Below the pieces are notes generated by a model. It had not been told where the DNA came from and ran no database searches. It saw only the letters and a program-made list of their open reading frames with translations. Below, piece after piece: positions 1-64,000 of a stretch of DNA of 64,000 nt. The stretch comes from Microgenomates group bacterium (lineage in GTDB: Bacteria; Patescibacteriota; Microgenomatia; UBA10105; UBA927). How positions within the stretch are numbered: position 1 is the first letter of the stretch; every line of letters begins with the position of its first letter. The position numbers and the translations under genes are program-made. Location: the NCBI GenBank assembly GCA_049287205.1, contig JBAQFJ010000001.1, positions 575,041-639,040 on the forward strand. The letters run 5' to 3'.

Positions 1-1594
1 AAATACCCACTAACTGATCAACGGAAATATCCTTATTTGTTTTAAATAATTCAACTAAATCTTTTTTATTCCAGTAGTATCCAAACCCCTTATTGCCAAT
101 TTCCTTGTATCCTTGATCAAAAAAATGCCATAGATAGCTTTCCTTAAAGAGTTCCTTCGGAATAACGGGATTAGACATGAACGTCAGGCTTAGCATATAT
201 CCTGTTCCTAATTGAAACGGTAACGGATTATTTGGGTAGAAAAAGTCTCTATCACCCTCAACATAGAATATTGGTTTGTTTGGAATCGTTGGATAAGACC
301 CTCGAATTGCTGACATTGCTATTTTGATACCACTTCCATAAAGAACATTCTGATTAATCTCTCTTTGCAACAGTGTTATTTGCTTATATAGAAAAACAGC
401 TAAAATTGAATAAACAACCATATATGCTATCACTCTGTTTTTCATTACTGTTTCAATCTTTATTCTCAGTGCTGTTAAGAAAAATCCAACCATCATGGCT
501 ACCGGAAAGAAAGAAAAATAGAGATATCGAGACTCCACATATGAAGTGTTTCTCTCATTCAGAAATACTGCCATCGGAACAAAACTTAGAATATACCAGC
601 AAAGAGAAAACAGCATGCCTTTCTGAAATGGCTTATGTTTTGCGTATATATATATCATGAAGATGATAAAACCAAAAGATAGAATAACGGATACCAGATC
701 ACCAACAAGTACACTGTTGATTGGATTATCCACAGCCACATTTTCCATAAACCCGTAGTTAAATTTTGAAAAAGCCGGCGCGATTCGTAACATAAAGCGC
801 AAAGGAACAAAAAACTGACCCAAAGAAACTAACGGATAAAACCCCATATTAAATAACGCCTTAGCAATCTTCAGCAGAGACTCACCGTTTTGAAGTTGAT
901 TCAAGGCAATGCCAAAAAACTGCAATATTTTATATCCACCAAGTATAAGTAAAGGGGTTAATATATATACATATTTTTTCCATTGAATACGTGGGGCTTT
1001 TACAGTTATAAAAGAGGGAAGCAATAAAAGTAATGGGAAAACAAAAAAACTGCTTTCTTTAAATAAAAATGCGATATAGGCAAATATCCACGCCACAATC
1101 TGCCACATTCTCTTTTTGTCTGTATAACCTTTCACTGATGCCAGTATTGATAAGAATACAAACGTCATACCGCCTAGGGTCTGCGTCGTCGCTGCAAACC
1201 AAGATATCGCCTGATTGGCTGTTGCGGGCACACTAAACACACAAGCCGTAATGAAGGCAATGTGATCATTTTTAGTTATCTTTTTTGCCACAAGGTATGC
1301 GAGATAACTATTTAATGTATGTATTACAAGTGTAAAAACAGCAAATGGAATTGCACTATCCTTAAAAAAATAGAAGGATATATTGTTTAGAATCCCACCC
1401 AAAAAACGTCCATTCCCCAACAAAATATCAAACAGGGTTTTACTGTGAGCATATCCAACCAAAATTCCATCTCCCTGTACCGCACCCAGTAGCAATAGCT
1501 CGTCGTTAAGAAAATATAGAGAAAAGACACGATAACAGGAAACACCCACAAGAAAAGCTAAAATAATGAATACTACCACATTAAGCTTTTTCAT
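1..1594 (-). CDS. 5'-complete, 3'-partial polytopic membrane protein with extracytoplasmic C-terminal region (runs off window start); not in ORF track
   Basis: Manual translation of the minus strand from ATG at 1592-1594 gives MKKLNVVVFIILAFLVGVSCYRVF... with no stop down to nt 1 (more than 530 codons). There are several hydrophobic helices, then a soluble region. The ATG overlaps the TGA of the 1591..2655 gene (ATGA junction). Confidence 0.6.
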   Translation of the reverse strand, partial: MKKLNVVVFIILAFLVGVSCYRVFSLYFLNDELLLLGAVQGDGILVGYAHSKTLFDILLGNGRFLGGILNNISFYFFKDSAIPFAVFTLVIHTLNSYLAYLVAKKITKNDHIAFITACVFSVPATANQAISWFAATTQTLGGMTFVFLSILASVKGYTDKKRMWQIVAWIFAYIAFLFKESSFFVFPLLLLLPSFITVKAPRIQWKKYVYILTPLLILGGYKILQFFGIALNQLQNGESLLKIAKALFNMGFYPLVSLGQFFVPLRFMLRIAPAFSKFNYGFMENVAVDNPINSVLVGDLVSVILSFGFIIFMIYIYAKHKPFQKGMLFSLCWYILSFVPMAVFLNERNTSYVESRYLYFSFFPVAMMVGFFLTALRIKIETVMKNRVIAYMVVYSILAVFLYKQITLLQREINQNVLYGSGIKIAMSAIRGSYPTIPNKPIFYVEGDRDFFYPNNPLPFQLGTGYMLSLTFMSNPVIPKELFKESYLWHFFDQGYKEIGNKGFGYYWNKKDLVELFKTNKDISVDQLVGI

Positions 1595-2655
1595 ATATAT
1601 CTAGATTTCTTTCTGTATGGTATCTCTTTCTCCTCATAGTCAAATGATCCCATTAAGAAAGATTGGTAATATCTATATGATGGGAAGCACATTATTTTGT
1701 TGATAAACTGATAATCGTTCGATACGCGTATTTTTTTCTGAATAGTTCCCCTCATTTTCAAAGTTCTTGATATATGATAAATATTCCACCATATCGCCCG
1801 ATGGATTGCCCACCAAATAGACATTTTTCCTTTTAATAACATAAACCACGCCATACAACATGATAAGAAGATATGGTACGGAACAATTTGCCATACCAAG
1901 CCGTTTCCTAAATTTTTACAATATGAATTTATTCTATTCTTAAATGAATGATATTGAATAAAAGCATTATTCATCGAGCTGCTTGTTGCACCCATTTTAT
2001 GGTACATAACGGATTTATACGCATATACGATTTTGTAACCTGCCAGCCATACCCGATGACACATATCCGTTTCTTCAAAATAGGCAAAGTATGAAGGATC
2101 AAGGATATTTCCTTCAACCTCCACTTTTTTCAAAACTGACATTTTAAACATCATACACGCACCCTTTGCTGTGTATAGATCAATTTGTTTATTATATTTC
2201 GGGGCATCTTTTGCGCCAAAACCATAATGATAGAGAAATCCAGTTGGAGTCAGAAACGCGCCGACGCTATCATGTGTATCAGGATGATCCATAAGAAGAA
2301 TCTTGCTTTGTGCACCGCCAATTGTCGGGCCGCTTTCAATGGCCGCCACAAGTTCAGTGAGAAAAGTTTTCGTAACCCGTGTATCATTATTCAAAAAAAG
2401 AACGTACTCGCCTTTTGCAACCTTGTACCCTACATTATTAGCATCAGAAAATCCTAAGTTTTCTTTATTGATGAGGATTTTTGTTTTCGGATAGTTCTGT
2501 TTCACCCAAGACACTGATTCGTCTTTTGAAGCGTTATCAACAAAGATGATTTCATAATTTTGATACTCTTGTCTGGCAAGACTTTCAAAACAATCAGATA
2601 GCCATCGAATACCGTTCCAATTGACGACAATAATAGAAATAAGTGCTTGCTTCAT
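1591..2655 (-). CDS. GT2 family glycosyltransferase (GT-A fold)
   Basis: N-terminal IIVVNWNG...FVDNASKDES and DxD-like LNNDT motifs typical of family 2 glycosyltransferases; 354 aa. Confidence 0.85.
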   Translation of the reverse strand: MKQALISIIVVNWNGIRWLSDCFESLARQEYQNYEIIFVDNASKDESVSWVKQNYPKTKILINKENLGFSDANNVGYKVAKGEYVLFLNNDTRVTKTFLTELVAAIESGPTIGGAQSKILLMDHPDTHDSVGAFLTPTGFLYHYGFGAKDAPKYNKQIDLYTAKGACMMFKMSVLKKVEVEGNILDPSYFAYFEETDMCHRVWLAGYKIVYAYKSVMYHKMGATSSSMNNAFIQYHSFKNRINSYCKNLGNGLVWQIVPYHIFLSCCMAWFMLLKGKMSIWWAIHRAIWWNIYHISRTLKMRGTIQKKIRVSNDYQFINKIMCFPSYRYYQSFLMGSFDYEEKEIPYRKKSRYI

Positions 2656-2663
2656 AACATTAT

Positions 2664-3509
2664 TTACATTCGAGAACTCACCATACCCGCTGCCAACGCA
2701 GTCATTTCCAGTGTCTTCATCACTAACATCCCCAATCCTACCATAGGACGTGCAAACAACACAGCGGGTTTTGAAAAATATAACCCATAGCGTGCGAATG
2801 GACTCCCTTGTTTCATTCCCAGAGTTACATTCTCCTGTTTTCTCAGATATTGAGCCATCTTTTTCCCGTAATAATATTTCTTCTTTAACGTCTTTCCAAG
2901 TGACAGCGCTCCTTCATTATGATGTATATATGAAGGTATTCTTCCAATTGCATCATCACCATACTTTGCTTTCACCCGTTGTGGAAGATCAAAATCCTCA
3001 GGACCTGTCAAATTTTCGTCATATCCGCCTACTGCGTTAAAACATTTCCTTCGATAAAATCTAGCCGCTTCTATCCAATCCACACCTTCATAAAACGAAC
3101 GCTCTAACGCTTTACACTTAGCCCAAAACCCTGAACCAATGGATTTTTCTGGTATGACCAGTGCTTCAATCGCTGCATTTTTTTGCATACAATTTACACA
3201 CTCATCGACCACCGGTGGAGTCAAAATCATATCCGCGTCCAAAAAAAGAAGGTATTCACTTTTGGCATTACGAGCCCCGAAGTTACGTTGTGCGGACCGC
3301 TCAGGGCCTTTATCATACACCAAAGCGCCATGCTGCTTTGCAAGCTGTTTTGTGTTGTCTGTTGATGCGTTATCAACAACTATCATCTCTATATCTTTAT
3401 ATTTCTGTTGTCGAATACTCTCCAGACAAGCCCCAAGATTTATTTCTTCGTTCCGAGTGGTGATTATTACAGAAACAGATTGGTTCATAAGATACGTATA
3501 TTGTAGCAA
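2664..3509 (-). CDS. GT2 family glycosyltransferase
   Basis: VSVIITTRNEEINLGACLESI...VVDNASTDNT and DADMIL motifs. Start may be the internal ATG at about 3488 (MNQSVSVII). Confidence 0.85.
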   Translation of the reverse strand: MLQYTYLMNQSVSVIITTRNEEINLGACLESIRQQKYKDIEMIVVDNASTDNTKQLAKQHGALVYDKGPERSAQRNFGARNAKSEYLLFLDADMILTPPVVDECVNCMQKNAAIEALVIPEKSIGSGFWAKCKALERSFYEGVDWIEAARFYRRKCFNAVGGYDENLTGPEDFDLPQRVKAKYGDDAIGRIPSYIHHNEGALSLGKTLKKKYYYGKKMAQYLRKQENVTLGMKQGSPFARYGLYFSKPAVLFARPMVGLGMLVMKTLEMTALAAGMVSSRM

Positions 3510-3562
3510 ACAAGCGTATATTCTTCTTGTAGAAGTTGTTTAAGGAACATATACTATCACTA

Positions 3563-4051
3563 ATGAAGTTAAAAATTATAATCATTCTCATACTATTAGG
3601 GCTTAATCCGCATACTGTTTTTGCTCAACGTTGTGCCCAAATTACGACAAAAGATAAAATACTGCTAAAGCTACACAGTCTTAAGGACGATATCTATCTT
3701 TTTTTACTAGCCGACGTAAATAAGCAAATCAAGTATCATCTGACAAAAGCAGACTCTCTTTATACGATTTCCTCAAACGCTGCGGATCCGTCTGTATCTT
3801 TTTCATTGTCTTTACAGGCTGAAAATCATATTACCCAGATACCGAAGTTGTTACAACATCTGCCTTCTACTCAATCGTTTGACATGAACGGATACGAAAA
3901 ACAGCAAGCCATCCATACATCAGTGATACGTCAAATGAAAAGTGAGTGTGAATGGAATATACTGTTGGGATTTATTGACAGCAATTACGAGACGATTAAA
4001 AAAATCTATGTGGTAAAGCTGCCGACGGATCAACAACGACTGCTGTATTAG
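3563..4051 (+). CDS. small secreted hypothetical protein (signal peptide)
   Basis: The ORF-track start at 3536 is TTG. ATG at 3563 gives MKLKIIIILILLGLNPHTVFA (signal-peptide-like), preceded by AAGGAA at 3542-3547. It is the only plus-strand gene in the first 27 kb. No recognisable domain. Confidence 0.5.
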   Translation: MKLKIIIILILLGLNPHTVFAQRCAQITTKDKILLKLHSLKDDIYLFLLADVNKQIKYHLTKADSLYTISSNAADPSVSFSLSLQAENHITQIPKLLQHLPSTQSFDMNGYEKQQAIHTSVIRQMKSECEWNILLGFIDSNYETIKKIYVVKLPTDQQRLLY

Positions 4052-6054
4052 TATTCAATAATTTTCACCGTTATATCTTCCCACTGACATGTACTTTTTT
4101 CTGGATTATATATACGTAAGTCCGTGATTCTTTCTCCGGTAAATAGATAGACATCACTCGCCCCTGGATAGAACGGCGTCTCATAATTAAAATATCCTGG
4201 TATTCCCCATGTGTTAAACCAAGTTCTCCCTCTGTCACCAGAGATATTCAGGATTGCGTTCTGTACGCGAAGTGCACATGCAGGATTATCGTAAGCAAAT
4301 TCAACTCTTTTAATAACGACAGTACTCGCAAAAGAAAATTGTATTGAATCGTCCACGTATTTTTTTTGATATGCAGACATATCCACTTCAGTTTCTACCG
4401 TCTGATCGACGTTTGTGTGTTGTTTGTCATTCTTCCAAATATAAAGCAACGGAACCCCATCCACCATAACGACATGTACAGGATCAAGAAAACGCAACGC
4501 ATACCGTATACGAAAATAATCGTTCACATTCATTCCTGGATATGCCAATTCCATAATATACTCACCCTGTTGTTCTGGAATTTTTGATTGATCACCCATA
4601 TAGTTGATGTCAGATCTCAAATAGGTATCAGGTATTGCAGATCGTATACCCATACCAAGAGATACAGTCGCGCCGGACTCAACATGATCATTAATCCAAC
4701 GTATACCCTGTTTATAGGCATTTCCATATGTGTTGTCCGAACCTTCTAAACCATACCTTATTGCTCCATTCAATCCTCCTATTAACCCGTTGAAGTACAC
4801 ATTTTCATTCGGATGAATCTGAATCATTTTAACAATCACAAATGAATAGGAAAAAAACACACAAACTATAAGTAAACGTTTGAAATAACGTTTAGTCAAA
4901 CTTCCATACAGAACTGATATTCCAACTCCAGATAGAAGTGTCAGCGGCGCCATATATTCCATAATCTGACGAAGACTTCCTCCATAAAGAACCATGATTG
5001 GAAGTGTCGCCCTTCCTAGGGTTACTAGCAACCACAGTATCCATAACAAAAAGACATTATTTTTTCTCGCCAGGTTACGCCAGCCAAACACCGCGCCAAA
5101 TATAAATAATAGTAGGGTTACCAGTGGCATAGTCATCACAAATAGTAACGGCGTCCTCCAATCTGAGCATTGTTGAACCCAATATATTGATAATGGAGGA
5201 AATATACACTCTCTGGAGGAACCCGATATACCTTGATAATATTTAATAACTTCTATAGTTTTTTGTAGTGGGCTCGACCAAAGAGCAGGGTATGTATAAA
5301 CAAATATGGCATATGTGACTATCGGTATTATTAGCAAAGATAGTATAATAATTTTTCTTAACTTTTTGTCTTCCCAAAATTTCAGCGAGATAAACCAAAA
5401 CACGATTGGAAATAGCGAGAAAATAATATTAAACTTTGTTCCGAGAGAAAGCCCAAAAAATACAGCGGAAATTATAACTGACCAAATCTTTTTATATTCA
5501 ACGGTGATCCAAAGAAAGAATAATGCACCGGTATAATAAGACAGAATGAGAGGATCCTTGATATTAAAATGTTGTTCTGCAAACAGGTGTGGTAACGTTC
5601 CAAACGCTAGTACGGTAAAAAATGACGCTACCGGTCCAAAAGTCAGGTACGACCAGACACCTAGCATGATCATAGTAAGAATAGTCATCAAAACGACAAA
5701 TAAATGATGACTCTCGATATCGCCGACAAGTCCAAATTTACCCCATACGATTCTATTGGTGGCCGCCATGAGAATGTCTGATACAGGCGGATGTCCGATG
5801 GTCATTTGCTGCGCCCACTCAAACGTTAACGGTGTTTTCTGGTAATAACTTAATCTTTCTTCACTACCTACCGGCGGCGGGTCAGTTTTTCCCTGTGTGA
5901 TATAGCGAAGATATATATGTCCTCTGGCAAGATGCTGAAATGAGTCCCAATTTACCCCGTAAGAGGGCAATGTTTTAATAGAAAAAAACGCAAAAACCAC
6001 GATCACAATACCCGTAGGAATCCATCGTAATTTCATATCTTTTGCATTCTGCAA
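4048..6054 (-). CDS. large polytopic membrane protein with about 250-aa C-terminal extracytoplasmic domain; putative GT-C type glycosyltransferase
   Basis: 668 aa. N-terminal half has many hydrophobic segments (GVNWDSFQHLARGHIYLRY...). The C-terminal third is hydrophilic and beta-rich. Family not recognised. Confidence 0.5.
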   Translation of the reverse strand: MQNAKDMKLRWIPTGIVIVVFAFFSIKTLPSYGVNWDSFQHLARGHIYLRYITQGKTDPPPVGSEERLSYYQKTPLTFEWAQQMTIGHPPVSDILMAATNRIVWGKFGLVGDIESHHLFVVLMTILTMIMLGVWSYLTFGPVASFFTVLAFGTLPHLFAEQHFNIKDPLILSYYTGALFFLWITVEYKKIWSVIISAVFFGLSLGTKFNIIFSLFPIVFWFISLKFWEDKKLRKIIILSLLIIPIVTYAIFVYTYPALWSSPLQKTIEVIKYYQGISGSSRECIFPPLSIYWVQQCSDWRTPLLFVMTMPLVTLLLFIFGAVFGWRNLARKNNVFLLWILWLLVTLGRATLPIMVLYGGSLRQIMEYMAPLTLLSGVGISVLYGSLTKRYFKRLLIVCVFFSYSFVIVKMIQIHPNENVYFNGLIGGLNGAIRYGLEGSDNTYGNAYKQGIRWINDHVESGATVSLGMGIRSAIPDTYLRSDINYMGDQSKIPEQQGEYIMELAYPGMNVNDYFRIRYALRFLDPVHVVMVDGVPLLYIWKNDKQHTNVDQTVETEVDMSAYQKKYVDDSIQFSFASTVVIKRVEFAYDNPACALRVQNAILNISGDRGRTWFNTWGIPGYFNYETPFYPGASDVYLFTGERITDLRIYNPEKSTCQWEDITVKIIEY

Positions 6055-6743
6055 AATATATTAGTAAATCCTGAAGACGTCTTATATTCCCTATCTAATT
6101 TCTTAGTTATAACATTTTCAAAAAACGGAGCTCTTTGAAATACCCATTTTGATATATATAAATCCAACAAGCTAATAATTTCCCACCATCCACCCATAAT
6201 TCGCAGGTCATGAATCTTAAATCTGGTCTTGGCTAATTTCCTGATACGATCACTTGAATAATGACGATGTCCAATTAACCAAAACGCGGGATCAAATAGT
6301 GTTCCAAAAAGAGATCTGTGCGGTGTTGAAAGGTAGCATATTCCATCTTTTTTTAACACCCGAGCGATCTCTGAAAACATTTTTTCTTCTGTACCTTTCG
6401 GTATATGTTCAATTACCTCCCAAGATACAACCGTATCAAAGGTGTTGTCTTTAAATGGCAAGTCTATCGCACTCCCCTTAAGGAAAACTATTTTCTTTTC
6501 GCGAATATATTTTTTCGCGGTACTAAGGTCATTTTCCGTCAACTCAGTCCCGACAATAGATGAGACCAAATTATTCTGCGCATACACTTCAAACCAGCCA
6601 TACCCACATCCGATATCTAAAATTTTTTTATTTTTTATATCCTGAAGATTAACGTATTCAGTAACAAACTTTACTCTTCCGTGAAGAGAATCATACGGAG
6701 TTTGATGGGTAATATTTTTCATATTATTGTTCGTTATAAACAA
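6033..6743 (-). CDS. class I SAM-dependent methyltransferase
   Basis: ILDIGCGYGWF (motif I, GxGxG), DTVVSWEVIEHI and KKDGICYLSTP motifs of Methyltransf_11-type MTases. Embedded between membrane GT-C genes. Confidence 0.8.
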   Translation of the reverse strand: MFITNNNMKNITHQTPYDSLHGRVKFVTEYVNLQDIKNKKILDIGCGYGWFEVYAQNNLVSSIVGTELTENDLSTAKKYIREKKIVFLKGSAIDLPFKDNTFDTVVSWEVIEHIPKGTEEKMFSEIARVLKKDGICYLSTPHRSLFGTLFDPAFWLIGHRHYSSDRIRKLAKTRFKIHDLRIMGGWWEIISLLDLYISKWVFQRAPFFENVITKKLDREYKTSSGFTNIFCRMQKI

Positions 6744-8061
6744 GTATTGTCCAGATGGTGAGAAGTACTATTGCTATACAAATTGCGATATTGATCAAAC
6801 GAAACACCTTTTTGTTTGCAAGTTTCGAGAAAATTCCAGGAAGTGCGCCAACTGCTACTGTTATAAGGTATATACGAAATACCGGATAGGAAAATCCGAG
6901 AACTCTTCCCCAACTACTTGCAAACATTGATAGTCCAATGACAACAAATGACAATGCTGTTACCAGATAGTTTTTGTTCAAATACTCTTTAAAAAATGCC
7001 GCGACAGCTATCGCTAAAAACGGATAGAACGGATACCTGTACCATCCGTGAAGCGGTTCACTTGGAATTGCAAAGACAAAGATTGCCATATAGGCAAGAA
7101 ACCCAAATAGGATAGGTAACTGTTTTTTGACATCCTTCACCAATAATAAAACTATCGCCGCCCATCCAAAATATATCCACCCATCAACCAGTGCCCTATC
7201 AGCGATGATCGGGTCACGAAAAAGTATAAACAGACTATCAAACGCCATATCATACCTTGCAAGCTGCAGTTTCCAAAGATTAGTAAACAACGTCGCATCT
7301 GTTGTGTACCCGTAAACAAGCCAAACGCCAAGTCCTGTGACCGTTGCTAGTACAACCCAAAATGCCGCTTTCCATTTTTTGGAAAACAAAAATATTCCGA
7401 TAACTGCAAGTGGTGCTGCAATCCACGGCATTTTTGCAAGAGGAAGCAGTCCGCAAAGAAGTGCCGTCAACCCTAAATTCAAGGTAATCAATTTTTTATT
7501 TTTGGCTGTTCTTTCGATATATTTGTATGCAAAATACAATGCGAAAAGAAACAAGGGTATAAAGAAATTTTCATTCTGCACAAGCCGTGAACCGATAACG
7601 ACGGTCGGAAGAATCGCATATATTCCCGAGGCAGCCAGTCCAACAACATTCCCATACACTGCACTTGTGAGTACAAACACGGCAACTATCGAAATCACAC
7701 CCATAATGAGTGCGAGCGGCCGTATTTTTGCGATCGTCACATCATCAAATGTTTGTACACCCTGCATCTTCGCAAACGCCCCTGCAACAATTCCAAACAG
7801 CGGGGGATGCTCTAGATAAGGACTCACAAGAGTGAAACGTGCTCCCTGTGGGTTAAAATATTCAATCTTGTTTACATACGCAGCATGCGGTGACCAAGAC
7901 ACGGGGGTACCGGAATTCAAGATGCTTATTCCCTGAAAAGTCCACGCAAACTCATCAAATGTTGCGCCTTCTCGTGGCCAAACGTTTACATTATAGGAAC
8001 GGAGCATCCCTCCAACGATAAGAATGATTAATAATACACTGTATGTTATCCAACGTCTCAT
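6724..8061 (-). CDS. polytopic membrane protein, ArnT/PMT-like (GT-C) with FDEFAW loop motif
   Basis: 445 aa, about 11 hydrophobic helices. N-terminal periplasmic loop carries FDEFAWTFQGISILNSG (Asp-Glu motif as in PMT_2/ArnT-like glycosyltransferases). Confidence 0.55.
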   Translation of the reverse strand: MRRWITYSVLLIILIVGGMLRSYNVNVWPREGATFDEFAWTFQGISILNSGTPVSWSPHAAYVNKIEYFNPQGARFTLVSPYLEHPPLFGIVAGAFAKMQGVQTFDDVTIAKIRPLALIMGVISIVAVFVLTSAVYGNVVGLAASGIYAILPTVVIGSRLVQNENFFIPLFLFALYFAYKYIERTAKNKKLITLNLGLTALLCGLLPLAKMPWIAAPLAVIGIFLFSKKWKAAFWVVLATVTGLGVWLVYGYTTDATLFTNLWKLQLARYDMAFDSLFILFRDPIIADRALVDGWIYFGWAAIVLLLVKDVKKQLPILFGFLAYMAIFVFAIPSEPLHGWYRYPFYPFLAIAVAAFFKEYLNKNYLVTALSFVVIGLSMFASSWGRVLGFSYPVFRIYLITVAVGALPGIFSKLANKKVFRLINIAICIAIVLLTIWTILVYNEQ

Positions 8062-8070
8062 AAAAAATAT

Positions 8071-9189
8071 TTATTCCCGCTTTTTTATTGCTTTTTGCAG
8101 TAATGCTAAGCTTTGTTTTGTAACATCATCCCATTTCAAACTCAAAACCCAAGTTTTCCCGTTCTTTTGGTACTCAGCATATCTTTTTGTGTCGCCATAC
8201 AAACGAACGGCTTCCTGTGCCATAATCTGGGGTGAATTATTTCGTATCACCACTCCAGTCTCTCCATCTTTTACCACATCTCGTAAGCCGTGCACGTTGT
8301 ACACCACGGCAGGAGTCAAAACCGAGGCTGCCTCAAGCACCACGAGTCCCCACCCCTCCTTCACTGAAGCATGAAGCAACATGTGAGCTTTTGTCAGACA
8401 TTCGTATTTTTTTTGCTCAGATACAAGCCCAAAAAATGTCACATGGTCATAAATTCCATATTCCTTCATCATTGTCTTCAATTCTTCTATATATGTCGTT
8501 TCCCCATCCCCTACGATCCACAGTTGTGCTTTAGATTGTTCTTTTAATATAAAAGAGAACGCTTTTACTACTTCCTCAATGCCTTTCATGCGAACCACTC
8601 GTGAGACGAAAATGTACGTAGGATTTATTTCCTTTTTATATAGTCCCACATTACTCCCTTGCGCTGTTATCGGGCATGGAATAGCAAAGCACTGACTCTT
8701 CGGAATGCCCCGCTCGATCAGTTCTTCAACTGTCGAAGGTGCATCAGTCCATACTAAACACCGTCTATAAACCAAAAAATACCATCGCTCTAACCATTTT
8801 CCGATGATATTTTTCGGAAAAGAGAACATGTAGTCCCAAATCTCGCCCGCAATCTCGTGGATGAACATCACGACAGGAGTTTTCGTAAACAAAGGAGAGA
8901 AAAACGGAAATCCGTGCACCTCATCGACAATCACATCAAATTTTCTTGCATGAAGAAAAAGGTATGCTACGGCATACGGGTAAATCGTTAATGACCCAGC
9001 CCTTCTGACAATATGCACTCCATCAATTATTTCTTCTTGTTTACCACCGTTATACCATCCGGTAAGCCAGGTAACAGAATGACCAGCCTTCACCCATCCC
9101 TTCGCATGTTCCATGGTAACAAGCTCTGCGCCACCTGATTTTGGATGACTTTTATCACGCCAATTTAACAGCAAAATATTCATAATCAA
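8071..9189 (-). CDS. GT4 family glycosyltransferase (GT-B fold)
   Basis: C-terminal EGWGLVVLEAASVLTPAVVYNVHGLRDVV (E-x7-E GT4 signature); N-terminal MIMNILLLNWRDKSHPKSGGAE. Confidence 0.85.
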   Translation of the reverse strand: MIMNILLLNWRDKSHPKSGGAELVTMEHAKGWVKAGHSVTWLTGWYNGGKQEEIIDGVHIVRRAGSLTIYPYAVAYLFLHARKFDVIVDEVHGFPFFSPLFTKTPVVMFIHEIAGEIWDYMFSFPKNIIGKWLERWYFLVYRRCLVWTDAPSTVEELIERGIPKSQCFAIPCPITAQGSNVGLYKKEINPTYIFVSRVVRMKGIEEVVKAFSFILKEQSKAQLWIVGDGETTYIEELKTMMKEYGIYDHVTFFGLVSEQKKYECLTKAHMLLHASVKEGWGLVVLEAASVLTPAVVYNVHGLRDVVKDGETGVVIRNNSPQIMAQEAVRLYGDTKRYAEYQKNGKTWVLSLKWDDVTKQSLALLQKAIKKRE

Positions 9190-9977
9190 CCTACATTAAC
9201 CCGAAAGTTTAATTCAGGATCGAAGCGCCATTTCCGTTTATTTGCATTGTCGTAATAATGACGAATCCGAAGGCGATAAAACACCGCCAACGTATCTTGC
9301 ATCATATTCCATACCGTCACCAATATTTTTTTTAGGGTAATTGAAGACGTCGCGACAGCAAAATTCAGTTCAACAGGTGCTTCATGGATTTTTGTGTATC
9401 CGAGGCGATTTGCAACTGCCAGTATCTCGATATCAAATGCAAATTGCTTAACAAGGAGTCGTGGTAGTACATCTTCAAGAAGCCTCCGTTTATACAATTT
9501 CATCCCCACTTGGGAATCTCTGACATGAATGCCGAATAACAAATGAATCACACGCTGATATCCCCATGAAAGAATACGGCGATAGGTAGGATATTCCACT
9601 TTCGAATCAGGATGCCTCTTGCTCCCAATAACAGCATCAGCGTCCTGGAAATCAAACTGTGCCAACATTGGAAGCAGGGCTTTTGCAGACAAATCGCCCC
9701 CTGCATCCATGAACCCTATGACATCCCCTGACGCATGGGCAAATCCAAACCGAACTGCATACCCTTTTCCATGATTGGTCGGGTATCCAACCAATTTCAC
9801 CCGCATATCTTTAATCTTTTTTACTTCCTGATCACTTTTATCAAAATATCCATCAAGCACGGGAACAATTTCAAAAGAAATATTTGCTGATTCGAGGACT
9901 TGCATAATCGTCTCGATGTCGTGCTTTATTGTTTTTTCCTGTTTATATACAGGAATGATAAGGCTAAATAATTTCAT
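9186..9977 (-). CDS. GT2 family glycosyltransferase
   Basis: FSLIIPVYKQEKTI...VPVLDGYFD, FMDAGGD motifs; 263 aa; 4-nt overlaps with both neighbours. Confidence 0.8.
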   Translation of the reverse strand: MKLFSLIIPVYKQEKTIKHDIETIMQVLESANISFEIVPVLDGYFDKSDQEVKKIKDMRVKLVGYPTNHGKGYAVRFGFAHASGDVIGFMDAGGDLSAKALLPMLAQFDFQDADAVIGSKRHPDSKVEYPTYRRILSWGYQRVIHLLFGIHVRDSQVGMKLYKRRLLEDVLPRLLVKQFAFDIEILAVANRLGYTKIHEAPVELNFAVATSSITLKKILVTVWNMMQDTLAVFYRLRIRHYYDNANKRKWRFDPELNFRVNVG

Positions 9978-11233
9978 ATGGTGCTCTTTTTATTATGTAG
10001 ATAATACGCTCCAAGACCCAACACAAGCAAGACAGAAATACTAATATTAATATAGATGACTTCCTCTATACTCTCGTGAAAAATTGAGATACCGATAATT
10101 TGTACCAGCGAACAGATGACAGGGATTATCCAAATTTTCGTCTTCCCCGTTGCCAAAAAAGTGACAGTGAACATGTTTCCGATGGAATACAGTACAAGAA
10201 AAATACCAAATATGCCGAGAAGTGAAGCGCCTCCTACATATGAAGCGCCAAACAACATTTTAATAATAAGGCTAGGAAACAAAAAATAAAGAATCGTAAT
10301 TCCTGATGATATGACAGTGACGCTTATTAATCCCATTGTAATGAGTTTGCTTGTATTTTCACCTTTCGCAGTTCGCTCTGACAAGACTGGATAGAATACC
10401 GATGCGAGAACCGAAGATGCGTAAAAAATAATCTTTCCAAGTACCGCAAGCGATGCATACACTCCGGCATCAATTGCAGTAAAATAGTGACGTACTAAGA
10501 TCATGTCTGTAGAATATATTGATGTCATACCAAGTGTAACAAGTAATGTTGGAATTGCGTATCGAAAGGCTTCACGTTTGGTAAGCTTCATCGGTAACAA
10601 TGGAGCGGTAAAAAGAAATCTAAGTGGGAAAAAATTTAATATGTATATAACGATTCCGCTGACTAGTGTCGCAATAAGTACTCCCATCACTCCGAATTGA
10701 ATAGCTGAAATACTCAGCGGTAATTTTAAAATAATTGCGCCGGCCCCAAGAATGCTTACCCATAAAAATTTCTGATACCCCTGTAAAACACTAGACATGA
10801 TAACTGTGAGTAATGAAAAAATAAAAATAACATATACGATGATAAACATGAGGGGAGATTTAATATTTAGATATGCCGATACTATTGGTGAAACCGCAAT
10901 GATAATTGGCAACAAACCGATGCAGAAAATCATGGCCGCCTTTGTGACTTTTGAAAACAACGTTTTTGTCTGACCAACTTCCCCTTTTGCTTTAAAACCT
11001 GAAATAAATTTCACTAAAACAAGAGAACCCACATTTAAAGGAACAGAAAAGATATAAAAAATAGAAAGAAGTGAAGATAACTCTCCATATCCGACAGGGC
11101 CTAATAACCGGCCCATTAATAAATGGTAAACGTATGCAGCCACGTTGGCTGACATAGAACCCACAAACATAATCATACTGTCTCTCGCCAGAGAGTGTGA
11201 TGTTATTTTCTGCATCAGGCTTTTAATTTTCAT
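9974..11233 (-). CDS. oligosaccharide/polysaccharide flippase (Wzx-like, MOP superfamily)
   Basis: 419 aa with about 12 evenly spaced hydrophobic helices and the N-terminal pattern of polysaccharide biosynthesis/flippase proteins (MIMFVGSMSANVAAYVYHLLMGRLLGPVGYGE). Confidence 0.65.
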   Translation of the reverse strand: MKIKSLMQKITSHSLARDSMIMFVGSMSANVAAYVYHLLMGRLLGPVGYGELSSLLSIFYIFSVPLNVGSLVLVKFISGFKAKGEVGQTKTLFSKVTKAAMIFCIGLLPIIIAVSPIVSAYLNIKSPLMFIIVYVIFIFSLLTVIMSSVLQGYQKFLWVSILGAGAIILKLPLSISAIQFGVMGVLIATLVSGIVIYILNFFPLRFLFTAPLLPMKLTKREAFRYAIPTLLVTLGMTSIYSTDMILVRHYFTAIDAGVYASLAVLGKIIFYASSVLASVFYPVLSERTAKGENTSKLITMGLISVTVISSGITILYFLFPSLIIKMLFGASYVGGASLLGIFGIFLVLYSIGNMFTVTFLATGKTKIWIIPVICSLVQIIGISIFHESIEEVIYINISISVLLVLGLGAYYLHNKKSTI

Positions 11234-11283
11234 ATCTTTTTACCATTGCGCTCTACCCATCTCTCCTTTTGTTTCGAACTCTT

Positions 11284-11964
11284 TTAAAAACGGTATTTAA
11301 TAAGTGTCCAAAATGCGATAATACCATCTCTCCACGTCAGTTTTTTCCCTTCAGAAAACTTTCTGCCGTAATAGGAAATTGGCACTTCATATATTTGATA
11401 TCCTTTTTTTAACACCTTCGCCGTTATTTCCGGTTCCATGTCAAATCGCTTCGATTGTACTGTAATTCCTGAAAGTACTTCCTTCCGAAACGCTTTAAAC
11501 CCGGTTTCCAAATCTGTAATATTTGCGTTATACAATATATTGTTTACCAATGTGACAAATTTATTCCCCTGCGCATAGACAAACATCGTTGACAAATGCG
11601 GTCCTAAAAACCGGGAACCGTATACAATGTCAACTTGTTTGTTTTCAAACGGGGCAAGAAGCACCAAATAGTCTTTTGGATCATATTCCAAATCCGCATC
11701 CTGGAAAAGAATATAATCGCCCTTGGCTTTTGTAAGTCCAATGGTTACAGCGCTTCCCTTTCCTTCATTTTTCTGTTTGTATACGACCGTTACTTTTTTC
11801 TCCCAAGCAACAAGTTTCTTTTTCGTTCCGTCGGTTGATCCGTCATCCACAACGATAACCTGCTTGTTCCAATCAGGCAACTGCACCTCAGTCACACGAT
11901 GAAGTATTTCATCAATGGTATGAACCTCGTTATAGACAGGAATAATAATAGATACTTTCTTCAT
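11284..11964 (-). CDS. GT2 glycosyltransferase, DPM1/GtrB-like (polyprenol-phosphate sugar synthase-like)
   Basis: From internal ATG at 11964: MKKVSIIIPVYNEVHTIDEIL...VVDDGSTDGT...QDADLEYDP. The longer ORF-track form (to 12201) would overlap the upstream gene by 240 nt. The short form gives a 4-nt ATGA junction. Confidence 0.8.
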   Translation of the reverse strand: MKKVSIIIPVYNEVHTIDEILHRVTEVQLPDWNKQVIVVDDGSTDGTKKKLVAWEKKVTVVYKQKNEGKGSAVTIGLTKAKGDYILFQDADLEYDPKDYLVLLAPFENKQVDIVYGSRFLGPHLSTMFVYAQGNKFVTLVNNILYNANITDLETGFKAFRKEVLSGITVQSKRFDMEPEITAKVLKKGYQIYEVPISYYGRKFSEGKKLTWRDGIIAFWTLIKYRF

Positions 11965-13055
11965 GCGATAAACCAGCCCCTCAGAAACAGAGCTGTAGCC
12001 ATTATCTCCAATATCGTACTTCCGAGCAAGAGCGATATCTTGATTTTTTTTGATGGAATTGAACCTAGAATAATAAATAAGGGTACTGCTGCCAAAATAT
12101 ACCGAGGCATCGATGAAAATGTGCCGGTAAGTGTAGGAATCGTGAGAACCACAAGACAGTATAGAAGTGCCGCCAGTGAAATCCGTTTTCTCCCAAGCCA
12201 CAATGCTACATACGAAATACCGGTCATAACAAATTCAAGCACGGTCACGAGATAGGACATGACAGTCGGCTGCATATATGCGGTGACTAACATTTTTAAA
12301 TATCGCCACACCACTTGCGGAGGGGAAATGAGTGCACTCCCGCTTCTGTTTGCACCAAAGGCAGACTGTACATGCATAAAAAGGAATGGGTCATTTTGCG
12401 TTGCGTTTAAAAAATACATATACCAAAACAATCCGATAGGCATAATGAGAAACCCAAGAATATCAACAATACGAATGTTCTTTGGTTTGGACCCAATATA
12501 TTCAATCAATGCATAGAGAGCCAGACAAATACCGATAATCCGGATCGCGCTTGCTACAGCTATCACAACGCCTGCCCACAAAAGCTGTTTTTTGGAAACG
12601 AAATGCATAACAAGTACCACGCACAAAAAAAATAGACCTTCGGTATACACAGCCCGAAAGAAAAAACTCGTCGGGAATGCAAGAAGAAATACTGTGGTGA
12701 ATTTTGCAAGCCTCTGCGATTTCTTCGCAAGGAGTGCATAAAGTATCATGAGCCCAATCAAAAATGAGATAAGAGAGATTCCAACGCCAATATATTCATA
12801 AGGTAACGGAAGTATCTGATGAAACGCGCGCATAAGCAGTGGATAGACTGGAAAAAACGCATATGCATACTGATAATACCCCGATTCAGCTATTTTTACA
12901 TAATGCACCCCGTCAAAATTCCCCCATGGAGAAACACCAAAATAACCGGTCCGAATAGGAATAAGATATGAAACCTTTTCTATGAGCTGCAAGGTAACAC
13001 CCCAGACTGCAAACGCAAGAAGAACAAACTTATTTTTTTGCCAAAATTGTTTCAT
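11961..13055 (-). CDS. polytopic membrane mannosyltransferase-like protein resembling the PIG-V/Gpi18 (GT76) family
   Basis: From ATG at 13055 (MKQFWQKNKF...). The loop motif GNFDGVHYVKIAESGYYQYAYAFFPVYPLL closely resembles the D-x-x-H-[FY]-x-x-IA-x-x-GY...FAFFPxxP signature I recall for PIG-V mannosyltransferases. About 9 helices. Confidence 0.5.
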   Translation of the reverse strand: MKQFWQKNKFVLLAFAVWGVTLQLIEKVSYLIPIRTGYFGVSPWGNFDGVHYVKIAESGYYQYAYAFFPVYPLLMRAFHQILPLPYEYIGVGISLISFLIGLMILYALLAKKSQRLAKFTTVFLLAFPTSFFFRAVYTEGLFFLCVVLVMHFVSKKQLLWAGVVIAVASAIRIIGICLALYALIEYIGSKPKNIRIVDILGFLIMPIGLFWYMYFLNATQNDPFLFMHVQSAFGANRSGSALISPPQVVWRYLKMLVTAYMQPTVMSYLVTVLEFVMTGISYVALWLGRKRISLAALLYCLVVLTIPTLTGTFSSMPRYILAAVPLFIILGSIPSKKIKISLLLGSTILEIMATALFLRGWFIA

Positions 13056-14085
13056 ATACAGCAACTGTTTCGTGAGCAGTTTTTTCCCAACTAAATGTTT
13101 TTGCCCAAGCAATACTATCCATATGCATCTTTTTTTTGGCTGTCGGTGACAATGTAAACATACGAATAATAGTTTCCGCCATACCTTGCACATTGCCGGC
13201 ATCCATTCTCAATGAGGGCCCTGCAATCTCACTAAGACTTGAGTTATCTGCAACGACAACGGGACAGCCGCATACCATTGCCTCCAAGACCGGCAGTCCG
13301 AATCCCTCATAAAAGGACGGCTCTACTAAACAGGTAGCCATCGAATACAACCCGACTAATTCTTCCTGACTGACAAAACCTGTCATCGTGACATGATCTT
13401 CAAGATGCAAATCATGGATACATTGTTCGATTTTTTGTGTTTCCTGAAGTTGACTGTTTTTAAATGCTCCCCCAACTAGTACTAAGTGAGTATTTTTCTT
13501 TTTTTGAAGAACGAGTGCGAATGCGGATAACAACCCAAGCACATTCTTATTCCAATTCACATCGCCGACAAATAACATAAAATTTGCAGGCAATTGATAT
13601 TTTTCCTTGATTACCTGTTCCAATTGTTTACTCTGTTTGACTTCATATCCTGGGGTCGCGGCAGAATACACCGCATGGATTTTACTTTCAGGTATTCGCA
13701 CAATGCGTTCAACGTCTTTTTTTGAACATTTTGAGACAGTAATAATGCCTTCGACTCGACGAAGCGCGATCTTTTGCATGTTCCACTTCACTCTTCCCCT
13801 GATTCCTGCGGGGAATTGTTCAGGAAACACCAATGGGATCAGGTCATGAACGGTTACGACAGTCGGAATTGTTTTTTCCCATGGGAGCGTCAAAAAAAAC
13901 GGGTCGAAATAGGGATAATGCACTATTTCTGCAGTATCGGGTATTTTTTCTCCTCGAGTAAAAAAACTATACGAATGTTTAGATTCATACTGCTGTAACG
14001 CATCAATAAGATTTTTGGTGTATACACCCACTCCACGCATGGCGTGTCCTGAGGAAAGTGGTGTTGTGTCTATCGCAATATTCAT
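13030..14085 (-). CDS. GT4 family glycosyltransferase
   Basis: EGFGLPVLEAMVCGCPVVVADNSSLSEIAG (E-x7-E) and the upstream GGAFKNSQ Rossmann-like segment. Confidence 0.85.
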   Translation of the reverse strand: MNIAIDTTPLSSGHAMRGVGVYTKNLIDALQQYESKHSYSFFTRGEKIPDTAEIVHYPYFDPFFLTLPWEKTIPTVVTVHDLIPLVFPEQFPAGIRGRVKWNMQKIALRRVEGIITVSKCSKKDVERIVRIPESKIHAVYSAATPGYEVKQSKQLEQVIKEKYQLPANFMLFVGDVNWNKNVLGLLSAFALVLQKKKNTHLVLVGGAFKNSQLQETQKIEQCIHDLHLEDHVTMTGFVSQEELVGLYSMATCLVEPSFYEGFGLPVLEAMVCGCPVVVADNSSLSEIAGPSLRMDAGNVQGMAETIIRMFTLSPTAKKKMHMDSIAWAKTFSWEKTAHETVAVYETILAKK

Positions 14086-15683
14086 TGGTGTTTTCTCCTA
14101 TACCAAAGTATACCCAATATAGCAAAAATCACCAAACTAGCCACTGAAACCGCGTCAGCGAGCGTACGAATGAGGGTTTCCTGCATAACAAGACGCACGA
14201 TATGTGTGCCTTTTGGAACGCGTACATCAATCGTGCCTTGGCTTTGATAGTCAATTGGTGTCGATACCCCGTCAACATATGCAGTCCATCCCGGAAAATA
14301 GAGTATGTGAAACCGAATGACCGTATCACTACCGAGTGACACTGTATACTGACGATCAAGATATTTCTCATTCGGGCCATCCACAATAATAGGATTCCCT
14401 TCCGTATCCGTTGCAATTGTCAGCGACTTTGTTTCTTTCCAAGGCGTCCAGATGGTCGACAAACTGTTACCCATGGACGATGTACCGTCGGTAAAATTTG
14501 ATCGGGATGCATAATATGCATCGTTTCTCGATTCATACTGTGCCCCCCGCGTGTAAGGAAATGCAAAGAGCACCGAACAACAGACGAGGAGTATTGGAAT
14601 CCACAGTTTTTTTGATTGTTCGGTGGTAAAGGCGGAAGCCCATGCAGTAAACGGGATCATAAGAACCAATAATCGCCATGGATATTGCAAGTACGGCAAT
14701 ACAGGCACATGCTGCCATATCCATACAGATGACGGCAATACAAGATATATGCTTACCGCCATAATCCCAATGACAACAAACAGCTCGCGCTTTTGTTTCG
14801 TAGATGCCTTTTTTAACCGAAAAATTATGTATCCAACCCACAACAAAACTGCAGCCCCTATCTGCAAGGACATTTTATTCCCGCTCGATCCAACACCTGA
14901 AAATTCAGTTCCCCATGAAGGAATAAGAAGTTCAGGAATGCTTGCAAAGTGATCAATGACACTCACTGTGTTTAACCCCACCATATAGTGTGACTCGGCA
15001 ACCGCAGGTAACCAAAACCATGCTGACAATCCAATTCCCAATACAAGGCACGCAAGCCATTTGGCGCTCAGTCGATACAACACATACAATCCCAATATCG
15101 GAAGAAAGATGATGGATAATCCGTTATGCGAAAGCAGTAATAAACACGCAGCAAGCGTCAAAAGGAAACCAGAACGTTTTTCAATACTAAAAAAACCTAA
15201 GAATAGAAATGTAATTGCCCATATTTCCCCTATAGATCCTCGTACGTACAGCTCGACAAACCAATACGGCACAAATGCAGCGGCAATCGTGCCAAAACTC
15301 GCGCTTTTTTGTGACCATTTCGTTTTTAACCACAAAAAACAAAATACCAGTGCGGATAAATACGCAAAAGCGCTTGTATATTTAAACGCAGTGACGAATT
15401 CAACACCAAAAACATGGAATAACGCTGCCATATAATTTGGAAACGGATACATAAACTGAAACAATGGTAAACCATATCCGCTATTTATTGTCGGCGCCCA
15501 ACGTGGGAACAGATACCCTTGGCTCAGCATGCGATAAAACTCCATAAACCGGATTATGTGATATTCCCCGTCATGTGTCGGAAGAAAACGGTTGCCTAAA
15601 AAAGGAAGTATTGCGACAACACCAAGTACCAAAACAACAAGTAATCCAAGGAAATTCAATATTTTTTTATTTTTTATGTTCAT
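14082..15683 (-). CDS. short YfhO-like polytopic membrane protein (GT-C) with C-terminal beta-sandwich module
   Basis: 533 aa. N-terminal THDGEYHIIRFMEFYRMLSQGYLFPRWAPTINSGYGLPLFQFMYP motif is shared with 19254..20912, 44064..45740 and 45742..47295. C-terminal YFPGWTAYVDGVSTPIDY...VPKGTHIVRLV module is shared with the long YfhO-like proteins. Confidence 0.6.
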   Translation of the reverse strand: MNIKNKKILNFLGLLVVLVLGVVAILPFLGNRFLPTHDGEYHIIRFMEFYRMLSQGYLFPRWAPTINSGYGLPLFQFMYPFPNYMAALFHVFGVEFVTAFKYTSAFAYLSALVFCFLWLKTKWSQKSASFGTIAAAFVPYWFVELYVRGSIGEIWAITFLFLGFFSIEKRSGFLLTLAACLLLLSHNGLSIIFLPILGLYVLYRLSAKWLACLVLGIGLSAWFWLPAVAESHYMVGLNTVSVIDHFASIPELLIPSWGTEFSGVGSSGNKMSLQIGAAVLLWVGYIIFRLKKASTKQKRELFVVIGIMAVSIYLVLPSSVWIWQHVPVLPYLQYPWRLLVLMIPFTAWASAFTTEQSKKLWIPILLVCCSVLFAFPYTRGAQYESRNDAYYASRSNFTDGTSSMGNSLSTIWTPWKETKSLTIATDTEGNPIIVDGPNEKYLDRQYTVSLGSDTVIRFHILYFPGWTAYVDGVSTPIDYQSQGTIDVRVPKGTHIVRLVMQETLIRTLADAVSVASLVIFAILGILWYRRKHQ

Positions 15684-16788
15684 GATATTTTTTCATACCG
15701 TACACAGCTACGTATAACCCCAATGGAATAATCGTCAAAAGTGTCCTTGCCATGGGTCCAAATCCGCCGTACTGCCCCATGTATATATATGGAAGATGCC
15801 TCAGCTCTAATGCAAATGATAAACAAAGCGTCCAACCGATAAGAAACGAGTGTTTCTTTATGTCCAAAAAAGCTGCGATACTAATCAACCACACAGCGTA
15901 CCATGGATATAATTCTTCACGGAGCGGCGCAAGAACAAAAAAAACAAAAGACATGAGTCCGTACGCATACAGTAACAGCCTTTCCCAAGAAATATTTTTC
16001 AATACCATAATTGGCGCGAGGACAAGTGTTGGAACTTTTGTACACCATGAGAAAATAAGAAATAATAAACCGAATAGCTTCTTTTTTTCGTGCCAAAGAT
16101 ATACCCCGAGCATCGCAAACAGCATCATCATGATATCATTATGCCCCGACACCAATACTTCAGTGAGAATCAGCGGATTCAAAGCAAAAAATATCACATT
16201 TTTCTTTGACTTAGTAACACTATAGATGAAAAAAATGAAAAGGAGATATACGAGGGCGTTTAACAATTTAAAAGAAATTATTGTTCTCCAAATATTTCCA
16301 CCGCCTAACGCGTTCGGTAACGCAGTTATTCCAATCCACAAAGGACCATAGAGAGCGACTTTGTTAGCAGCCCGCGTAAATGCGAGATATGGTTCATTTG
16401 GAATTTCAATTGGCATCACGATGTACGGATTCTCATGATGCGTGAACGCGACTTTTGCAGTCGCCATATAATTAAACAGATCATAACTTAATGCGGAAAA
16501 AGAACACACAAGTATGATAACTGTTGTTCCTATCACAATCCATAATTTTTTCCATGAAACGAATAGTTTTTCTGATTGAAAAAAAGCAAATACATACCAC
16601 CCTGTTAACCCCAAAAGAATAAGAAAAAATATGAGTGCAGCCAGTGGCCGATCAAAATATACTATATGACGCAGTGGCGCAAACCATGTAAGAAGCAACG
16701 TATTGTTTGTGAGTGACAGATTTAAATCAATAAATCCATACGAAAAAATGGTAAAGCTTATAAGAATAATAAAATACAGTATTATCAT
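15667..16788 (-). CDS. polytopic membrane protein, 'HxNPY' paralogue family (putative GT-C)
   Basis: 373 aa, about 10 helices. YDLFNYMATAKVAFTHHENPYIVMPIE motif is shared with 48868..50046 (YDFFNYLFTAKTVLVYHKNPYVVTPLQ). Confidence 0.5.
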   Translation of the reverse strand: MIILYFIILISFTIFSYGFIDLNLSLTNNTLLLTWFAPLRHIVYFDRPLAALIFFLILLGLTGWYVFAFFQSEKLFVSWKKLWIVIGTTVIILVCSFSALSYDLFNYMATAKVAFTHHENPYIVMPIEIPNEPYLAFTRAANKVALYGPLWIGITALPNALGGGNIWRTIISFKLLNALVYLLFIFFIYSVTKSKKNVIFFALNPLILTEVLVSGHNDIMMMLFAMLGVYLWHEKKKLFGLLFLIFSWCTKVPTLVLAPIMVLKNISWERLLLYAYGLMSFVFFVLAPLREELYPWYAVWLISIAAFLDIKKHSFLIGWTLCLSFALELRHLPYIYMGQYGGFGPMARTLLTIIPLGLYVAVYGMKKYHEHKK

Positions 16789-17930
16789 GTTCGTTTTATA
16801 TGATGCCTCTTATATACAACCTGTTTTGCAATCGAAAAAATAGCCCATATCATCATGCTATAACAAATCGGCAAAAAAGGCAGAAGATACCGAGCAGATG
16901 CTTGTCCTAGGGATATAAAAACACTGTATACAATGATGCAAAGAGCAGATATCTGTATAGCTGGATCCAGTTTCTTAACGATTGAACTTGCCGCGTACAA
17001 ACTTGTCAATATTCCGCTACCAATGACAATCGGCCAGGAAATAACCCAGCTTGCATCCTGAATAATCGGGATCTCTCCCCACCAAACATACCATTTGTTC
17101 AAAAAAATAAGCGGCCATATGGTAAACAGATGATTTAATTTTCCGTTTTGATACCAATACAGCCATTTTTGCACTTTCAACACCTCAATTACCGAATAGC
17201 CATCCATAAACATGCGAATGTATACCAATAGCGTCGTTATAAGGATTATTCCTCCTCCGCCTACGACATACCAAAAATATTTTGGCTTTTTTAAAAGAAT
17301 ATATAATGTAATCACCGCGGTAAACACTATCCCTATCAGCCAAACTTTCGTCATCATGGCACATCCAAGGAACAGATATGACAATAAAAGATAGAACGGT
17401 TTATCTTTTTTCAGTGCAAATGACGCAGTGATAACTGCATACAAAATAAAGGTGATAAAAAACATATCCAGTAACGGCGAAAATGAAAGTTGGTCCACAA
17501 ATAATCGTTCGAATGACGCGATTAAAACTGCGCCTAACGACATAATTCTATTATTTGTCATGAGTAGCACAAGCAAATAGATTCCGAAAAGCATGAATAC
17601 AAAAAAGAATGCGATACTTATGTGTTCATTGTTTGCTATCAAAATAGAAAGTCCAATGAGATATTTCCCGAGCGGCGGTTGAGTAGGTTCAACAATTATG
17701 GGGCTGGCGCCTTTGAGATATGCACCGGCCGCATATGCGTACACAATTTCATCAGGAATCCACGACTTCCATTCTTTCATTGTGTATTGTGATTGACCAT
17801 ATACATTTTTTAGACTTTCATATCGCATCCAGTAATCTGGTGCATATGCATCTCTATGCTGATATATCGTCCACCCTACACGGAAACATATGAGAATAAA
17901 AAGAAGAATAGTAATTACTTTTTTTGCCAT
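16785..17930 (-). CDS. short PMT/GT39-like membrane glycosyltransferase
   Basis: Loop-1 motif WIPDEIVYAYAAGAYLKGASPIIVEPTQPPLGKYLIGLS matches the DE...(H)PPLgK signature of protein O-mannosyltransferase/ArnT-family GT-C enzymes. 381 aa, no MIR domain. Confidence 0.55.
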   Translation of the reverse strand: MAKKVITILLFILICFRVGWTIYQHRDAYAPDYWMRYESLKNVYGQSQYTMKEWKSWIPDEIVYAYAAGAYLKGASPIIVEPTQPPLGKYLIGLSILIANNEHISIAFFFVFMLFGIYLLVLLMTNNRIMSLGAVLIASFERLFVDQLSFSPLLDMFFITFILYAVITASFALKKDKPFYLLLSYLFLGCAMMTKVWLIGIVFTAVITLYILLKKPKYFWYVVGGGGIILITTLLVYIRMFMDGYSVIEVLKVQKWLYWYQNGKLNHLFTIWPLIFLNKWYVWWGEIPIIQDASWVISWPIVIGSGILTSLYAASSIVKKLDPAIQISALCIIVYSVFISLGQASARYLLPFLPICYSMMIWAIFSIAKQVVYKRHHIKRT

Positions 17931-18502
17931 GGAGCTGTTTTAGAACCAACGTATGTATACTGCTCTTTAGTGTCTTGGAGGGCATTCAGTAGAGTATTTC
18001 TGATTTGAATAGATGTATCTAACATTACGCCAATGGATAAATCTGTTGCCACTGCTTTTTCAGGTATCCATTGAAATTCGTTGGGCAACCATTGCTTCAT
18101 ATACTCAATGGTCGATACATGCGTCTTCATCGCTTCAACTACAATTGTCTTCTGAACGCTCATATCTTTTCCCTCACGCATTCCTTTTTCAATAAGCGAG
18201 GTGATGTCAACAAGCGCGGCATCAGACCGGGTAATAGCGTCTGCCGCAAGCAAATACTGTTTATATTCAAACAATGTTTTTGCCTCAACCAAATATTTAT
18301 CTGAAAGGCTGAGGTGGTACTTTATTTGTGCAATCGTTCCCCAATTCCAGTAATTTTTTAGCGTATCCATCATTCGTGACACGCGATAGATTTTGTTCCC
18401 CGGCATAAAGGATGGGTATGGAAGAACGTATTCTGCATACACCTGAGGAACAAAATACATAAAGCTAACAAACAGCAACAAATACAAACTTATTTTTTTC
18501 AT
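17915..18502 (-). CDS. secreted hypothetical protein (signal peptide, alpha-helical)
   Basis: MKKISLYLLLFVSFMYFVPQVYA signal-like N-terminus; 195 aa; overlaps both neighbours (16 and 4 nt). Confidence 0.5.
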   Translation of the reverse strand: MKKISLYLLLFVSFMYFVPQVYAEYVLPYPSFMPGNKIYRVSRMMDTLKNYWNWGTIAQIKYHLSLSDKYLVEAKTLFEYKQYLLAADAITRSDAALVDITSLIEKGMREGKDMSVQKTIVVEAMKTHVSTIEYMKQWLPNEFQWIPEKAVATDLSIGVMLDTSIQIRNTLLNALQDTKEQYTYVGSKTAPWQKK

Positions 18503-19272
18503 ATCATATTTCTATACTTTCTATATGCAATTGGGAAGTGCAGAGCTGACCAATACGCAAACACCAGTCCATACCATCCGTCAACAAACCCTTTATGTCT
18601 CACAAACAGAAGAAAAAACATTTTCACGGGCTGCCAAATCATATAGGAAAACCAAGTCCTCAAGTTTTTAGAAATAGCACGCTCACGCATAAACATTGCG
18701 GTTAAACTGGTGTATGAATCAGCTTTTTTCCAATAATCTTTGGATGTTCTATACGAATAATGCAACATCGGCTCTTTTATGTAGCCGACAACCCCCTCAA
18801 CAGAAATTTGTTCATGCACATCTTTACAGGGTAACTTCGCTTTTCCATTTTTCACAAGACGGATAACATAATCAGGATATTGGCCGCCTTTTTTCATGAA
18901 GTGACCCCAAAAATTATTTCGTCGAGGAATATAATACCCGTTTATTTTTTTATCATCTGTTTCCACTATCTGCAAAATTTCTTTTTTGAGCGCACTTGTA
19001 ATCACTTCGTCAGCATCAAGCTGTAAAATCCATGCACCTTTGCTGGCATCCATCGCAATTTGTTTGTTGATATGAAAAATAGCAGGATTGTCGGCGTGAA
19101 TAATATGCTTTGTATATTTTTCAGCGATTGTAACGGTATTATCTGTTGAACCACCGTCCACCACGACAATTTCATCAACCCATGGCGTAACGGATGTTAG
19201 ACACGCATCAAGATTCTTTCCTTCGTTATAGACTGCTATTGCTACAGATAATTTCATGCTCTTTTTTTCCAT
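18499..19272 (-). CDS. GT2 family glycosyltransferase
   Basis: MKLSVAIAVYNEGKNLDACLTSV...VVVDGGSTDNT...LDADEV. The likely start is the internal ATG at 19257, giving a 4-nt overlap with the upstream gene. Confidence 0.8.
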   Translation of the reverse strand: MEKKSMKLSVAIAVYNEGKNLDACLTSVTPWVDEIVVVDGGSTDNTVTIAEKYTKHIIHADNPAIFHINKQIAMDASKGAWILQLDADEVITSALKKEILQIVETDDKKINGYYIPRRNNFWGHFMKKGGQYPDYVIRLVKNGKAKLPCKDVHEQISVEGVVGYIKEPMLHYSYRTSKDYWKKADSYTSLTAMFMRERAISKNLRTWFSYMIWQPVKMFFLLFVRHKGFVDGWYGLVFAYWSALHFPIAYRKYRNMI

Positions 19273-20912
19273 AGTTGTACTCCAAGCGCTGTTACTAGCA
19301 AAATCCCGATCGTTCCCAACGTGATCATATCAGCTACATATCGCAGTTTGGTATCTTCAAAAACAATACGTACAGTATGTGTTCCCTCCGTTACCCTAAA
19401 GGTGATGAGTCCACGATAGGTAGGATCCTGATATTGTATACCTGTTTGTACCCCATCAACATAGACTTTCCAACCGGGGAAATAGAGTGTATTTTCTACC
19501 AGTCTTGCCGGCTCTTTGGCTTCCACACTGTACTCTCTGGTTGTGGTGGTTCGGTTACCATGAGTTATGATAACTGCACCTTCAGCAATCTCAAGAGGCG
19601 ATGTTGGTCGGTGTTCCATAAACCGAACAGACCAAATGGGACTGCTTTCTCCTGTGTCTGTTGTTGATTCATATATACCGCTATAAAAATTTTCTGATTT
19701 TTGACTGTATGCTTTCGGTTTCCACATATAGACTGTTGAAACTACCGCGATAATGCAAAATACGCTGACAACATAATTACCAACCAGCCGTTTATTTAGT
19801 TTTCTTCTCTCAATAATTGACGCAATACTGACTCCACCCAGAATTGCAGACAAAAATACCGAAACAGAAAGAAATCTCCATGGAAACTGAAATTTCTGAA
19901 GTAAAGATATGTGTTGCCAAATACCAGATGACGCTGAAGTCATCATGAATAGGGAACCAAAAAATAACACAACTAGTCCGATGATAAACACCCGAAGTGA
20001 TTTTTCCTTCATTTTCCACATCACCGCGAGTGATACAAATATTCCAAGCCACTGTGCAATACCAACGGACTTTGTTAGTTCATTTCCCTGACCATACTTC
20101 CACGCGGAATAGAAAAACCAGCGTATTGGAACAAACCTGCTTCCGTATTCATTTGAGGTCACAATATCCCTAAGTGTATATTTCCCTTCAAAAAACGCAG
20201 GCATCCAAAAAAATGCAGCAATGCCGAATCCCAACAAAAAAAAGTAGACTGAAGGGATAACAAAGCTCATAGATTTTTTACTTTGGGTGAAAAATAGATA
20301 AATCCAATACAACCCGATAACCGGCAAAAACATGATCGCAACAGCGTTATGAGACAGGATTAATGCACCAACGGATAGTGTCAATCCTATTCCATGAACT
20401 AGTTGCCTATTTTTTGAGTATTCGGCAGTGTTCGATAACAAAAACAAAAAATAACAAATCAGCGGCGGAAACACAAATGCCATATGTTCACCTATTGCTC
20501 CACGCACATACAAATCCACAAAACGATACGGTGCAAATCCATACAGCATTGCCGCGATAACACCTGCACGCTTCCCAAATGCGGTTTTTACCCACAAGTA
20601 CATGGCGAGTATGCTCGCAGTGAATGCAAAAGCAAATACCATTTTGGTTGCATCAACATACCCGAGTCCCATCCAATGAAAGAGTGATCCGACATAGGAA
20701 GACATCGGATACAAAAACATGAGTATCGGGTGTCCATATCCCCAATTCAAATTACTCGCCCACCGAGGAATTACATTCCCTTCAGAAAGGCTAGCAAAAA
20801 AACTTGCGATACGCGCCACATGATCCGGCCCGTCATGGGTAACAGGCAACCCTTCAGGAAGAAGCCCAATTAGTGGAAGCATGCTAATAATTAGTAAAAT
20901 AATCCAGTTCAT
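19254..20912 (-). CDS. short YfhO-like polytopic membrane protein (GT-C), paralogue of 14082..15683
   Basis: VTHDGPDHVARIASFFASLSEGNVIPRWASNLNWGYGHPILMFLYP N-terminal motif; C-terminal LYFPGWKVYVDGVQTGIQY...VTEGTHTVRIVF module; 552 aa. Confidence 0.6.
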   Translation of the reverse strand: MNWIILLIISMLPLIGLLPEGLPVTHDGPDHVARIASFFASLSEGNVIPRWASNLNWGYGHPILMFLYPMSSYVGSLFHWMGLGYVDATKMVFAFAFTASILAMYLWVKTAFGKRAGVIAAMLYGFAPYRFVDLYVRGAIGEHMAFVFPPLICYFLFLLSNTAEYSKNRQLVHGIGLTLSVGALILSHNAVAIMFLPVIGLYWIYLFFTQSKKSMSFVIPSVYFFLLGFGIAAFFWMPAFFEGKYTLRDIVTSNEYGSRFVPIRWFFYSAWKYGQGNELTKSVGIAQWLGIFVSLAVMWKMKEKSLRVFIIGLVVLFFGSLFMMTSASSGIWQHISLLQKFQFPWRFLSVSVFLSAILGGVSIASIIERRKLNKRLVGNYVVSVFCIIAVVSTVYMWKPKAYSQKSENFYSGIYESTTDTGESSPIWSVRFMEHRPTSPLEIAEGAVIITHGNRTTTTREYSVEAKEPARLVENTLYFPGWKVYVDGVQTGIQYQDPTYRGLITFRVTEGTHTVRIVFEDTKLRYVADMITLGTIGILLVTALGVQLWKKRA

Positions 20913-20917
20913 ACTAT

Positions 20918-22552
20918 TTATTTTGCGATATGTATCGCATCACGTCCATCAAGATACTTGATAATACCAAGAGAGCCGTCAGGAATCTCACTCGGAGTAC
21001 CAATATATAATGTGCTCCCGTCTTTTATTTCCTTATCCCATTGAATAGGCCTGAAATCATACACATCAAAATGATTTTTCACTTCCCTAAATCCACCTGA
21101 TGCAGTTCCCCCTTCAGATTGATATTTTTTTGGGTCATATTTTGTATAGAAAAGAAAAAACATATGTGGTTGTTCCAACTTTGTCGAGACAACAACTTTT
21201 GTATATGCATTCTTATTTGTTTCAGCATACTCCACTGCCTGTTGGTATCCATATTGCCAATAATCAGAATATTCTCTATCCATGTGCACAAAATACATAT
21301 GCAAATAATAGACGATATTACACAACGCGAGAAAAAGAATAATAGGAAGTGTTAATTTTTTCCAACGCTTCCCATTTCTTATCCATACTATATATTCATA
21401 TATTCCAAATGCGGTTAGTATTTGAAATACCGGCAAAAATACTAACGTTCGAATTGCATGTGGGAGCCCTGTAGTAACAGAAGCAGGAATCGGAGCGAGT
21501 AAAATCCAAACAAATAAAAATACCGCGAGTTTTCCACCACGTTTTGCAATACTCACAATCCCCCACAAAAGAAATGGGAGTTCAATAAGATACAGTAAAC
21601 CCATATCTGGTGCATGATGACGAGGAAGATCCCCCTGCAAAAACAACCATTTTAGTGAAAAGTGAGAAAGATATCCATCAACCACAGTTTTGACCCATAC
21701 AATTCGTCTGTTATCAAACACCATGCCGAGTGTATCACCCCTTGCTATATCATCTTCCAATAATCTCACACTTGATGATAGAAGCGCTGTTTGATCCGAC
21801 AGGGAACTTGTTCCTTTGAGTCGCATCAAAGTTGTCGGATTCGTAAACATCACAATCATTGGAATGACGGTGAGTAGTCCAATTGCAATTGCTAGATATA
21901 CTGATTTCTTGTTTGCCCAGATTTCTTTCCAATCAAGTATGGTTAACAGTAACAAAAACATCGGTGCGAATATCCGCTCGCTATGATATGCGTATAGCGA
22001 TAACCCAAACAAAAGTGCACTCATCCACAATGTTTTTTTATTCCGGAGGAAAAAAAATGCGGCCCAAATGTTAAGTGTTACTCCTGTATTTGCCTCAAAC
22101 GCGATACGGGAAAACTGTATATGCCATGGTGAAATAGCAAGCAAGAATGCCGCAATAAGCGGAATACTTTCGATTATTTTTTTGTCTTTACTCCACTTCC
22201 TCAACAGCTCACGCACAAACAAAAATGTTCCGATAACAGCGAGTATCCCCATCACTGCTGACGGCAATCGTGTTGACCAAACAGATAATCCAAAAATCGC
22301 AACCGAAGGAATAGTCATGTACATGTATAGAGGCGGCTTGTAGTCATCAAATGACCGGAGAGACAATGGAAATGGTGTTCCGTATTCATCTTTCCCTGTC
22401 AGTAGCATGGAATATGCGTTATATCCGAGCGCCGCTTCATCCCAGTCGGGACTTGGCGGAGTGAGACCTAGATGCCAAAGCCGTACTGCTGCTGCAATGA
22501 GGACAATCAACACTACTAGTATCCATGTTCGTTTCATATTATTTTGCGTCAA
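20918..22552 (-). CDS. ArnT/PMT-like (GT39/GT83-type) polytopic membrane glycosyltransferase
   Basis: PDWDEAALGYNAYSMLLTGKDEYGTPFPL motif (DE + GKDE.G) as in ArnT-family aminoarabinose/mannosyl transferases. 544 aa with C-terminal soluble domain. Tandem paralogue of 22539..24185. Confidence 0.6.
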   Translation of the reverse strand: MTQNNMKRTWILVVLIVLIAAAVRLWHLGLTPPSPDWDEAALGYNAYSMLLTGKDEYGTPFPLSLRSFDDYKPPLYMYMTIPSVAIFGLSVWSTRLPSAVMGILAVIGTFLFVRELLRKWSKDKKIIESIPLIAAFLLAISPWHIQFSRIAFEANTGVTLNIWAAFFFLRNKKTLWMSALLFGLSLYAYHSERIFAPMFLLLLTILDWKEIWANKKSVYLAIAIGLLTVIPMIVMFTNPTTLMRLKGTSSLSDQTALLSSSVRLLEDDIARGDTLGMVFDNRRIVWVKTVVDGYLSHFSLKWLFLQGDLPRHHAPDMGLLYLIELPFLLWGIVSIAKRGGKLAVFLFVWILLAPIPASVTTGLPHAIRTLVFLPVFQILTAFGIYEYIVWIRNGKRWKKLTLPIILFLALCNIVYYLHMYFVHMDREYSDYWQYGYQQAVEYAETNKNAYTKVVVSTKLEQPHMFFLFYTKYDPKKYQSEGGTASGGFREVKNHFDVYDFRPIQWDKEIKDGSTLYIGTPSEIPDGSLGIIKYLDGRDAIHIAK

Positions 22553-24185
22553 ACAGCACTAACACATCATTTCCATTAAGAAGCGTTATTTTTTGGATAA
22601 CATGCGCACCTTCCGGTACCCAGCTGGGATCTCCAATATATAACGCTCCGGTCTCAAGCGAACCGCTTGGCATGGCATCGATAAACCTGTATTTAGAAAA
22701 TCCGTATACATGATAAAAACCTGCAGTATCAAATGTAGATTCTTTTACTTTCAAATATTCGTTTGGATCAAATTTTGTATAGAACAGTGTGTACATATAC
22801 GGTCTGCCTATGGTTGAAGAAACATACATCTTGTCGTAGTTTACCTCTATTTTTTGAGCCGCAGTGATTGCTTCGGCGTATCCGTACTGCCATTCGCCGG
22901 AATAGACTCCTGCATAATGCGCATAATAATTATGCAAATAATATCCAATACTAAATATATATACACCAACAAATACAATTCCAATTCCAATTGATGCAAT
23001 TTTTTTATATTTTGCAACCCATCCAAAGACTACTGTTATTCCGTATGCCACTATTATCTGCCACACAGGAAGAGAATTTAGGATTCGTAATGCATGTGGC
23101 GTTTCACGAGCGGTTGCAGCAGGAACAATCGCAAGAATAATCCATATAAGGAGAATCCATGCAATCTGCGGAGCTGTCACAAATAATGCAATCAATCCAA
23201 CTGCAAGAAGTGGGGCTTCCATCATATACATCTGTCCCACAACTTGTGTAGAGAACTTCGGATTCCCGTCGCCTGTCACGAATAAAAATGACGGTTGCAG
23301 ATTATCTGCAAAATGCCTGAGATAGGACAATGCGAACCCAATTCGTCTGTTATGCAGTACGCGTCCGACTATCGAATTATTGTCATATGCCATCCGCTCG
23401 TTTGAGGCAACAACAACGGAAGCGTCTGTAAATATATTCACTTCCTCAAAACGAAGTCTTGCTTCAGAAGACACAAGGTGCGGCAAAATAGGTACCATCG
23501 CTATGCACGCAATAACGGCGCCAATCAGAAACTGTTTCCAACTAACTTTAATCGATTTCCAAAAAACTACACAAAGAACCAAACCGAAAAGCGGCGCAAA
23601 ATACCTGGCGCTATTAAAAGTGTATACGGCGGCAACAAAAGGGAGCCATGCAACAATCCACATTTTTGGTTTTCCCACGGCAACAAGAATCAGATATACG
23701 CCAAGCACTACAAAAAATAATGCAATATTTGCTTCAAATCCGGCGCGCGAAAGATTGATATGCCACGGAGAGACAGCTAATACAGTGGATGAAAGAAGTG
23801 CAACCCATTGAATAGTCTCTTTCCCTAATTTCGACATGCCAAACAATTTGATCACTAAAAAGAATGTCGCAAGAACAGTGAGAGAACCAAACAACGCGGA
23901 AGGAAATCTGACGGCAAAATCAGTTAATCCAAACGCCGCAATGGATGGGACAGTGAGATAAATTGCGAGGGGTGGTTTATAATCCCCATATGCAACAAAT
24001 GTATCGATAGGCAAGAATTTCCCATGCTCATCTTTACCAGTTTTCAAAATGGAATATGCGTTATATCCAATTGATACCTCATCCCACGATAATGCAGGAG
24101 GTATAGAAGAAATTTTGTTCACCCGCAAAAACAATGCGCCCAGTGTGATGCAAATAAGTGCAATGATCATTCCTGCTTTTTTCAT
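22539..24185 (-). CDS. ArnT/PMT-like polytopic membrane glycosyltransferase (tandem paralogue)
   Basis: LSWDEVSIGYNAYSILKTGKDEHGKFLPI motif; 548 aa; same domain layout as 20918..22552. Confidence 0.6.
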   Translation of the reverse strand: MKKAGMIIALICITLGALFLRVNKISSIPPALSWDEVSIGYNAYSILKTGKDEHGKFLPIDTFVAYGDYKPPLAIYLTVPSIAAFGLTDFAVRFPSALFGSLTVLATFFLVIKLFGMSKLGKETIQWVALLSSTVLAVSPWHINLSRAGFEANIALFFVVLGVYLILVAVGKPKMWIVAWLPFVAAVYTFNSARYFAPLFGLVLCVVFWKSIKVSWKQFLIGAVIACIAMVPILPHLVSSEARLRFEEVNIFTDASVVVASNERMAYDNNSIVGRVLHNRRIGFALSYLRHFADNLQPSFLFVTGDGNPKFSTQVVGQMYMMEAPLLAVGLIALFVTAPQIAWILLIWIILAIVPAATARETPHALRILNSLPVWQIIVAYGITVVFGWVAKYKKIASIGIGIVFVGVYIFSIGYYLHNYYAHYAGVYSGEWQYGYAEAITAAQKIEVNYDKMYVSSTIGRPYMYTLFYTKFDPNEYLKVKESTFDTAGFYHVYGFSKYRFIDAMPSGSLETGALYIGDPSWVPEGAHVIQKITLLNGNDVLVLFDAK

Positions 24186-25468
24186 ACTTCAGACAATTTT
24201 TCTTCATCCCATATTTTTAGGATTCCTAGGATAAAAAGCGTCGCAATATACGCAACGTGGCTGTTATTGAAATACCTGCTCGTGTACCAAAATAAAAATA
24301 ACGTGACTGCATGAATGATAAAAATAAATCCGATAGACTGATATTTCTTGAGCGCTGCAATTCCTGCAGTCAAACCGATCATTCCCAGACTAAGCTGCCA
24401 CAATATAAACGGATAAAATGTATGTGTATCCCGAATCACACCAAAACCAATAAGGAGCATTCCCAATCCGTACCCTGATATCGGATAACTGTTTGGACTA
24501 TTGCCTGACAGATAAAAAATCACGCTGTCCAAAAACGCATTTGCGTCCCACAAAAGAAAAGGCGTTACAAATAACGCACCGACTACTCCACCAGTAATGA
24601 TGTAGCCAAAAAACTGTTTCCATGACACATGACGGACAAGGAGAAGATATCCCAAAACAACAGGTACTGCAAACCACGCAGTCTGTTTCGTAAGGGCCGC
24701 AAGTGCAACCATTACCGCACTCCACATATATTGTTTCTTATCAATCAAAAATACAGCGAGTACAAACCACCACAATACTAACATGTCACTTCGTCCTTCA
24801 ATCAAATATCCGATTGATGCAGGGTTCAATCCGATTACCATAATGGCAAGTCGTGCAATATCTTTATTTGAAAGCCACATATATAACACAACCAATAGCC
24901 CAATGGTGGCGGCCAAAAGCGGCATCCGCCCGTCAAAATAGCCGACTGTTCGCATGGAAACAAAATAAAACGGGTACGCTGATAACAAATACCATGGCGG
25001 CATCACAAAATGATATAAGGCAGGGTTCACAACGTCTTTATCACCCTCGCCATACGTCCACTTCTCCATCGGTGTACCGAAATATGTTTCTTTATATGGA
25101 TTTCTCCCGTCACCCACATATCTGACTGCTGCTTCAAGCTGTAGGATAATGTCATGCGTTTTATAATTTTGCCCTGGTGCAATACGACCCCGGTCAACAA
25201 TAGCTGTACCAATACTTCCGACAAGGACAATGAGTACAATTGCCCATGTAAGAATGGTTTTGGTCACTTCAATCTTTTTTGCGTTCCCCGTGGCAAGCAA
25301 TGCGTAAAGAATATTGCCGATGTTGAGAAGAAAATAGAAGAGAAACAATACATACGACGTACCCTCGCCCGGAGAAATTTTATATCCCATGACCACCGGA
25401 ACTGTCACAATAAAAAGAAGTGATGCAACAAACGCTGAAAAAAGATTTTTTCCTCCTGAAGTCTTCAT
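24182..25468 (-). CDS. polytopic membrane protein, putative GT-C (family not recognised)
   Basis: 428 aa, 10 or more hydrophobic helices. Conserved-looking LAALTKQTAWFAVPVVLGYLL and RMPLLAATIGL segments. 4-nt overlap with the upstream gene. Confidence 0.45.
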   Translation of the reverse strand: MKTSGGKNLFSAFVASLLFIVTVPVVMGYKISPGEGTSYVLFLFYFLLNIGNILYALLATGNAKKIEVTKTILTWAIVLIVLVGSIGTAIVDRGRIAPGQNYKTHDIILQLEAAVRYVGDGRNPYKETYFGTPMEKWTYGEGDKDVVNPALYHFVMPPWYLLSAYPFYFVSMRTVGYFDGRMPLLAATIGLLVVLYMWLSNKDIARLAIMVIGLNPASIGYLIEGRSDMLVLWWFVLAVFLIDKKQYMWSAVMVALAALTKQTAWFAVPVVLGYLLLVRHVSWKQFFGYIITGGVVGALFVTPFLLWDANAFLDSVIFYLSGNSPNSYPISGYGLGMLLIGFGVIRDTHTFYPFILWQLSLGMIGLTAGIAALKKYQSIGFIFIIHAVTLFLFWYTSRYFNNSHVAYIATLFILGILKIWDEEKLSEV

Positions 25469-25508
25469 ACGATATATCTCATTGTATCATGGAAGAACGG
25501 CATTTTCC

Positions 25509-26984
25509 TCACCGTGTGTAAAGAAACAACGCTGAATTTCCCACCCTTTCGGTTTTCTCATATCTCCATTCATCAAACGATACTGTCGGCTTATCTAACG
25601 GGCAAATTTCTGTAGAACACATGATGCTCAGTTTTCCCGCTGGTGGTGTTTCCGGACATGCATTTTCACAAATAATAAACAGTCTGTTATTGGTCGTATC
25701 GTCAATGGATACAGATAGTATTCTGTACAACTTAAAGAAATACCGAATATGCAAATCATTAAACGAACGGGAATTCATCACAGTGAACGCAAACGGCTGT
25801 CCGTCTGTAAGCACAGCAATTTTCTCGGTAATAGCCGTAATCCTCGGCAAGTCAGGGTCTTTAACAATATACGGATGGAACAAAGACCAAGAAACATATA
25901 ATGAAATGACGACAATACCTATGCCCGTGACTATAACAATGCGTTTATGTACACTTGACAGCACACCAACAAGCAAGAAAAAAACCACGGGAATGAATTG
26001 ATACCAATATTGCGGTTGTATCGTATCTTTATAGAATGCCAAAACACAAACCCCAAAGCAAAACCAAAGTACAAATACGAGTGACTCAAGTTTCCGTTTA
26101 AACAAATTCACAAGTAGTACAACACATGCGATACCGAGGAGCAGTCCCTTGTTTTCGAGAGCAATAACGTATTTCCATAACGACGCGACGATCTCTATCA
26201 CGTTCATAACGTATGCACGTTTTGAAAATACCTGTTCTTCTCCATATGTAATCGTTGCGAAACTTCCCGTAATATCTATAAATCCATGATGTGCTTCATA
26301 AGCAAGAAATGGATATACCAATGCGCTTCCAAGGACAACAGCTCCGACAATCCAGAGCCATATTGCATTGTTCTTATCTTTTTTCGTCTGATATATCACA
26401 ATACCGACACACACAATTGCCGCTGGAATGAGGGAAATAGCATTGACGTAATGGAGTTGTAATAATGCGGCTGCTGAAACAGCCATTGTCAAAAAACCCC
26501 AATACTTTTTTTTCTTTCCGACCAAAAATAAAGAAGTAATCAACAATACTACAAAAAACGGTATAGGTGTCGGATTCCATAAACGTCTGTCCTGCATGAT
26601 AAGTAAGGGAGAACACGCCATAAGACTGCTCACTATGTATGCGACCTGAAATCCAAATACTGAGGATGAAACATATAAAAATAACAGAATTGCCGCGACA
26701 CTAAGTATGCACATTGCTACCCCGGGAACGACCGGATTAAATCCAAACAACACGAATGCGGGGGCGATAAGATAATAATACAATGGCCCGGTATACTGAC
26801 CCGCGCCGACTGTAGGACCCGCGACAGGAAGTGTGCGCTGCTCAATCGCCTCAAAAATTGCCAATCCGTCTCTTCCCTGATCGCCTAAAAATTCTGTCGT
26901 GTCATGAATGGTATACAATCTCAGACAAAGTGAGACTACAATAAGTAAAAAGATGAGAACGCTGCGTTTACTATTTTTCCGCAT
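25509..26984 (-). CDS. ArnT/GT39-like polytopic membrane glycosyltransferase ('DQGRD' family)
   Basis: EFLGDQGRDGLAIFEAIE...AGPTVGAGQYTGPLYYY motif paralogous to 50808..52349 (FLGDEGRDALVVKRMI...GPTASVGGFFMGPIYYY); 491 aa. Confidence 0.55.
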   Translation of the reverse strand: MRKNSKRSVLIFLLIVVSLCLRLYTIHDTTEFLGDQGRDGLAIFEAIEQRTLPVAGPTVGAGQYTGPLYYYLIAPAFVLFGFNPVVPGVAMCILSVAAILLFLYVSSSVFGFQVAYIVSSLMACSPLLIMQDRRLWNPTPIPFFVVLLITSLFLVGKKKKYWGFLTMAVSAAALLQLHYVNAISLIPAAIVCVGIVIYQTKKDKNNAIWLWIVGAVVLGSALVYPFLAYEAHHGFIDITGSFATITYGEEQVFSKRAYVMNVIEIVASLWKYVIALENKGLLLGIACVVLLVNLFKRKLESLVFVLWFCFGVCVLAFYKDTIQPQYWYQFIPVVFFLLVGVLSSVHKRIVIVTGIGIVVISLYVSWSLFHPYIVKDPDLPRITAITEKIAVLTDGQPFAFTVMNSRSFNDLHIRYFFKLYRILSVSIDDTTNNRLFIICENACPETPPAGKLSIMCSTEICPLDKPTVSFDEWRYEKTERVGNSALFLYTR

Positions 26985-27036
26985 AAAAATAAATTACAAA
27001 TGTAGTGAATATATATAGTATATAATAGATACTCAT
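26985..27036. promoter_or_regulatory. divergent promoter region between minus 25509..26984 and plus 27037..29439
   Basis: 52-nt AT-rich spacer containing TATATA-G-TATATAAT (self-complementary TATATA repeats and a TATAAT -10-like hexamer usable on either strand). Confidence 0.4.
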
Positions 27037-29439
27037 ATGGTGCGTCGCCATACGAATTTATATATCGTCATTCTCTTTTTCCTATCCCTCGTAGGATGTT
27101 TATTCTATAAAACCGTCATCCACGGACACATTCCTTTTCCGGGAGATCTTCTTCTTTCAGAGTACGCTCCATTTCGACACACTGACTATTTCGGATACGC
27201 CGCAGGGGGGATTCCCAGCAAAGGACAATATTTTGATGTCGTGCGGGAACTGTACCCATGGAAAACCCTTGTCATTGACGCCATAAAACAAAAAACATTG
27301 CCTTTATGGAATCCTTACAGTTTTTCAGGAACTCCACTACTGGCTAATTACCAATCTCAAGTATTTTACCCTCTCGGAATACTCTATCTTATCCTGCCTC
27401 AACCGGTCGCCTGGACAATTATGGTAATGCTACAAATATTTTTAGGACTTGTATTTATGTATCTGTTCGCACGTAGCATCGGCTTATCGCTCCCGTCAGG
27501 GATTATTGCTGCAATTACTTTCAACGTATCAAGTTTTTCCATATCATGGGTGGAATTTAACACCGTATGGCATACCATTCTTTGGCTTCCCCTGCTTCTT
27601 TATATTGTTGAGAGGGGAATAACACAAAAAAAATTGACCGTTAAACAGCAGCTGGTTTTTCTCTTTGCCCTCTTTTCCAGTATCACGGCCGGTCACCCGC
27701 AGGATTTTATTAATTCATTTCTATTTTTAGTTATATACACATCCTTGAGAATTATCTTCTATCCATCATGGAATAAAAAAGAAAAAATTTCTTTTACAAT
27801 AAAAACAATTGTTCCAATTACAGCTATTCCTTTCTTACTTGCATCCATTCAACTGCTGCCAACCGTTGAATTATTTAGAATTTCTGCCCGGGTTCCTCAT
27901 GATGTTGGTCATATTCTTTCAACTATGCTTGTACAACTTTGGCAACTACCTATGCTCATCTATCAGGATTTTTTTGGAAACCCCGCAACAAAAACATACA
28001 CAACACCCGATACGTATGTCGGAAAAACAATTTCTATCGGTGTTACCGGTTTTTCCTTGGCAGTATGGTCATTACTGAATAAACAAAAAAACTGGCATAG
28101 AACATTTTTTTTGATTACGGTTGCTGTCATGATTTGTATATCTGTTGCCTCTCCATTAACACAAATTTTGTATCAGTTTCCTATTCCCATTCTTTCCACC
28201 GGCACGCCGACAAGAAACTTATTTATTCTGCTGTTTGCCTTATCAGTCCTCGCGGGATTTGGGTTGGAAGCAATATATACAAAAAAATATACGGCAAAAA
28301 AACTCATTTTTGCTTCGATCACCCTTCTTATACTCACATGGATAGCTGCAATTTTTTTGCCGCATAGTTTTTCATTTCTTCTTCCGGGAGTTCTTAAAAA
28401 AAGCGCCATCATCATCACTGCACTCATAGGATGTTCTTTGTGCATGTTCTTGGCGTCAAAGTATAAAACAGTCTTTGTCTACGGTTTTATTTTGCTTGTG
28501 TTTGCTGAACTTGGATACGGGTTTATAAAATTTAATCCCTTTGTCCCTGCAAATTTTCTCTATCCAGAAAACGAGGCATTCACGTATCTGCAAAAAAATT
28601 CCGGCGTCAATCGCTTCTGGGGATATGGAACCGCGCGGTTTGAGTCAAATCTCAATGCGCAATATCACCTCTTTTCAACTGATGGTACTGATCCGCTGAA
28701 CATTAGATGGTACAACCAATTCATGCAGGCGACCAAAAACGGGAGTCTTGCGAGAGTATTTAACAGATCAACAAGATCTGATACTGGCCTTGCCGAAGGG
28801 TACGGAGCACGTGATCTTCCTGAAAACACAAACAGACTCCGTATTATGGATCTTTTAGGCATTCAATATGTACTGGACAGACCGGAAAATCCAAAAGATA
28901 ACGTTACTTTTGCATCCTCTCGTTTTACGCCAATGACAACACTTAAAAATAATTACACTATCTATAAAAACAAACTCGCCTATCCGAGAGCATTTCTCGC
29001 CTCTCAATATCAAACGTATAAAACCACAGATGATTTTGAAAAACAGTTTTTCGCTAAAGAATTTGATCCAAGAAAAACAATACTTCTTCCGGAAGAAACA
29101 CCAACACTGTCTCTTACTCAGGCAAGCTACGCAGATGCGACTATTGTGTCGTATACACCGAACGAAATTATTATTGAAACTAGCAGTGATGCAACACAGC
29201 TTCTTTTTCTGTCAGACACCTATGCTCCCGGTTGGGTTGCAACGATTGATGATCGGGATGCAGAAGTACTCAAAGCGGATTATGCATTTCGTGCAGTTGC
29301 AGTACCAGAAGGACGTCATGCCGTTCGATTCATATATGCGCCTGTCAGTGTGAAATTCGGATTCATTGGCACATGCATCGGTATTATTTCACTTGGAATC
29401 TATATTGGTCTTGGTATCGGAAGAAAAAAGAGGAAATAA
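27037..29439 (+). CDS. long YfhO-like polytopic membrane glycosyltransferase (GT-C)
   Basis: 800 aa. N-terminal HGHIPFPGDLLLSEYAPF...LPLWNPYSFSGTPLLANYQSQVFYPL motif as in YfhO-family proteins. C-terminal SDTYAPGWVATIDDRDAEVLKADYAFRAVAVPEGRHAVRFIYAPV module. Confidence 0.65.
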   Translation: MVRRHTNLYIVILFFLSLVGCLFYKTVIHGHIPFPGDLLLSEYAPFRHTDYFGYAAGGIPSKGQYFDVVRELYPWKTLVIDAIKQKTLPLWNPYSFSGTPLLANYQSQVFYPLGILYLILPQPVAWTIMVMLQIFLGLVFMYLFARSIGLSLPSGIIAAITFNVSSFSISWVEFNTVWHTILWLPLLLYIVERGITQKKLTVKQQLVFLFALFSSITAGHPQDFINSFLFLVIYTSLRIIFYPSWNKKEKISFTIKTIVPITAIPFLLASIQLLPTVELFRISARVPHDVGHILSTMLVQLWQLPMLIYQDFFGNPATKTYTTPDTYVGKTISIGVTGFSLAVWSLLNKQKNWHRTFFLITVAVMICISVASPLTQILYQFPIPILSTGTPTRNLFILLFALSVLAGFGLEAIYTKKYTAKKLIFASITLLILTWIAAIFLPHSFSFLLPGVLKKSAIIITALIGCSLCMFLASKYKTVFVYGFILLVFAELGYGFIKFNPFVPANFLYPENEAFTYLQKNSGVNRFWGYGTARFESNLNAQYHLFSTDGTDPLNIRWYNQFMQATKNGSLARVFNRSTRSDTGLAEGYGARDLPENTNRLRIMDLLGIQYVLDRPENPKDNVTFASSRFTPMTTLKNNYTIYKNKLAYPRAFLASQYQTYKTTDDFEKQFFAKEFDPRKTILLPEETPTLSLTQASYADATIVSYTPNEIIIETSSDATQLLFLSDTYAPGWVATIDDRDAEVLKADYAFRAVAVPEGRHAVRFIYAPVSVKFGFIGTCIGIISLGIYIGLGIGRKKRK

Positions 29440-29448
29440 CGTTCATTT

Positions 29449-31008
29449 TTAGGGAAGTGAATACCCGTATGCATTCATTTCATCAGAAATCTTTTTGGTT
29501 ATTCTTGGGGTAACTGTTTTTTGTATATACACACATGACGGTCTACCGGAATTTAAAAGCTGAATATAATTTTTGGCGTCAACACTAGATAACGCGAATG
29601 ACACAATATCTCCCGCCCGGCACGCACCCACATAAAAAGTTGGCGGATTGTTCTCAAACATTTCTTCCCGTGCAATCCGATACATTGAAAAAAATGGCAT
29701 GACAGATGTGTACCACGAATACTTGTATGCGGTCGGTACACCTGCAACAAAATAGACCGGGTCTTCCCACATCTCGACAAACATCGTATCACCGGGTTCT
29801 GAAAGCATTTTTATAATCTCCCCTTTTACAAAATAATTGCCGTACCCAGTTGTAAATTCTACTTGTGTATCAACGGTTTCTTTTATTAAAGATTGGGGAG
29901 AAAAAAATGTGAGTGCGGCAATCCATACAACGGCTATGCCAACTGTTGTTCTACACACGCTTTTTATTTTTTGTCCCTCCATATCTTTTATAAAAACTGC
30001 AATGGAAACGATAAATAATCCGTACCACGGGATCAAGTGAAACGCGTCATAATACATCACCCCCGCCGGTACGACTCGTATATTTGAAACGGCCAGTATG
30101 CCGAGTAACACTCCAACCAAACCATACCGTTTTTTCCACAGTAATTCATACACAACAAGACCGCAAAAAATAACGGATAAAACAAGTAATACATTTTGAA
30201 AAATAGTTCCAAACCCTTTTGCTATAACAAACACCGGATAAAAAACTATCTGCAAAAAGGTTTGTATATTCCACAGTTGCACGCCTACTTCCTGTTCTAC
30301 ATTTATCGTTATGACATTAAACACATATTCACGCGCGGGAAGAACGAGAATAGTCAGGACGTGAAACAACAGAAAAATACCTGCACTTATTCCAATGTAT
30401 TTCCTATGCGCTTTTTCTTTATATCCGATAACAAAAAGAATACCTAATACGATCAGTGCCCATGGCATAAAGGGTTCGCGCGTCCAAAAAATAAACCAAG
30501 AACAGACAGCCGCCAATAGGTATTCCCATGCATATATCCGTTTTTTTACTACTACCTGTCCAATCAGCATCATAAGATACATCATCGGATACACGATAAA
30601 CCCCTCGGCTAAGAACCTATCTCCAAACAGATAGAATTTTGTGCTTTCAAACACAACAAGAGATATAAACATAGGCAGTCCGAAACGAAAAATAAGAAAA
30701 GACCCGCATATGTTTGCAAACACGAGTGCGGCAATCCGGTGATACTTCACTAATTCAAACAGCGTAGTAGGATCTGTAGTATATTGAATTGCCGCGCTTA
30801 TATACGCCATGAATGGCTGATGATTAAAAAATATTTGACTGTACAGCTGTTTCCCCTGAAGAATGAAGTCCCCTGCACCGAAATTAAAACAATCATCAAA
30901 ACAACCAAATGCCCCAACGCGCTTCAGAAGAAAAAATGAAATACCAACAAAAATAATCTGATAAAAGAGTAGTAAAAAAATTCTACCAACAGGTATTTTT
31001 TCTCTCAT
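29449..31008 (-). CDS. polytopic membrane protein (unrecognised family; CFDDCFNFGAGDF motif)
   Basis: 519 aa. Many helices in the first 330 aa, then a soluble C-terminal domain. Convergent with the plus-strand YfhO gene across a 9-nt spacer. Confidence 0.45.
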   Translation of the reverse strand: MREKIPVGRIFLLLFYQIIFVGISFFLLKRVGAFGCFDDCFNFGAGDFILQGKQLYSQIFFNHQPFMAYISAAIQYTTDPTTLFELVKYHRIAALVFANICGSFLIFRFGLPMFISLVVFESTKFYLFGDRFLAEGFIVYPMMYLMMLIGQVVVKKRIYAWEYLLAAVCSWFIFWTREPFMPWALIVLGILFVIGYKEKAHRKYIGISAGIFLLFHVLTILVLPAREYVFNVITINVEQEVGVQLWNIQTFLQIVFYPVFVIAKGFGTIFQNVLLVLSVIFCGLVVYELLWKKRYGLVGVLLGILAVSNIRVVPAGVMYYDAFHLIPWYGLFIVSIAVFIKDMEGQKIKSVCRTTVGIAVVWIAALTFFSPQSLIKETVDTQVEFTTGYGNYFVKGEIIKMLSEPGDTMFVEMWEDPVYFVAGVPTAYKYSWYTSVMPFFSMYRIAREEMFENNPPTFYVGACRAGDIVSFALSSVDAKNYIQLLNSGRPSCVYIQKTVTPRITKKISDEMNAYGYSLP

Positions 31009-31064
31009 AGTTGTCTTATTGACCGACTGCTTATATCATAATACATAGAGTGCTTATTTAATAT
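31009..31064. promoter_or_regulatory. divergent promoter region between minus 29449..31008 and plus 31065..32810
   Basis: 56-nt spacer with two TGCTTAT copies about 23 nt apart and a CATAAT -10-like element. Confidence 0.3.
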
Positions 31065-32810
31065 ATGAATTGGATGACAAAAAATACAGCCGTTCTCTTT
31101 CATCTTATCTGCATCCTCATGGTCGCGTTTACTTGTCGGTTTCTTTTCCTAGATACCATACCAACCGGTATCACAAATGATGAGTTAGATTACGTACTCA
31201 ATGCAAAATCCATCTGGAAAACAGGGAAAGACATGAGTCAACTTTGGGCACCTTACTTTTTAACACCTCCTACAGGAACATTCCCAATGGCAGAACTCCC
31301 ATCTGTTTTGATGGCTCCTTTTATCGGCCCGTTACCATTATCGTTATTTAACGCAAGATTCGGATACGCATTTTTTGGCTCATTTCTTTCCATACTTCTC
31401 TATTTTCTTGCCAACCGTCTGTTTCATTCAAAAAAAATCAGTTTTATTGTTGGTCTATGTATCGCCTTAAATCCTTGGGCGATATTTTTCAGCAGAACAG
31501 GATTAGATGCACCTATCGCTGTATTTTTTTATTATCTATTTTTCTTTTTTGCACTGTCAAAAAATTCATTCGTATATATTCTGTCGTTACTCTCATTTTC
31601 TATTGCATTTTTTTCCTATATCGGTACAAAGCTTATCGCTATACCAATCGCTCTACTGCCTCTGATTCTGCACGACAATAAAAGAAATCATCTACCAATG
31701 AAAGCGGGGATGCTTATCCTACTAGGCTTTGGATTAACCGTATTTTTTATATACAACGCACAACATGCATCAACAAAAACACGCATGAACGAACTATTTT
31801 TCCCAACGAGCACTATTGTTAGTTCCGACGTTGATAATGAAAGAAAGTTAAGTCTGCCCAGCCCCGTGACCCATCTTTTTGCAAACAAAGTCACTTCCTA
31901 CGTAAACATCTCGCTAACCAAATACCTCAATGCGTTTTCTCCAAATTTGTTGTTTTTAAACGGAGACACAAGATCCGCATTTTCTGTATGGACTCACGGA
32001 TATTTCTATATTATAGATATACTGTTTTTTCTATATGGCTTTGCGATCATGTTTCACACACATAAAAAACAACTTATATTTCTTCTTGGGATAATACTCT
32101 TAGCTCCAATACCAACAGTATTAAGTACCGTGGGAGTCAGCTATCCGATACGGTCATCATTGTTGTTTCCCTCACTTATACTCATCATCGGCTACGGCAT
32201 CAGCGCATTTACTGATACTATAAAAACTAAAAAAGTTTTCCTTCCAATTACTCTCCTTATCATATCGGTATACCTATTTTCCGCCGCTCATTTCCTGTTT
32301 ATCTATATATTCAGAAATCCAGTAGCCAATTCAGAAGGTTTTGATTTCAGCTCCCGTATTATTTCATCTTATCTTTTAAGGAGCAGCCGAAAAACTCCGG
32401 TAACGGTATTCACCGGTTCGCCAAAAACACTGTATAAACAATATATTTTTTATGCAAATACCTATGATAAAAACACAATGTATTCTTTAGCTAATTCTTC
32501 AAACGAAACTATTTTTTCAGTTCATGCGATAACGTTCAAAACATGTGCTCAATTTGATGAGGAAGATCTAAAAACTACATATATCGTGGAGCCGTCACTT
32601 GCTTGTCAGATTATACCGAAAAAAGATATAAAAATAGAAATTGCGCAACTCTCCGACGCCGGTACTATCTACAGAATATATAATGATCGACTCTGCAACC
32701 CATTACAGCGTCTTCCCTATCCAAGGCTCAATACTTTAAACGATTTGCATATTGAAAATCTGACTGACAACAACTTCTGTCGCCTCTATATAACAGGAGA
32801 AAATAAATAG
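31065..32810 (+). CDS. ArnT/PMT-like polytopic membrane glycosyltransferase
   Basis: FLDTIPTGITNDELDYVLNAKSIWKTGKDMSQ (DE + GKD motif); 581 aa; membrane N-terminal two thirds plus soluble C-terminal domain. Confidence 0.55.
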   Translation: MNWMTKNTAVLFHLICILMVAFTCRFLFLDTIPTGITNDELDYVLNAKSIWKTGKDMSQLWAPYFLTPPTGTFPMAELPSVLMAPFIGPLPLSLFNARFGYAFFGSFLSILLYFLANRLFHSKKISFIVGLCIALNPWAIFFSRTGLDAPIAVFFYYLFFFFALSKNSFVYILSLLSFSIAFFSYIGTKLIAIPIALLPLILHDNKRNHLPMKAGMLILLGFGLTVFFIYNAQHASTKTRMNELFFPTSTIVSSDVDNERKLSLPSPVTHLFANKVTSYVNISLTKYLNAFSPNLLFLNGDTRSAFSVWTHGYFYIIDILFFLYGFAIMFHTHKKQLIFLLGIILLAPIPTVLSTVGVSYPIRSSLLFPSLILIIGYGISAFTDTIKTKKVFLPITLLIISVYLFSAAHFLFIYIFRNPVANSEGFDFSSRIISSYLLRSSRKTPVTVFTGSPKTLYKQYIFYANTYDKNTMYSLANSSNETIFSVHAITFKTCAQFDEEDLKTTYIVEPSLACQIIPKKDIKIEIAQLSDAGTIYRIYNDRLCNPLQRLPYPRLNTLNDLHIENLTDNNFCRLYITGENK

Positions 32811-32819
32811 ACAAATTCT

Positions 32820-33728
32820 TTACAATATCCGATCTGAAACTTTCCACAGTTTCGATTGTTTTTGTCGTTTTGCAACAATCAGAGGGTATCGAAGCATTGC
32901 AAGCACATACCCTTGGATCAACATCAAATCTCCTCTGAAAAGCGCCTGTAGGAGCCGTATCGGCGTCCAAAATATATGAGAAGCAAGAATGGATGGTTCA
33001 CTAAGATTTTTCCAGATAAAAGTAAATTGGTTCCGAAAAGAAATCCTCTGTACATCGCGCGTGGTATATTCTTTTTTTATAACTCCCACTTCATGGTAAT
33101 GCCCGACGATACTTTTCGGTTCAAATACAATGTTCCATCCTGCTTTTCTTGCGCGATAAGAAAGATCAATGTCTTCCCAGTAAAACGGATTAAACAATGT
33201 ATCCATGCCGCCTAAGGTGTTCCACATAACCCGCCTAAATGCTCCGCTTCCACCGGAAACCCATGCAGTATCTGTCTTATCTACTTCGCCGCGCTCATGA
33301 ATATAATATCCTCGTCTCCATTTGGCAACACCTCTTCCACGAAGTATTGTTTTTTCATGCTCCCAACTTTTTTCCAGACATCCGACGGCAAAAACATTAA
33401 CATCCTCAAAATGAGTAAGCAGTGGCGCAAGATATCCTTTTTCCGGTTCCACATCAGTATTTAGCAGTATGACTATATCTCCTGTTGCACGCGCCACTCC
33501 GGAATTTACATTCCCTGCAAAACCCTGCCTTTTCTTATTGGCAACCACGATGACGTCAGGAAAATTCTTTTTCAAATACTCCACCGAACCGTCAGCGGAA
33601 ACGTCGTCGCTCACAATAATTTCCGCATTTGGTGTTGCTTCGATTGTTTTCTTCAGGTGTTTTTCCATCAGATACACACCGTTCCAATTGGGAATAACAA
33701 CAGAAACAGAAAAAATATTGTTTTTCAT
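32820..33728 (-). CDS. GT2 family glycosyltransferase (WbbL/rhamnosyltransferase-like layout)
   Basis: VSVVIPNWNGVYLMEKHL...IVSDDVSADGS...LNTDVEP motifs; 302 aa. Confidence 0.8.
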   Translation of the reverse strand: MKNNIFSVSVVIPNWNGVYLMEKHLKKTIEATPNAEIIVSDDVSADGSVEYLKKNFPDVIVVANKKRQGFAGNVNSGVARATGDIVILLNTDVEPEKGYLAPLLTHFEDVNVFAVGCLEKSWEHEKTILRGRGVAKWRRGYYIHERGEVDKTDTAWVSGGSGAFRRVMWNTLGGMDTLFNPFYWEDIDLSYRARKAGWNIVFEPKSIVGHYHEVGVIKKEYTTRDVQRISFRNQFTFIWKNLSEPSILASHIFWTPIRLLQALFRGDLMLIQGYVLAMLRYPLIVAKRQKQSKLWKVSDRIL

Positions 33729-33731
33729 AGG

Positions 33732-35996
33732 TTACTTATATTGTACTGCAACCACATGTGTTCCGTCAGGAATGACACATCCGAAGAACAGGTAATTGAC
33801 ACGCTGTGTCTCGACCCGCGTGCCGTCAACAAATACCTGCCAATGAGAGTCCATCATGTTTCCGATAACCAAAAATCTTGAATTTTTCGCTGATGAACGA
33901 AGCATCATGCTGTCGCCTTCATACGCTTCTATTTCCACTGTATCCTCTTTTGCAGATTCACCAACAATAAACGGTTCCCCCTCCAACACAACGCCACTCC
34001 CCGGAATGAATTCCTTTGAATACAGCCTATTCATCACACCTTCTTTCGATTTTTCAAAGAAAAACTGCTCTGCGAAATATACACGCGGGATATACTTTAC
34101 CACTGAGTATAGCTTAGTCGTTCCTTCTTCACTCAGGAGCCGAACTGCAGGAGATACGATCATATCCATAGAAAGAACGTATCGCACATTTAACAGTGAC
34201 AGTAACGGTGAGGTAATTGTTTTGGGTGTTATGATCCGATTAAAACCGAATGGCGGAGTGATGTTCGGTTCTCCTCGTTCCATTGCAGCAATATATTCTT
34301 CGTATCTACTGGTATACATCGGATCGTATCCTGCAACTGACTCAATATTGTAATAGCTAAGTACATTTGGAGGAACGAGTCTGTCATCTGTTGCAATGAC
34401 CCTAAATGGTTTTTTCATCTGAGTCAAACGCTCAATAATCTCTGTTTTCGGATAGAAATATGCTTGATCGGTAAATGGGGTAAATTTCCAACCAAAACGA
34501 ACAAGTTCAAACGACAAGAGCACAAACAATCCAAAACATAAAAACCCGCGCATTATTTTCCAAGATGATCGTATACTCATGATAAGTACTGAGATACCAA
34601 AAAGTACCGCATATACAACTGTAGGAAGAATAAGATTACGCTTCACAACACTCATATCAGCATCCGCAATAGGAAGAAATGAAGGATAATATACAAACAT
34701 CCATGTAACACCAAAAAATACGCCAACTGCAAGAACACCAAAAAGTAGTTTTTTCTTATTGTCTTTCAGAAGTTCTGACAATCCATATGCGGCAAGTATT
34801 GATAATGCAAAATCAACGATTCCCAAAAGCCTTGTCGGCTGTAACGACGAAAGAAACGGAATATGGAGCTTAAACGGAAGTCTTGCAACCCAGCCATCAA
34901 CCGAAAAAAATAGACACACAGCACTCACGAGTACCCAAAACGCGGTTGCTTTTGATATTCCAACTATTGCGAGTACAAGTCCGACAACACCAATATACCC
35001 TATCATTTCACCATAATTCCATGTCCCCCAATAATTTAATGTTGTTGGATTTCCGAAAAAATCAGGTGCAACAAATTGCAGCAGATGGCGAATCGGAATA
35101 AAAAATCCTTCCGCATTCCACGCACTGCCTGCTGACCTAGCGCTGGAAGTGAATACGGATAAAAACCGTATCCAAACCGGAGAGGTGAGGATAATGATAA
35201 TGAGTGGAACAACCACGTGCATACTGTACACTTTTGTCATTTTTATTCTTCTTCTGCTGATAACCGCATACGCTAAGAATAAAACACTTGTGTAAAAGAA
35301 CATCTGTAAGTGTCCTGCGAAAAAAGACGAAACACTTGCAAAAATAAATACCAATCTCCAAGGAATTTTTCTTTGTGACGCATGTAGCTTATCAAATGAA
35401 AGCAATATGAGCGGAAGCCAAAGAATCGTTGAGCCGATCGTTCCCCATGTCAGCCACGAAACAGAGAATCCGGAAAATGCGAAACATATAGATCCGACGA
35501 GACATGCAAGCGGTTCAAGTTGCTTGTGACGCAGAAATAAATACAAAAAAATTCCTCCTAACAGTGGTTGACTGATAATCAGTATGGACCAAGCGGTTAT
35601 GAACGGGAAAATAAAAAACAGAACATTTAACGGATACAATGCGCCTGACTGAATATTTCCAAGAAGCGGTGCGCCTGAAAAAGACGTTGCATCCCAAAGG
35701 GGCATCTTCTTTTGTTTGAAGGCATCAATGACCTGCTTTCTCCAAGGAATTTGCTGTCTGATTGGATCCGTAATCAGGAAATTTTTATACGGCACCCCAT
35801 TTTGAAACGTATGTGCATATGCATCCCGCCATGGATGATATAACCCGACAAGATCATCCGAAGGGATCGGTTGTTTCCCAAAAAAAATTGTTTTATAAAA
35901 AAAACCAAAAATAAGGAGTACTAACAAACTCACCGCGAACAGATCCTGGTGTCGTTTGACGAACGCTGATAGCCTGCTAAAAAATTTTACTTGCAT
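33732..35996 (-). CDS. long YfhO-like polytopic membrane glycosyltransferase (GT-C)
   Basis: 754 aa. MPLWDATSFSGAPLLGNIQSGALYPL N-terminal motif. C-terminal SHWQVFVDGTRVETQRVNYLFFGCVIPDGTHVVAVQY module. Confidence 0.65.
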   Translation of the reverse strand: MQVKFFSRLSAFVKRHQDLFAVSLLVLLIFGFFYKTIFFGKQPIPSDDLVGLYHPWRDAYAHTFQNGVPYKNFLITDPIRQQIPWRKQVIDAFKQKKMPLWDATSFSGAPLLGNIQSGALYPLNVLFFIFPFITAWSILIISQPLLGGIFLYLFLRHKQLEPLACLVGSICFAFSGFSVSWLTWGTIGSTILWLPLILLSFDKLHASQRKIPWRLVFIFASVSSFFAGHLQMFFYTSVLFLAYAVISRRRIKMTKVYSMHVVVPLIIIILTSPVWIRFLSVFTSSARSAGSAWNAEGFFIPIRHLLQFVAPDFFGNPTTLNYWGTWNYGEMIGYIGVVGLVLAIVGISKATAFWVLVSAVCLFFSVDGWVARLPFKLHIPFLSSLQPTRLLGIVDFALSILAAYGLSELLKDNKKKLLFGVLAVGVFFGVTWMFVYYPSFLPIADADMSVVKRNLILPTVVYAVLFGISVLIMSIRSSWKIMRGFLCFGLFVLLSFELVRFGWKFTPFTDQAYFYPKTEIIERLTQMKKPFRVIATDDRLVPPNVLSYYNIESVAGYDPMYTSRYEEYIAAMERGEPNITPPFGFNRIITPKTITSPLLSLLNVRYVLSMDMIVSPAVRLLSEEGTTKLYSVVKYIPRVYFAEQFFFEKSKEGVMNRLYSKEFIPGSGVVLEGEPFIVGESAKEDTVEIEAYEGDSMMLRSSAKNSRFLVIGNMMDSHWQVFVDGTRVETQRVNYLFFGCVIPDGTHVVAVQYK

Positions 35997-37054
35997 ATAG
36001 ACCGCAAAAGTTCGTCATATTGCTCATTAAATAATTTTTTTGAAAATTTCTTCGCAGTCTGTTGTGCTGCAATAATAATACTTTTTATGTCTTTGCCTTT
36101 CATGATCATCGAAGTCGCAACGAGTAATTCATCAACCGTGTTCCAAAGATATCCGTTTATCCCCTGTTTGACGATTTCCGGCTGTCCTCCCGCGTTATAG
36201 ACAATAGGGATACAACAGCCGCTCATTGCTTCAACCGTTGTCATACCAAAATGTTCCATACGCGTTGGGTCTGTTTCGCCGTAACCAGCCGCATGCCAAT
36301 ACATAGAGGAGACTTCGTATAATGATTGTAGTTTTTCATATGAGCAGTTCATCTCAAATTCAATCGCATATCCTTTTGCCATCTCTAGAAGCGAGTTGGC
36401 ATATTCCTCATCGGTTGCTAAACATCCTCCGGCAAGCACTAATTTCCAACCATTCGCTTGCTTCTTTTTTGTCATTTCGATAAATGCACGGATTAATACA
36501 TCCTGCTTTTTTGCACCATATAACGCATTAAACCTACCCACTGACAAAATAATTTTTTCTTTTTTTGCAGTTTTTAAAACTGTAACATCCACCGGCGGAT
36601 AAATAATAGTCACAGGAACTGATAATTTTTTATCTAGATTATGTTTTGTAAATTCAGAATTCACCACAATCGATCTGTAATGCGCTGCCTTCCATGGTGT
36701 CATTGCTATATGCGCGAAGGGTACTTGGAAATGAATAATATTTTGTCGCGCCATCGTCATTGGCACACTTCCGTCGCTTAAGAAAAAAATAAGATCATAT
36801 TTGGATGACTCAATAAGTTTTCTCACTAAAAATCTTGTACCAAAAATATTTGGCGTTGTTTTTACCTTAGAAAGATCAAGTCCAAACCTGTCCGTAGCCG
36901 ACCTGAGAATTGATGCGTCATCCCAAAATATCGAAACATCATGCATCGTTGACCAGTGCTCTGCAAGCGTAAGCACATACCGCTCGCCTCCACCTAACGA
37001 GTCGAAATACGGATTATATATGCCAATTTTTAGTTTTTTTGTTTTTTTGTCCAT
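35987..37054 (-). CDS. GT4 family glycosyltransferase
   Basis: MEHFGMTTVEAMSGCCIPIVYNAGGQPEIV (E-x7-E); 355 aa; sits between two YfhO-like genes with 10 and 25-nt overlaps. Confidence 0.8.
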   Translation of the reverse strand: MDKKTKKLKIGIYNPYFDSLGGGERYVLTLAEHWSTMHDVSIFWDDASILRSATDRFGLDLSKVKTTPNIFGTRFLVRKLIESSKYDLIFFLSDGSVPMTMARQNIIHFQVPFAHIAMTPWKAAHYRSIVVNSEFTKHNLDKKLSVPVTIIYPPVDVTVLKTAKKEKIILSVGRFNALYGAKKQDVLIRAFIEMTKKKQANGWKLVLAGGCLATDEEYANSLLEMAKGYAIEFEMNCSYEKLQSLYEVSSMYWHAAGYGETDPTRMEHFGMTTVEAMSGCCIPIVYNAGGQPEIVKQGINGYLWNTVDELLVATSMIMKGKDIKSIIIAAQQTAKKFSKKLFNEQYDELLRSICK

Positions 37055-39369
37055 ATTGCAATACCAAACAATGTAATGATGCCTAATCCTGATACAATCA
37101 TACCAATACGAAACCCGACGGGATAATATCTGTATTCTATTGTATGCATACCGGCAGGCACTGCAACAGCCCTGAAATCATAATCAGCTCGAAACACTGT
37201 AGTTTTCTCACCATCTATGGTTGCATTCCAACCTGCATCAAACACATCAGATAAAAACAGTAGTTTTGGCACATCGCTTGAAGTTTTAATTGTCACTACA
37301 TTTGGAGAATAGAACAAAATCTCCGCTTCTCCGTCACCTGTTTCCGGTTTGATGCTCGGCTCAGTCTCCAATAGTACTGTGTTTCGTAGATCAAAGTCAG
37401 GAGCAAACAACCGATCAATTATCTTCTGATCGTTCGATATCACTTCGAAACTTGATGCTAAAAATGCCCGAGGGAAACTTTTTTCATATACGTATACTTC
37501 ATATTGTCCGTCTTCATAGGTTTTCTTCATATCACCAGTTTCGTATTGCCACACAGGAAATGCCCAGATATTTCTTCCATCACTCACTCGATGCATAATA
37601 TAGCGAACCCCAAGAAGTTGCAGTACCTGATCTCTATACCTCCCGTGTTTATCAAACATCACAACCGATCGTCCCCCTGGAGCAACAATACCATTTGACG
37701 AGGCATTGATAAATTCCGCAAATCGACCCTGATACATTGCATCATATCCTTCTATAAGAGAAATACTAGATGTCATACCCGTTTCCCCACCGATATTTCC
37801 AAACATCCGATACGACCCAATTTCACGCTTTACGTGTTTCAAGACATTCATTTCCGGATAGACAAATCCTTTTTCATCAAACGGCATCCATTTGGAAGCA
37901 TATCGATACATATCAAACATCGTGAGCAGAAGTAATGCAATAATTGGCAAGCTATACCATTTCATTTTTTTTATAAACCCTGATGCCATAAGAACAAGCG
38001 ATGCACCAGCGAGTGCCGTAGGGAGGATGAGATTTCTTTTGGCAATGATATTTCCATCATTTGTAAATGGCTGTATCACCAGTATAAGAAACCACACAAT
38101 AACAATGACAAGTACAAGAGAACTGGCAAACAAAAGATACCTCGTTAGTTTTTTTGTCTTCCACGCGTCAATGAGGTCATCCATTCCAAAACCCGCAAGT
38201 GCTGACAGAGATAAACTAAACAGAATAATAATACGTGATGCCGCACTTGTTGAAACGACCGGCAATTTCAACGCAAAAAGCAAATCATTGAGTGGCGTTG
38301 GATACGCCAAAAAGATAGAAAAAATAGCGAGCACGCTAAAAAACCGAACGTATCCTTTCATTTTTCTCGTAATTGCGTATAGAGCAAAAATGAGTGGGAT
38401 GACTCCAACGTAGCTCGCCCATTCAGCATAATGCCCAAACCAATCATTTCGAGTCACTGGATTTCCATAAAAATCCGGTGAAAACACGGTCACAATATAC
38501 TTCCACGGGATGACCTCTCCTTTGATAAAACTGGAATTCCGAGTGGAAGACATATACGCCTGAAGAGTCAACAAAATTTGCGGCATTGCTACCAATACAC
38601 CTAAGATAGAAACGATACCAAGCAGTAGTCCTTGTTTAAACTTTCTTGTTGAAAGCGTTACAAATAATATGTACGCTGCTACTGCCCCTGTGACATACAA
38701 AGAAATCTGAAAATGACCGGACAGAAAAGAACATGCAATACTTCCCGCGAGGATGACCAAATACCACCACTTATTTTTCTTCATGTATGCAGTTACTGCC
38801 CACAATGCATATGGCAGACACAATGCGGCATACCCAAGTGTTCCATATGCCATCCATGTGGTCATAAACCCGCAAAACATAAACGAAATAGACGAGAGTG
38901 TTGCGGCATTTTTAGACCTGCCGAGAGACCTGATAAACACATACATGCCGATTGCCGCCAAAAGAGGTTGCAACAATACAAATACACTCCATGCATCGAT
39001 AAATGACAGCAGAAAAAATAATACATTAAACGGTGAAAACACAGCAGACTGATAATTTGCCGCATGCGTGGTGCCAGCAAAACTGTACGGATTCCAAAGC
39101 GGAATCTGGCCGAGCTTCAAACTTTCTATGGTAATTTTTTTCCATGGATATATCTGGGATATGACATCGGGCATTGCGTTGTTTTTGACAGGCATACCGT
39201 ATGCCGTGTTCCATGGGGGGAAAAATGTGACAAGATATGTAGACGGAAACGGAACAAGACCTTTTCCAAAATACGGGAAACAAAACGCGACCCACAATAC
39301 AATAATTGCTAAAAGTGGAAGAAAAGAAAACCGTTTTTGTTTCATGATTTGTTCTGTTGTTTTTCCCAC
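37030..39369 (-). CDS. long YfhO-like polytopic membrane glycosyltransferase (GT-C)
   Basis: 779 aa. IPLWNPYSFAGTTHAANYQSAVFSPF N-terminal motif. C-terminal SDVFDAGWNATIDGEKTTVFRADYDFRAVAVPAGMHTIEYRYYPV module. The probable start is the internal ATG at 39345, giving a 4-nt overlap. Confidence 0.65.
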   Translation of the reverse strand: MGKTTEQIMKQKRFSFLPLLAIIVLWVAFCFPYFGKGLVPFPSTYLVTFFPPWNTAYGMPVKNNAMPDVISQIYPWKKITIESLKLGQIPLWNPYSFAGTTHAANYQSAVFSPFNVLFFLLSFIDAWSVFVLLQPLLAAIGMYVFIRSLGRSKNAATLSSISFMFCGFMTTWMAYGTLGYAALCLPYALWAVTAYMKKNKWWYLVILAGSIACSFLSGHFQISLYVTGAVAAYILFVTLSTRKFKQGLLLGIVSILGVLVAMPQILLTLQAYMSSTRNSSFIKGEVIPWKYIVTVFSPDFYGNPVTRNDWFGHYAEWASYVGVIPLIFALYAITRKMKGYVRFFSVLAIFSIFLAYPTPLNDLLFALKLPVVSTSAASRIIILFSLSLSALAGFGMDDLIDAWKTKKLTRYLLFASSLVLVIVIVWFLILVIQPFTNDGNIIAKRNLILPTALAGASLVLMASGFIKKMKWYSLPIIALLLLTMFDMYRYASKWMPFDEKGFVYPEMNVLKHVKREIGSYRMFGNIGGETGMTSSISLIEGYDAMYQGRFAEFINASSNGIVAPGGRSVVMFDKHGRYRDQVLQLLGVRYIMHRVSDGRNIWAFPVWQYETGDMKKTYEDGQYEVYVYEKSFPRAFLASSFEVISNDQKIIDRLFAPDFDLRNTVLLETEPSIKPETGDGEAEILFYSPNVVTIKTSSDVPKLLFLSDVFDAGWNATIDGEKTTVFRADYDFRAVAVPAGMHTIEYRYYPVGFRIGMIVSGLGIITLFGIAIWTKKQKN

Positions 39370-40103
39370 AACTTTGCGTACGTGATAAACATACTAAATG
39401 CCTGATATATACTCTCAATCCATCCAACTGTTCCGGCCCTCCACCCCTGTTGATGCCAAAATGAATCGTTAAATGCCGTCAACATAACGCGAATAAACCG
39501 CCACCAGACCACGATTGGATGTCCTGAGCTAAGTCTCAAATTCGCCTCAATTTCTGACCATTCATTTGTTTTTTCCACCATTTCACTTAGTGTCCGATGC
39601 GTCTGATGTACAAGTGAAGCGGAGAGTGTTTCAACAACACCATCAATCTCTGCATGCTCATGAAGTGAGCCCTGCCATGACAGAAGCGCACTCTTTTTTA
39701 TGAGGCGAATCATTTTATCTTTTGTCGGCCATCTATGCCCCAGATAATAATTTTCACGCGTTATAAAATATGCCGCGGCAGATCCACTTGTCATCATTTC
39801 AATAATTTCTTTTTGAAGTTCTGGCGTGACGAGTTCATCTGCATCTATATATAACAACCAATCACCAGTCGCGTTTTTGGCTCCAGTTTCCCGTAATGCG
39901 GAAAAATCCTTCCCTGATATTTTTATCACCTTAGCATGAAGCAATGTCGCAATACGTGCTGTCTCATCTATTGACCCATTATCAACAACAATAATTTCAC
40001 TGGCAAACCGTACATGCTCAATACATGTTGCAATTCGCTTCTCCTCATTTTTTGCAATAATGATGACGCTACACGTGTTTTGTTGGTTCATATTGTTTTC
40101 CAA
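39342..40103 (-). CDS. GT2 glycosyltransferase (CsbB/GtrB-like position immediately upstream of YfhO-like gene)
   Basis: CSVIIIAKNEEKRIATCIEHV...VVDNGSIDET...IDADELV; 253 aa. Confidence 0.8.
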   Translation of the reverse strand: MENNMNQQNTCSVIIIAKNEEKRIATCIEHVRFASEIIVVDNGSIDETARIATLLHAKVIKISGKDFSALRETGAKNATGDWLLYIDADELVTPELQKEIIEMMTSGSAAAYFITRENYYLGHRWPTKDKMIRLIKKSALLSWQGSLHEHAEIDGVVETLSASLVHQTHRTLSEMVEKTNEWSEIEANLRLSSGHPIVVWWRFIRVMLTAFNDSFWHQQGWRAGTVGWIESIYQAFSMFITYAKLWEKQQNKS

Positions 40104-40998
40104 AACGGCGAAAAAACCAATCTTTTACCGCCTTTTTCCGTATGTCTGACGCAGTACCCATAAATCGTATTGCTTCCCTGATAAGCGCTATTTTTGTTCT
40201 GATAGGCGCGTACCGTATTCCAAGAAGCAGACGGTTCCTGGTGAAATAATATTCGTGGAGTGGATTACCAGGTCTGCCTGAAGACCCCGCATTCACATGC
40301 CACAAAACAGATGTGGGCGTGTACATTGTTTTCCACCCCGCCTTCTGCATACGCACATTCCAATCCAGATCTTCCAAATACAAAAAATATGCATCATCAA
40401 GCAGGCCTACCTGACGAACAACTTCTGAACGAATAACAAATGAACAGCCGGTGATAAATGGCGTCTGTTCTATGTGATTGTATTGACCGTGGTCAACTTC
40501 ATCAACACCTCTATGTGACGCATACATATTTTTCCAGTCAACCAGTCCACCTGCGTACCAAAATACTTTTCCCCGTTCACTGTCTGTATATCGGTCATGA
40601 TGATATTCATGATCAGGTGCAAAATAAATTTTCGATCCGCTCGCACCTACAGTTTTATCTTCAAAAGCTTCCGTGAATGCTAAAACATTTTTATCAACTA
40701 TGGTATCGTTGTTGAGAAGCCACACAAGATCCGCTCCTTGTTCTAATGCAAATTTCATTCCAACATTATTTCCACCAGTGAATCCCAAATTAGTTTTGTT
40801 TTCAATAAGCGTCACTTCTGGGAATTGCTTTCTAATCACAGCGACGGAATTATTTGTCGAGCCGTTGTCGACAACGATTGTCAAAAGTTTATTGCCTCCG
40901 CGGACAACACGTTCCAACGAGTTTAGACAGGCAACAGTATCATCAACTCCATTCCAGTTAACAATGATAACTGCGATTGTATATTTTTTTGTACTCAT
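40069..40998 (-). CDS. GT2 family glycosyltransferase
   Basis: IAVIIVNWNGVDDTVACLNSL...VVDNGSTNNS...LNNDTIV; 309 aa. Confidence 0.85.
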   Translation of the reverse strand: MSTKKYTIAVIIVNWNGVDDTVACLNSLERVVRGGNKLLTIVVDNGSTNNSVAVIRKQFPEVTLIENKTNLGFTGGNNVGMKFALEQGADLVWLLNNDTIVDKNVLAFTEAFEDKTVGASGSKIYFAPDHEYHHDRYTDSERGKVFWYAGGLVDWKNMYASHRGVDEVDHGQYNHIEQTPFITGCSFVIRSEVVRQVGLLDDAYFLYLEDLDWNVRMQKAGWKTMYTPTSVLWHVNAGSSGRPGNPLHEYYFTRNRLLLGIRYAPIRTKIALIREAIRFMGTASDIRKKAVKDWFFRRFGKQYEPTKHV

Positions 40999-41921
40999 AG
41001 CCCCAAGCTTTTCCGTTTAATTTTCTTGATAATGTTGGCAACAATATTTTTTGAATCTTTCATCGATGCGGTCAGCGTCCAATAGGAAATTTCCTTCCCC
41101 CGCTCTTTTAATTCATCTGACACCGCCGAAAGCTGAATGTCACGTTCTTCAAATTTATCCATTTCCCACTTTTTTGCAAATGTTGCAAATGAATAGAATG
41201 CCTGAAACATCGATAAAACCAGTCCGTGCAGTCCATCTTTGTATCCGCCTTCCGCAAAATATATTTTTATAAAATCTGATATTGGAAACCTGAGCGCATC
41301 AAACCAACTTAACTGATAATTACTTTCTGTGAGCGTTATTGCTTCACTTGATGATGCCCTGTCAATTTTTGCGAGGTACTGAGAAACTGATTCGTAATTA
41401 TAATGCGTATACGGCTCATCCAACTCCCCAACTTTTCCAACTACTTCAATATATTCATGAATATGTACACAAGGAAACTTACCTTGCGGGCGTCTGAACA
41501 GTCGTATCTGCTTATCCGGCCACCAAAGCCCGTGTTGTATCCAACGCCCGAAAGAAAAATTTTTACGTTTTATCCAAAAACCGTTTTCTTCCGGATTTCG
41601 GGCAATCAACTTTTTGATTTCTGTTGCTAAGGCAACCGGAAGTACCTCATCCGCATCTAAATTAAGAATCCAATCGCCTGTTGCCTTCGAAAAACCATAA
41701 TTTTTATTGATGTTGAGCATCAGTTGGTTTTTCTGAACAAAAACTTTTTTTGTATATTTTTTTGCAATGTTTGCTGTGGCGTCAGTTGACGAATTATCAA
41801 CAACTATGATTTCATCTGCAATTCCTGTTACGGATTCAAGACACCGAGATAATGTTTTTTCTTCGTTATATGCAGACACTACGACACTCAACGTGTATTT
41901 CATATTATTTCTCCTTTGCAA
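40995..41921 (-). CDS. GT2 family glycosyltransferase
   Basis: LSVVVSAYNEEKTLSRCLESV...VVDNSSTDAT...LDADEVL; 308 aa. Confidence 0.85.
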   Translation of the reverse strand: MQRRNNMKYTLSVVVSAYNEEKTLSRCLESVTGIADEIIVVDNSSTDATANIAKKYTKKVFVQKNQLMLNINKNYGFSKATGDWILNLDADEVLPVALATEIKKLIARNPEENGFWIKRKNFSFGRWIQHGLWWPDKQIRLFRRPQGKFPCVHIHEYIEVVGKVGELDEPYTHYNYESVSQYLAKIDRASSSEAITLTESNYQLSWFDALRFPISDFIKIYFAEGGYKDGLHGLVLSMFQAFYSFATFAKKWEMDKFEERDIQLSAVSDELKERGKEISYWTLTASMKDSKNIVANIIKKIKRKSLGL

Positions 41922-43350
41922 TACGGATAACTTCCATAATTTTTCGTTTTTCTGTAAGCCAGACGATAGTCATATAGAGAACAACACCAACGCCGCCGAT
42001 AATAATTAAACGCATCCATGTATACGGCGCTGACCACACAACAGCCGCATACCACCCTGATTGTACAAGGGCCGCAAAAAATGGCCACTTCACACTACGC
42101 GTAAACGAAAAATCCGCAATCTTTTTTCCAAGCCAAACAACCAGTCCAAGGGTGGAAGTTAACAAGACTAAGCTCATCGATACACCGTTAAAGCCGAAGA
42201 AACGGATCATCGTTATTGTCAAAATCCATGTGCTTATTGTCCAAAATACCATTAAATATAGTGTTGTTTTAATTTTACCGACCGCATTTAACGCATTAGT
42301 GAGCGGTGTGGAAAATCCCGCAAGGATTGATGCGATAACAAATAATGCAAATGAAAACAATGCAGGTTCCCATTTACTGTATTTTGGAATCAACTGGACG
42401 GCAGGCCCGATAAAGAAGAGCAACCCGACTGATATCGGAAACATTGTTGTTGCCAGTCCAAACAAAATTTTTTCAATCGCTTTCCCCAGATGCTCTTTGG
42501 AATCCTGAAGACGTGAGAACGCAGGAAATGTCACCCGAATAACACTATCCATGATAAGCCGTAACGGCACCTCTGCCCATTTCTTTGCCCAACCGATATA
42601 TCCTACTTCAGTAAATGTCAAAATCTTTCCTAAGAAAACGGTCATTAAATCATCTTTGAGAAGCGACAAAAACGAATTAAATTGAAACGGAACACCAAAT
42701 TTTAACAACCGCTTCGCAATAGGTTTAGATATCCCAAGTTGTATCTTCCACGGAGAAACAATATACATAATACCAAGTCCAATAATTGCTCTTGTAAGCA
42801 CCGCATACGTAAAACTGGTTATCCCAAATCCACGCCAAGCCAGTATAACTGCAACCGCATAAAATCCTACAGTCTCGGCTATCTGGGGAATGATGAGCCG
42901 GTTAAAGTTTAATTTTCTCTCCAGTAGGATTGACGGAATTGTCTTTAATGAAGAAAAGAAAAATGAAACAACAAGCGCCCGAAGGAGCAGGATGCCTGAC
43001 GCATCAAGTCCATAAAACCTGGCAATATACGGAGAGGCAAAAAAAACAATAATGCTGATTGGCAACACTAACATCTGTTGAATAGTGAATGTTGTAGATA
43101 AATCCTCTTCAGTTAACATTTCTTTCTTTTGGATGAGTGCGGCGGCCAATCCTACATCAGAAAAATAGGAAAGAAAAGAAATAATCGCGGAAACCACATA
43201 ATAAATACCGAATGTCGCGGGATTTAAAAATATGGTCAATAAAAACGTCGAAGCAAATGCGATAATTTGCAGCAAAAATGTCCGTGAAGTAAGCGCCAGA
43301 ATACCCGTTAATGACTTCTTTTTGATGGTTGCGATATCAATTTCTTCCAT
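41905..43350 (-). CDS. Wzx-like oligosaccharide flippase / polysaccharide biosynthesis protein (MOP superfamily)
   Basis: 481 aa, about 12-14 helices. N-terminal KKKSLTGILALTSRTFLLQIIAFASTFLLTIFLNPATFGIYYVVSAII typical of Wzx/PST-family exporters. Confidence 0.65.
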   Translation of the reverse strand: MEEIDIATIKKKSLTGILALTSRTFLLQIIAFASTFLLTIFLNPATFGIYYVVSAIISFLSYFSDVGLAAALIQKKEMLTEEDLSTTFTIQQMLVLPISIIVFFASPYIARFYGLDASGILLLRALVVSFFFSSLKTIPSILLERKLNFNRLIIPQIAETVGFYAVAVILAWRGFGITSFTYAVLTRAIIGLGIMYIVSPWKIQLGISKPIAKRLLKFGVPFQFNSFLSLLKDDLMTVFLGKILTFTEVGYIGWAKKWAEVPLRLIMDSVIRVTFPAFSRLQDSKEHLGKAIEKILFGLATTMFPISVGLLFFIGPAVQLIPKYSKWEPALFSFALFVIASILAGFSTPLTNALNAVGKIKTTLYLMVFWTISTWILTITMIRFFGFNGVSMSLVLLTSTLGLVVWLGKKIADFSFTRSVKWPFFAALVQSGWYAAVVWSAPYTWMRLIIIGGVGVVLYMTIVWLTEKRKIMEVIRIAKEK

Positions 43351-44101
43351 ATCGTTTCGGCAATTTTTTCCATGGTCTTGTGGTAAATAGCCGTTTCAGT
43401 CCGTCAAGATCACCTGTTGCAGTCTTAATGACACGCACTGTCGAACCGGGATTATCTATCCATGTGACCGGCTCTTCATAGATGCGGTATCCTAATTTTT
43501 CGGCTAAGATAAGCAGTTCAGAATCAAAAAACCACGCGTTGTCAACAACATGCGGCAACAACATTTTTGCGGATTCATCTGTAATTGCCTTAAACCCGCA
43601 TTGCGCGTCTCCGAATTTTACAAAAAATAACATCTTGATGATCGCGATATACATTTTTGAGGTAAACGTTCTGAGCACACTTCGCCCATACACCCGACTT
43701 GCACGCGCGTTCCTTGTACCGATTGCGATGTCATATCCGCGTTGAAGCGACCTGACCAATGGCGGAAGATGTTTCAAATCGGTTGACAGATCCACATCCA
43801 TATAACAATGCACATCAGCATTCGTCTCCATCCATGCTTTTTTCACCGCTCTTCCTCTTCCTTTTTGCTCTAATCGAAGTGTATGGACAAACACGTGATT
43901 TTTTGCAAGCATTTTTGATATGACTGGCGTTTTATCCGTTGAAGCATTATCTGCAATGGTAATAGTCCATGTAAAATCAGGAAGATACGAATGCAAAAAC
44001 GTAATCAACGTTTCTGTATGCGCCTCCAATTCTTCTTCCTCGTTGTATACAGGGATAACAATATCAAGCCTTGGTTTTTTTTCCATAAATATATATCGCA
44101 C
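43337..44101 (-). CDS. GT2 glycosyltransferase, DPM1/GtrB-like polyprenol-phosphate hexose synthase
   Basis: LDIVIPVYNEEEELEAHTET...TIADNASTDKT...YMDVDLSTD and CGFKA motifs characteristic of dolichyl/undecaprenyl-phosphate glycosyl synthases. The likely start is ATG at 44086 (MEKKPRLD). Confidence 0.75.
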   Translation of the reverse strand: MRYIFMEKKPRLDIVIPVYNEEEELEAHTETLITFLHSYLPDFTWTITIADNASTDKTPVISKMLAKNHVFVHTLRLEQKGRGRAVKKAWMETNADVHCYMDVDLSTDLKHLPPLVRSLQRGYDIAIGTRNARASRVYGRSVLRTFTSKMYIAIIKMLFFVKFGDAQCGFKAITDESAKMLLPHVVDNAWFFDSELLILAEKLGYRIYEEPVTWIDNPGSTVRVIKTATGDLDGLKRLFTTRPWKKLPKRYGRN

Positions 44102-45740
44102 CGATGACGAACACCCCCAGTATACTCATCCAGTTCCCGAGCACCCGCACCGGTGTATCGCGAAAGCGCAATTCTATTATACTAATTCCGCTCTGTATAG
44201 TCACAGAAGGAAGACCCTGTTCAATGCTGGGATCAATTTCTCTTCCGTTGACCGTCATTTTCCATCCGGGAAACCATGCTTTATGTATCGTAATCTTTTG
44301 TTCTGTTTCACTCATAATTTCCACAACAAATGACGCACTTGCTTCAGTGAGACGCATAACAGAAAATGCACTCTCTCCTGAAACAGTGACTTTCGTCACC
44401 TCACTTGCCGTCTTTGGTCTCAGAATGGCAAGTGGAAGATATTCATCCGAAATTTTTGATTTTATAAACCGTAATTCTTCAAAACTCTCAAACGCGCTAC
44501 TCTCCCGAACGTATTGGTATTGAGGTACAAATATTTTTGCATTCACTAACATTGTTGCTGCAATAATACCTACCGACAACATGATTCGAATACCGGGAAT
44601 ACGGAATACGGAAATACTGTATGCTCCACCGATTGCAATTCCCATCATGCCAAAGGTTAACAGTCTCCACGGATATTGAATAAACGATGTATATGGAATC
44701 ATACGCCAGAAAGAAGCGGATATTGAAAGCATCAAAAGAATGCACAGAAGTACGCTACCAATTGTTGCTTTCATATACGCATTTTTTTCGTGTACTTTTT
44801 TAGAATTCCTCATATATGCCCACATACCAACGGCAATCCCAAAAAGCAGTATATGCAATTTCCCAAATTTAAATGACATACCGTCAACACACCCTGGAGC
44901 TGAACCCGCAAATCCCCATGGCGCATTCCATAATTGCGAGGCGCAGACAAAATGATCAAAAAATGTGGTACTCGCCGAGCTAACCATCGCGGCAACTGAC
45001 GTCGCTGACATTTCAACAAACGCGGGTAACCAAAAAAATGCGGAAAGGGAAAGTCCCAGAGCCATAACAACAACTGGAACCACGACGTCTTGTCTTGTTA
45101 ATTTTTGTTTTATCAATTTCATTACCCAAAAAATGCATATTCCCAATAGCAGCATCGCACAGGTCAAAAAACCTAGGATAGTATGCGACGTAATGACACC
45201 TGCAAGGGCAAGTCCGGCAATTGCTATCTGTGAATGAAATCTTTTTTCTTTCAACGCGCGGAGCAGTCCGGAAAGGATAAGCGGCACAAATGCGATCGCC
45301 CAATATTCCCCAACTGACCCGCGAATATATATTTGCACAGCGTGATAGGGCGCAAAAAGAAATAGCGTAGCGCCCGCAACTGCAGCTGCAGCGCCAAACA
45401 CAGGAGACAGCAATAAAAATAATGTTATAGGGGCAAGGACTGCCCCAATGCCAAACATGACCTTTGTTGCAACAACACTGTCCATTCCAACCGCATATAA
45501 AGAGCCGCCAATATAATACGGCAATGGTCCATAAAAATTAAAAATCGGATATCCTAAACCATATCCGAGATCCGAAACCATCCGCACAGGAAATTGTCCG
45601 TCACGAAGCGCACGCCCCATTACTACAACTCGGGCAACTTGCGTATCATCATGCATTGGAAAATACCCATCTGAAAGAAGCGGCTTGATGGCAAAAAATG
45701 ATACAACAATAATACAGATAAAACCGAACGCTTTTTTCAT
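44064..45740 (-). CDS. short YfhO-like polytopic membrane protein (GT-C)
   Basis: From ATG at 45740 (MKKAFGFICIIV...). PMHDDTQVARVVVMGRALRDGQFPVRMVSDLGYGLGYPIFNFYGP motif; C-terminal WFPGWKMTVNGREIDP module. The ORF-track N-terminal extension to 45797 would overlap the upstream paralogue. Confidence 0.6.
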   Translation of the reverse strand: MKKAFGFICIIVVSFFAIKPLLSDGYFPMHDDTQVARVVVMGRALRDGQFPVRMVSDLGYGLGYPIFNFYGPLPYYIGGSLYAVGMDSVVATKVMFGIGAVLAPITLFLLLSPVFGAAAAVAGATLFLFAPYHAVQIYIRGSVGEYWAIAFVPLILSGLLRALKEKRFHSQIAIAGLALAGVITSHTILGFLTCAMLLLGICIFWVMKLIKQKLTRQDVVVPVVVMALGLSLSAFFWLPAFVEMSATSVAAMVSSASTTFFDHFVCASQLWNAPWGFAGSAPGCVDGMSFKFGKLHILLFGIAVGMWAYMRNSKKVHEKNAYMKATIGSVLLCILLMLSISASFWRMIPYTSFIQYPWRLLTFGMMGIAIGGAYSISVFRIPGIRIMLSVGIIAATMLVNAKIFVPQYQYVRESSAFESFEELRFIKSKISDEYLPLAILRPKTASEVTKVTVSGESAFSVMRLTEASASFVVEIMSETEQKITIHKAWFPGWKMTVNGREIDPSIEQGLPSVTIQSGISIIELRFRDTPVRVLGNWMSILGVFVIGAIYIYGKKTKA

Positions 45741-45741
45741 A

Positions 45742-47295
45742 TCATTTTTTCTTTGTTCTTTTACGCGATGCAGATGTATTTGTAAAAAAGAATACAACGC
45801 AGGAAATCACATACAATAGGCCAAAGACCACACTCACAACATCGGCAAGAAATCTTCCCGGCGTTTCACGAAATTCCATATAGAGATGATGTTTTCCTTC
45901 AGGAACCATGATACGCATAAACCCATATGGATTATCAGACAGTATTTTTACGGGCGCATCATCAAGCATTGCACCCCAACCTGGGTAATAAATTGTATTA
46001 ATCTGCATAATACTTTTTTCTGTGGCGTGAATAACTACGTCTATTTTCTGGGTAGAAATTATTTTTTCTTCGATCGTTCCGTTCCCCATGAAAAATTCCA
46101 CTTTTTTTGTACCGCGGGTCGACATATGTTTTGCGGCCCAACGCGGCATATATTCGTCATGCACGGTAGTAGTTGCTTCATTTGTTGTAAAGTACCCCTC
46201 AGGATGTATAACGCTTTCGGACTGTATATATTGCGTTCCCCATACAGCCGTCAAAAATATCACCAGACAACAACCAGCAACAAGCGCCCCTTTTTTTGTT
46301 TTGTTTATGGCTGCTCCGATAATCCATGGACCTGCAATCACCATATACGACAGCCATCGAAATGGAAATTGAATAAATTTAACAAAATCCGCAACTCGCC
46401 AAAAAAATGCGCTTCCGCGGGTCGCAAAATACACACTGATTGCCAAACTTGCAAGAAAAAATATGGTTTCTTTTTTTTGACGCATCGGCCGTTTAAACGC
46501 AACATACAAAGCGGCGATAAAAAATGGGAAACTCGCGAGGATAAGAGAATTGCTCATGGTAAAATATGCGCCTGGATTGGAAATGACGGTTGTGTCGAAA
46601 TTTACAAATACCCGTTCAAAAAAGGCAGGAAGCCAAAAGAATGAAGACATTCCAACTCCAAAAATAAACTGCGGAATAAGGTGCCAATATTTTTTTAACA
46701 CTATGTATGCCAATGCCAAAGGAATAAAAAAAGCGGCGAGTGTATTATGACTGATTGCCAAAAGCGCAATGACAGGCGCAAGCAACCATGTATTTTTAGA
46801 CTCAATGACATACAGTACAAGCGGCATTAATCCAAGCGCGAGAACTTCTCCCACTGATCCCCGCTTAAAAATATCAAATAACAGATAGGGCATTAACAAA
46901 TATGACAATGCTCCGGTAACGCTCGCAATGTTCGAAAACGACAAACGCAACCACAAAAACATTCCTATAACCCCAATCATCACTGACCCCACAAGGATTG
47001 CTTCAACTGATGTCTGAAAAGATAATCCAAGCACGTGCAACATGCTTCCAATATACATAAATCCCGGATATAAGAAATTCGCGACCGGATACCCATAACT
47101 CTGATTCAATCTCCCCAAAAATCTGACTGGAAATTGCCCTTCACGAAAACTTTGATAAAACGCTGATAATCGAATAACCATCCAATTTCCGTCATCTGTG
47201 ACGAGCATACCTGGACGAAGAATAGGAGATAAAATAACGAGGGATACGACAAGTAAAAAGAAAATACTAAGCAATAACCATATTTTTTTATTCAT
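45742..47295 (-). CDS. short YfhO-like polytopic membrane protein (GT-C), tandem paralogue
   Basis: VTDDGNWMVIRLSAFYQSFREGQFPVRFLGRLNQSYGYPVANFLYP; C-terminal IYYPGWGAMLDDAPVKIL...VPEGKHHLYMEF; 517 aa. Confidence 0.6.
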   Translation of the reverse strand: MNKKIWLLLSIFFLLVVSLVILSPILRPGMLVTDDGNWMVIRLSAFYQSFREGQFPVRFLGRLNQSYGYPVANFLYPGFMYIGSMLHVLGLSFQTSVEAILVGSVMIGVIGMFLWLRLSFSNIASVTGALSYLLMPYLLFDIFKRGSVGEVLALGLMPLVLYVIESKNTWLLAPVIALLAISHNTLAAFFIPLALAYIVLKKYWHLIPQFIFGVGMSSFFWLPAFFERVFVNFDTTVISNPGAYFTMSNSLILASFPFFIAALYVAFKRPMRQKKETIFFLASLAISVYFATRGSAFFWRVADFVKFIQFPFRWLSYMVIAGPWIIGAAINKTKKGALVAGCCLVIFLTAVWGTQYIQSESVIHPEGYFTTNEATTTVHDEYMPRWAAKHMSTRGTKKVEFFMGNGTIEEKIISTQKIDVVIHATEKSIMQINTIYYPGWGAMLDDAPVKILSDNPYGFMRIMVPEGKHHLYMEFRETPGRFLADVVSVVFGLLYVISCVVFFFTNTSASRKRTKKK

Positions 47296-47309
47296 AAGAA
47301 GGGTATTGA

Positions 47310-48833
47310 TTACGGCTTCTTCGGAAGCTCTATTTTATATAAAAATGTATACACGTTTTCACTGTTTCCTTTTTGATATTTTGCAATCAATGTCATCGGC
47401 CATTTATATGCATTTGGATCCTGTTTTTGATAGACAACATAATAGGTATCTTTCTCTTCTGCGGATTTTTGAACGTCTGGCGGAATTGTTTCGGGCGGTG
47501 GCCAAATTCCAGAAATTTTAATATTTTTGTTCTGCCAAAGATATATTTCAAGTGCAAATGGGTAGAGACCAAACGTTCCTTCTGTATATACTGCTATTGG
47601 CTTATCTTTTGCCTGCGTTTCAAGGATCGTCACAATTTCATTTGTTCCCCACCCCGACGGCCAATCGTTGATATATTGACCAATATCCGATTTTGGAATG
47701 GGCGCATATTGAATATCCGTTACAATTTGTACAGACAACCTTATTGCAGAAAAGCATAGAAGCCCAATGAATAGAACACTCAGAAATTTCGGACGAATCT
47801 TCTGCAATAAAAAATCAAATGTGTATGCCGCAAGTACGAGCATCGGCATGGACATAAACAACACATATCGCGGATAGAGAACTTTTCCAAACAATGCAAG
47901 GGCAAAAAATGGAGCAAACCACCAGCCGAGCAGTAATACTTTTTCCATCGGCTTTTTCCAAAACACTATAAGGGAAGCAAGAGACGCGATAAAAATAGGG
48001 ATGGTCAGATAACTGATCATCCAATCAAATTCCCCGTGAAGATTTCCTCTCCAAAACCGGAATGGGTGGGTAATCCATTCAGCATACGTATAAATAAATG
48101 TGGTATCTTTTTGCGCGATGATATAAAAATACGGAGATAACCGCAGAATGCTGTAGATTGCCTGAGACAACACAGCAACAATAAGCGCCAGTCCCACCCA
48201 TTTTGCCAACCTTTTGAGTACTCTTTTTTCTTTAAAATTAAAAAGGAGTAATGATAGAGGCAAAAGATAGAGACTGAAATTCGCCGATGTTTTATTCAAC
48301 ATTCCGACACCAATTGATAAACCCAAAATAAGCGCAACATCAAGTCGTTCACGACGAGCCAAAAGGACGGTAAAAAAGCCATTCCAGATAAAAAATGTTG
48401 CAACGAGAGCATCGTATAGCGCCATGCGGTCATACATTAAGGTAAACGGACTGATCAGATACAAAAGCGATGCAATCACACCGATACGCTTGTTTTTAAA
48501 CAGCTCGGAACCTAATGCGTACATCCCCCAAATACTCACAAATCCTGCAACAACCGATACCATCCGTCCTGCGAAAAGCGGATCCTTAATACACCGCATT
48601 GCAGCCATAACAAACCAAGTAAATAATGGCTGTTTGCCGTCAGTTAAGGATATAAACCGCCAAGAAGCATCATTCCCCCCTATTTGGCTCCACCGAAGAT
48701 AAATGGCTTCATCGGTAAATATAGGTAAGGCTGTAAGATTTGTTAGCCTCGAAAGAACATAAATAACCGAAATTCCGACCACCCACGTTATTGGACTGTT
48801 CAGAATCCTTTTGATTATTCCCATACACTCCAT
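47310..48833 (-). CDS. ArnT/GT39-like polytopic membrane glycosyltransferase
   Basis: LTALPIFTDEAIYLRWSQIGGND loop motif (TDEA as in ArnT/PMT_2 family); 507 aa with C-terminal soluble domain. Confidence 0.6.
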   Translation of the reverse strand: MECMGIIKRILNSPITWVVGISVIYVLSRLTNLTALPIFTDEAIYLRWSQIGGNDASWRFISLTDGKQPLFTWFVMAAMRCIKDPLFAGRMVSVVAGFVSIWGMYALGSELFKNKRIGVIASLLYLISPFTLMYDRMALYDALVATFFIWNGFFTVLLARRERLDVALILGLSIGVGMLNKTSANFSLYLLPLSLLLFNFKEKRVLKRLAKWVGLALIVAVLSQAIYSILRLSPYFYIIAQKDTTFIYTYAEWITHPFRFWRGNLHGEFDWMISYLTIPIFIASLASLIVFWKKPMEKVLLLGWWFAPFFALALFGKVLYPRYVLFMSMPMLVLAAYTFDFLLQKIRPKFLSVLFIGLLCFSAIRLSVQIVTDIQYAPIPKSDIGQYINDWPSGWGTNEIVTILETQAKDKPIAVYTEGTFGLYPFALEIYLWQNKNIKISGIWPPPETIPPDVQKSAEEKDTYYVVYQKQDPNAYKWPMTLIAKYQKGNSENVYTFLYKIELPKKP

Positions 48834-48867
48834 TATAGCGGAATAAACAGGGGTGTTACAAATACAA

Positions 48868-50046
48868 TCAGGAAGTCTTTTCCGAAGGAGTTCGTTTCTT
48901 TTTTATGATCAAAATACCTGCGATGAGAGCGCTCAGGGCAATCGGCACCCAAGTCACCCATACTTTTATCAAGGGTACAGGAGTATTCCAATCACCAAAA
49001 TATAAAAATGGAGCATATTGAAGCAAAAACCCCAGAGAAACCCCCGTACTAACAATCAACAAGAAAGAAACATCAGGAACTAATGCGATAAATGGAACTA
49101 TCCACACCCAATACCAAGAAAGCGCTTCACGCTGTGTTAATACCGCCAAAAATCCGACGACCATACAACTTAGCGCTATCCGCCGTTTCCAACCAACAAA
49201 AAATGCCGGAATCAAAAAAATGGTCATTAACTTCATTGCAACCGAACCCGCAAGTAATACCCATGAGAGCCATTTTCTATTCTTTTTATATAAAACAATC
49301 GCCCAGATAGCCATCGCCATCATAAGAATGTCATTATGAGGACTTACTAAACATTCAATAATAATTAAAGGATTCAATGCAAATATCGCAATTCCGAATA
49401 ATTTCCTATCAGGATCTTCACTCTCTAAAATTTTTCCAATACCTATTGCTGTAGCCACATACGCAAGTGCTATGACGATTTTCAAATTCCAGATAAGCAG
49501 TAAAAAATATCCGAATCCGAAAAAAAACGGAGCTAAGGTGACTATAATCCATAATGGCGTATACGCACTTACCAGATGTGTCCAATGCATAAAGGACAAC
49601 CATGGATCAACGCCTTGAAATTGAAGCGGCGTTACCACATATGGATTTTTGTGATATACCAACACCGTCTTTGCAGTAAACAAATAATTAAAAAAATCAT
49701 AAGAAAACGCCGGATACGAAATGAGGGTTGTTGCGACTATTGCACCAACGCATATCCATAATTCTTTACTCGTAAGTTTTTTGTCTTTAACGGCTTTCAA
49801 TATATACCCGTACAATACAAAGAGGAACACAATCAGCCCCACAAAAATTTTTGTGGACAAGGGCCGATTAAAATACCCGATCTGCTGAAACCATGTCTGA
49901 ATAACACGCCATATACTTGCATTTGTGAGTGTCAGCCCTAAATCCACTTGTGTATACGAATACGCCAAAAGCAACGCGCCAACGAGTGCATATCCGATCA
50001 CAAAGATCCAACCAAAGGGCGAAATATGTTTTTTCATGAATATCAT
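48868..50046 (-). CDS. polytopic membrane protein, 'HxNPY' paralogue family (putative GT-C)
   Basis: 392 aa. YDFFNYLFTAKTVLVYHKNPYVVTP motif is shared with 15667..16788. Confidence 0.5.
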   Translation of the reverse strand: MIFMKKHISPFGWIFVIGYALVGALLLAYSYTQVDLGLTLTNASIWRVIQTWFQQIGYFNRPLSTKIFVGLIVFLFVLYGYILKAVKDKKLTSKELWICVGAIVATTLISYPAFSYDFFNYLFTAKTVLVYHKNPYVVTPLQFQGVDPWLSFMHWTHLVSAYTPLWIIVTLAPFFFGFGYFLLLIWNLKIVIALAYVATAIGIGKILESEDPDRKLFGIAIFALNPLIIIECLVSPHNDILMMAMAIWAIVLYKKNRKWLSWVLLAGSVAMKLMTIFLIPAFFVGWKRRIALSCMVVGFLAVLTQREALSWYWVWIVPFIALVPDVSFLLIVSTGVSLGFLLQYAPFLYFGDWNTPVPLIKVWVTWVPIALSALIAGILIIKKKRTPSEKTS

Positions 50047-50804
50047 TATTGGTTTCGATATATGCCTTTCCAGGCATTTATCCGAATATGCAGTATATCA
50101 AGAAGTCCTTCCCATGAATCTTTTACAGGATTCACCCTGCGTGTTTCCACATAATGCCATTCAACAGGAATTTCCTTAATTTTATATCCGAGGGTTTTTG
50201 CCAAAAACAGTACTTCGATGTCAAACCCCGCGGTTACCATGGCACCGTTCACCGTCTTTTGTTTCCCGTAGAGTGATAAATGTCGAAAAATATCCTGTGC
50301 AACTACCCGTTTGAATGCCTTAAATCCGCATTGTGTGTCAGAAATCCCCCTGAGCCCGAGTATCACAGTCCGAAGCAACATAAATCCCCGCGCCATGACT
50401 CTCCTGAGCATTGGCGCTCCTTCCCGTTTACCCTTCCTGGAACCGATGACGACATCGTAGTTCTTTTCAAACCACGGCAATATTTTCTCAATCTCTTTTA
50501 ATGGTGTTGCCTGATCCAAATCACTAAAAAGTACAATATCTCCTTTTGCTTCCATGATCCCCGTCATCACTGTTGCGGCTTTCCCCTGATGCGGATTCCT
50601 CATAATCCGAACATGAACATTTTTTCCGATAAATTCATCCGTAAGACGAGCTGTGTTATCAGAAGACCCATCATCAACGACAATCACTTCCCATGTATAA
50701 CTTCTCGCCTCGAGATACCGAAGCACTTTATCGAATGCACCAAGACGAATATTTGTTTCTTCGTTATACGCAGGGATGACCACTGATAAAAAAGGTGTTT
50801 CCAT
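50046..50804 (-). CDS. GT2 glycosyltransferase, DPM1/GtrB-like polyprenol-phosphate hexose synthase
   Basis: LSVVIPAYNEETNIRLGAFDKVLRYL...VVDDGSSDNT...FSDLDQATP...QCGFKAF; 252 aa. Confidence 0.8.
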   Translation of the reverse strand: METPFLSVVIPAYNEETNIRLGAFDKVLRYLEARSYTWEVIVVDDGSSDNTARLTDEFIGKNVHVRIMRNPHQGKAATVMTGIMEAKGDIVLFSDLDQATPLKEIEKILPWFEKNYDVVIGSRKGKREGAPMLRRVMARGFMLLRTVILGLRGISDTQCGFKAFKRVVAQDIFRHLSLYGKQKTVNGAMVTAGFDIEVLFLAKTLGYKIKEIPVEWHYVETRRVNPVKDSWEGLLDILHIRINAWKGIYRNQ

Positions 50805-50807
50805 AGG

Positions 50808-52349
50808 CTATTCTTTATAATGAACGAGTTTATATATTTTAACAACTGAGACATCCCAAACACCAGCAATCTCAGCCCTACCAAATCCCGCAACTTCCCA
50901 TAGTGAGTCCCCTAATGGCTGACAAAAAATATCTTCACAAACAATGAGTAACTGCTCTGTCACTGTTTTCCTTTGCGGATCATTGTCTGTGTTTTCAATA
51001 ACAACAGGCTTTTGATTCCATATCTCGAAAAAATACCGGTACGCGTGGTCTGAATTTCCGGTGGTGATGAGAGCAAAGTTAAATGGTTTTCCCTCCGTGT
51101 GACTCACAATTTCCCGTGAGATGTTTTCCACCTGAGACAACTGATTATTCGGCTCATAGATAAACGGCCGACCCTGCCAATTAAACAGGATGAGTGCTGC
51201 AATTGCGATACCGCCGACCATTTTTCCAATTTTTTTTATGTTCAATACATCATGAAGAAGTAGTGCGGTTAAGAAAAATGGCAACGGAAACAGCATACCA
51301 AAGTAATAGTCATAAATATTTTTTTTATACACACCAAAGAAAAACAGAGGCACTACCAACCAGAGAAGCATCAAGACAAATGTATTCATTTCCTTCTTGC
51401 TTCCCGTTTTCCTCGCCCGCACAAATCGAGTCAGTAGCGCAAACAGTCCGCCAAGTGACAGAAGAACTTCTCCCCATATCCACACATCACGGATAGGCCT
51501 CACGACACCTCCGAGCGCTCCCGCTTCAGGAATTCGTAAAAGAAACCTGCCAAACAACCGTACGTATACATCCTGAATATTTGAAACAAAATAGGAAAAA
51601 ACAAATCCTGTATCCTTTCCTTGAAATATGAATTCAAGAATTGCCCGCGAATTCAAAAACCCATGCCGTAGTTCAAATGCTAAAAATGGAGAAAATCCCA
51701 CTACTATACCAAGTATTCCAAATCCGATATCACGCGCTTTGATTTGTTTTATGGAATACGCAACGAGAAGCACTTGCGTCACAATAAGAAATAAATATGT
51801 GTAGTGCAATTGTATGCCAATCCCAGCGCAAAGTCCTACCCAAAATAATAACCTGAAATTGTTTTCCTCTTTGGCTTTCCATAGCATAAAAAGCGACAGG
51901 AGCGCAAAAAACGGAACGATATTAGGATTCCAAGAAGACCTCGAAAAGGATATCACAATGGGTGACACTGTATACAACGCCGCGGCGATAAGGCCGACCG
52001 GTTTTGAAAACCATTTTGATCCGACCAAGTATGTCAGATATACCGTTGCAATTCCAAACAAGGCGACCATTATGGCGGGGCCGACAGGGTTTAACCGAAA
52101 TGCCCACAGAAAAGGTGCCATAAAATAATAGTAGATTGGTCCCATAAAAAACCCACCAACTGATGCGGTAGGGCCAAGGAGGGTAAATTTTCCATCAACG
52201 ATCATTCGTTTTACGACCAGCGCATCACGACCTTCATCGCCAAGAAACGTCATGTACTCATTAATCTTATACAGTCTAAGATATGCGGCAACGCAAAGAA
52301 TAATAAGGAGTGGAAGCCAACGGATAATAAATTTCCAAAACCGTTTCAT
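50808..52349 (-). CDS. ArnT/GT39-like polytopic membrane glycosyltransferase ('DEGRD' family)
   Basis: FLGDEGRDALVVKRMIVDGKFTLLGPTASVGGFFMGPIYYY; 513 aa; paralogue of 25509..26984. Confidence 0.55.
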   Translation of the reverse strand: MKRFWKFIIRWLPLLIILCVAAYLRLYKINEYMTFLGDEGRDALVVKRMIVDGKFTLLGPTASVGGFFMGPIYYYFMAPFLWAFRLNPVGPAIMVALFGIATVYLTYLVGSKWFSKPVGLIAAALYTVSPIVISFSRSSWNPNIVPFFALLSLFMLWKAKEENNFRLLFWVGLCAGIGIQLHYTYLFLIVTQVLLVAYSIKQIKARDIGFGILGIVVGFSPFLAFELRHGFLNSRAILEFIFQGKDTGFVFSYFVSNIQDVYVRLFGRFLLRIPEAGALGGVVRPIRDVWIWGEVLLSLGGLFALLTRFVRARKTGSKKEMNTFVLMLLWLVVPLFFFGVYKKNIYDYYFGMLFPLPFFLTALLLHDVLNIKKIGKMVGGIAIAALILFNWQGRPFIYEPNNQLSQVENISREIVSHTEGKPFNFALITTGNSDHAYRYFFEIWNQKPVVIENTDNDPQRKTVTEQLLIVCEDIFCQPLGDSLWEVAGFGRAEIAGVWDVSVVKIYKLVHYKE

Positions 52350-52355
52350 AAATAA

Positions 52356-53528
52356 TTAGGTTCGCTTTTTCCAAATCACGCGAGAATACATAAAATAATT
52401 CCAAACAAGAAGCAATGAGGTACCTATCAAAAAATAAACAAAATAATACGTTTCTCCGAAAAGACGTGTTGCAAGTTCAATTGTCCCTGTTTGGATAACA
52501 ATAACACCAAACAACGATGTTCCGTAAAATTGGATAAGTTTCCCTAAATATTTCCCAACGGAATCAATCTTCTGATCCTTAAATGTCCAAATGTTATTAA
52601 AATTAAAATTAGAAAATATGGCAACGGCTGCACCGATAAGGTTTGCGATCGAGGCGGATAATCCGACAAGTTCCCGAAAAACAATAAGCAGCACCGCATT
52701 CAAGACAAATCCAATTCCTCCTACGACAAGGAATTTCCCAAACGATCCGTATCTGAGTTCGTGAATGAGTGAACCTGCAACATAGAGAAGTACATTTTTA
52801 ATATATTCCCCCGGCGCTATTTTTGAATGACCATACAGTCTGTCTGTAAAATGAATCGGCACTTCCACAATCTTCGCCCCGCTCGAAATAGCCTTATGTA
52901 AAAATGCTATCTGAAACACATACCCGCTGTACTCCTTCATCTCACCGGCAAACAGTTCATAATATTTTTTCTTATACGCGCGATACCCGCCTGTCCAATC
53001 ATGTGTTTTGGGAAAACGCAAGCCATAACGAACGATGGCATTACCCAATACACTAAAAATTTTCCGATGCAATCCCCAATTGTCAGGAATTGATCCACCT
53101 TTGATATATCTGCTTCCCACGACAAAATCCGCTCCGTCATCAATTGCCGCCATAAACAGTGGAACACGTGTCGGATCATGAGACAAATCACAGTCCATTT
53201 GGATAACAATTTCAGCTTTCAATTCTTCGACTGCATACGTCATCCCGCGAAGAAGCGCCCTTCCTAGTCCTTCTTTTTTTCCTGTGATGATATACGTGTC
53301 TTTGTGTGTTTTTATATATTCATTCACCACTGCTCCTGTACCGTCAGGTGACGAATCATCTACGATGACATAGGTGATTGCGTGATTTTTAATCTTTTTT
53401 GCTTCAACATGTAACGCATCAAGGAGCGTCACAATATTTTCGCGCTCGTTATACGTTGGGAGAATGATGACCGTTTTCATAGAAAACACCTTTTGGTCTA
53501 CCTCGACTATCAGACCCGTTCTCGCCAA
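52356..53528 (-). CDS. GT2 polyprenol-phosphate sugar synthase fused to C-terminal GtrA-like membrane domain
   Basis: N-terminal VIILPTYNERENIVTLLDAL...VDDSSPDGT...QMDCDLSHDP (DPM1-like). C-terminal 120 aa has four helices with FLVVGGIGFVLNAVLLIVF...NFNFNNIWTFKD (GtrA-family pattern). The likely start is ATG at 53480. Confidence 0.75.
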   Translation of the reverse strand: MARTGLIVEVDQKVFSMKTVIILPTYNERENIVTLLDALHVEAKKIKNHAITYVIVDDSSPDGTGAVVNEYIKTHKDTYIITGKKEGLGRALLRGMTYAVEELKAEIVIQMDCDLSHDPTRVPLFMAAIDDGADFVVGSRYIKGGSIPDNWGLHRKIFSVLGNAIVRYGLRFPKTHDWTGGYRAYKKKYYELFAGEMKEYSGYVFQIAFLHKAISSGAKIVEVPIHFTDRLYGHSKIAPGEYIKNVLLYVAGSLIHELRYGSFGKFLVVGGIGFVLNAVLLIVFRELVGLSASIANLIGAAVAIFSNFNFNNIWTFKDQKIDSVGKYLGKLIQFYGTSLFGVIVIQTGTIELATRLFGETYYFVYFLIGTSLLLVWNYFMYSRVIWKKRT

Positions 53529-54469
53529 TAGTTGAGAAGGTCTTCCATTGTTTTTTCAAATGGAATTTCCGGTTTCCATCCGGTTTTTGCCACAAATTTG
53601 CTGTTGTCACCAATAAGGACGGGAACTTCTGATGGACGCATGCGAGCCGGATCCTGTTTCACTTCCACTTTCACTTTGCTCATGCCAATAAGCATCTGCA
53701 GCATATCTCCGATTACGATCGCATTACCTGTACACACATTGTATACATCGCCCGCTTCACATTTTTCAACAGTAAGCAAATATGCTTTGACCATATCACG
53801 GACATCTGTCCAATCCCGTTTTGCTTCCAGATTTCCGACATGAATCACCGGTTCCAGTTTGCCTTTTTCTATCATTGCAATTTGTTTTGCAAAATTTGAT
53901 GTCACAAATGTTTCACCGCGCCTTGGGCCCGTGTGATTGAATCCTCGAGTTCTGATAATGTTCATACCATACGAACAGAAATACTGATATCCAAGATAAT
54001 CCATCGCCACTTTTGAAACACCATATGGGCTTTGCGGACGGAGCGGATTTGTTTCTTTAATTGGCACTTCATCAGGATGCACTAATCCGTATTCTTCCGA
54101 AGAACATGCAATTTGGATTGCAGGATTTATTTTTGCTTGACGGACAGCTTCAAAAAGATTTGCTGATCCGATAATATTCACTTCTAACGTCACCGATGGT
54201 GAAACCCAAGATGTTGGAACAAATGATTGTGCAGCAAGATGAAAAATATAATCCGGTTGAATTCTGGAGATCGTTCCATACAAACTATGTGAATCTAAAA
54301 TATCTGCATCTTCCAAATGTAATTTGGGTTTAATTCCTTCAATAAGATCCATGCGTGATCTCGGTCTAATCAACCCATACACCTCATATCCTTTGGAAAG
54401 CAGGAGTTCTGCCATGTGACTTCCTACGAAACCGCCAATTCCTGTTATAAGTGCTTTTTTTGCTGCCAT
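53510..54469 (-). CDS. NAD-dependent SDR epimerase/dehydratase, GDP-mannose 4,6-dehydratase/GDP-6-deoxy-mannose reductase (Gmd/Rmd)-like
   Basis: KALITGIGGFVGSH Rossmann motif, AAQSFVPTSW, YGVSKVAMDYL (YxxxK), RDWTDVRDMVKAY. GGAGG RBS 9 nt upstream. The specific substrate was not determined. Confidence 0.6.
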   Translation of the reverse strand: MAAKKALITGIGGFVGSHMAELLLSKGYEVYGLIRPRSRMDLIEGIKPKLHLEDADILDSHSLYGTISRIQPDYIFHLAAQSFVPTSWVSPSVTLEVNIIGSANLFEAVRQAKINPAIQIACSSEEYGLVHPDEVPIKETNPLRPQSPYGVSKVAMDYLGYQYFCSYGMNIIRTRGFNHTGPRRGETFVTSNFAKQIAMIEKGKLEPVIHVGNLEAKRDWTDVRDMVKAYLLTVEKCEAGDVYNVCTGNAIVIGDMLQMLIGMSKVKVEVKQDPARMRPSEVPVLIGDNSKFVAKTGWKPEIPFEKTMEDLLNYWRERV

Positions 54470-54478
54470 ACAAATTTT

Positions 54479-54535
54479 CCTCCTTAAGTACTTGAATTTA
54501 GGTATATTATACCGTAAACATTTATAAAACGATAT
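54479..54535 (-). promoter_or_regulatory. RBS (GGAGG at 54479..54483, minus strand) plus candidate sigma70-like -10 (TATAAT, about 54503..54508 minus strand) in the 65-nt ugd-SDR spacer
   Basis: Minus-strand reading: ...TTTACGGTATAATATACC...CTTAAGGAGGAAAATTTGT-ATG. It is one of only a few spacers over 40 nt in the array. Confidence 0.4.
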
Positions 54536-55833
54536 TACATTCTTCCGACACCGAAATATCGATATCCAAGATCTTTCATTTTTTGCGGATCATACATATT
54601 TCTTCCGTCAAATAACACGCGTTCTTTTAACGAACCCGCTAGTCGAACCATATCAAGTTGTTTAAATTCATTCCATTCCGTCACAACAACGACCGCATCA
54701 ACGCCATCCGCTGCCTCATATGCTGAATTTGTATAGATAACGCCCTCGGGCAATACTTTTTTCGCATTTTCCATCGCGACAGGATCATAAACTCTCACCA
54801 CTGCACCGCCTTTTACCAAAGCAGAAATTATCGTAATTGATGGAGCAAACCGCATATCATCCGTATCCGGCTTGAACGATAATCCTAATACACCGATTGT
54901 TTTCCCTTTCAGAACACCCGCGAAATGGTTTTCAATCTTACGAATAAAGTGTAATCTGGCTTCATCATTAATTTCATCCGTCGCCTTAAGAAGCGTAAAA
55001 TCATAATCATAATCCCGTGCAATGGCAATTAATGCTTTGACGTCTTTTGGGAAACAACTCCCGCCATACCCAACGCCAGGATATAAGAAACTTCTCCCAA
55101 TTCGCGCGTCAAGACCAACGCCTTCCAAGACTTTCTCAACGTCTGCTCCAACTTTTTCTGACAAGAAGGCAAGTGCGTTGGCGAAAGAAATTTTTACTGA
55201 AAGCATAGAATTGGCCGCATATTTGATGAGCTCTGCCGTTTCAACATTGCACAAAACCAATTTCGTATCAATCGTTTTATGAAGATCGACAAGTAATTTT
55301 TGTGCCCTGTCAGATGTCGTACCGATCACAACACGTTGCGGATGCTGTGTGTCACCCACTGCCTGCCCCTGACGCAAAAACTCAGGACATGAAGCAATGG
55401 CAAATGAAGAACCTGCAGGCTTTACTTCATCCAGAATCTCACCGACTTTTTTATTTGTTCCCGGCGGCACTGTGCTTTTTACGGAAACAACTTTGTATCC
55501 CACTAAATTTTTTCCGATTTCCCGTGCTGCATTAAAGACTTCCGTAAGATCTGCATCTCCTGTTGGTTTTGGCGGGGTTCCGACAGCGATAAAAATAATT
55601 TCGGAAGGAACGACAGCAGCTTTATAATCAAGAGTAAAAATAAGCCTGCCGGCATCAACGTTTCTCTTCACAATTTCTGAAAGACCCGGTTCATAAAATG
55701 TTGCAATTCCTTTTTTCAGTTTTTCAATTTTTTCCTGATTTCTTCCAACTACCCAAACGGTATTCCCAAGGTCAGCAAATATCGCTGCCGTTACTAATCC
55801 CACATATCCATGACCAATAAATGATATTGTCAT
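54535..55833 (-). CDS. ugd: UDP-glucose 6-dehydrogenase (UDP-glucose/GDP-mannose dehydrogenase family)
   Basis: MTISFIGHGYVGLVTAAIFADLGN (NAD-binding), GGSCFPKDV catalytic-Cys motif, 432 aa. GGAGG RBS at 55843..55847 with a 9-nt spacer. Confidence 0.85.
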   Translation of the reverse strand: MTISFIGHGYVGLVTAAIFADLGNTVWVVGRNQEKIEKLKKGIATFYEPGLSEIVKRNVDAGRLIFTLDYKAAVVPSEIIFIAVGTPPKPTGDADLTEVFNAAREIGKNLVGYKVVSVKSTVPPGTNKKVGEILDEVKPAGSSFAIASCPEFLRQGQAVGDTQHPQRVVIGTTSDRAQKLLVDLHKTIDTKLVLCNVETAELIKYAANSMLSVKISFANALAFLSEKVGADVEKVLEGVGLDARIGRSFLYPGVGYGGSCFPKDVKALIAIARDYDYDFTLLKATDEINDEARLHFIRKIENHFAGVLKGKTIGVLGLSFKPDTDDMRFAPSITIISALVKGGAVVRVYDPVAMENAKKVLPEGVIYTNSAYEAADGVDAVVVVTEWNEFKQLDMVRLAGSLKERVLFDGRNMYDPQKMKDLGYRYFGVGRM

Positions 55834-55855
55834 ACACTAAATCCTCCTAAAAAAT

Positions 55856-56740
55856 TTATACTGCTTCTTGTTTTTTTACCTCTTCAAGACCCGATTCAAC
55901 GGTATGAAGACGCACACCCAAGGCATCAATTCTATCATGTCTCAGTGCGGCTTTTTGTGGAATTGCCGCCCGGCCTTTAAAAAATTCCGCGTAGGTCGTT
56001 TTCCCAACTAACTTCTCATCAAGACCGAAAACTCTTGCAATAAGCAGCATCATGTCATACGTCACAATTGATTTTTCGCTCGGTACATGGAAGATACCAC
56101 TGGCGTTGTGTTTCACTATGGCGTCAATGGCGACTGCAAGATCATCAATAAATGTACACGTAAAAATCTGGTCAATCGGTGAAGAAATAGGCAAATGTTC
56201 TGCCAGACGGTTTCGAATTCGGTGCACAACATCTAATTTTGTTTTTGGCGTCACTACCTTTGGATTTGCTCTGTATGGATTTCCGATTCGTACAATAACA
56301 CCATTGTCTCCTAATTCCTTAACAGCAACTTCCCCAAAAAATTTTGTTTCTGTATAAAAACTTAACGGATTTGGTATATCGTTTTCATTGTATTCATCTT
56401 TTGTTCCATCAAATACGTAATCGGTTGAAATATAGAGCATTCGTTTCCCGTATTTTTTACACAATGACACAATATGTTTTGTAGCATCAACATTTACTTT
56501 CCATGCCATACTTTGTTCCCGCAGTTCTTTTTCTTTTTCAGCACCCTGTACATCTGTATATGCGGCAAAATGAAACACCCAAGGGGCATCGGATGCGGCA
56601 AATCGTTTTTCTAAGGCGACAGCATCCGTGATATCAATCCCGGTTTCTAAACTTAAGTTTTCAAATGAGTATTCCGGAGATAGTAATTCAACAACTCTCG
56701 ACCCAACCATGCCAGTTAGTCCGGTTCCTAAAATATTCAT
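55856..56740 (-). CDS. rmlD: dTDP-4-dehydrorhamnose reductase
   Basis: MNILGTGLTGMVGSRVVELL Rossmann start; 294 aa SDR immediately downstream of rmlB with a 4-nt overlap. The call rests on context plus the RmlD-like length and motifs. Confidence 0.7.
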   Translation of the reverse strand: MNILGTGLTGMVGSRVVELLSPEYSFENLSLETGIDITDAVALEKRFAASDAPWVFHFAAYTDVQGAEKEKELREQSMAWKVNVDATKHIVSLCKKYGKRMLYISTDYVFDGTKDEYNENDIPNPLSFYTETKFFGEVAVKELGDNGVIVRIGNPYRANPKVVTPKTKLDVVHRIRNRLAEHLPISSPIDQIFTCTFIDDLAVAIDAIVKHNASGIFHVPSEKSIVTYDMMLLIARVFGLDEKLVGKTTYAEFFKGRAAIPQKAALRHDRIDALGVRLHTVESGLEEVKKQEAV

Positions 56741-57756
56741 TTCTGTTTTCCTCCGTATTGTTTCTTATAATACGATTGATATGCGCCGGTTTTAATATCC
56801 TGCCACCACTTTTTATTTTCCTGATACCACACGACTGTTTTTTCAAGCCAATTATCAAATCCATACTGTGGTTTCCACCCGAGCTCAGTAGTAATTTTTG
56901 TTGAGTCAATCGCATATCGCCTGTCATGACCGAGCCTGTCTTTGACAAATTCGATGAGTGTTTCATCCCGTCCCATGATGGTAAGTATTTTTTTCACCAC
57001 ATCAAAATTTGAGATATCTTCAGCAACGCCTCCCACACAATACGTTTCACCGATACGCCCCTTGGTAAGAACCAGATCAATAGCCCTACAATGATCTTCA
57101 ACATAGAGCCAATCTCTGACATTTAATCCGTCTCCATACACAGGAACTTTTTTTCCTTCAAGAATATTGGTGATTGTAAGCGGAATAAATTTTTCCGGGA
57201 ATTGAAACGGTCCATAATTATTTGAACAATTCGTTATCGTAATCGGCAAGCCGTAGGTATCGTGATACGCTCTGACGATATGATCTGACCCCGCTTTGCT
57301 TGCAGAATACGGACTATGCGGATTATATGTCGTCTTCTCATCAAACTTTGTACCACTTCCAAGCTCCAGTGATCCGAATACCTCATCGGTCGATACATGA
57401 TGAAACCGTTTAACAGACAGCTGTACAGCTGCTTCAAGAAGCACCTGTGTACCTAACACGTTTGTCTTTATAAAAGGGGAGGCATCAAGAATGGAACGGT
57501 CAACGTGGCTTTCTGCAGCAAAATGTACCGCTGTATCACAACCCGTCATGGCTTTTTGTACTTCTGTTTGATTACAAATATCGCCTTTCACAAAATGATA
57601 GTTCGGATTTGTTTCGACGCTTTTCAGATTTTCCAGATTTCCTGCATAGGTCAAGGCGTCAAAATTAACAACACTATCTTCCGGATGCTCACGCATCCAA
57701 TACAAAATAAAGTTAGAACCGATAAATCCTGCACCGCCTGTTACAAATAGTTTCAT
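56737..57756 (-). CDS. rmlB: dTDP-glucose 4,6-dehydratase
   Basis: MKLFVTGGAGFIGSNFILYWMREHPEDSVVNFDALTYAGNLENL, YSASKAGSDHIVRAY (YxxxK), 339 aa. This is the classic RfbB signature. Confidence 0.9.
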   Translation of the reverse strand: MKLFVTGGAGFIGSNFILYWMREHPEDSVVNFDALTYAGNLENLKSVETNPNYHFVKGDICNQTEVQKAMTGCDTAVHFAAESHVDRSILDASPFIKTNVLGTQVLLEAAVQLSVKRFHHVSTDEVFGSLELGSGTKFDEKTTYNPHSPYSASKAGSDHIVRAYHDTYGLPITITNCSNNYGPFQFPEKFIPLTITNILEGKKVPVYGDGLNVRDWLYVEDHCRAIDLVLTKGRIGETYCVGGVAEDISNFDVVKKILTIMGRDETLIEFVKDRLGHDRRYAIDSTKITTELGWKPQYGFDNWLEKTVVWYQENKKWWQDIKTGAYQSYYKKQYGGKQK

Positions 57757-57762
57757 ATGTTT

Positions 57763-58236
57763 TTAGGTAATTTTGGTATTGGTAATTGGTTTTCCCTGCA
57801 CCCAGTCATACCCGATATTTGAATCATCGTACTGAATTCTGCCTTCTTCTTTTGGATCATATGTTTTACTGGTTGCATATACAAAATCACACGGGCCTTC
57901 CAAAACCTTCATGCCGTGTGCGACACCTGCAGGAATTTTGAGTACAATATTATCCGGCTCCTCACCTAACACAAATTCCATTGTTTCCCCTTTTGTTGGA
58001 GACCCCTCACGAGTGTCATAGAGTGCTGCTTTAATTTTTCCTTTTACGCAGAACCACCAGTCAATCTGTGTCGTATGCAGATGCCATGCTTTGACAACTC
58101 CTTCCACCATGAATGAATGAGAAAGTTGTCCAAACCCTTCAGCAAAAAATTCATCCGTATTTCTGATAATTTCTTCAAAATATCCCCGTTCGTCGGGATG
58201 CCTCACCAATTTTTTTATCATCACGCCGTCAATCAT
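57763..58236 (-). CDS. rmlC: dTDP-4-dehydrorhamnose 3,5-epimerase-like cupin (RmlC-like; could alternatively be a FdtA-type 3,4-ketoisomerase)
   Basis: 157-aa cupin with HPDERGYFEEI and KAWHLHTTQ (cf. RGLHFQ) motifs, between rmlA and rmlB. It is shorter than the canonical RmlC. Confidence 0.55.
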   Translation of the reverse strand: MIDGVMIKKLVRHPDERGYFEEIIRNTDEFFAEGFGQLSHSFMVEGVVKAWHLHTTQIDWWFCVKGKIKAALYDTREGSPTKGETMEFVLGEEPDNIVLKIPAGVAHGMKVLEGPCDFVYATSKTYDPKEEGRIQYDDSNIGYDWVQGKPITNTKIT

Positions 58237-58970
58237 AGTGATCCTTTCTTCATTTTTTCAGCAACCTGATTATTTGCACGCAATAGTTCATCATAGGACG
58301 TTCCTGCATCCACCCACCAATCAATGATTTCGCACGTCAAATTTCCATCACGAAGGTACATATTATTCAAATCCGTGACTTCGAGTTCACCTCTTTTGGA
58401 AGGTGACAATTTTTTAATGTACTCAAATACTTTTTTGTCATATATATAAATTCCTGTCTGTGCGATATCTGATTTTGGATTTTCCGGTTTTTCTTCGATA
58501 GACAATACTTTTCCGGTAGCATCCACTTCAATAACACCGTAGTGTTTTGCATCCATATGCATATGAATACCGAACACTTTTGCGCCTACCCCCTGTTTTT
58601 CAAAAGATTCAACTGCCGGCCGCAAATCATGATCAAAAATATTATCTCCAAGGATAACCATCAATGGTTCATCATGAGTAAACTCTTCAGCGAGTGCAAT
58701 GGCGTCGGCAATTCCGCCTTTCGGATTATTTTGTACACCGTAATACAAACGCATACCAAATTCTTCACCGGAGGTTAACAGATTGGCAAACTGCGCAATC
58801 GATTCTCCACCCGTTGTCAACAATACCTCTTTCACGCCAGCGCGCTGCATCGCCTCAATAGGGTAATAAATCATCGGTTTGTTATACACTGGCAACAGAT
58901 GCTTGTTTGTCACAAGCGTCAACGGACGAAGTCGTGTTGCTAAACCTCCCGCAAGTATTAAGCCCTGCAT
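58233..58970 (-). CDS. rmlA: glucose-1-phosphate thymidylyltransferase (short form)
   Basis: MQGLILAGGLATRLRPLTLVTNKHLLPVYNKPMIYYPIE N-terminal signature; 245 aa; AAGGAG RBS at 58976..58981 (minus strand). Confidence 0.85.
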   Translation of the reverse strand: MQGLILAGGLATRLRPLTLVTNKHLLPVYNKPMIYYPIEAMQRAGVKEVLLTTGGESIAQFANLLTSGEEFGMRLYYGVQNNPKGGIADAIALAEEFTHDEPLMVILGDNIFDHDLRPAVESFEKQGVGAKVFGIHMHMDAKHYGVIEVDATGKVLSIEEKPENPKSDIAQTGIYIYDKKVFEYIKKLSPSKRGELEVTDLNNMYLRDGNLTCEIIDWWVDAGTSYDELLRANNQVAEKMKKGSL

Positions 58971-59013
58971 ATGTACTACTCCTTTCCCTGTAATAAGGAA
59001 ACTATTATTTTTG

Positions 59014-59262
59014 TTATGTCCACAGTATTGTTAAAAGCAATACAACTGCAACTGCACCAACAAGACAATATTCTATCACAACTTTTGGATGAAGATCTTC
59101 TTCAAGGCTGTGATAGATAATTCCCCAAATGACATAAGAGATTGCTGTGGCAACCCCGATGTACATTTGCATCACCTTATCGTTTGCAGCTCCCCAAAAC
59201 GTCCAAACACCCGTTACCAGGATAATCAGAAGTACCAGATAATTCACATGCGTTAATTTCAT
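59014..59262 (-). CDS. small two-helix membrane protein (hypothetical)
   Basis: 82 aa with two hydrophobic segments; 4-nt overlap with the upstream CAP-domain gene. Confidence 0.45.
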   Translation of the reverse strand: MKLTHVNYLVLLIILVTGVWTFWGAANDKVMQMYIGVATAISYVIWGIIYHSLEEDLHPKVVIEYCLVGAVAVVLLLTILWT

Positions 59263-60269
59263 AACAACACTCCACGTCTCACAATGGTAAGTGCGATAAA
59301 AAATGCCGTAAAGAACAAAATATGCGCGAGATTATGCCCGGCAACACGGGTGATTTTCTTTTTTGAAACAACAATGCCGTCAATAATTAAAATTCCAATC
59401 AAAAGGCCCATAAATAAAAATGCGACGTCACGGGTAACTGTCGGAATATTGATCATTGGCTTTTTCGTAACAGAGGAGAACATGGTCGATAATACATTCA
59501 AAACAGGTGTTGGCTTCACTGCGGCAACAGGTTTTATCTCAACTGGCGGAACAACTTGTTCTTCAACCTCTTTTGTCGTCTGTTCTCCAAGTTGTGTTTG
59601 TTCTGAATATACTTCCACAACCGCTGCTTTTTCCGTCACAACGGTTTGTACCGGCTTTTCAGCCGCAAGCTGTCCGCTTCCTGCGCCAAACATCTGCACA
59701 ACTAATGTTGTTTCTTCCCCGTTTAACACGCCGTTTACTATCGCAAAACCGATATCCTGATAGCTTGGTTTTATAATGTTGTCCTTATGAGTTGGCGAGG
59801 CCATCCATGCGTCAATAACCCCTTGACTCGTTGAAAAATTTTTTGCCAGATTTTCCCCTGCAACTGTGTACGTATATCCTGCTTGTTGAATAAACGTCCA
59901 CGGTGTTTTTCCCTCAGGACTGTTATGTGACCAATAATCATTTTGAAACATATCCTGTGCTTTCAAGGCTGCAGCCTGGGACAACGTCACATTGTACGTA
60001 AGCGGAGATAATCCCAGAGCCTGTCTTTTGGCATTTGTTCCACTAAGCAGCTGATCAACCCGGATATCTGTCGCGTACCCCAACACATTTGGAAATTCTC
60101 TATGCATAATCCGAATTCCAAAGTTAAAAATTGCAAAAATAAGCACGTAACAGAGCATTGAATCAAGATGTAATGCTTTCGCGTGATGATTATTCGAAAC
60201 GTGAGGAACAAAAAAATGACGTAGGAAATGCTCCATATAATTATCATACCTATTTACCCGTAAAAACAC
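59259..60269 (-). CDS. CAP/SCP/PR-1-like (YkwD-type) domain protein anchored by N- and C-terminal TM helices
   Basis: GYTYTVAGENLAKNFSTSQGVIDAWMASPTHKDNIIKPSYQDIGFAIV matches the CAP-domain GENLA...W..S..H..N signature. A Glu/Gln/Val/Pro-rich linker and a C-terminal hydrophobic helix follow. Confidence 0.65.
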   Translation of the reverse strand: MFLRVNRYDNYMEHFLRHFFVPHVSNNHHAKALHLDSMLCYVLIFAIFNFGIRIMHREFPNVLGYATDIRVDQLLSGTNAKRQALGLSPLTYNVTLSQAAALKAQDMFQNDYWSHNSPEGKTPWTFIQQAGYTYTVAGENLAKNFSTSQGVIDAWMASPTHKDNIIKPSYQDIGFAIVNGVLNGEETTLVVQMFGAGSGQLAAEKPVQTVVTEKAAVVEVYSEQTQLGEQTTKEVEEQVVPPVEIKPVAAVKPTPVLNVLSTMFSSVTKKPMINIPTVTRDVAFLFMGLLIGILIIDGIVVSKKKITRVAGHNLAHILFFTAFFIALTIVRRGVLL

Positions 60270-60288
60270 CAGACATGAAGGGTATCAT

Positions 60289-60624
60289 CTACTTCCACTT
60301 ATCTTGTTCGTAGGGGATTTCGATTGGCTCATTTGCCGAATTTCCGTTGACAGGAATGTTGAGCAGATATCCGAGTGTTTGAGCTATTGTCACACCGACG
60401 CGACGTCCGGTAAATGAACCTTGATCTACAAGTACGGTTATGTCTTGAATGTCGGAAACTGAATCACCATGCTTTTTTAGTGCCAAATCAATAAAAGGAA
60501 GAATTACCTGAGAATGGGATGTCATTTCTTCATTCACGAGGGATTCCGTATATCCATTGCCAACCACTGTTATGTTTGTTTTTTTGGCGTCCCGTGAATC
60601 GATCGTCAAATGGAGCGTTTTCAT
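60289..60624 (-). CDS. tsaB: truncated TsaB (YeaZ) - N-terminal half only
   Basis: From ATG at 60624: MKTLHLTIDSRD...ILPFIDLALKKHGDSVSDIQDITVLVDQGSFTGRRVGVTIAQTLGYLLNIPV matches the TsaB N-terminal domain (GPGSFTG.R.G). It ends after about 111 aa. There is a 4-nt overlap with tsaC. Confidence 0.7.
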   Translation of the reverse strand: MKTLHLTIDSRDAKKTNITVVGNGYTESLVNEEMTSHSQVILPFIDLALKKHGDSVSDIQDITVLVDQGSFTGRRVGVTIAQTLGYLLNIPVNGNSANEPIEIPYEQDKWK

Positions 60625-61241
60625 AGTATAACCGCTCCCTGACGAATAATACGATATGGCGTTACTGTACAATCCACAACTGTTGAAACAGTACCGATAG
60701 GACACACTCCCGGAACAACAAAATCAACCTGGCTCGTCAATTTCGGATTCAAATCTTCAAAGCGATATGGTGTGGGTTCACCGTGAAAATTTGCTGAAGG
60801 CCCAACGATTGGTATCTTTACTCCGTCTAAAATTCTCTGGAGCGTCTCATGTTTCGGATGCCGCATACCAACCGTATCACCGTCCCCGCAAATAGGGGAG
60901 TATATCAATTCTTTTTTACACATATCCACTATGGTCAATGCTCCCGGCCAATATATTTTCATAAGACGTCGTACAATATCTGACGAATGTTGATAAAAGG
61001 GGAACGCAGCCTCCATATTTGGCACCAGTACAGGCAATGCCTGCGTTGCGGGTCTTTTCCGAATTTTAAATAACCTATCAATGGATTCAGGCTTATCAAT
61101 CCTGCAACCGATTCCAAATGCGGTGTCTGTCGGAAAAATAATAATTCCTCCCGCATTCACAGTGGCAATTGCTTTTTGAATTTGTTCATCAATTGGTACC
61201 ATAGGTAATTTCAATCCTCCGTTCGGATTCAGAAGCGCCAT
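60621..61241 (-). CDS. tsaC: L-threonylcarbamoyladenylate synthase (YrdC-domain, TsaC type)
   Basis: AGGIIIFPTDTAFGIGC...KIRKRP...ALPVLV...WPGALTIV YrdC/Sua5 motifs; 206 aa (no Sua5 C-terminal domain). Confidence 0.8.
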   Translation of the reverse strand: MALLNPNGGLKLPMVPIDEQIQKAIATVNAGGIIIFPTDTAFGIGCRIDKPESIDRLFKIRKRPATQALPVLVPNMEAAFPFYQHSSDIVRRLMKIYWPGALTIVDMCKKELIYSPICGDGDTVGMRHPKHETLQRILDGVKIPIVGPSANFHGEPTPYRFEDLNPKLTSQVDFVVPGVCPIGTVSTVVDCTVTPYRIIRQGAVIL

Positions 61242-61653
61242 GGGTAAACCGAAAGTCTATTCGTTTCTCCGGCAAAAGCCTACCGAGCCGCTCAGCCCAC
61301 TCAATGATCACAATATTTTTCTCATCGTTAAACATTTCCTGTATTCCTAATTCTTGTATACTTTGTTCACTCGTTAACCGATAGAGATCCAGATGGAAAA
61401 AGAACCTGTCAATATTGGACAATTGTTGACGTCGTACAATAATGAAAGTAGGCGAGAGCAGGCGAGAGGTGAGGCCTAATCCCTTCGCAACCCCCTGAAC
61501 AAACGTGGTCTTCCCCATTCCTAAATCACCGTACAAACAGATAATATGCGGTGAGTTTTTACTCCCCTTTTGTATCAGGCGATCTGCCAACTTTTCGCCA
61601 AGTTTTTGAGTTTCTTCGGCATTTTTGGTAATAGTAATTTCAGACTTATCCAT
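61189..61653 (-). CDS. tsaE: tRNA t6A biosynthesis ATPase TsaE (YjeE)
   Basis: ICLYGDLGMGKTTFVQGVAKGLGL Walker A and the TsaE-typical N-terminal ETQKLGEKLA; 154 aa. Confidence 0.8.
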   Translation of the reverse strand: MDKSEITITKNAEETQKLGEKLADRLIQKGSKNSPHIICLYGDLGMGKTTFVQGVAKGLGLTSRLLSPTFIIVRRQQLSNIDRFFFHLDLYRLTSEQSIQELGIQEMFNDEKNIVIIEWAERLGRLLPEKRIDFRFTHGASESERRIEITYGTN

Positions 61654-61985
61654 GCGAACATTGCTCCAAACATGTCAATTATAGCATCACGCGGCTTCCC
61701 TTCACGCGTTGGAACGTAGGACTGATGCAATTCATCAGTTATTGCAAATAATACAGTAATGCAAAAAGGTAGCAACCAAATCCAGCTTTTTTGCATACCC
61801 AATGTATTTTTTACCGCCCTGTACGTGACCACATATAAAAACGCATATTCGATAAGATGCAGTGTCTTAAAAAACATAAAACTCAAAACATAAGAATCGG
61901 TGACAGCAATCTTTTGCCGTGCAGAGAATGCAAAAATCACTCCCATCCAGATTATAACCGGCAACCAGAAGCGCACCTGTTTCAT
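61575..61985 (-). CDS. VanZ-like family membrane protein
   Basis: 136 aa, 4 helices, ITDELHQSYVPTREGKPRDAIIDMFGAMFAW (DE.HQ..VP.R...D VanZ signature). The C-terminus overlaps the tsaE start by 79 nt out of frame. Confidence 0.65.
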   Translation of the reverse strand: MKQVRFWLPVIIWMGVIFAFSARQKIAVTDSYVLSFMFFKTLHLIEYAFLYVVTYRAVKNTLGMQKSWIWLLPFCITVLFAITDELHQSYVPTREGKPRDAIIDMFGAMFAWISLKLLLPKMPKKLKNLAKSWQIA

Positions 61986-62806
61986 ATGTCTTTAGTATAG
62001 CGAATTTTAATAACTGATACAGCAGCAAGAAGAGAAAGCCCAATACCGACAAACAATAATGCAATAATATAGGGTCGTTTCTCGGACAACATATCCATGC
62101 TCCCTGAAGCATTCTTTTGAGTTTCATTTGTCTGACCAAGTACAGTACCAGATGGTGCCATTTCATCAACAACCGTTACCTGTGAAAGAATTTGCACAAA
62201 GGATGTCGGTTTACTGGATGGGTTTATTGGTGTCGGCGTTGTTATCAAAACCGTTGATACAGCAGGGGTGTTGGTTGGACCTTTGGCAGGAGTTGGCGTC
62301 ACTGTCGGTGTTACTGTCGGTGCCATTGTTGCAGTGGGCAGTATCGGTGAGAATGATAAATAATTTGCAGATTGAAAACTTGTTCCGCACGCATCATTTA
62401 CCTGCAAACAGCCCCTGAGAAATAATAGTTTTATCTCATCGACAGCGGATGTCTTAATACGGCATGGAAGCGCACCCCTCCAAGATCCGTCATTTTGTAT
62501 CATAACTTGCGGCATATCAATCCAGGCGCTTGTATCATCTAACCATTTTTCTGTTGTTGTGTTATATGTCTGCCCCTCTGTCAAACTTGAACTTGTTTGA
62601 CCTATGCGACACTTAAGATAATACACTGCACCAGTCATTCCTCCGCTTGCGGTCGCCTGTACAGCAAAGGTATCACCAATGATTGGACTGGCCGAATCAA
62701 TTTCTAACGGAGTAAACACGACACCAGAAACGGCGAATGAAATAGGGATACGAAAGAAAAAGAAATAAACTACCACGCCAACGATTGTTGGAATTCGGGC
62801 AGACAT
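61982..62806 (-). CDS. membrane-anchored surface protein with Pro/Thr-rich linker (hypothetical)
   Basis: N-terminal signal-anchor, a globular region of about 130 aa, a PTATMAPTVTPTVTPTPAKGPTNTPAVSTVLITTPTPINPSSKPTS linker, and a C-terminal hydrophobic helix followed by a basic tail (KIRYTKDI). Confidence 0.5.
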   Translation of the reverse strand: MSARIPTIVGVVVYFFFFRIPISFAVSGVVFTPLEIDSASPIIGDTFAVQATASGGMTGAVYYLKCRIGQTSSSLTEGQTYNTTTEKWLDDTSAWIDMPQVMIQNDGSWRGALPCRIKTSAVDEIKLLFLRGCLQVNDACGTSFQSANYLSFSPILPTATMAPTVTPTVTPTPAKGPTNTPAVSTVLITTPTPINPSSKPTSFVQILSQVTVVDEMAPSGTVLGQTNETQKNASGSMDMLSEKRPYIIALLFVGIGLSLLAAVSVIKIRYTKDI

Positions 62807-62824
62807 AGTGTTATGTACTGTTCG

Positions 62825-63991
62825 TCAGTTATAGTTGACATGGAGATAATATGTCATAATTCCTCCATCTTTATGTTCAAGTCTTACATACTGCAAACGG
62901 CAATTTCCGGAATAAAAACCGCGATACACCGTACCATCCTGAACCGCTTTCACATCTAATGAAGATCCATCAATATCAATACCGTTGTGGGTTGGATACG
63001 GCCGGTACATTCTGACATACCAGGTATTCCCATACCCTTGGTTTAATTGTATCTGTGGCGCGATTGGCCAATCCCAACTGCCTGACGGATTAAACGCATC
63101 ACCTCCCGAGTCATTTACATGATCAACAGATTTTAAATAATTGAACGGATTTTCCGTTATGCCGTTTTTACTCACGGTAAAATGGAGATGCGTACCGGTG
63201 GAATTACACGATGAGCCGGAAATAACTGAGGCAATTTTATCTCCTTTTTTCACTTCCCCTACTTTTACCTCTGAACCGCCTCCCGCAATAATTCCCTGTA
63301 TTTGTTGATACTCAGCGCGTGCAGCCGCGAGCAGATTTTGAAAAATAGATTCCTGCCCTTTTGTCTGAGCAAGCAACATATCTTTATCCTGCTTTTGCTG
63401 CGCCAGTTGTTTATTTTTGTATTCGAGTTCTTTTTCCGCTTCCACTTGTTTTTGTTTCTTTTCTTCACGCTGCGTTTTCCTTTCGGCATAGTTGTTCTGT
63501 GTTGCTTTGTATTGCACAAATAACTTAAGATCCTGCTGTTGTACTTTTTTAATGTATTGAATTCTGGCAACCAAATCGCCGATATCTTTACTGAACATCA
63601 ATGACGTAAAATCACTTGACTTCACATATTCTTTATAAGATTCAGGTACGCGTTTTTGTAACAGCTCCGTCTGTTTTGTTAATTTAGTTTCCAGAATTTC
63701 CACTTCACCCGCAAGTTGATTGATTTCTGCAGTAAGGTTTGCGATAAATCCCTTGACACTCTGAATTTGAAATGTGGTCAGTTGAATTTGATTATTCAAA
63801 TAACTGATTTGTGAAGAAAGAGTATTTTTAGTATTTTGACAACTGTCTACCACTTGCTGATAACAGGTGACGGACTCTTCAACTGATTTTCCTTTGCAGG
63901 GATCGGACGAAGTACAATCAACGGCAAAAACAGGCAACTGCAACAACAGCGAGATGCAAAGCGTACAGATGATGACGACTATTCTCTTCAT
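62825..63991 (-). CDS. M23 family peptidoglycan metalloendopeptidase with N-terminal coiled coil (EnvC-like)
   Basis: Signal peptide, Cys-rich segment, and a long heptad-like Q/K/E-rich region. C-terminal LytM domain with GTHLHFTV (HxH) and DIDGS...GTVYRG motifs. Confidence 0.8.
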   Translation of the reverse strand: MKRIVVIICTLCISLLLQLPVFAVDCTSSDPCKGKSVEESVTCYQQVVDSCQNTKNTLSSQISYLNNQIQLTTFQIQSVKGFIANLTAEINQLAGEVEILETKLTKQTELLQKRVPESYKEYVKSSDFTSLMFSKDIGDLVARIQYIKKVQQQDLKLFVQYKATQNNYAERKTQREEKKQKQVEAEKELEYKNKQLAQQKQDKDMLLAQTKGQESIFQNLLAAARAEYQQIQGIIAGGGSEVKVGEVKKGDKIASVISGSSCNSTGTHLHFTVSKNGITENPFNYLKSVDHVNDSGGDAFNPSGSWDWPIAPQIQLNQGYGNTWYVRMYRPYPTHNGIDIDGSSLDVKAVQDGTVYRGFYSGNCRLQYVRLEHKDGGIMTYYLHVNYN

Positions 63992-64000
63992 GCATGACTT

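Follow-up and report, generated by a model that had tools for sequence, protein, structure and literature searches.

A glycosyltransferase-dense, operon-like gene array in a Microgenomates genome suggests cell-surface glycan biosynthesis by transmembrane glycosylation

The 64,000-nucleotide stretch analysed here (the window) belongs to a 1.02-Mb contig of an NCBI metagenome-assembled genome, "Microgenomates group bacterium", a member of the CPR with a small genome, which agrees with the CPR/Patescibacteria-like origin proposed from the sequence by the initial annotation. It contains 55 ORFs, rather than the 57 genes originally counted, and 52 of them lie on the minus strand, the only genes on the plus strand being g4, g24 and g26. 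The description of a co-directional array with overlapping stop and start codons is borne out: overlap occurs at 32 of the 48 same-strand junctions (exactly 4 nt at 11 of these 32) and gaps of at most 25 nt separate the genes at a further 11. This array, nearly all on one strand, runs from rmlA (58,970) past the left edge and thus occupies ~59 kb of the window, more than the ~55 kb first estimated, and at least ~7% of the contig, a lower bound because the array continues beyond the edge. It comprises at least 22 membrane-embedded GT-C proteins, 15 other glycosyltransferases (12 GT2 and three GT4), sugar-donor genes and two flippases. The spacing of the genes suggests an operon-like organization and possibly a single transcription unit, which would begin at the following gap:

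58971..59258, no strand: intergenic gap of 288 nt, the sole same-strand gap above 70 nt, putative upstream boundary and promoter region

The gap holds one weak sigma-70-like site on the minus strand, not above shuffled expectation.

It is extremely improbable that the array is an artefact, either of chimeric or collapsed assembly or as a set of decaying pseudogene copies, although it comes from a metagenome-assembled genome and contains many paralogous genes. The left end of the window (~420-5,200) is reproduced in three independent Logan assemblies, which makes an assembly artefact unlikely, a fourth continues the sequence leftward, and synteny is seen in contigs of relatives from ENA and JGI. 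Paralogues within the island share only 22-39% identity, so that collapse or duplication by the assembler is not plausible. Furthermore, no ORF is disrupted and 20 orthologue pairs show dN/dS values of 0.03-0.19, indicating that the island genes have been kept functional.

The genes for sugar supply, a methyltransferase and two small proteins are:

53510..54469, minus: g43, SDR, GDP-6-deoxy-D-lyxo-4-hexulose reductase (RMD)-like (PDB 2PK3, E=1.5e-89)
54535..55833, minus: g44, UDP-glucose 6-dehydrogenase (three UDPG_MGDP_dh Pfam domains; TIGR03026 436 bits, above cutoff)
55856..56740, minus: g45, RmlD (PF04321 162.6 bits)
56737..57756, minus: g46, RmlB-like 4,6-dehydratase (PF16363 282 bits)
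57763..58236, minus: g47, RmlC (PF00908 94.9 bits)
58233..58970, minus: g48, RmlA, first gene of the island (PF00483 193.6 bits)
6033..6743, minus: g6, SAM-dependent methyltransferase (PF08241 75.8 bits)
3536..4051, plus: g4, small protein with predicted N-terminal signal or TM segment, no Pfam match, conserved inside the island (orthologue in relative L005 89% identical)
17915..18502, minus: g17, small protein with predicted N-terminal signal or TM segment (PF18915, DUF5667, 23.4 bits, below cutoff)

Pfam confirms the 15 GT-A/GT-B enzymes reported earlier:

1591..2655, minus: g2, ordinary soluble GT2 (PF00535 93 bits; best NCBIfam matches EPS/WcaA-type GT2)
2664..3509, minus: g3, soluble GT2 (PF00535 97 bits)
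8071..9189, minus: g8, GT4 (GT-B) (PF00534 119 bits)
9186..9977, minus: g9, DPM1/GtrB/ArnC-like GT2, polyprenol-P-sugar synthase type, 0 TM helices (best NCBIfam matches PgfS, PpgS, ArnC; best PDB matches 5MLZ, ArnC, GtrB)
11284..11964, minus: g11, DPM1/AglJ-like GT2 (PF00535 119 bits; best PDB match 5MLZ, E=2e-20)
13030..14085, minus: g13, GT4 (PF00534 109 bits)
18499..19272, minus: g18, soluble GT2, of the g18/g31/g33 paralogue group (PF00535 71.6 bits)
32820..33728, minus: g27, GT2 with one C-terminal TM helix, 268-286 (PF00535 78.8 bits)
35987..37054, minus: g29, GT4 (PF00534 71.8 bits)
39342..40103, minus: g31, soluble GT2 (PF00535 78.4 bits)
40069..40998, minus: g32, soluble GT2 (PF13641 60.6 bits; NCBIfam matches rhamnosyltransferase/GlfT1-like)
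40995..41921, minus: g33, soluble GT2 (PF00535 91.2 bits; best PDB match GmaR, E=7e-18)
43337..44101, minus: g35, DPM1/GtrB/ArnC-like GT2 (PF00535 72 bits; best NCBIfam matches PgfS, ArnC, Dol-P-hexose transferase)
50046..50804, minus: g40, DPM1/GtrB/ArnC-like GT2 (PF00535 101 bits; best PDB matches 5MLZ, ArnC, GtrB)
52356..53528, minus: g42, polyprenol-phosphate glycosyltransferase with fused GtrA/DPMS 4-TM domain (PF00535, PF04138)

Five of the 12 GT2 enzymes (g9, g11, g35, g40 and g42) fall in the DPM1/GtrB/ArnC clade, all with scores under the NCBIfam curated cutoffs; the other seven are ordinary GT2. The polyprenol-P-sugar synthase type had thus been recognized correctly, g42 matching along its whole length the Dol-P-Man synthase of Pyrococcus furiosus (5MLZ, E=1.3e-39), but its members had been counted as four. 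In the same PDB comparison g33, used as a control, matches GmaR and SunS instead of 5MLZ/ArnC/GtrB. Against five DPM1-like synthases there is a single GtrA-type domain, that of g42.

The polytopic proteins of the window are:

1..1594, minus: g1 (WAV51_02885), GT-C, PMT/GT39-like, C-terminus beyond the left edge, full length 557 aa
4048..6054, minus: g5, GT-C (PMT_2) with a 255-aa C-terminal extracytoplasmic domain by predicted topology (PF13231 29.4 bits, cutoff 26.1)
6724..8061, minus: g7, GT-C (PMT_2) (PF13231 41.5 bits)
11961..13055, minus: g12 (WAV51_02940), GT-C, PIG-V/Gpi18-like (PF04188 in many homologues), with invariant N46-x-D48-G49 within the first loop
14082..15683, minus: g14, GT-C (PTPS_related/YfhO-like group) (weak YfhO match; paralogue of g19, g36, g37, E=1e-37 to 1e-77)
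15667..16788, minus: g15, GT-C (MptA/B / GT87-like) (paralogue of g39, E=1e-47; PF26314 MptA_B in orthologues)
16785..17930, minus: g16, GT-C (PMT_2) (PF13231 38.3 bits)
19254..20912, minus: g19, GT-C (PTPS_related-like group), no Pfam match (paralogue of g14, E=8e-77, g37, g36)
20918..22552, minus: g20, GT-C (PMT_2) (PF13231 36.9 bits)
22539..24185, minus: g21, GT-C (PMT) (PF02366 30.4 bits, cutoff 22.7)
24182..25468, minus: g22, GT-C (GT87) (PF09594 25.5 bits, cutoff 25)
25509..26984, minus: g23, GT-C (PMT_2-like) (PF13231 19.3 bits, sub-threshold; paralogue of g41, E=1e-46)
27037..29439, plus: g24, GT-C (YfhO), 800 aa (PF09586 114.6 bits)
29449..31008, minus: g25 (WAV51_03005), GT-C, CPR-restricted family without a Pfam model
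31065..32810, plus: g26, GT-C (PMT group), no Pfam match (paralogue of g20, g21, E=1e-17 to 1e-19, ~520 aa)
33732..35996, minus: g28, GT-C (YfhO) (PF09586 63.4 bits)
37030..39369, minus: g30, GT-C (YfhO) (PF09586 80.2 bits)
44064..45797, minus: g36, GT-C (PTPS_related) (PF10131 34.5 bits, cutoff 26.4)
45742..47295, minus: g37, GT-C (PTPS_related-like group) (paralogue of g19, E=4e-56, g14, g36)
47310..48833, minus: g38, GT-C (PMT_2) (PF13231 59.4 bits)
48868..50046, minus: g39, GT-C (GT87/MptA_B-like) (PF09594 21.6 bits, sub-threshold; paralogue of g15)
50808..52349, minus: g41, GT-C (PMT_2/PMT) (PF13231 40 bits, PF02366 28.2 bits)

All 22, as claimed at the outset, have evidence for the GT-C fold, and the total rises to 23 if a paralogue directly left of the window is counted. 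Twelve exceed the Pfam gathering score of a GT-C family (PMT_2, PMT, GT87, YfhO or PTPS_related) and eight are backed by weak matches, paralogy or homologue domains: three combine a sub-threshold Pfam match with paralogy to above-threshold members, four are linked through paralogy only, and g12 is assigned through PF04188 in its homologues. The fold is supported also for g1 and g25, the two proteins most difficult to assign. Each protein has 7-10 predicted TM helices, with a first loop of 50-120 aa after TM1 in 19 of them (12-37 aa in g15, g22 and g39), and most have an acidic motif directly after TM1 and a C-terminal soluble domain. At least seven families are represented, namely PMT/PMT_2, GT87/MptA_B, PIG-V-like, YfhO, PTPS_related, the g1 family and the Pfam-less g25 family. 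The initial annotation had allowed that HMM searches might turn most of these proteins into transporters; on the evidence above they are GT-C enzymes and not transporters. The GT-C fold also includes users of polyprenol-PP-oligosaccharides (PglB/STT3) and non-transferases (PIG-U/GAB1), so that the fold alone is no proof of a polyprenol-P-monosaccharide donor.

Eleven of the island proteins are tied to PMT or PMT_2 (the link is direct for g5, g7, g16, g20, g21, g23, g38 and g41, runs through paralogy for g26 and through homologues and fold for g1, and is weak for g30, beside its YfhO match). The island might therefore serve mainly protein O-glycosylation, in parallel with actinobacterial Pmt with Ppm1, its PMT-like enzymes each mannosylating or glycosylating different Ser/Thr-rich secreted proteins (S-layer proteins, pilins, adhesins). 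The match of g33 to GmaR, a flagellin O-GlcNAc transferase, is in line with such a role, as is a Pro/Thr-rich linker in g54, directly outside the island, in which 26 of 40 residues are S, T or P. We regard it as quite improbable, since PMT_2 is a broad family whose members include ArnT-like transferases for lipids and glycans, no match to a MIR domain was found, and the targets known for the GT87, PIG-V-like and YfhO families are glycolipids or polymers.

Both flippases noted earlier belong to the MOP family:

9974..11233, minus: g10, divergent MOP-family flippase, ~12 TM helices by predicted topology (PF13440 35.9, PF01943 28.9 bits, weak)
41905..43350, minus: g34, Wzx-like MOP flippase (PF13440 185.7 bits)

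Over its full length g34 also matches 'O-glycosylation flippase' and MOP models (111 bits each), and both flippases adjoin DPM1-like GT2 genes (g9-g10-g11 and g34-g35). Within the window there is no Pfam match to PF00953, PF02397, Wzy_C, Wzz or an ABC transporter, nor any match to EpsG, PCP or LCP, in agreement with the earlier failure to recognize a priming PGT, Wzy or Wzz. Their presence just outside the window would have spoken against the original proposal, but none of these three was found in the left flank of relatives: the ~10 kb beyond the edge lacked them in three syntenic relatives, as well as any ABC exporter or STT3-type motif, and so did another 10 kb leftward in one more distant relative. 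In 80 CPR genomes, a motif scan of the surroundings of g25-family genes (1.5 Mb), run without a positive control, revealed no PGT motif. Where ten non-DPM1-like glycosyltransferases occur together with a Wzx-like flippase, a PGT-primed Und-PP pathway is normally to be expected, but the primer was not found in the regions searched.

PGT genes are commonly encoded away from the glycan locus, as in the case of wecA. Several polysaccharide or teichoic-like cassettes of the conventional kind, Und-PP-linked and Wzx-dependent, could have been fused next to each other to form the array, with the priming PGT elsewhere in the genome; some divergent GT-C-like proteins would then be polymerase or ligase, and others would merely decorate the polymer. 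This would suit the blocks g8-g13 (GT4, GT2, Wzx, GT2, polytopic protein, GT4) and g31-g35 (four GT2 around one Wzx), the full-length Wzx matches of g34 and the left flank of relatives, where DegT aminotransferase, SDR and methyltransferase genes are typical of O-antigen-like loci. It is somewhat unlikely in view of the polymerase, chain-length and LCP matches missing from the window and of the ratio of 22 GT-C proteins to two flippases, unlike that needed for decorating one or two polymers; moreover g12, the sole positional candidate for Wzy, was rejected as PIG-V-like.

An archaeal Agl-like route, needing no phosphoglycosyltransferase, is in our judgement unlikely. An AglJ-like GT2 (g11, or g9/g35/g40) would start the oligosaccharide on polyprenol monophosphate, soluble GT2 and GT4 enzymes would extend it, MOP proteins (AglR/Agl15-like) would flip it, and GT-C enzymes would transfer it and then finish it with polyprenol-P-sugar-derived residues. 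AglJ is the best NCBIfam match of g11 (121 bits, under the curated cutoff of that model), AglM is matched by g44 (360 bits), the array includes the SAM methyltransferase g6 and Wzx-like flippases, the latter adjoining DPM1-like genes, and the PGT motif is absent from all regions mentioned above. Haloferax offers a precedent: there, Dol-P is the carrier on which four sugars are put together, and AglR takes part in the flipping of Dol-P-Man (PMC3871713). However, every Agl-model score is far under its curated cutoff, the STT3/AglB-type WWDxG motif is absent from every protein of the window, and the rest of the 1.02-Mb genome must encode at least MraY.

The reading that we favour, with a little better than even confidence, is that of an operon-like cell-surface glycan biosynthesis island working mainly by multi-component transmembrane glycosylation. 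By homology, the genes at its upstream end supply dTDP-L-rhamnose (rmlABCD), UDP-glucuronate and probably GDP-D-rhamnose. By family assignment, g9, g11, g35, g40 and g42 would load single sugars on polyprenol phosphate at the cytoplasmic face, and the GtrA/DPMS-type domain fused to g42 may move these lipid-linked sugars across the membrane. The two MOP proteins probably flip lipid-linked sugars as well, because they directly adjoin g9, g11 and g35. The GT-C enzymes, at least 22 in number, would each transfer a sugar to an acceptor that grows outside the membrane. The seven ordinary GT2 and three GT4 enzymes, together with the full-length Wzx-like g34, imply a parallel route in which at least one lipid-linked oligosaccharide would be assembled in the cytoplasm and exported by g34. 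The stepwise extracytoplasmic glycosylation first proposed is therefore retained for GT-C enzymes fed by polyprenol-P-sugars, which is well grounded, but the process cannot be stepwise and extracytoplasmic throughout.

Most likely, the product is a heteroglycan of complex structure that is carried by a surface protein or a lipid anchor and differs between strains. In fact, the g8 allele is replaced in close relatives (65% identical in L005, compared with ~90% for neighbouring genes) and g16 is missing at the corresponding position in L009 and L010, a pattern of gene replacement and insertion/deletion like that of other surface-glycan loci. Neighbourhoods with a comparable density of GT-C genes are found repeatedly in other CPR species, in Microgenomates-type genomes. 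The suggestion of an unusual, possibly undescribed system holds for its scale and with respect to the literature, but not for its enzyme families and chemistry: experiments have established the three-component mechanism for CsbB/GtcA/YfhO and systems like it (PMC5836110, PMC8035078), and the enzymes of the island are of known types, their number and density being what is unusual.

Six-frame ORF calling places 55 genes (g1 to g55, numbered from left to right) in the window at essentially 100% coding density, 52 of them on the minus strand and only g4, g24 and g26 on the plus strand. Among the 48 same-strand junctions, 32 are overlaps (11 of exactly 4 nt) and 11 others are gaps of 25 nt or less. 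The sole gap of more than 70 nt, 288 nt long at 58971-59258, lies directly upstream of rmlA, and the start of the glycosylation island is therefore placed at rmlA (g48), from which it reads leftwards through g1, a gene truncated by the left edge of the window. From gene spacing only, we infer that the island is transcribed as an operon; a promoter scan of the 288-nt gap gave nothing above shuffled expectation, and an Rfam scan returned no RNA families. To the right of the island are housekeeping and envelope genes for a CAP-domain protein, TsaB, Sua5, TsaE, VanZ, a Pro/Thr-rich membrane protein and an M23 peptidase. The longest ORFs of the TsaB-like, Sua5, TsaE and VanZ genes (g50-g53, 60289-61985) overlap by 53-85 nt, the TsaB-like one being short (138 aa, with a partial TsaD-family match), and the true starts are probably located further downstream.

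Exact matches of g1, g12 and g25 assign the window to a Microgenomates group bacterium, in agreement with the CPR resemblance suggested at the outset. Three Logan assemblies contain the same sequence as the window's left end (about 420-5,200). Another Logan contig, 3.4 kb long and from the same population (L004), opens with the last 22 residues of g1 (WAV51_02885) and adds three genes leftwards:

L004 gene 1: WAV51_02880, a 557-aa g1 paralogue, 61% identical, which is the 23rd GT-C (polytopic membrane glycosyltransferase)
L004 gene 2: a GT4 glycosyltransferase
L004 gene 3: the start of a DegT-like aminotransferase

Synteny from g11 to g1 is found in the relatives L005 (93% identity at g1) and L006 and L007 (69% at g1), whose next 10 kb carry a g1 paralogue, a GT4, a DegT, a DUF268 methyltransferase, a GT2, an SDR, a GT4, a GT2 and a GT4-like gene. 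In L008, a more distant relative, a further 10 kb encodes a nucleotidyltransferase, SDRs, a NeuB-cupin protein, a TPP enzyme, a HAD hydrolase and methyltransferases. Since these left-flank genes continue the island, its length is at least about 69 kb, which corresponds to about 6.8% of the 1.02-Mb contig. In this extension, the NeuB-cupin fusion adjoins a TPP-dependent enzyme, a HAD hydrolase and an FkbM methyltransferase (L008, 12487-15695), a gene set that suggests the synthesis of an unusual sugar, for example a nonulosonic-acid-like or branched one.

The 22 polytopic proteins of the window are assigned to the GT-C enzymes on evidence from sequence and models that is graded as follows:

g5, g7, g16, g20, g38 and g41 (minus strand): PMT_2, gathering score passed
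g21 (minus strand): PMT, gathering score passed
g22 (minus strand): GT87, gathering score passed
g24 (plus strand), g28 and g30 (minus strand): YfhO, gathering score passed
g36 (minus strand): PTPS_related, gathering score passed
g14, g23 and g39 (minus strand): sub-threshold match and clear paralogy to a passing member
g19 and g37 (minus strand, to g14/g36), g26 (plus strand, to g20/g21) and g15 (minus strand, to g39): paralogy only
g12 (minus strand): domains of its homologues
g1 (minus strand): domains of its homologues and predicted structure
g25 (minus strand): predicted structure only

Pfam GT-C families were thus found at or above the gathering score in 12 of the 22, below it in three and by paralogy in four; the families concerned (PMT_2, PMT, GT87, YfhO, PTPS_related) together make up the GT-C clan. 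The polytopic set also falls within the GT-C fold. A simple hydropathy scan predicts 7-10 TM helices in each of the 22 proteins, with a first loop after TM1 of 50-120 residues in 19 and of 12-37 residues in g15, g22 and g39. Most of them have an acidic D/E motif just after TM1 and a C-terminal soluble domain, and first-loop acids are invariant in the families of g25 (D38/D39), g1 (D31) and g12 (D48). Orthologues of g15 in relatives carry PF26314 (MptA_B family), and homologues of g1 carry PF13231. The best structural matches include ALG12, ALG9, ALG3, ALG6 and Pmt1/2/4, at a sequence identity of only 8-13%. The initial annotation had read these 22 proteins as GT-C enzymes, to be abandoned if most proved to be transporters; the graded evidence from Pfam, paralogy, homologue domains and structure bears the assignment out and shows no such predominance of transporters. 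All functions discussed for the island are those predicted from homology or structural models.

Searches of g1, g12 and g25 against Pfam and NCBIfam at permissive E-values returned nothing usable. The true start of g12 (WAV51_02940) is at 13055, giving 364 aa in agreement with the NCBI model. Located between a GT4 and a GT2 gene and beside a Wzx gene, it was the sole positional candidate for the missing Wzy, and it was rejected because its homologues carry PF04188, the PIG-V/Gpi18-like mannosyltransferase domain, in about half of the 120 listed. The third protein, g25 (WAV51_03005; 29449-31008), is confidently modelled as a member of a CPR-restricted GT-C family that Pfam does not cover. This family comprises 430 clusters at 50% identity, has neither a Pfam model nor a sequence relative in the PDB (its profile found no match among PDB sequences), and conserves an FGCFDDC stretch after TM1 in which G35 is nearly invariant; profile-profile probabilities of 73% with the g1 family and 28% with the g12 family are only suggestive. 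All informatively named members are CPR (Levy-, Gottesman-, Roizman- or Woesebacteria). Many GTDB species representatives with g25 homologues (L011, L012, L017, L018 and others) are titled ‘uncultured Gammaproteobacteria bacterium,’ and, because every informatively named relative is CPR, these titles look like placeholders or mislabels.

Among the 55 proteins, Pfam identifies 12 GT2 (g2, g3, g9, g11, g18, g27, g31, g32, g33, g35, g40 and g42) and three GT4 (g8, g13 and g29), a total that agrees with the 15 GT-A/GT-B enzymes initially proposed. Five of the GT2, rather than the four initially proposed, are placed in the DPM1/GtrB/ArnC clade by their solved relatives, their NCBIfam pattern and paralogy, although all five score below the NCBIfam curated cutoffs. 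In g42 the GT2 domain is fused to a GtrA/DPMS transmembrane domain and the protein aligns end to end with the Pyrococcus Dol-P-Man synthase 5MLZ (E=1.3e-39); g9, g11 and g40 have 5MLZ, ArnC and GtrB as top solved relatives, and the best NCBIfam matches of this kind of GT2 are PgfS, PpgS, ArnC, Dol-P-hexose transferase and AglJ. The fifth, g35, is assigned by the same NCBIfam pattern and by paralogy to g40 and g42. The other seven GT2 resemble ordinary cytoplasmic transferases (EpsD, WcaA, rhamnosyltransferase, GlfT1), and g33, taken as a control, matched GmaR and SunS and not DPMS. The best solved relative of g33 (40995-41921; paralogues g18, 18499-19272, and g31, 39342-40103) is the flagellin O-GlcNAc transferase GmaR of Listeria (E=7e-18), followed by SunS, a peptide S-glycosyltransferase; direct glycosylation of cytoplasmic proteins might therefore be the role of these three GT2.

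Two flippases had also been predicted, and both are recovered by Pfam. The match of g34 is strong (PF13440, Polysacc_synt_3, 185.7 bits), with full-length NCBIfam matches to ‘O-glycosylation flippase’ and to Wzx-type MOP models, and that of g10 is weak. The GtrA domain PF04138 occurs only at the C-terminus of g42, and coding density of about 100% leaves no room for a stand-alone GtrA ORF. GT-C genes adjoin the synthases in several places: g41 (PMT_2) is next to g42, g39 and g41 flank g40, g36 is next to g35 and g12 to g11. Sugar supply is represented by rmlABCD, a UDP-glucose 6-dehydrogenase and an SDR, together with a SAM methyltransferase. An Arn-like reading of the run g44-g43-g42-g41, with the roles of Ugd, decarboxylase, ArnC and ArnT, was rejected, as the SDR g43 is RMD-like: its best solved relative is the GDP-6-deoxy-D-lyxo-4-hexulose reductase 2PK3 (E=1.5e-89), with UXS/ArnA-like matches only at E=1e-19. 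The window encodes no aminotransferase that could stand for ArnB, nor any other.

The best-supported reading of these components, by homology and by analogy with known systems, is a multi-component transmembrane glycosylation on an unusual scale. Nucleotide sugars would be made by g43-g48 and loaded on polyprenol phosphate by the five GT2 synthases; the lipid-linked sugars would then be flipped by the GtrA/DPMS domain of g42, and probably also by the MOP proteins, because these are encoded directly beside g9, g11 and g35; finally, each sugar would be transferred outside the membrane by the GT-C enzymes. The same chemistry operates in the mycobacterial LM/LAM/AG GT-C network and in the ALG enzymes of the ER, both of which are structural neighbours of the island proteins. 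Established examples also include CsbB/GtcA/YfhO and comparable systems (PMC5836110, PMC8035078). The stepwise extracytoplasmic route from polyprenol-P-sugars favored by the initial annotation is thus the part that stands; however, the ten soluble GT2/GT4 and the bona fide Wzx-like flippase g34 imply additional cytoplasmic assembly, and export, of one or more lipid-linked oligosaccharides.

Pfam detected neither type of priming phosphoglycosyltransferase (PGT; PF00953, MraY/WecA, and PF02397, WbaP/PglC) among the 55 ORFs of the window, nor Wzy_C, EpsG or Wzz, Wzy being so divergent that the lack of an HMM match is not proof of absence; the absences noted at the outset therefore hold in the window. 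ABC_tran and ABC2_membrane domains (Wzm/Wzt, TagGH-type export) were likewise missing from it. A PGT just outside the window had been envisaged, and none is present in the left flank of about 10 kb of L005, L006 and L007 or in the 10 kb that follow in L008. Over 1.5 Mb of CPR loci, a scan run with no positive control found no ORF of at least 120 aa with both motifs of either PGT type, and a lone one-motif match, in L084, looks spurious. For the priming of the cytoplasmic assembly, one option is a conventional Und-PP route started by a PGT whose gene lies elsewhere. The other is a Haloferax-like route, in which assembly on polyprenol monophosphate would be started by an AglJ-like GT2: the best model for g11 is AglJ (121 bits, against a model cutoff of 325), g44 matches AglM and a methyltransferase is present, but the WWDxG motif of AglB/PglB/STT3 was matched by regex in none of the 55 proteins. 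The match of g19 to the archaeal STT3 model is faint (16.8 bits; cutoff 450).

In its fullest form, this second option would have surface glycans built with no dedicated PGT, through a DPM1/AglJ-like start on polyprenol monophosphate, flipping by MOP proteins, and transfer and elaboration outside the membrane by at least 23 GT-C enzymes, the CPR-specific, Pfam-less g25 family among them, a proposal that we consider rather unlikely. If true, it would mean that a CPR bacterium runs a glycosylation line resembling that of the ER lumen or of archaea, with strain-to-strain diversification serving host attachment or phage evasion.

Candidate acceptors are Ser/Thr-rich surface proteins or a membrane-anchored lipoglycan. 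A plausible O-glycosylation target is g54, a membrane protein of 274 aa whose Pro/Thr-rich linker (residues 163-202) has S, T or P at 26 of 40 positions. The genes g53-g55 (61575-63991) encode VanZ, g54 and a coiled-coil M23/PcsB-like peptidase, a set that agrees with the ‘patescibacterial VanZ-2 operon’ of the lipocone paper (PMC12419801).

The island varies at strain level, and purifying selection is indicated by dN/dS values of 0.03-0.19 in 20 orthologue pairs (window vs L005 or L010), whose dS ranges along the island from 0.32 to saturated. The GT4 gene g8 (8071-9189) is 63-65% identical in the relatives L005, L009 and L010, against a background mostly of 76-94%, and its dS is saturated, which indicates allelic replacement by recombination. 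Similarly, g15 and g17 are 46-60% identical while their neighbours reach about 85%; L009 and L010 lack g16 at this position and have instead an extra PTPS_related GT-C and an extra epimerase; and downstream of g7 the relatives L005, L009 and L010 carry different cassettes. This mosaic pattern is typical of surface-glycan loci. Contigs L005 and L010 come from a single ENA sample (ERZ27297473) and represent two related strains; the g11-to-g7 block is common to both, and downstream of g7 L005 has a methyltransferase and a PMT_2, and L010 a GT2, a nucleotidyltransferase and an SDR.

Recurrence was assessed at g25-family loci in 80 other CPR species representatives, with GT-C detected by phmmer using the window's own proteins, so that all counts are lower bounds: among the 36 loci of at least 20 kb, the g25-like gene is the sole detectable GT-C in 27, and seven have 7-10 GT-C per ~21 kb, compared with 7.4 per 21.5 kb in the window. 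Two shorter loci, L044 and L089, have 8-10 GT-C each. The presence of dense loci in several representatives makes GT-C-dense islands a recurrent feature of part of the lineage rather than a peculiarity of this genome.

The lifestyle proposed for CPR/Patescibacteria is one of attachment to host cells, and to our knowledge their surface chemistry is essentially unknown. A locus under purifying selection that differs between close relatives fits a surface structure important for host or phage interaction. No component of the island lies outside the known folds and families, and its reaction logic is not new either. In the literature searched, however, we found no account of GT-C-dominated islands in CPR; undescribed there are a co-directional island in a 1-Mb genome that brings together at least 23 GT-C of at least seven families, a set of five DPM1-like synthases, the use of MOP flippases in place of a stand-alone GtrA, and the absence of PGT, Wzy and Wzz in or near such an island. 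The nearest published remark concerns a Parcubacterium genome with 20 glycosyltransferases and rmlABCD (PMC5220378). The five putative polyprenol-P-sugar synthases, the at least 22 GT-C of at least seven families and the two MOP flippases form a compact, testable gene set, which raises the question of whether bacterial glycans may be assembled on polyprenol monophosphate with no PGT, as in haloarchaea; the g25 family is a small separate result beside the island.

Among known systems, Wzx/Wzy O-antigen and capsule loci share with the island a Wzx-like flippase, soluble GT2/GT4, NDP-sugar genes gathered at one end and a mosaic gene content that varies between strains, but here PGT, Wzy and Wzz/PCP are not detected and GT-C outnumber all other classes. 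The eukaryotic ER-lumen ALG mannosyl/glucosyltransferases, with DPM1 and PMT, have in common stepwise GT-C additions from Dol-P-sugars, whereas the island has neither an ALG7-type primer nor an OST, and its likeness to them is structural, with the low identities already mentioned. Actinobacterial GT-C genes (Ppm1, PimE, MptA/B/C, AftA-D, EmbA-C, Pmt) are scattered over genomes of at least 3-4 Mb. Compared with this mycobacterial and corynebacterial lipomannan/lipoarabinomannan/arabinogalactan network, the GT-C genes described here stand in one co-directional island of a 1-Mb genome, in which no PimA/PimB-type phosphatidylinositol start and no DprE/UbiA arabinose-donor genes are seen. In the Agl N-glycosylation system of Haloferax volcanii, a tetrasaccharide is put together on Dol-P by AglJ, AglG, AglI and AglE; flipping of Dol-P-Man involves the Wzx-like AglR, and the final mannose is attached by the GT-C AglS (PMC3871713). 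This clustered system, itself devoid of a PGT, has in common with the island an AglJ-like GT2, soluble GTs, a Wzx-like flippase (AglR/Agl15), a UDP-Glc dehydrogenase (AglM), a methyltransferase (AglP) and a Dol-P-Man-dependent GT-C (AglS) (PMC3871713); the island differs in the absent AglB/STT3 motif, its bacterial host, far more GT-C and sub-threshold scores with the Agl models. Finally, GtrA/GtrB/Gtr*, CsbB/GtcA/YfhO for LTA and ArnC/ArnEF/ArnT share with it a GT2 polyprenol-P-sugar synthase, a flippase and an external GT-C (PMC5836110, PMC8035078), and the YfhO, PMT_2 (ArnT-like) and GtrA/DPMS domains of these multi-component systems are all present. In contrast to the one synthase, one small flippase and one GT-C with which each of them adds a single decoration to a known polymer, the island has MOP flippases in place of a stand-alone GtrA and combines five synthases with at least 22 GT-C of at least seven families in one array.

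Follow-up and report, generated by a model that had tools for sequence, protein, structure and literature searches.

A PIG-V-like GT-C glycosyltransferase and a coupled DPM1-type GT2 as the likely core of an extracytoplasmic glycosylation module in a Microgenomates bacterium

Two overlapping minus-strand genes of a Microgenomates bacterium, a member of the Candidate Phyla Radiation (CPR), encode an integral membrane glycosyltransferase with a GT-C fold and a short, soluble family 2 glycosyltransferase (short GT2), and we consider it likely that the two lie at the heart of a module for extracytoplasmic glycosylation, built from three components, in a surface-glycan island. Three-component glycosylation of this kind is known from GtrABV, GacIJKL, PpgS/Rv3632/Rv3779, and CsbB/GtcA/YfhO. 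In the locus described here, the gene for a candidate GT2-type synthase lies beside that of the GT-C enzyme, and a candidate flippase, a Wzx-like transporter of the MOP family, is found in the same unit. The pair follows a mechanism already familiar from bacteria and is unexceptional in this respect, its GT-C member coming from a very large bacterial family; it is not the unusual eukaryote-like pair that an earlier, sequence-only reading had seen in it.

The membrane protein has a GT-C fold

The gene for the membrane protein occupies positions 11961..13055 of the minus strand of the window (the whole stretch of 64,000 nucleotides analyzed here), running from an ATG at 13055 (MKQFWQKNKF...) to a TGA at 11963..11961 and specifying 364 residues. 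This start, which is backed by homologues of 364 to 366 residues that align from residue 1, makes the gene overlap the upstream GT4 gene by 26 nucleotides, an overlap seen again in relatives. Three plus-strand open reading frames (11635..11838, 11899..12255, and 12259..12516) overlap the GT-C and short GT2 genes; with the entire region coding on the minus strand, we judged them to be incidental.

The predicted topology comprises about 11 transmembrane segments with the N terminus inside and obeys the positive-inside rule, the inner loops holding 13 lysines or arginines and not a single aspartate or glutamate. Twenty of the 30 invariant residues map to loops predicted to be outside and not one to an inner loop, which places the active site at the outer face. 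As a criterion for the GT-C fold, we used a core of 7 to 13 transmembrane segments and a structured loop after TM1 bearing a conserved extracytoplasmic acidic residue; a polytopic core and a structured post-TM1 loop with a conserved acid, predicted to be extracytoplasmic, were both present. Structure comparison had been proposed together with the sequence-only reading as a check: with the AlphaFold2 model (pLDDT, 93.3; pTM, 0.92) as a query for Foldseek against the PDB, the top 35 matches were all GT-C enzymes (probability, 0.90 to 1.00), among them ArnT, Gpi14/PIG-M, PglB/STT3, ALG3/9/12, and PimE (TM-score, 0.51/0.49). On the basis of this model, the protein is assigned to the GT-C-fold enzymes.

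Distant homology to PIG-V

By sequence, the nearest named relative of the GT-C protein is PIG-V/Gpi18 (GPI mannosyltransferase II; PF04188, COG5542, CAZy GT76), at a considerable distance. The PF04188 profile search that had been suggested as a check came back empty for the protein itself: neither its 364-residue nor a 413-residue version gave any Pfam match with hmmscan, even at an E value of ≤10, let alone one reaching the PF04188 gathering score (22.4 bits), and direct scans against NCBIfam and Pfam yielded nothing useful. At the level of the family, however, PF04188 was matched by 19 of 33 homologues, several of which exceeded the cutoff (28 to 36 bits versus 22.4), while six of the 33 touched the GT87 model. 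Moreover, human PIGV was detected with the single sequence by BLASTP (E value, 1e-8; 26% identity over 150 amino acids) and with the 33-sequence family profile by both hhalign (probability, 95.2%; E value, 2.8e-8) and HMMER (E value, 1.4e-9; database size, 177,635). The PIGV sequence used was checked against PF04188 (710 bits; E value, 1.5e-213; 493 amino acids), values that agree with those published for Q9NUD9 (PMC6056205). The same family profile, run against the PDB sequences, found no solved GT-C enzyme at an E value of ≤10, PimE included, a null result that is informative in view of its contrast with the PIGV match.

The significant part of the alignment covers residues 45 to 183 of the GT-C protein according to hhalign (profile positions 47 to 211 according to HMMER), so that only about 140 of the 364 residues, all in the N-terminal part, align with PIG-V and homology does not extend over the whole length; a C-terminal match (TFSSMPRYIL to TCSPVTRYIL) is collinear with PIGV but not significant alone. 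Taken as a family-level relationship, the assignment to PIG-V/GT76 stands, while it does not hold along the protein as a whole. All in all, the alignments argue for a resemblance that is real and more than chance, but distant.

The loop signature from which the relationship had been recognized, GNFDGVHYVKIAESGYYQYAYAFFPVYPLL, was found exactly (positions 12834..12923, minus strand; residues 45 to 74) and aligns with residues 64 to 93 of human PIGV, bearing out its comparison with the PIG-V catalytic loop. It lies in the predicted first extracytoplasmic loop, which is homologous in the two proteins, with D48 aligned with D67 and H51 with H70 of PIG-V, and the shared signature can be written as xD-x-x-H-[YF]...IAE-GY...AFFPxxPL (IAExGY and AFFPxxPL). 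A Y-[ST]-E motif is also held in common, E139 aligning with PIGV E170. N46, D48, G49, Y52, A66, F67, F68, P69, and P72 are invariant in the homologue alignment (A1); in a larger set of 259 family members, D48 is conserved in 256, E139 in 253, R237 in 256, R251 in 258, and R318 in 258. PIG-V/GT76 enzymes are marked by an acidic D/ExE motif in the loop that connects TM1 to TM2 (PMC6056205, Table 1). Whereas its first acid corresponds to the near-invariant D48, a candidate catalytic aspartate, the second is missing: PIG-V E69 is replaced by V50, with valine or isoleucine in this column in 205 of the 259 members and glutamate in only 15.

Like PIG-V, the protein is a compact GT-C enzyme without a large outer domain, and PIG-V, too, is functionally paired with a DPM1-type GT2. 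The two differ in length (364 versus 493 residues), in the E69-to-V50 exchange, in the failure of the bacterial protein to reach the PF04188 model, and in their setting, since the window provides no GPI pathway context and a bacterial host would presumably employ undecaprenyl phosphate as the carrier instead of dolichyl phosphate. The donor had been named as dolichol-P-mannose; nothing in our analysis shows mannose or dolichol, and a bacterium is expected to use undecaprenyl phosphate.

The overlapping gene encodes a DPM1-type GT2

The ATG of the short GT2 gene (11284..11964, minus strand; MKKVSIII...; 226 residues) lies at 11964..11962 and shares its TG with the TGA stop of the GT-C gene (cgcATGAag), confirming the two minus-strand genes and the 4-nucleotide ATGA overlap that had been described; through this overlap, the short GT2 is translationally coupled to the GT-C protein. 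It belongs to the GT-A-fold family 2 (PF00535; E value, 1.4e-34). That it is DPM1-like, as had also been proposed, is borne out by matches over its full length: to the dolichol-phosphate-mannose-synthase-type enzyme PfDPMS (5mlz; E value, 3.4e-20; residues 3 to 207), to ArnC (residues 1 to 208), to archaeal AglJ (residues 3 to 223; at 121.6 bits, the best NCBIfam match), and to PpgS (65.3 bits; residues 4 to 215 aligned with model positions 2 to 213 of 226). Only GT2 enzymes acting on polyprenyl phosphates match it in this way, other GT2s covering just the first 100 residues or so. Together with the GT-A domain and the polyprenyl-phosphate-type acceptor half, a DxD motif is present (DAD, residues 89 to 91), D91 being invariant in the corresponding alignment (A2). 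Sequence comparison therefore assigns the short GT2 to the DPM1/DPMS/ArnC type and makes it a candidate polyprenyl-phosphate sugar synthase.

The scores remain below every curated equivalog cutoff (AglJ, 121.6 versus 325; PpgS, 65.3 versus 370; ArnC, 59.1 versus 529; halobacterial Dol-P-hexose transferase, 70 versus 375), and for this reason the sugar specificity of the enzyme cannot be read off. A search for a C-terminal membrane anchor, be it GtrA_DPMS_TM or a transmembrane hairpin of the GtrB type, found neither a transmembrane or hydrophobic segment nor a PF04138 match, and the protein resembles human DPM1, PpgS, and GacI in lacking transmembrane segments. Its AlphaFold2 model, built on a shallow alignment of rows 70 to 86% identical, reached a pLDDT of 55 (below 50 in the C-terminal half) and was left out of the fold search.

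Neighboring genes and the glycan island

Downstream of the short GT2 gene, at a distance of 50 nucleotides, lies the gene for the Wzx-like MOP-family transporter (9974..11233, minus strand; 419 residues; about 10 transmembrane segments; PF13440, E value of 6.6e-9; PF01943, E value of 9.9e-7), our candidate flippase. Joined to it by another 4-nucleotide overlap is the gene for a second DPMS-like GT2, here termed GT2b (9186..9977, minus strand; 263 residues; PF00535, E value of 1.1e-19), which matches PfDPMS (E value, 2.7e-9; residues 4 to 203) and ArnC as well as, over the full length, the NCBIfam models for PgfS and PpgS, and which is an alternative or additional candidate for the donor synthase. 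Since GT2b reads MDAGGDL where DPMS-type enzymes have DAD, its metal site may be atypical. Upstream of the GT-C gene, and overlapping its start as mentioned above, a cytoplasmic GT4 with a GT-B fold is encoded (13030..14085, minus strand; PF00534, E value of 2.4e-31). A specific likeness to PimA or PIG-A was looked for in this enzyme, but its PDB matches were generic GT4s only, e.g., MshA and GlgA. From this gene to that of a further GT4 (8071..9189), the spacing within the operon amounts to overlaps of 26, 4, 4, and 4 nucleotides and the single 50-nucleotide gap, in which no terminator-like site was found; a scan for promoters and terminators gave no excess over shuffled sequences.

The pair lies within a surface-glycan island of about 57 kb with rmlABCD at its head. 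Roughly 21 GT-C-like proteins of the island stand against three clear DPMS-type synthases, and donors must therefore be shared among GT-C enzymes. A GtrA_DPMS_TM domain occurs just once in the window, as part of a fusion with another GT2 (52356..53528). Pfam matches of the GT-C group were limited to PMT_2, PMT, YfhO, GT87, and PTPS_related; beyond these, the matches comprised GT2, GT4, sugar-nucleotide, transporter, and a few unrelated families, and no GPI-specific family was among the Pfam matches of the window genes.

Family size argues against a recent transfer from a eukaryote

The GT-C family is very large: clustering at 50% identity gives 19,247 clusters. Some of its members carry the JGI label "Gpi18-like mannosyltransferase" (public records mostly read "hypothetical protein"), a bacterial genome with a GT76 enzyme is on record in CAZy, and the best 80 matching species genomes all look like CPR bacteria. 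These observations, along with a gene layout that fits the known bacterial scheme, contradict the notion of a eukaryote-like rarity. A recent horizontal transfer of the GT-C gene from a eukaryote was rejected on the grounds of family size, depth, and low identity.

They also bear on the most literal reading of the PIG-V homology, in which the GT-C protein would be a GPI mannosyltransferase II orthologue, its gene either taken over from a eukaryote or ancestral to the eukaryotic one, and would use dolichol-P-mannose to attach an alpha-1,6-linked mannose to a GPI-like glycolipid. PIG-V is indeed the closest named relative, and the trio of GT4, GT-C, and GT2 echoes PIG-A (GT4), PIG-V (GT-C), and DPM1 (GT2). 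However, the identity to PIGV is a mere 26% over 150 residues, with only the N-terminal 140 columns aligned, the second D/ExE acid is missing, none of the Pfam matches obtained for the window genes is GPI-specific, the GT4 does not resemble PIG-A or PimA specifically, and both the number of clusters and the CPR-like nature of the best-matching genomes speak against recent transfer from a eukaryote. We consider this reading highly improbable. Only slightly less far-fetched is the speculation that the trio builds a membrane-anchored CPR glycolipid or lipoglycan by the logic of GPI or PIM synthesis, with this clade being the closest prokaryotic relative, and possibly the source, of GPI mannosyltransferase II; if that were true, the GT4 would start the glycolipid inside the cell, and the GT-C enzyme, drawing on a lipid-phosphate sugar, would elongate it outside.

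Synteny points to a probable lipid-phosphate-sugar supply line and to a second candidate synthase

Among 72 related CPR loci with enough flanking sequence, a DPMS-type GT2 was encoded within 3 kb downstream of the GT-C gene in 59, and none was found in the other 13; 40 of these 59 loci also contained a candidate flippase, Wzx-like or ArnF-like. The most constant neighbor was the GT4, directly upstream of GT-C in 55 of the 72. Three architectures recurred: class A (GTC-GT2-Wzx-GT2b; 15 genomes), to which the window conforms; class B (GTC-Wzx-GT2b; 17 genomes), in which the short GT2 is absent and GT2b is the only GT2; and class C (GTC-[ArnF-like SMR]-PpgS-like GT2-DUF2304; 20 genomes), 10 members of which have an ArnF-like SMR protein in the place of the flippase. 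In the class C locus L004 of a Curtissbacteria genome, for example, the GT2 scored 174.7 bits against PpgS, while a small protein matched ArnF (7e-12) and a further one DUF2304 (7e-23). Varied types of synthase and flippase thus recur beside one GT-C family, as predicted for a lipid-phosphate-sugar supply line. No GT2-GT-C fusions were found among the long family members, which are either GT-C-GT-C proteins (PTPS_related plus this GT-C family) or carry an extra part without a Pfam match.

With 17 relatives having only GT2b and 13 of 72 showing no GT2 downstream, the pairing of GT-C with the short GT2 is not obligatory, and the idea that the short GT2 makes the donor for GT-C is only partly upheld: a DPMS-type synthase does adjoin the GT-C gene, but GT2b, two genes downstream of the short GT2, is a candidate as well. 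Among the 32 relatives of classes A and B, 30 have Wzx after GT-C or GT2, and GT2b is kept downstream of GT-C in all 32 (46 to 70% identity), whereas the short GT2 is confined to the 15 class A genomes. The true donor synthase might thus be GT2b, with its overlapping Wzx gene and its matches to PfDPMS, ArnC, PgfS, and PpgS, and the short GT2 a lineage-specific insertion that supplies another of the island's GT-C enzymes or has a diphosphate-linked intermediate as its substrate; the excess of GT-C-like proteins over clear synthases would be in keeping with this. We regard this scenario as possible yet doubtful: besides its coupling to GT-C by the 4-nucleotide overlap, the short GT2 has orthologues (63 to 75% identical) located 0 to 18 nucleotides past GT-C in 15 genomes, its similarity to PfDPMS is stronger (3.4e-20 versus 2.7e-9), and GT2b has the deviating MDAGGDL in place of DAD.

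Comparison with known systems and proposed mechanism

In Mycobacterium tuberculosis, PpgS (Rv3631), a GT2 of 226 residues without transmembrane segments, makes polyprenyl-P-GalNAc, Rv3632 (DUF2304) stimulates it, and the GT-C enzyme Rv3779 transfers the sugar to arabinogalactan. The short GT2 aligns with PpgS end to end, and the class C enzyme reaches the PpgS score given above, but with its 65 bits far below the cutoff (370), the short GT2 is no PpgS equivalog; Rv3779 is likened to our GT-C protein by role. Compact GT-C enzymes using polyprenyl-P-sugars from DPMS-type GT2s are likewise known from mycobacterial PIM synthesis (PimE [GT87] and Ppm1) and from O-antigen glucosylation (GtrA/GtrB/GtrV). 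PimE is found by structure, and its GT87 model by some of the homologues, but it is missed by the sequence profile; unlike in GtrABV, no GtrA-type small flippase adjoins the GT-C/GT2 pair. A gacL mutant accumulates GlcNAc-P-Und. When Streptococcus pyogenes builds its group A carbohydrate, a GT2 lacking transmembrane segments makes a lipid-monophosphate sugar, a Wzx-family flippase has been proposed, and an extracellular rhamnose polymer receives the sugar through a GT-C enzyme; GacI/GacJ(DUF2304)/GacK(Wzx)/GacL(GT-C) and PpgS/Rv3632 are the precedents (bioRxiv 10.1101/180810). Shared with GacIJKL are the short GT2 without transmembrane segments, the Wzx-family candidate flippase, the GT-C enzyme, and, at the island head, rmlABCD, and class C relatives even have a GacJ-type DUF2304 protein right after the GT2. 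The host, a CPR bacterium, is different, and neither in the window nor in class A does a DUF2304 gene adjoin the GT2; GacL, too, is likened to the GT-C protein by role.

We infer the following sequence of events. On the cytoplasmic side of the membrane, a sugar would be moved by the short GT2 from a nucleotide sugar onto a polyprenyl monophosphate, most likely undecaprenyl phosphate, a step that GT2b might perform in addition or instead. The Wzx-like transporter would then flip the resulting lipid-phosphate sugar across the membrane, and at the outer face the PIG-V-like GT-C enzyme would take it as its donor; characterized GT-C enzymes all use a lipid-phosphate-linked donor (PMC8476585; PMC11127046). 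D48, in the first outer loop, might serve as a catalytic or acceptor-activating residue, and R237, R251, and R318, which lie on the same face as D48, are likely phosphate ligands. The result would be the addition of one sugar to an acceptor outside the membrane, probably a rhamnose-containing glycopolymer, or else a glycolipid or glycoprotein, made by the neighboring GT4 and GT2 enzymes.

As the classical substrates of Wzx proteins are repeat units linked to a diphosphate, the transporter may serve the backbone glycan and not the monophosphate donor. Precedents for the role considered here are GacK, for which flipping of a lipid-phosphate sugar has been proposed (bioRxiv 10.1101/180810), and ORF14 (PMC11127046). 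Alternatively, the GT-C enzyme itself might act on a Wzx-flipped undecaprenyl-diphosphate oligosaccharide, as a polymerase, a ligase, or an oligosaccharyltransferase-like enzyme, with the two GT2s being ordinary cytoplasmic enzymes of repeat-unit synthesis. Wzx, GT4, and GT2 side by side are a typical mark of repeat-unit assembly by the Wzx/Wzy route, and PglB and STT3, which use diphosphate donors, are among the structural matches. Yet we think this unlikely, given that PIG-V, the nearest relative, takes a monophosphate donor, that the 364-residue protein is compact and without the large outer domain of PglB/STT3, that the match of both the short GT2 and GT2b to DPMS-type enzymes extends across the acceptor half, and that class C, in which Wzx is absent, has GT-C together with ArnF-like flippase, PpgS-like GT2, and DUF2304, a set specific for lipid-monophosphate sugars.

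Our literature search found no biochemical data for any member of the bacterial GT-C family, and nothing specific on a characterized bacterial PF04188, COG5542, or GT76 enzyme or on CPR GT-C enzymes. The three-component module that we favor would provide a concrete, testable assignment for a large family mostly labeled "hypothetical protein," and a loop signature known from eukaryotic PIG-V proves to be widespread in bacteria. The envelope of CPR bacteria is almost unknown. That a genome of about 1 Mb gives some 57 kb to one glycan island with about 21 GT-C-like enzymes suggests a central role for heavy glycan decoration outside the cytoplasm in CPR surface biology and, perhaps, in attachment to the host.

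Homology of the GT-C protein to PIG-V

The GT-C gene extends on the minus strand from an ATG at 13055 to a TGA at 11963..11961 (364 codons; MKQFWQKNKF...). Homologues of 364 to 366 aa, aligned from residue 1, back this start, which gives a 26-nt overlap with the upstream GT4 gene (13030..14085, minus strand); the stop shares the tetranucleotide ATGA with the start of the short GT2 gene (ATG at 11964 to 11284, minus strand; 226 aa, N-terminus MKKVSIIIPVYNE...). Since an identical protein is recorded at NCBI as 'hypothetical protein WAV51_02940 [Microgenomates group bacterium]', the host is a Candidate Phyla Radiation (CPR) bacterium.

The sequence-only reading had likened the GT-C protein to PIG-V, the eukaryotic GPI mannosyltransferase II, citing a string that indeed occurs exactly at residues 45 to 74. 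The PF04188 check on the protein itself came out negative, with hmmscan reporting no Pfam family even at an E value of ≤10, and an NCBIfam scan returned nothing meaningful. Among 33 aligned homologues spanning 36 to 84% identity, PF04188 (Mannosyl_trans2, PIG-V) was matched in 19, PMT_2 in 9, and GT87 in 6. Seven of 10 individually scanned homologues scored 28.7 to 36.3 bits on PF04188, exceeding its cutoff of 22.4 bits, and the matches covered profile positions ∼50 to 220, including the loop motif; some family members already carry the JGI label 'Gpi18-like mannosyltransferase'. In four long proteins, the GT-C family makes up the C-terminal half (P0254, 980 aa, in which a PTPS_related domain, another GT-C type, precedes it; P0372, 1,033 aa, with 45 bits on PF04188; P0334, 946 aa; and P0309, 606 aa); these are genuine fusions of one GT-C with another or else result from merged gene calls.

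For direct comparison, a human PIGV sequence (493 aa) was validated by its PF04188 score (710.6 bits, E = 1.5e-213), which agrees with published values for Q9NUD9 (PMC6056205). The GT-C protein matched it in BLASTP (E = 1e-8, 26% identity over 150 aa), and the family profile did so both in hhalign (33 sequences; probability 95.2%, E = 2.8e-8) and in HMMER (E = 1.4e-9, database size 177,635). Because the same profile detected no sequence at an E value of ≤10 in the whole PDB, where GT-C enzymes are represented by PIG-M/Gpi14, PIG-U, ALG3/6/9/12, PimE, ArnT, PglB/STT3, Emb, and Aft, PIG-V is clearly the closest named relative. In the alignment, GNFDGVHYVKIAESGY-YQYAYAFFPVYPL of GT-C is paired with a 30-residue stretch of human PIGV, so that D48 lies opposite D67, H51 opposite H70 and, farther along, E139 opposite E170. 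The homology spotted earlier is correct, with the qualification that significant alignment is limited to ∼140 of the 364 residues; a collinear C-terminal pair (TFSSMPRYIL versus TCSPVTRYIL in PIGV) hints at more but falls short of significance.

A true GPI-type pathway, or gene transfer from eukaryotes, is nevertheless very improbable. Identity to PIGV is low and the alignment partial; the second acid of the PIG-V D/ExE motif (E69) is missing in GT-C, where it is V50 (V or I in 205 of 259 family members, E in 15); the window contains no GPI-specific Pfam match; and the neighboring GT4 is of a generic type. The family, moreover, comprises 19,247 clusters at 50% identity. The claim of a eukaryote-like pair gives way to an ordinary bacterial type of system.

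The 11-TM, N-inside topology predicted for GT-C obeys the positive-inside rule, with 13 K/R and no D/E in the short inner loops. The 30 invariant residues are distributed over outer loops (20) and TM segments (10), with none in inner loops. Near-universally kept are D48 and R237 (each in 256 of 259 family members), E139 (253), and R251 and R318 (258 each). This is the pattern of an outer-face GT-C active site, combining an acidic loop 1 residue with basic residues; as for individual roles, we infer that the latter could bind the donor phosphate.

The short GT2 as a candidate donor synthase

The short GT2 contains a family 2 domain (PF00535, E = 1.4e-34) with a DAD motif at residues 89 to 91, and no hydrophobic segment was found in it. 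Similarity extends over nearly the whole protein to Pyrococcus DPMS 5mlz (residues 3 to 207, E = 3.4e-20), ArnC (1 to 208), AglJ (3 to 223, 121.6 bits), and PpgS (4 to 215), bearing out its description as DPM1-like. Because only polyprenyl-phosphate GT2s align at near-full length, remaining GT2s matching just the nucleotide-binding first ∼100 residues, these alignments mark it as a probable lipid-phosphate sugar synthase. It scored below every NCBIfam equivalog cutoff, and the matches therefore do not specify its sugar; its AlphaFold model (pLDDT 55) was too poor for use. The best 120 short-GT2 clusters listed were all 70 to 100% identical, and almost all measured 226 to 229 aa, unlike GT-C homologues, which drop quickly under 50% identity. 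This fits a conserved donor-making step combined with a diversifying, acceptor-specific one.

Gene order in related genomes

With one genome scanned per species, GT-C relatives turned up in no fewer than 571 genomes; the 80 best were essentially all from Microgenomates-class CPR lineages. Many loci (L012, L015, L020, L022, L024, L029, and others) stem from species-representative metagenome-assembled genome records titled 'uncultured Gammaproteobacteria' or 'Pseudomonadales', one with an isolate name containing 'PATE', but are syntenic with Gottesmanbacteria-type CPR genomes; their titles appear to be placeholders or taxonomically wrong.

Using tblastn with the window proteins, we classed the 72 loci whose downstream sequence was long enough. 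Class A (15 loci, including the window) has the order GT4, GT-C, short GT2 (63 to 75% identical and 0 to 18 nt from GT-C), the transporter Wzx (9974..11233, minus strand), and a second GT2, GT2b (9186..9977, minus strand). Class B (17 loci) has the same order without the short GT2. In class C (20 loci), GT4 and GT-C are followed by a small SMR protein (10 loci), another GT2, and a DUF2304 protein (19 loci); class D (7 loci) has some other GT2 downstream, and in class E (13 loci) no downstream GT2 was found. A DPMS-type GT2 thus lies within ∼3 kb downstream of GT-C in 59 of 72 loci, 40 of which also contain a candidate flippase (30 Wzx-like, 10 ArnF-like). The kinds of synthase and flippase change while GT-C stays constant, which speaks strongly, if circumstantially, for a lipid-monophosphate sugar supply line feeding this family.

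The varying synthases also weaken the notion of the ATGA-coupled GT2 as the sole partner. GT2b is kept in classes A and B alike and is itself DPMS-like (PfDPMS, E = 2.7e-9; also ArnC, PgfS, and PpgS); that it, rather than the short GT2, supplies the window GT-C is conceivable, if on balance unlikely. Where DPMS, ArnC, and the short GT2 show DAD, GT2b of the window reads MDAGGDL, a two-residue insertion in the metal-binding motif; as a gene, GT2b is conserved in 32 related loci.

In the class C locus of a Curtissbacteria genome (L004), the small protein resembles ArnF (E = 7e-12), the GT2 matches PpgS over its full length (174.7 bits), and the last gene encodes a DUF2304 protein (E = 7e-23). 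In Curtissbacteria-type relatives, L004 (6131..6514 and 7218..7631) and other class C loci such as L037, L043, L044, L050, L061, L067, L069, L082, L084, and L091, GT-C precedes an ArnF/ArnE-like SMR protein, a PpgS-like GT2, and a GacJ/Rv3632-like DUF2304 protein. Judged by these similarities, the set makes up a whole lipid-monophosphate sugar module, built differently from that of the window. Such loci, lacking Wzx and carrying a monophosphate-specific gene set, make it improbable that GT-C takes a diphosphate-linked oligosaccharide flipped by Wzx.

The arrangement of GT-C, GT2, and flippase is, by analogy, that of the three-component extracytoplasmic glycosylation scheme (PMC11127046), and its closest functional analogue would be GacI/GacJ/GacK/GacL of Streptococcus pyogenes. 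There, the GT2 GacI, termed cytoplasmic and stimulated by GacJ (DUF2304), produces GlcNAc-P-undecaprenol, for which the Wzx-type GacK is the proposed flippase, and the GT-C enzyme GacL transfers the sugar onto polyrhamnose; the mycobacterial pair PpgS and Rv3632 is mentioned alongside (bioRxiv 10.1101/180810). The wider context of the pair, an island headed by rml genes, fits this picture as well.

The surrounding glycan island

The pair belongs to a nearly unbroken glycan island of ∼57 kb (1591..58970) that lies almost entirely on the minus strand of a ∼1.02-Mb contig. Headed by rmlA, rmlC, rmlB, and rmlD (55856..58970), UDP-glucose dehydrogenase (ugd), and a short-chain dehydrogenase, it contains 12 GT2, 4 GT4, 2 Wzx, and ∼21 polytopic GT-C-like genes, down to ∼1.6 kb. 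The ∼21 polytopic proteins have 7 to 11 TM segments and 364 to 800 aa, and 17 of 21 show GT-C-type Pfam matches, some weak (PMT_2/PMT, YfhO, GT87, and PTPS_related). Four polytopic proteins (15667..16788, 19254..20912, and 29449..31008, minus strand; 31065..32810, plus strand), with 373 to 581 aa and 7 to 10 hydrophobic segments, had no Pfam match at an E value of ≤1 and may be further unclassified GT-C enzymes; the L001 orthologue of the first matches PF26314 (MptA_B_family). The minus-strand array is broken by only two large plus-strand genes, 31065..32810 and 27037..29439 (YfhO family, 800 aa).

A third candidate for a polyprenyl-phosphate sugar synthase, this one self-anchored, is a GT2 with a fused GtrA_DPMS_TM domain (52356..53528, minus strand; PF00535, E = 1.4e-24; PF04138, E = 1.3e-15). 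It directly follows ugd (54535..55833) and a 319-aa SDR epimerase/dehydratase (53510..54469), neighbors that hint at a lipid-linked donor derived from a uronic acid or a pentose. A SAM-dependent methyltransferase (6033..6743, minus strand; PF08241, E = 4.4e-21) between two PMT_2-type GT-C genes may methylate the glycan. Upstream, genes for cell wall remodeling adjoin the island, one encoding a CAP/SCP-domain protein (59259..60269, minus strand; PF00188, E = 7e-20) and the other an M23 peptidase that carries a PcsB-type coiled coil (62825..63991, minus strand).

Bacterial PF04188/COG5542 proteins are already annotated in databases, and CAZy includes a bacterial genome with a GT76 enzyme (PMC5352709); our literature search found no paper characterizing a bacterial member or discussing such enzymes in CPR bacteria. 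Extracytoplasmic glycosylation with a lipid-phosphate sugar is a well-established class of mechanism, and the GT-C/GT2 pair adds one more ordinary member to a known type of system. The GT-C gene density of the island is unusual, and its size and this density are more remarkable than the pair itself.

Follow-up and report, generated by a model that had tools for sequence, protein, structure and literature searches.

YfhO (PF09586) is the LTA GlcNAc transferase of B. subtilis and S. aureus, and in L. monocytogenes YfhO acts on WTA. The cell-envelope GT-C sets of mycobacteria (PimE, MptA/MptB, Emb and Aft) make their polymer by serial extracytoplasmic steps. YfhO-family GT-C enzymes work in three-component systems, in which C55-P-sugars are the donors and teichoic acids or Ser/Thr-rich regions of proteins the acceptors (PMC8035078; bioRxiv 10.1101/2024.05.05.592596). 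A review speculates that YfhO binds its acceptor polymer through an extracellular carbohydrate-binding domain (PMC8035078). PF10131 (PTPS_related) is placed in the GT-C clan, its function being unknown (PMC7801869).

The window analysed here, a 64,000-nucleotide stretch from a Microgenomates group bacterium, contains four short YfhO-like genes (S1–S4), all on the minus strand and found where the original prediction had located them (Table 1). A TTG at 45797 could give the S3 open reading frame an earlier start; the ATG at 45740 agrees with the paralogue alignment and with the 558-aa length of a gene called on a near-identical contig. S1–S4 indeed constitute one family of full-length paralogues, with 25–32% identity (BLASTP E about 6e-27 to 4e-73) and 44 invariant columns in their alignment. 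The motifs originally described for them are largely present as stated, with minor departures in S2, S3 and S4. In the N-terminal region, the G is missing from S3 (HDD), FPRW is replaced by IPRW in S2, and GYG becomes GLG in S3 and SYG in S4. Towards the C terminus, [YFW][FY]PGW-x3-[VLM][DN][GD] is found in all four proteins, and S3 lacks the G-x-H motif (GISII there). S1–S4 are most likely polyprenyl-phosphate-sugar-dependent glycosyltransferases acting outside the membrane. The reading that we favour, and regard as likely, is that they are anciently diverged and probably active GT-Cs of the YfhO lineage, with a minimal architecture, a lipid-sugar mechanism and non-redundant steps. This minimal architecture would consist of a GT-C membrane core, an extracytoplasmic β-sandwich of ~70 residues and a final membrane helix.

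Table 1 Features of the short and long YfhO-like proteins and of their gene neighbourhood (positions in the window)
Feature	Position	Strand	Length	Basis or conservation
S1, short YfhO-like GT-C protein	14082..15683	-	533 aa	ORF, AF2 model, GT-C fold matches
S1 residues 37-39 (HDG), invariant acidic D38, predicted first outer loop	15567..15575	-		Alignments, model
S1 residues 434-500, predicted C-terminal 7-strand β-sandwich (PGW...DG...GxH)	14184..14384	-		DSSP of models; hhalign
S1 residues 504-532, predicted terminal membrane helix re-anchoring β module	14088..14174	-		Helix in model
S2, short YfhO-like GT-C protein	19254..20912	-	552 aa	ORF, paralogue alignment, BLASTP
S3, short YfhO-like GT-C protein	44064..45740	-	558 aa	ORF, paralogue alignment, PF10131 above cut-off
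S4, short YfhO-like GT-C protein	45742..47295	-	517 aa	ORF; directly upstream of S3
L1, full-length YfhO family protein	27037..29439	+	800 aa	PF09586 E 6e-33
L2, YfhO family protein	33732..35996	-	754 aa	PF09586 E 2e-17
L3, full-length YfhO family protein	37030..39369	-	779 aa	PF09586 E 2e-22
L3 residues 471-659, predicted extracytoplasmic middle domain, long form only	37393..37959	-		LMID profile
L3 residues 683-749, β module homologous to short-form module	37123..37323	-		hhalign aligned region
Wzx-like flippase (Polysacc_synt_3), S4-S3 operon	41905..43350	-		Pfam E 1.5e-54; 42/42 loci
GT2, putative polyprenyl-phosphate-sugar synthase type, directly downstream of S3	43337..44101	-		Pfam GT2
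GT2 fused to GtrA-like membrane domain, operon head	52356..53528	-		PF00535 + PF04138, identical product
Polytopic membrane protein, directly upstream of S1	15667..16788	-		Orthologue in 76/79 S1-type loci
Polyprenyl-phosphate-sugar-synthase-like GT2, S2...S1 cluster	9186-9977	-		Present in 62/79 loci
Wzx-like flippase, S2...S1 cluster	9974-11233	-		Present in 62/79 loci

The short proteins and three long PF09586 proteins (L1–L3) are all members of the GT-C superfamily and fall into two length classes, as had been proposed and as Pfam scan, hhalign and Foldseek agree. The membrane cores of the short and the PF09586 proteins are homologous (hhalign 97.5% probability, E 4.9e-12, 317 columns), a relationship also recovered from the window sequences alone (E 7.5e-9). 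The AF2 model of S1 (pLDDT 87.5, pTM 0.90) predicts a GT-C fold, then a 7-strand β-sandwich and then the final membrane helix. When compared with solved structures, a check that the original prediction had named, the model resembles GT-C enzymes, which make up nearly all of its top 30 Foldseek matches in the PDB, with STT3, PglB, AglB, ArnT, AftD, ALG12 and AftA as the best. The resemblance is one of membrane-domain fold (Foldseek probability 1.00, TM ~0.4, E only ~1e-3) and extends over 400–540 aligned columns with 11–16% identity and no sequence-level match; indeed, sequence-profile searches of the PDB with alignments A1–A5 returned nothing significant. The solved enzymes differ in having other extracytoplasmic domains, and in none is the matched region a β-sandwich with a terminal helix. 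The PDB copy searched contains no entry of the YfhO lineage, for which the short form, as a minimal YfhO architecture, would be a compact target for structural work.

The first loop of S1 is predicted from the positive-inside rule to face outside and carries D38, 9 residues past membrane helix 1 (residues 6–29 in the model). D38 is invariant in alignments A1 and A3 and is D in 98–100% of sequences across all four orthogroups, in which R45, R61, R148-G-x-x-G-E153, H186, E230 and Q333-x-P-x-R337 are likewise kept. From general knowledge of GT-C enzymes we take D38 to be the putative catalytic Asp; it would act in catalysis or donor binding. In L3 orthologues the residue aligned to D38 is non-acidic, so the catalytic assignment is not simply transferable between short and long forms. 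The HDG...R region of the short form further differs from YfhO in having an extra loop helix, and no acidic residue of L3-type YfhO aligns with it.

Compared with full-length YfhO (~750–880 aa), the short form is ~250 residues smaller and lacks some helical region together with the large extracytoplasmic middle domain, which comprises ~190 residues in the long form. The profile of this domain (LMID) matches L1–L3 only, and hhalign finds no counterpart of it in the short profiles (E 0.025–0.22), short-form residues 380–433 being unmatched. The hosts differ as well, the short form occurring in Patescibacteria and the YfhO proteins named at the outset in Firmicutes.

What the two length classes have in common, beside the core, is the C-terminal module that the original prediction had ascribed to all seven proteins. 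Profile–profile comparison shows this module to be homologous: for the β part alone, with profiles of 38 sequences and the terminal membrane helix excluded, short and long forms align over 63 columns (98.4% probability, E 9e-15, against E 0.025–0.5 for the control pairings), and for β module plus terminal helix E is 1e-13. A compositional origin of the likeness was rejected, since the β-only comparison leaves out the hydrophobic helix (hydrophobic segment at S1 508–526) and its controls are clean; the similarity is far beyond chance. Profiles built from either class find the other: a C-terminal HMM made from short proteins only matches L1 (5e-8) and L3 (2e-6), one made from long proteins only matches S4 (7.5e-9), S2 (1.8e-8) and S1 (1.4e-5), and no further ORF of the window is matched by either. 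Positions 771–823 of the Pfam YfhO model match S1 and positions 764–835 match L3. L1–L3 carry PGW/AGW/SHW-x3-[IV]D[GD] and G-x-H-x-[VI], with a PGW-to-GxH distance of 28 residues in L1, L2, L3 and S1. Alignment and hydropathy indicate that L2 stops directly after the β module, without the terminal membrane helix. The β-sandwich with its terminal helix is apparently an ancestral module of the entire YfhO lineage.

This module may serve in acceptor contact or as a structural cap, and acceptor binding is plausible. The stronger proposition that the module is an acceptor-binding (carbohydrate-binding) domain that sets the specificity of each paralogue can be held only tentatively. It fits the predicted position of the module outside the cell, to which the positive-inside rule points through the Lys/Arg-rich termini, and the modelled β-sandwich fold, whose nearest structural neighbours are accessory β-sandwich domains found in glycoside hydrolases, the matches to CBM35/CBM36 being weak; it also echoes the idea raised for YfhO in the review cited above (PMC8035078). 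However, the modelled fold is that of a generic small β-sandwich, a structure search with the module gave no match at E <= 1e-3, and solved CBMs gave no sequence match. Moreover, its most conserved residues (PGW, turn glycines and G-x-H) are common to the four orthogroups and the long form, and they thus resemble a structural core rather than a specificity determinant. Acceptor binding could equally well be assigned to the extra 190-residue domain that only the long form has.

The seven YfhO-like proteins do lie in one island, as first described, but the island is richer than that description, with at least 10 further GT-C proteins from other families (PMT_2, GT87 and MptA_B). Two conserved operons contain the short genes. 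A look-up of contigs by exact sequence gave just one 2-kb contig for S1 and none for L2; the gene context comes from Pfam scans and from scans of genomes and metagenomes. In the S4–S3 operon, the GT2 adjoining S3 is conserved in 48/49 loci and the GT2–GtrA fusion at the operon head in 30/35, and L3 is the final gene seen by synteny. In the other, 43/79 loci have an S2-type orthologue upstream of the S1-type gene, and the membrane protein between them that directly precedes S1 has no Pfam match and no family could be found for it. In having GT2 genes of a putative lipid-sugar synthase kind and flippase-like genes, both operons resemble YfhO systems: the GtrA fusion and the two Wzx-like proteins are encoded with GT2 and GT-C genes. 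The GT2 proteins at 43337, 50046, 52356 and 9186 have PgfS, ArnC and Dol-P-hexose transferase as their best NCBIfam matches, all far below the curated cut-offs; the first of them matches all three, with PgfS the best, and the GT2–GtrA fusion matches Dol-P-hexose transferase best. The fusion, which contains a GtrA_DPMS_TM domain, may act as lipid-sugar synthase and flippase in one.

In the mechanism that we favour for S1–S4, cytoplasmic GT2 enzymes of the operons would load sugars onto polyprenyl phosphate, flipping of the lipid-sugar would fall to the GT2–GtrA fusion, the Wzx-like proteins or both, and S1–S4 would each carry out a distinct step, non-redundant with the others, in the two operons that are conserved across Microgenomates. 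The systems of streptococcal PgfM1/PgfM2 and PgtC2, which are YfhO-type protein O-glycosyltransferases, follow the same logic of a GT-A lipid-sugar synthase with an extracytoplasmic GT-C, and the C terminus of L3 matches the extreme C termini of the PgfM2 (3e-6) and PgfM1 (3e-4) models. However, the streptococcal proteins have 880–955 residues and act on Ser/Thr-rich disordered protein regions, and all matches from the window are far below equivalog cut-offs. With the mycobacterial sets the island shares the encoding of many GT-Cs together, and by analogy its MptA_B- and GT87-type proteins suggest serial assembly from lipid-linked sugars; for the short family this is an organisational analogy only, with no orthology. 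S1–S4 are an ordinary kind of enzyme, with the fold and logic of known GT-C systems, encoded in an unusually rich and conserved sugar-coating cluster.

S4 and S3 adjoin each other, as the original prediction had noted in calling them a tandem, but the pair is no recent duplication, both genes belonging to old orthogroups in conserved operons. Their adjacency is kept in 61/61 related loci, down to ~40% identity, the S3 ATG follows the S4 stop after a gap of only 1 nt, and an in-frame two-copy protein (P0241, 1116 aa) joins an S2/S4-like half to an S3-like half. These observations would be expected if S4–S3, and possibly S2/S1, formed an obligate hetero-oligomeric GT-C like EmbA–EmbB or Pmt1–Pmt2 instead of acting as independent enzymes. 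We nevertheless think this unlikely: every gene pair of the rigidly conserved 15-gene operon is equally adjacent, so that the S4–S3 adjacency is not specific evidence of a complex, and the fusion proteins may be artefacts of gene calling or assembly. The putative catalytic residues are, moreover, all kept in both partners, for which reason a catalytically dead partner was rejected. We give a similarly low chance to a broader scheme, in which a Microgenomates-specific glycopolymer line, working almost wholly outside the membrane, would involve at least 6 different GT-Cs, a rigidly conserved operon of ~15 genes, an S4–S3 heteromer and the β-sandwich with its helix as the minimal acceptor-handling unit of the YfhO lineage as a whole.

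Current family models capture the short form poorly. L1–L3 match PF09586, whereas S1 (19.4 bits, a C-terminal stretch with E 3.7e-4) and S3 (16.7 bits) stay below its gathering cut-off of 28.5 bits, and S2 and S4 give no match to it in the Pfam scan. Of the four, S3 alone exceeds a Pfam cut-off, namely that of PF10131 (34.6 versus 26.4 bits), with S4 reaching 9.5 bits (E 0.41) and S1 and S2 giving no PF10131 match in the same scan. Among 38 short-family members, 28 match PF09586 at E <= 0.01 (best 2e-9) and 15 match PF10131. The short family appears to straddle Pfam YfhO and PTPS_related, a clear member of neither; the supposition that it is not a characterised subfamily is borne out, and neither model covers it cleanly. 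NCBIfam has no family that could be used for the short proteins, its matches being at chance level, and literature searches combining Patescibacteria with YfhO or GT-C yielded nothing of relevance. The S3 score and the 15 matching members would allow the short proteins to be PF10131 proteins distant from YfhO, their C-terminal likeness being compositional or convergent. This is very improbable, however: the PF10131 matches cover the membrane core, positions 1–320 of the 621-position model and hence its first half only, more members match YfhO, and the β module matches YfhO at E 9e-15 with the hydrophobic helix left out, the controls being clean and the HMM matches running both ways; PF10131 and YfhO are, in any case, members of one GT-C clan.

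S1–S4 represent four old orthogroups without recent copies, fixed in the two operons. Their smaller size and their presence in the same island might suggest that the short forms arose by truncation or decay of long YfhO genes, or that they are recent duplicates with no function of their own. This is contradicted by thousands of full-length relatives of 510–580 aa and by orthologues in other genomes with 40–86% identity versus 25–32% among the paralogues, and recent duplicates or pseudogenes were rejected on the fixed synteny and on the conserved residue set, intact in all four groups.

At about 1 Mb, the genomes of candidate-phyla-radiation bacteria are tiny; in the one studied here, ~55 kb and some twenty GT-C-type enzymes are given to surface glycosylation. 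The two operons probably make surface glycans by which these episymbionts meet their hosts. As an annotation the short YfhO-like family is useful and holds no surprise. It is very abundant in candidate-phyla-radiation bacteria and by no means obscure, with at least 6,631 clusters at 50% identity in public data (E<=1e-30); its named matches are all Patescibacteria, and some relatives already carry the label ‘YfhO family protein’ or PF10131.

As the original prediction held, the four ORFs encoding the short YfhO-like proteins S1–S4 are present, and their products can be aligned with one another from end to end (25–32% identity, 44 invariant columns; BLASTP E values of 6e-27 to 4e-73). The predicted motifs, checked on the sequences, occur in S1–S4 with minor departures: S2 has IPRW in place of FPRW, S4 has SYG in place of GYG, and S3 has HDD in place of HDG and GLG in place of GYG and lacks the G-x-H motif. 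Near-invariant residues common to the four orthogroups include D38, R45, R61, G71-x-P73, P139-Y140, R148-G-x-x-G-E153, H186, P226, E230, W323, Q333-x-P-x-R337 and PGW. Because this set is kept in all four, none of S1–S4 looks like a dead copy.

The C-terminal module that S1–S4 had been proposed to share with the long YfhO proteins L1–L3 proved real. L1, L2 and L3 are clear members of PF09586 (YfhO) in Pfam scans (E values of 6e-33, 2e-17 and 2e-22) and carry PGW/AGW/SHW-x3-[IV]D[GD], with G-x-H 28 residues further on, a spacing equal to that of S1. Profiles built from database homologues, with one 38-sequence alignment per class, match the short to the long C-terminus over 92 columns (98.1% probability, E value of 1e-13). 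The β-part alone, minus the terminal hydrophobic helix, matches over 63 columns (98.4% probability, E value of 9e-15) and pairs S1 439–501 with L3 687–749; mismatched region pairs, used as controls, gave E values of 0.025–0.5. SBETA, an HMM built from the short class only, matches L1 (5e-8) and L3 (2e-6); LBETA, built from the long class only, matches S4 (7.5e-9), S2 (1.8e-8) and S1 (1.4e-5). No further ORF of the window is matched by either HMM. Positions 771–823 and 764–835 of the Pfam YfhO model align to S1 447–500 and L3 690–760, respectively, and L3 is also matched by the NCBIfam models for PgfM1/PgfM2, which are characterised streptococcal proteins, at the extreme C-termini of these models. 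This β-module (PGW...DG...GxH) therefore belongs to the YfhO lineage as a whole. Homology extends to the membrane cores of the two forms (E value of 7.5e-9 from window sequences only; deep profiles align 317 columns at 4.9e-12). An extra middle domain of ~190 residues (L3 471–659) sets the long form apart, and profile comparison and HMM search found no counterpart to it in the short form. S1–S4 add new and, as predicted, uncharacterised members to a known kind of enzyme, and their domain architecture is a reduced one. A terminal membrane helix is present in L1, L3 and S1–S4 and missing in L2, which stops directly after the β-module (...HVVAVQYK).

The AlphaFold2 model of S1 on the 38-sequence alignment (pLDDT 87.5, pTM 0.90) is helical to residue 378, followed by a linker, a β-sandwich (434–500) and a terminal helix (504–532). 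In agreement with the predicted GT-C membership, its Foldseek matches in the PDB are almost exclusively GT-C enzymes (probability 1.00, TM ~0.4, E value ~1e-3), including oligosaccharyltransferase catalytic subunits (yeast, human, bacterial and archaeal), ArnT, AftD, ALG12/ALG9, AftA, Emb and Pmt1; sequence searches found no solved structure matching either class. Modelled alone, the β-module is a seven-strand sandwich (pLDDT 90.5) whose nearest solved neighbours are accessory β-sandwich domains of glycoside hydrolases GH146/GH127, GH30 and GH29, with weak matches to CBM35/36 structures, and the structure search returned no solved match at E ≤ 1e-3. Both protein termini are rich in Lys/Arg; the positive-inside rule would then place the β-module and the first loop, which carries the invariant Asp, on the outer side.

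Among the representatives of 50%-identity clusters, a profile of the four paralogues matches 26,110 at E ≤ 1e-3, and the number falls to 14,177 at E ≤ 1e-10 and to 6,631 at E ≤ 1e-30. The top 150, of median length 553 aa, align over their full length. Every relative with a name comes from the Patescibacteria (Gottesman-, Levy-, Woese- and Roizmanbacteria, with a few Parcubacteria and Saccharimonadales), a group for which the searchable literature yielded no work on YfhO or GT-C enzymes. Among the loci L004–L082, many contigs with close relatives are titled 'uncultured Gammaproteobacteria bacterium'; their gene content matches Microgenomates clusters, some of them measure 0.65–0.84 Mb, and the titles have the look of a placeholder or of an erroneous taxonomy. 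Pfam does not cleanly capture the short family: when S1–S4 were scanned with PF09586 and PF10131, S3 alone passed a cut-off (PF10131, 34.6 bits, positions 1–320 of 621), and among 38 family members 28 match YfhO and 15 PTPS_related at E ≤ 0.01. YfhO and PTPS_related (PF10131), whose function is not known, both belong to the GT-C clan (PMC7801869). Six database representatives of 944–3329 aa (P0241–P0244, P0299 and P0307) carry between two and five units of the short or long type in one predicted protein, P0241 being an in-frame fusion of an S2/S4-like and an S3-like unit; they may be real fusions or artefacts of gene calling or assembly.

A Microgenomates-group (Patescibacteria/CPR) metagenome-assembled genome encodes, on a 1.02-Mb contig, a hypothetical protein with 100% identity to S1. 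Pfam scans delineate a single glycosylation island of ~55 kb (window 1591–58970) in this ~1-Mb CPR genome, with nearly all window genes on the minus strand and a GC content of ~40%. Besides the three YfhO and four short proteins, it encodes sugar-nucleotide enzymes (rmlABCD, UDP-glucose dehydrogenase (UGDH), epimerases), ~13 GT2 and 4 GT4 glycosyltransferases, two Wzx-like flippases, at least eight PMT_2-type proteins and several polytopic proteins that lack a Pfam match. The PMT_2-type proteins, a GT87, an MptA_B/GT87-like protein and the seven YfhO-like proteins make up its large set of polytopic GT-C-type proteins. Four of the polytopic proteins lacking a Pfam match (15667, 11961, 29449 and 31065), for which NCBIfam gave no match either, may be polymerases or additional divergent enzymes of a GT-C-like kind.

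Features of the glycosylation island and its border (window positions)
Feature	Position	Strand	Remark
S1	14082..15683	-	short
S2	19254..20912	-	short; S2-type near S1-type in 43/79 loci
S3	44064..45740	-	short
S4	45742..47295	-	short
L1	27037..29439	+	long
L2	33732..35996	-	long
L3	37030..39369	-	long
GT2-GtrA fusion (GtrA-like membrane domain)	52356-53528		head of conserved S4-S3 operon
PMT_2-type	4048, 6724, 16785, 20918, 22539, 47310, 50808		above cut-off
PMT_2-type	25509		weaker
GT87	24182		
MptA_B/GT87-like	48868		
Polytopic	15667-16788		directly upstream of S1-type in 76/79 loci
Polytopic	11961-13202		start overlaps upstream GT4; ORF as called probably too long
Polytopic	29449-31008		
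Polytopic	31065-32810		
DUF5667 secreted protein	17915-18502		near S1-type in 71/79 loci
GT4	13030		near S1-type in 69/79 loci
Wzx-like	9974		near S1-type in 62/79 loci
Lipid-sugar-synthase-like GT2	9186		near S1-type in 62/79 loci
CAP/SCP-domain protein	59259-60269		just beyond island
PcsB-like coiled-coil + M23 peptidase	62825-63991		just beyond island

Across 80 metagenome loci (L084–L162 among them; 39–82% identity), the order of ~15 genes around S4-type genes (window 37030–55833) is near-invariant down to ~40% protein identity: UGDH, epimerase, GT2-GtrA, PMT_2, GT2, MptA_B-like, PMT_2, S4, S3, GT2, Wzx-like, GT2, GT2, GT2 and L3-type YfhO. Where enough flank is available, S4 is followed by S3 in 61/61 loci, as in the predicted tandem, in which 1 nt separates the S4 stop (TGA) from the S3 start; S3 is followed by GT2 in 48 of 49 and the Wzx-like gene is present in 42/42. 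The L3-type ORF is visible in 22 of the 28 loci longer than 14 kb. The tandem pair is therefore ancient, and one operon includes both a short and a long form as fixed members. The S1-type neighbourhood is likewise kept across 79 loci from species-representative genomes, in the order PMT_2, S2-type, GT2 (18499), DUF5667 protein, unannotated polytopic protein, S1-type, GT4, GT2 (11284), Wzx-like, lipid-sugar-synthase-like GT2 and GT4 (8071). The DUF5667 protein, small and with a signal-peptide-like N-terminus, could be an acceptor or accessory factor.

In Firmicutes, YfhO enzymes serve as the GT-C of systems with three components: the C55-P-sugar made by a GT-A is flipped by a GtrA-type protein, and its sugar is then passed by the GT-C to teichoic acid outside the cell (PMC8035078); PgtC2 and PgfM1 perform the same transfer onto Ser/Thr-rich protein regions (bioRxiv 10.1101/2024.05.05.592596). 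Set beside the Firmicutes systems, the context here holds lipid-sugar-synthase-like GT2s, one of them GtrA-fused and putatively uniting synthase and flippase in one polypeptide. The best NCBIfam matches of the GT2s at 43337, 50046, 52356 and 9186 are PgfS, ArnC and dolichyl-phosphate hexose transferase, far under curated cut-offs. For S1–S4, the fold, the homology and the conservation of both residues and context are demonstrated here. They are most likely lipid-sugar-dependent extracytoplasmic glycosyltransferases, each of which would add a residue of its own to a glycopolymer or protein at the surface; we infer the donor, acceptor, orientation and catalysis by D38. Acceptor binding by the β-module, suggested in the original prediction, is a reasonable putative role, and extracellular acceptor binding by YfhO has already been raised (PMC8035078). 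The conserved residues of the module recur in every paralogue and in the long form, a pattern more in keeping with a structural core than with a specificity determinant. That a 1-Mb genome has two GT-C-rich operons, both rigidly conserved, is perhaps more interesting than the short proteins themselves; speculatively, they might form an extracytoplasmic assembly line loosely analogous, in organisation only, to mycobacterial envelope synthesis. Of the two proteins just beyond the island, the PcsB-like one is of the cell-division or cell-wall hydrolase type.
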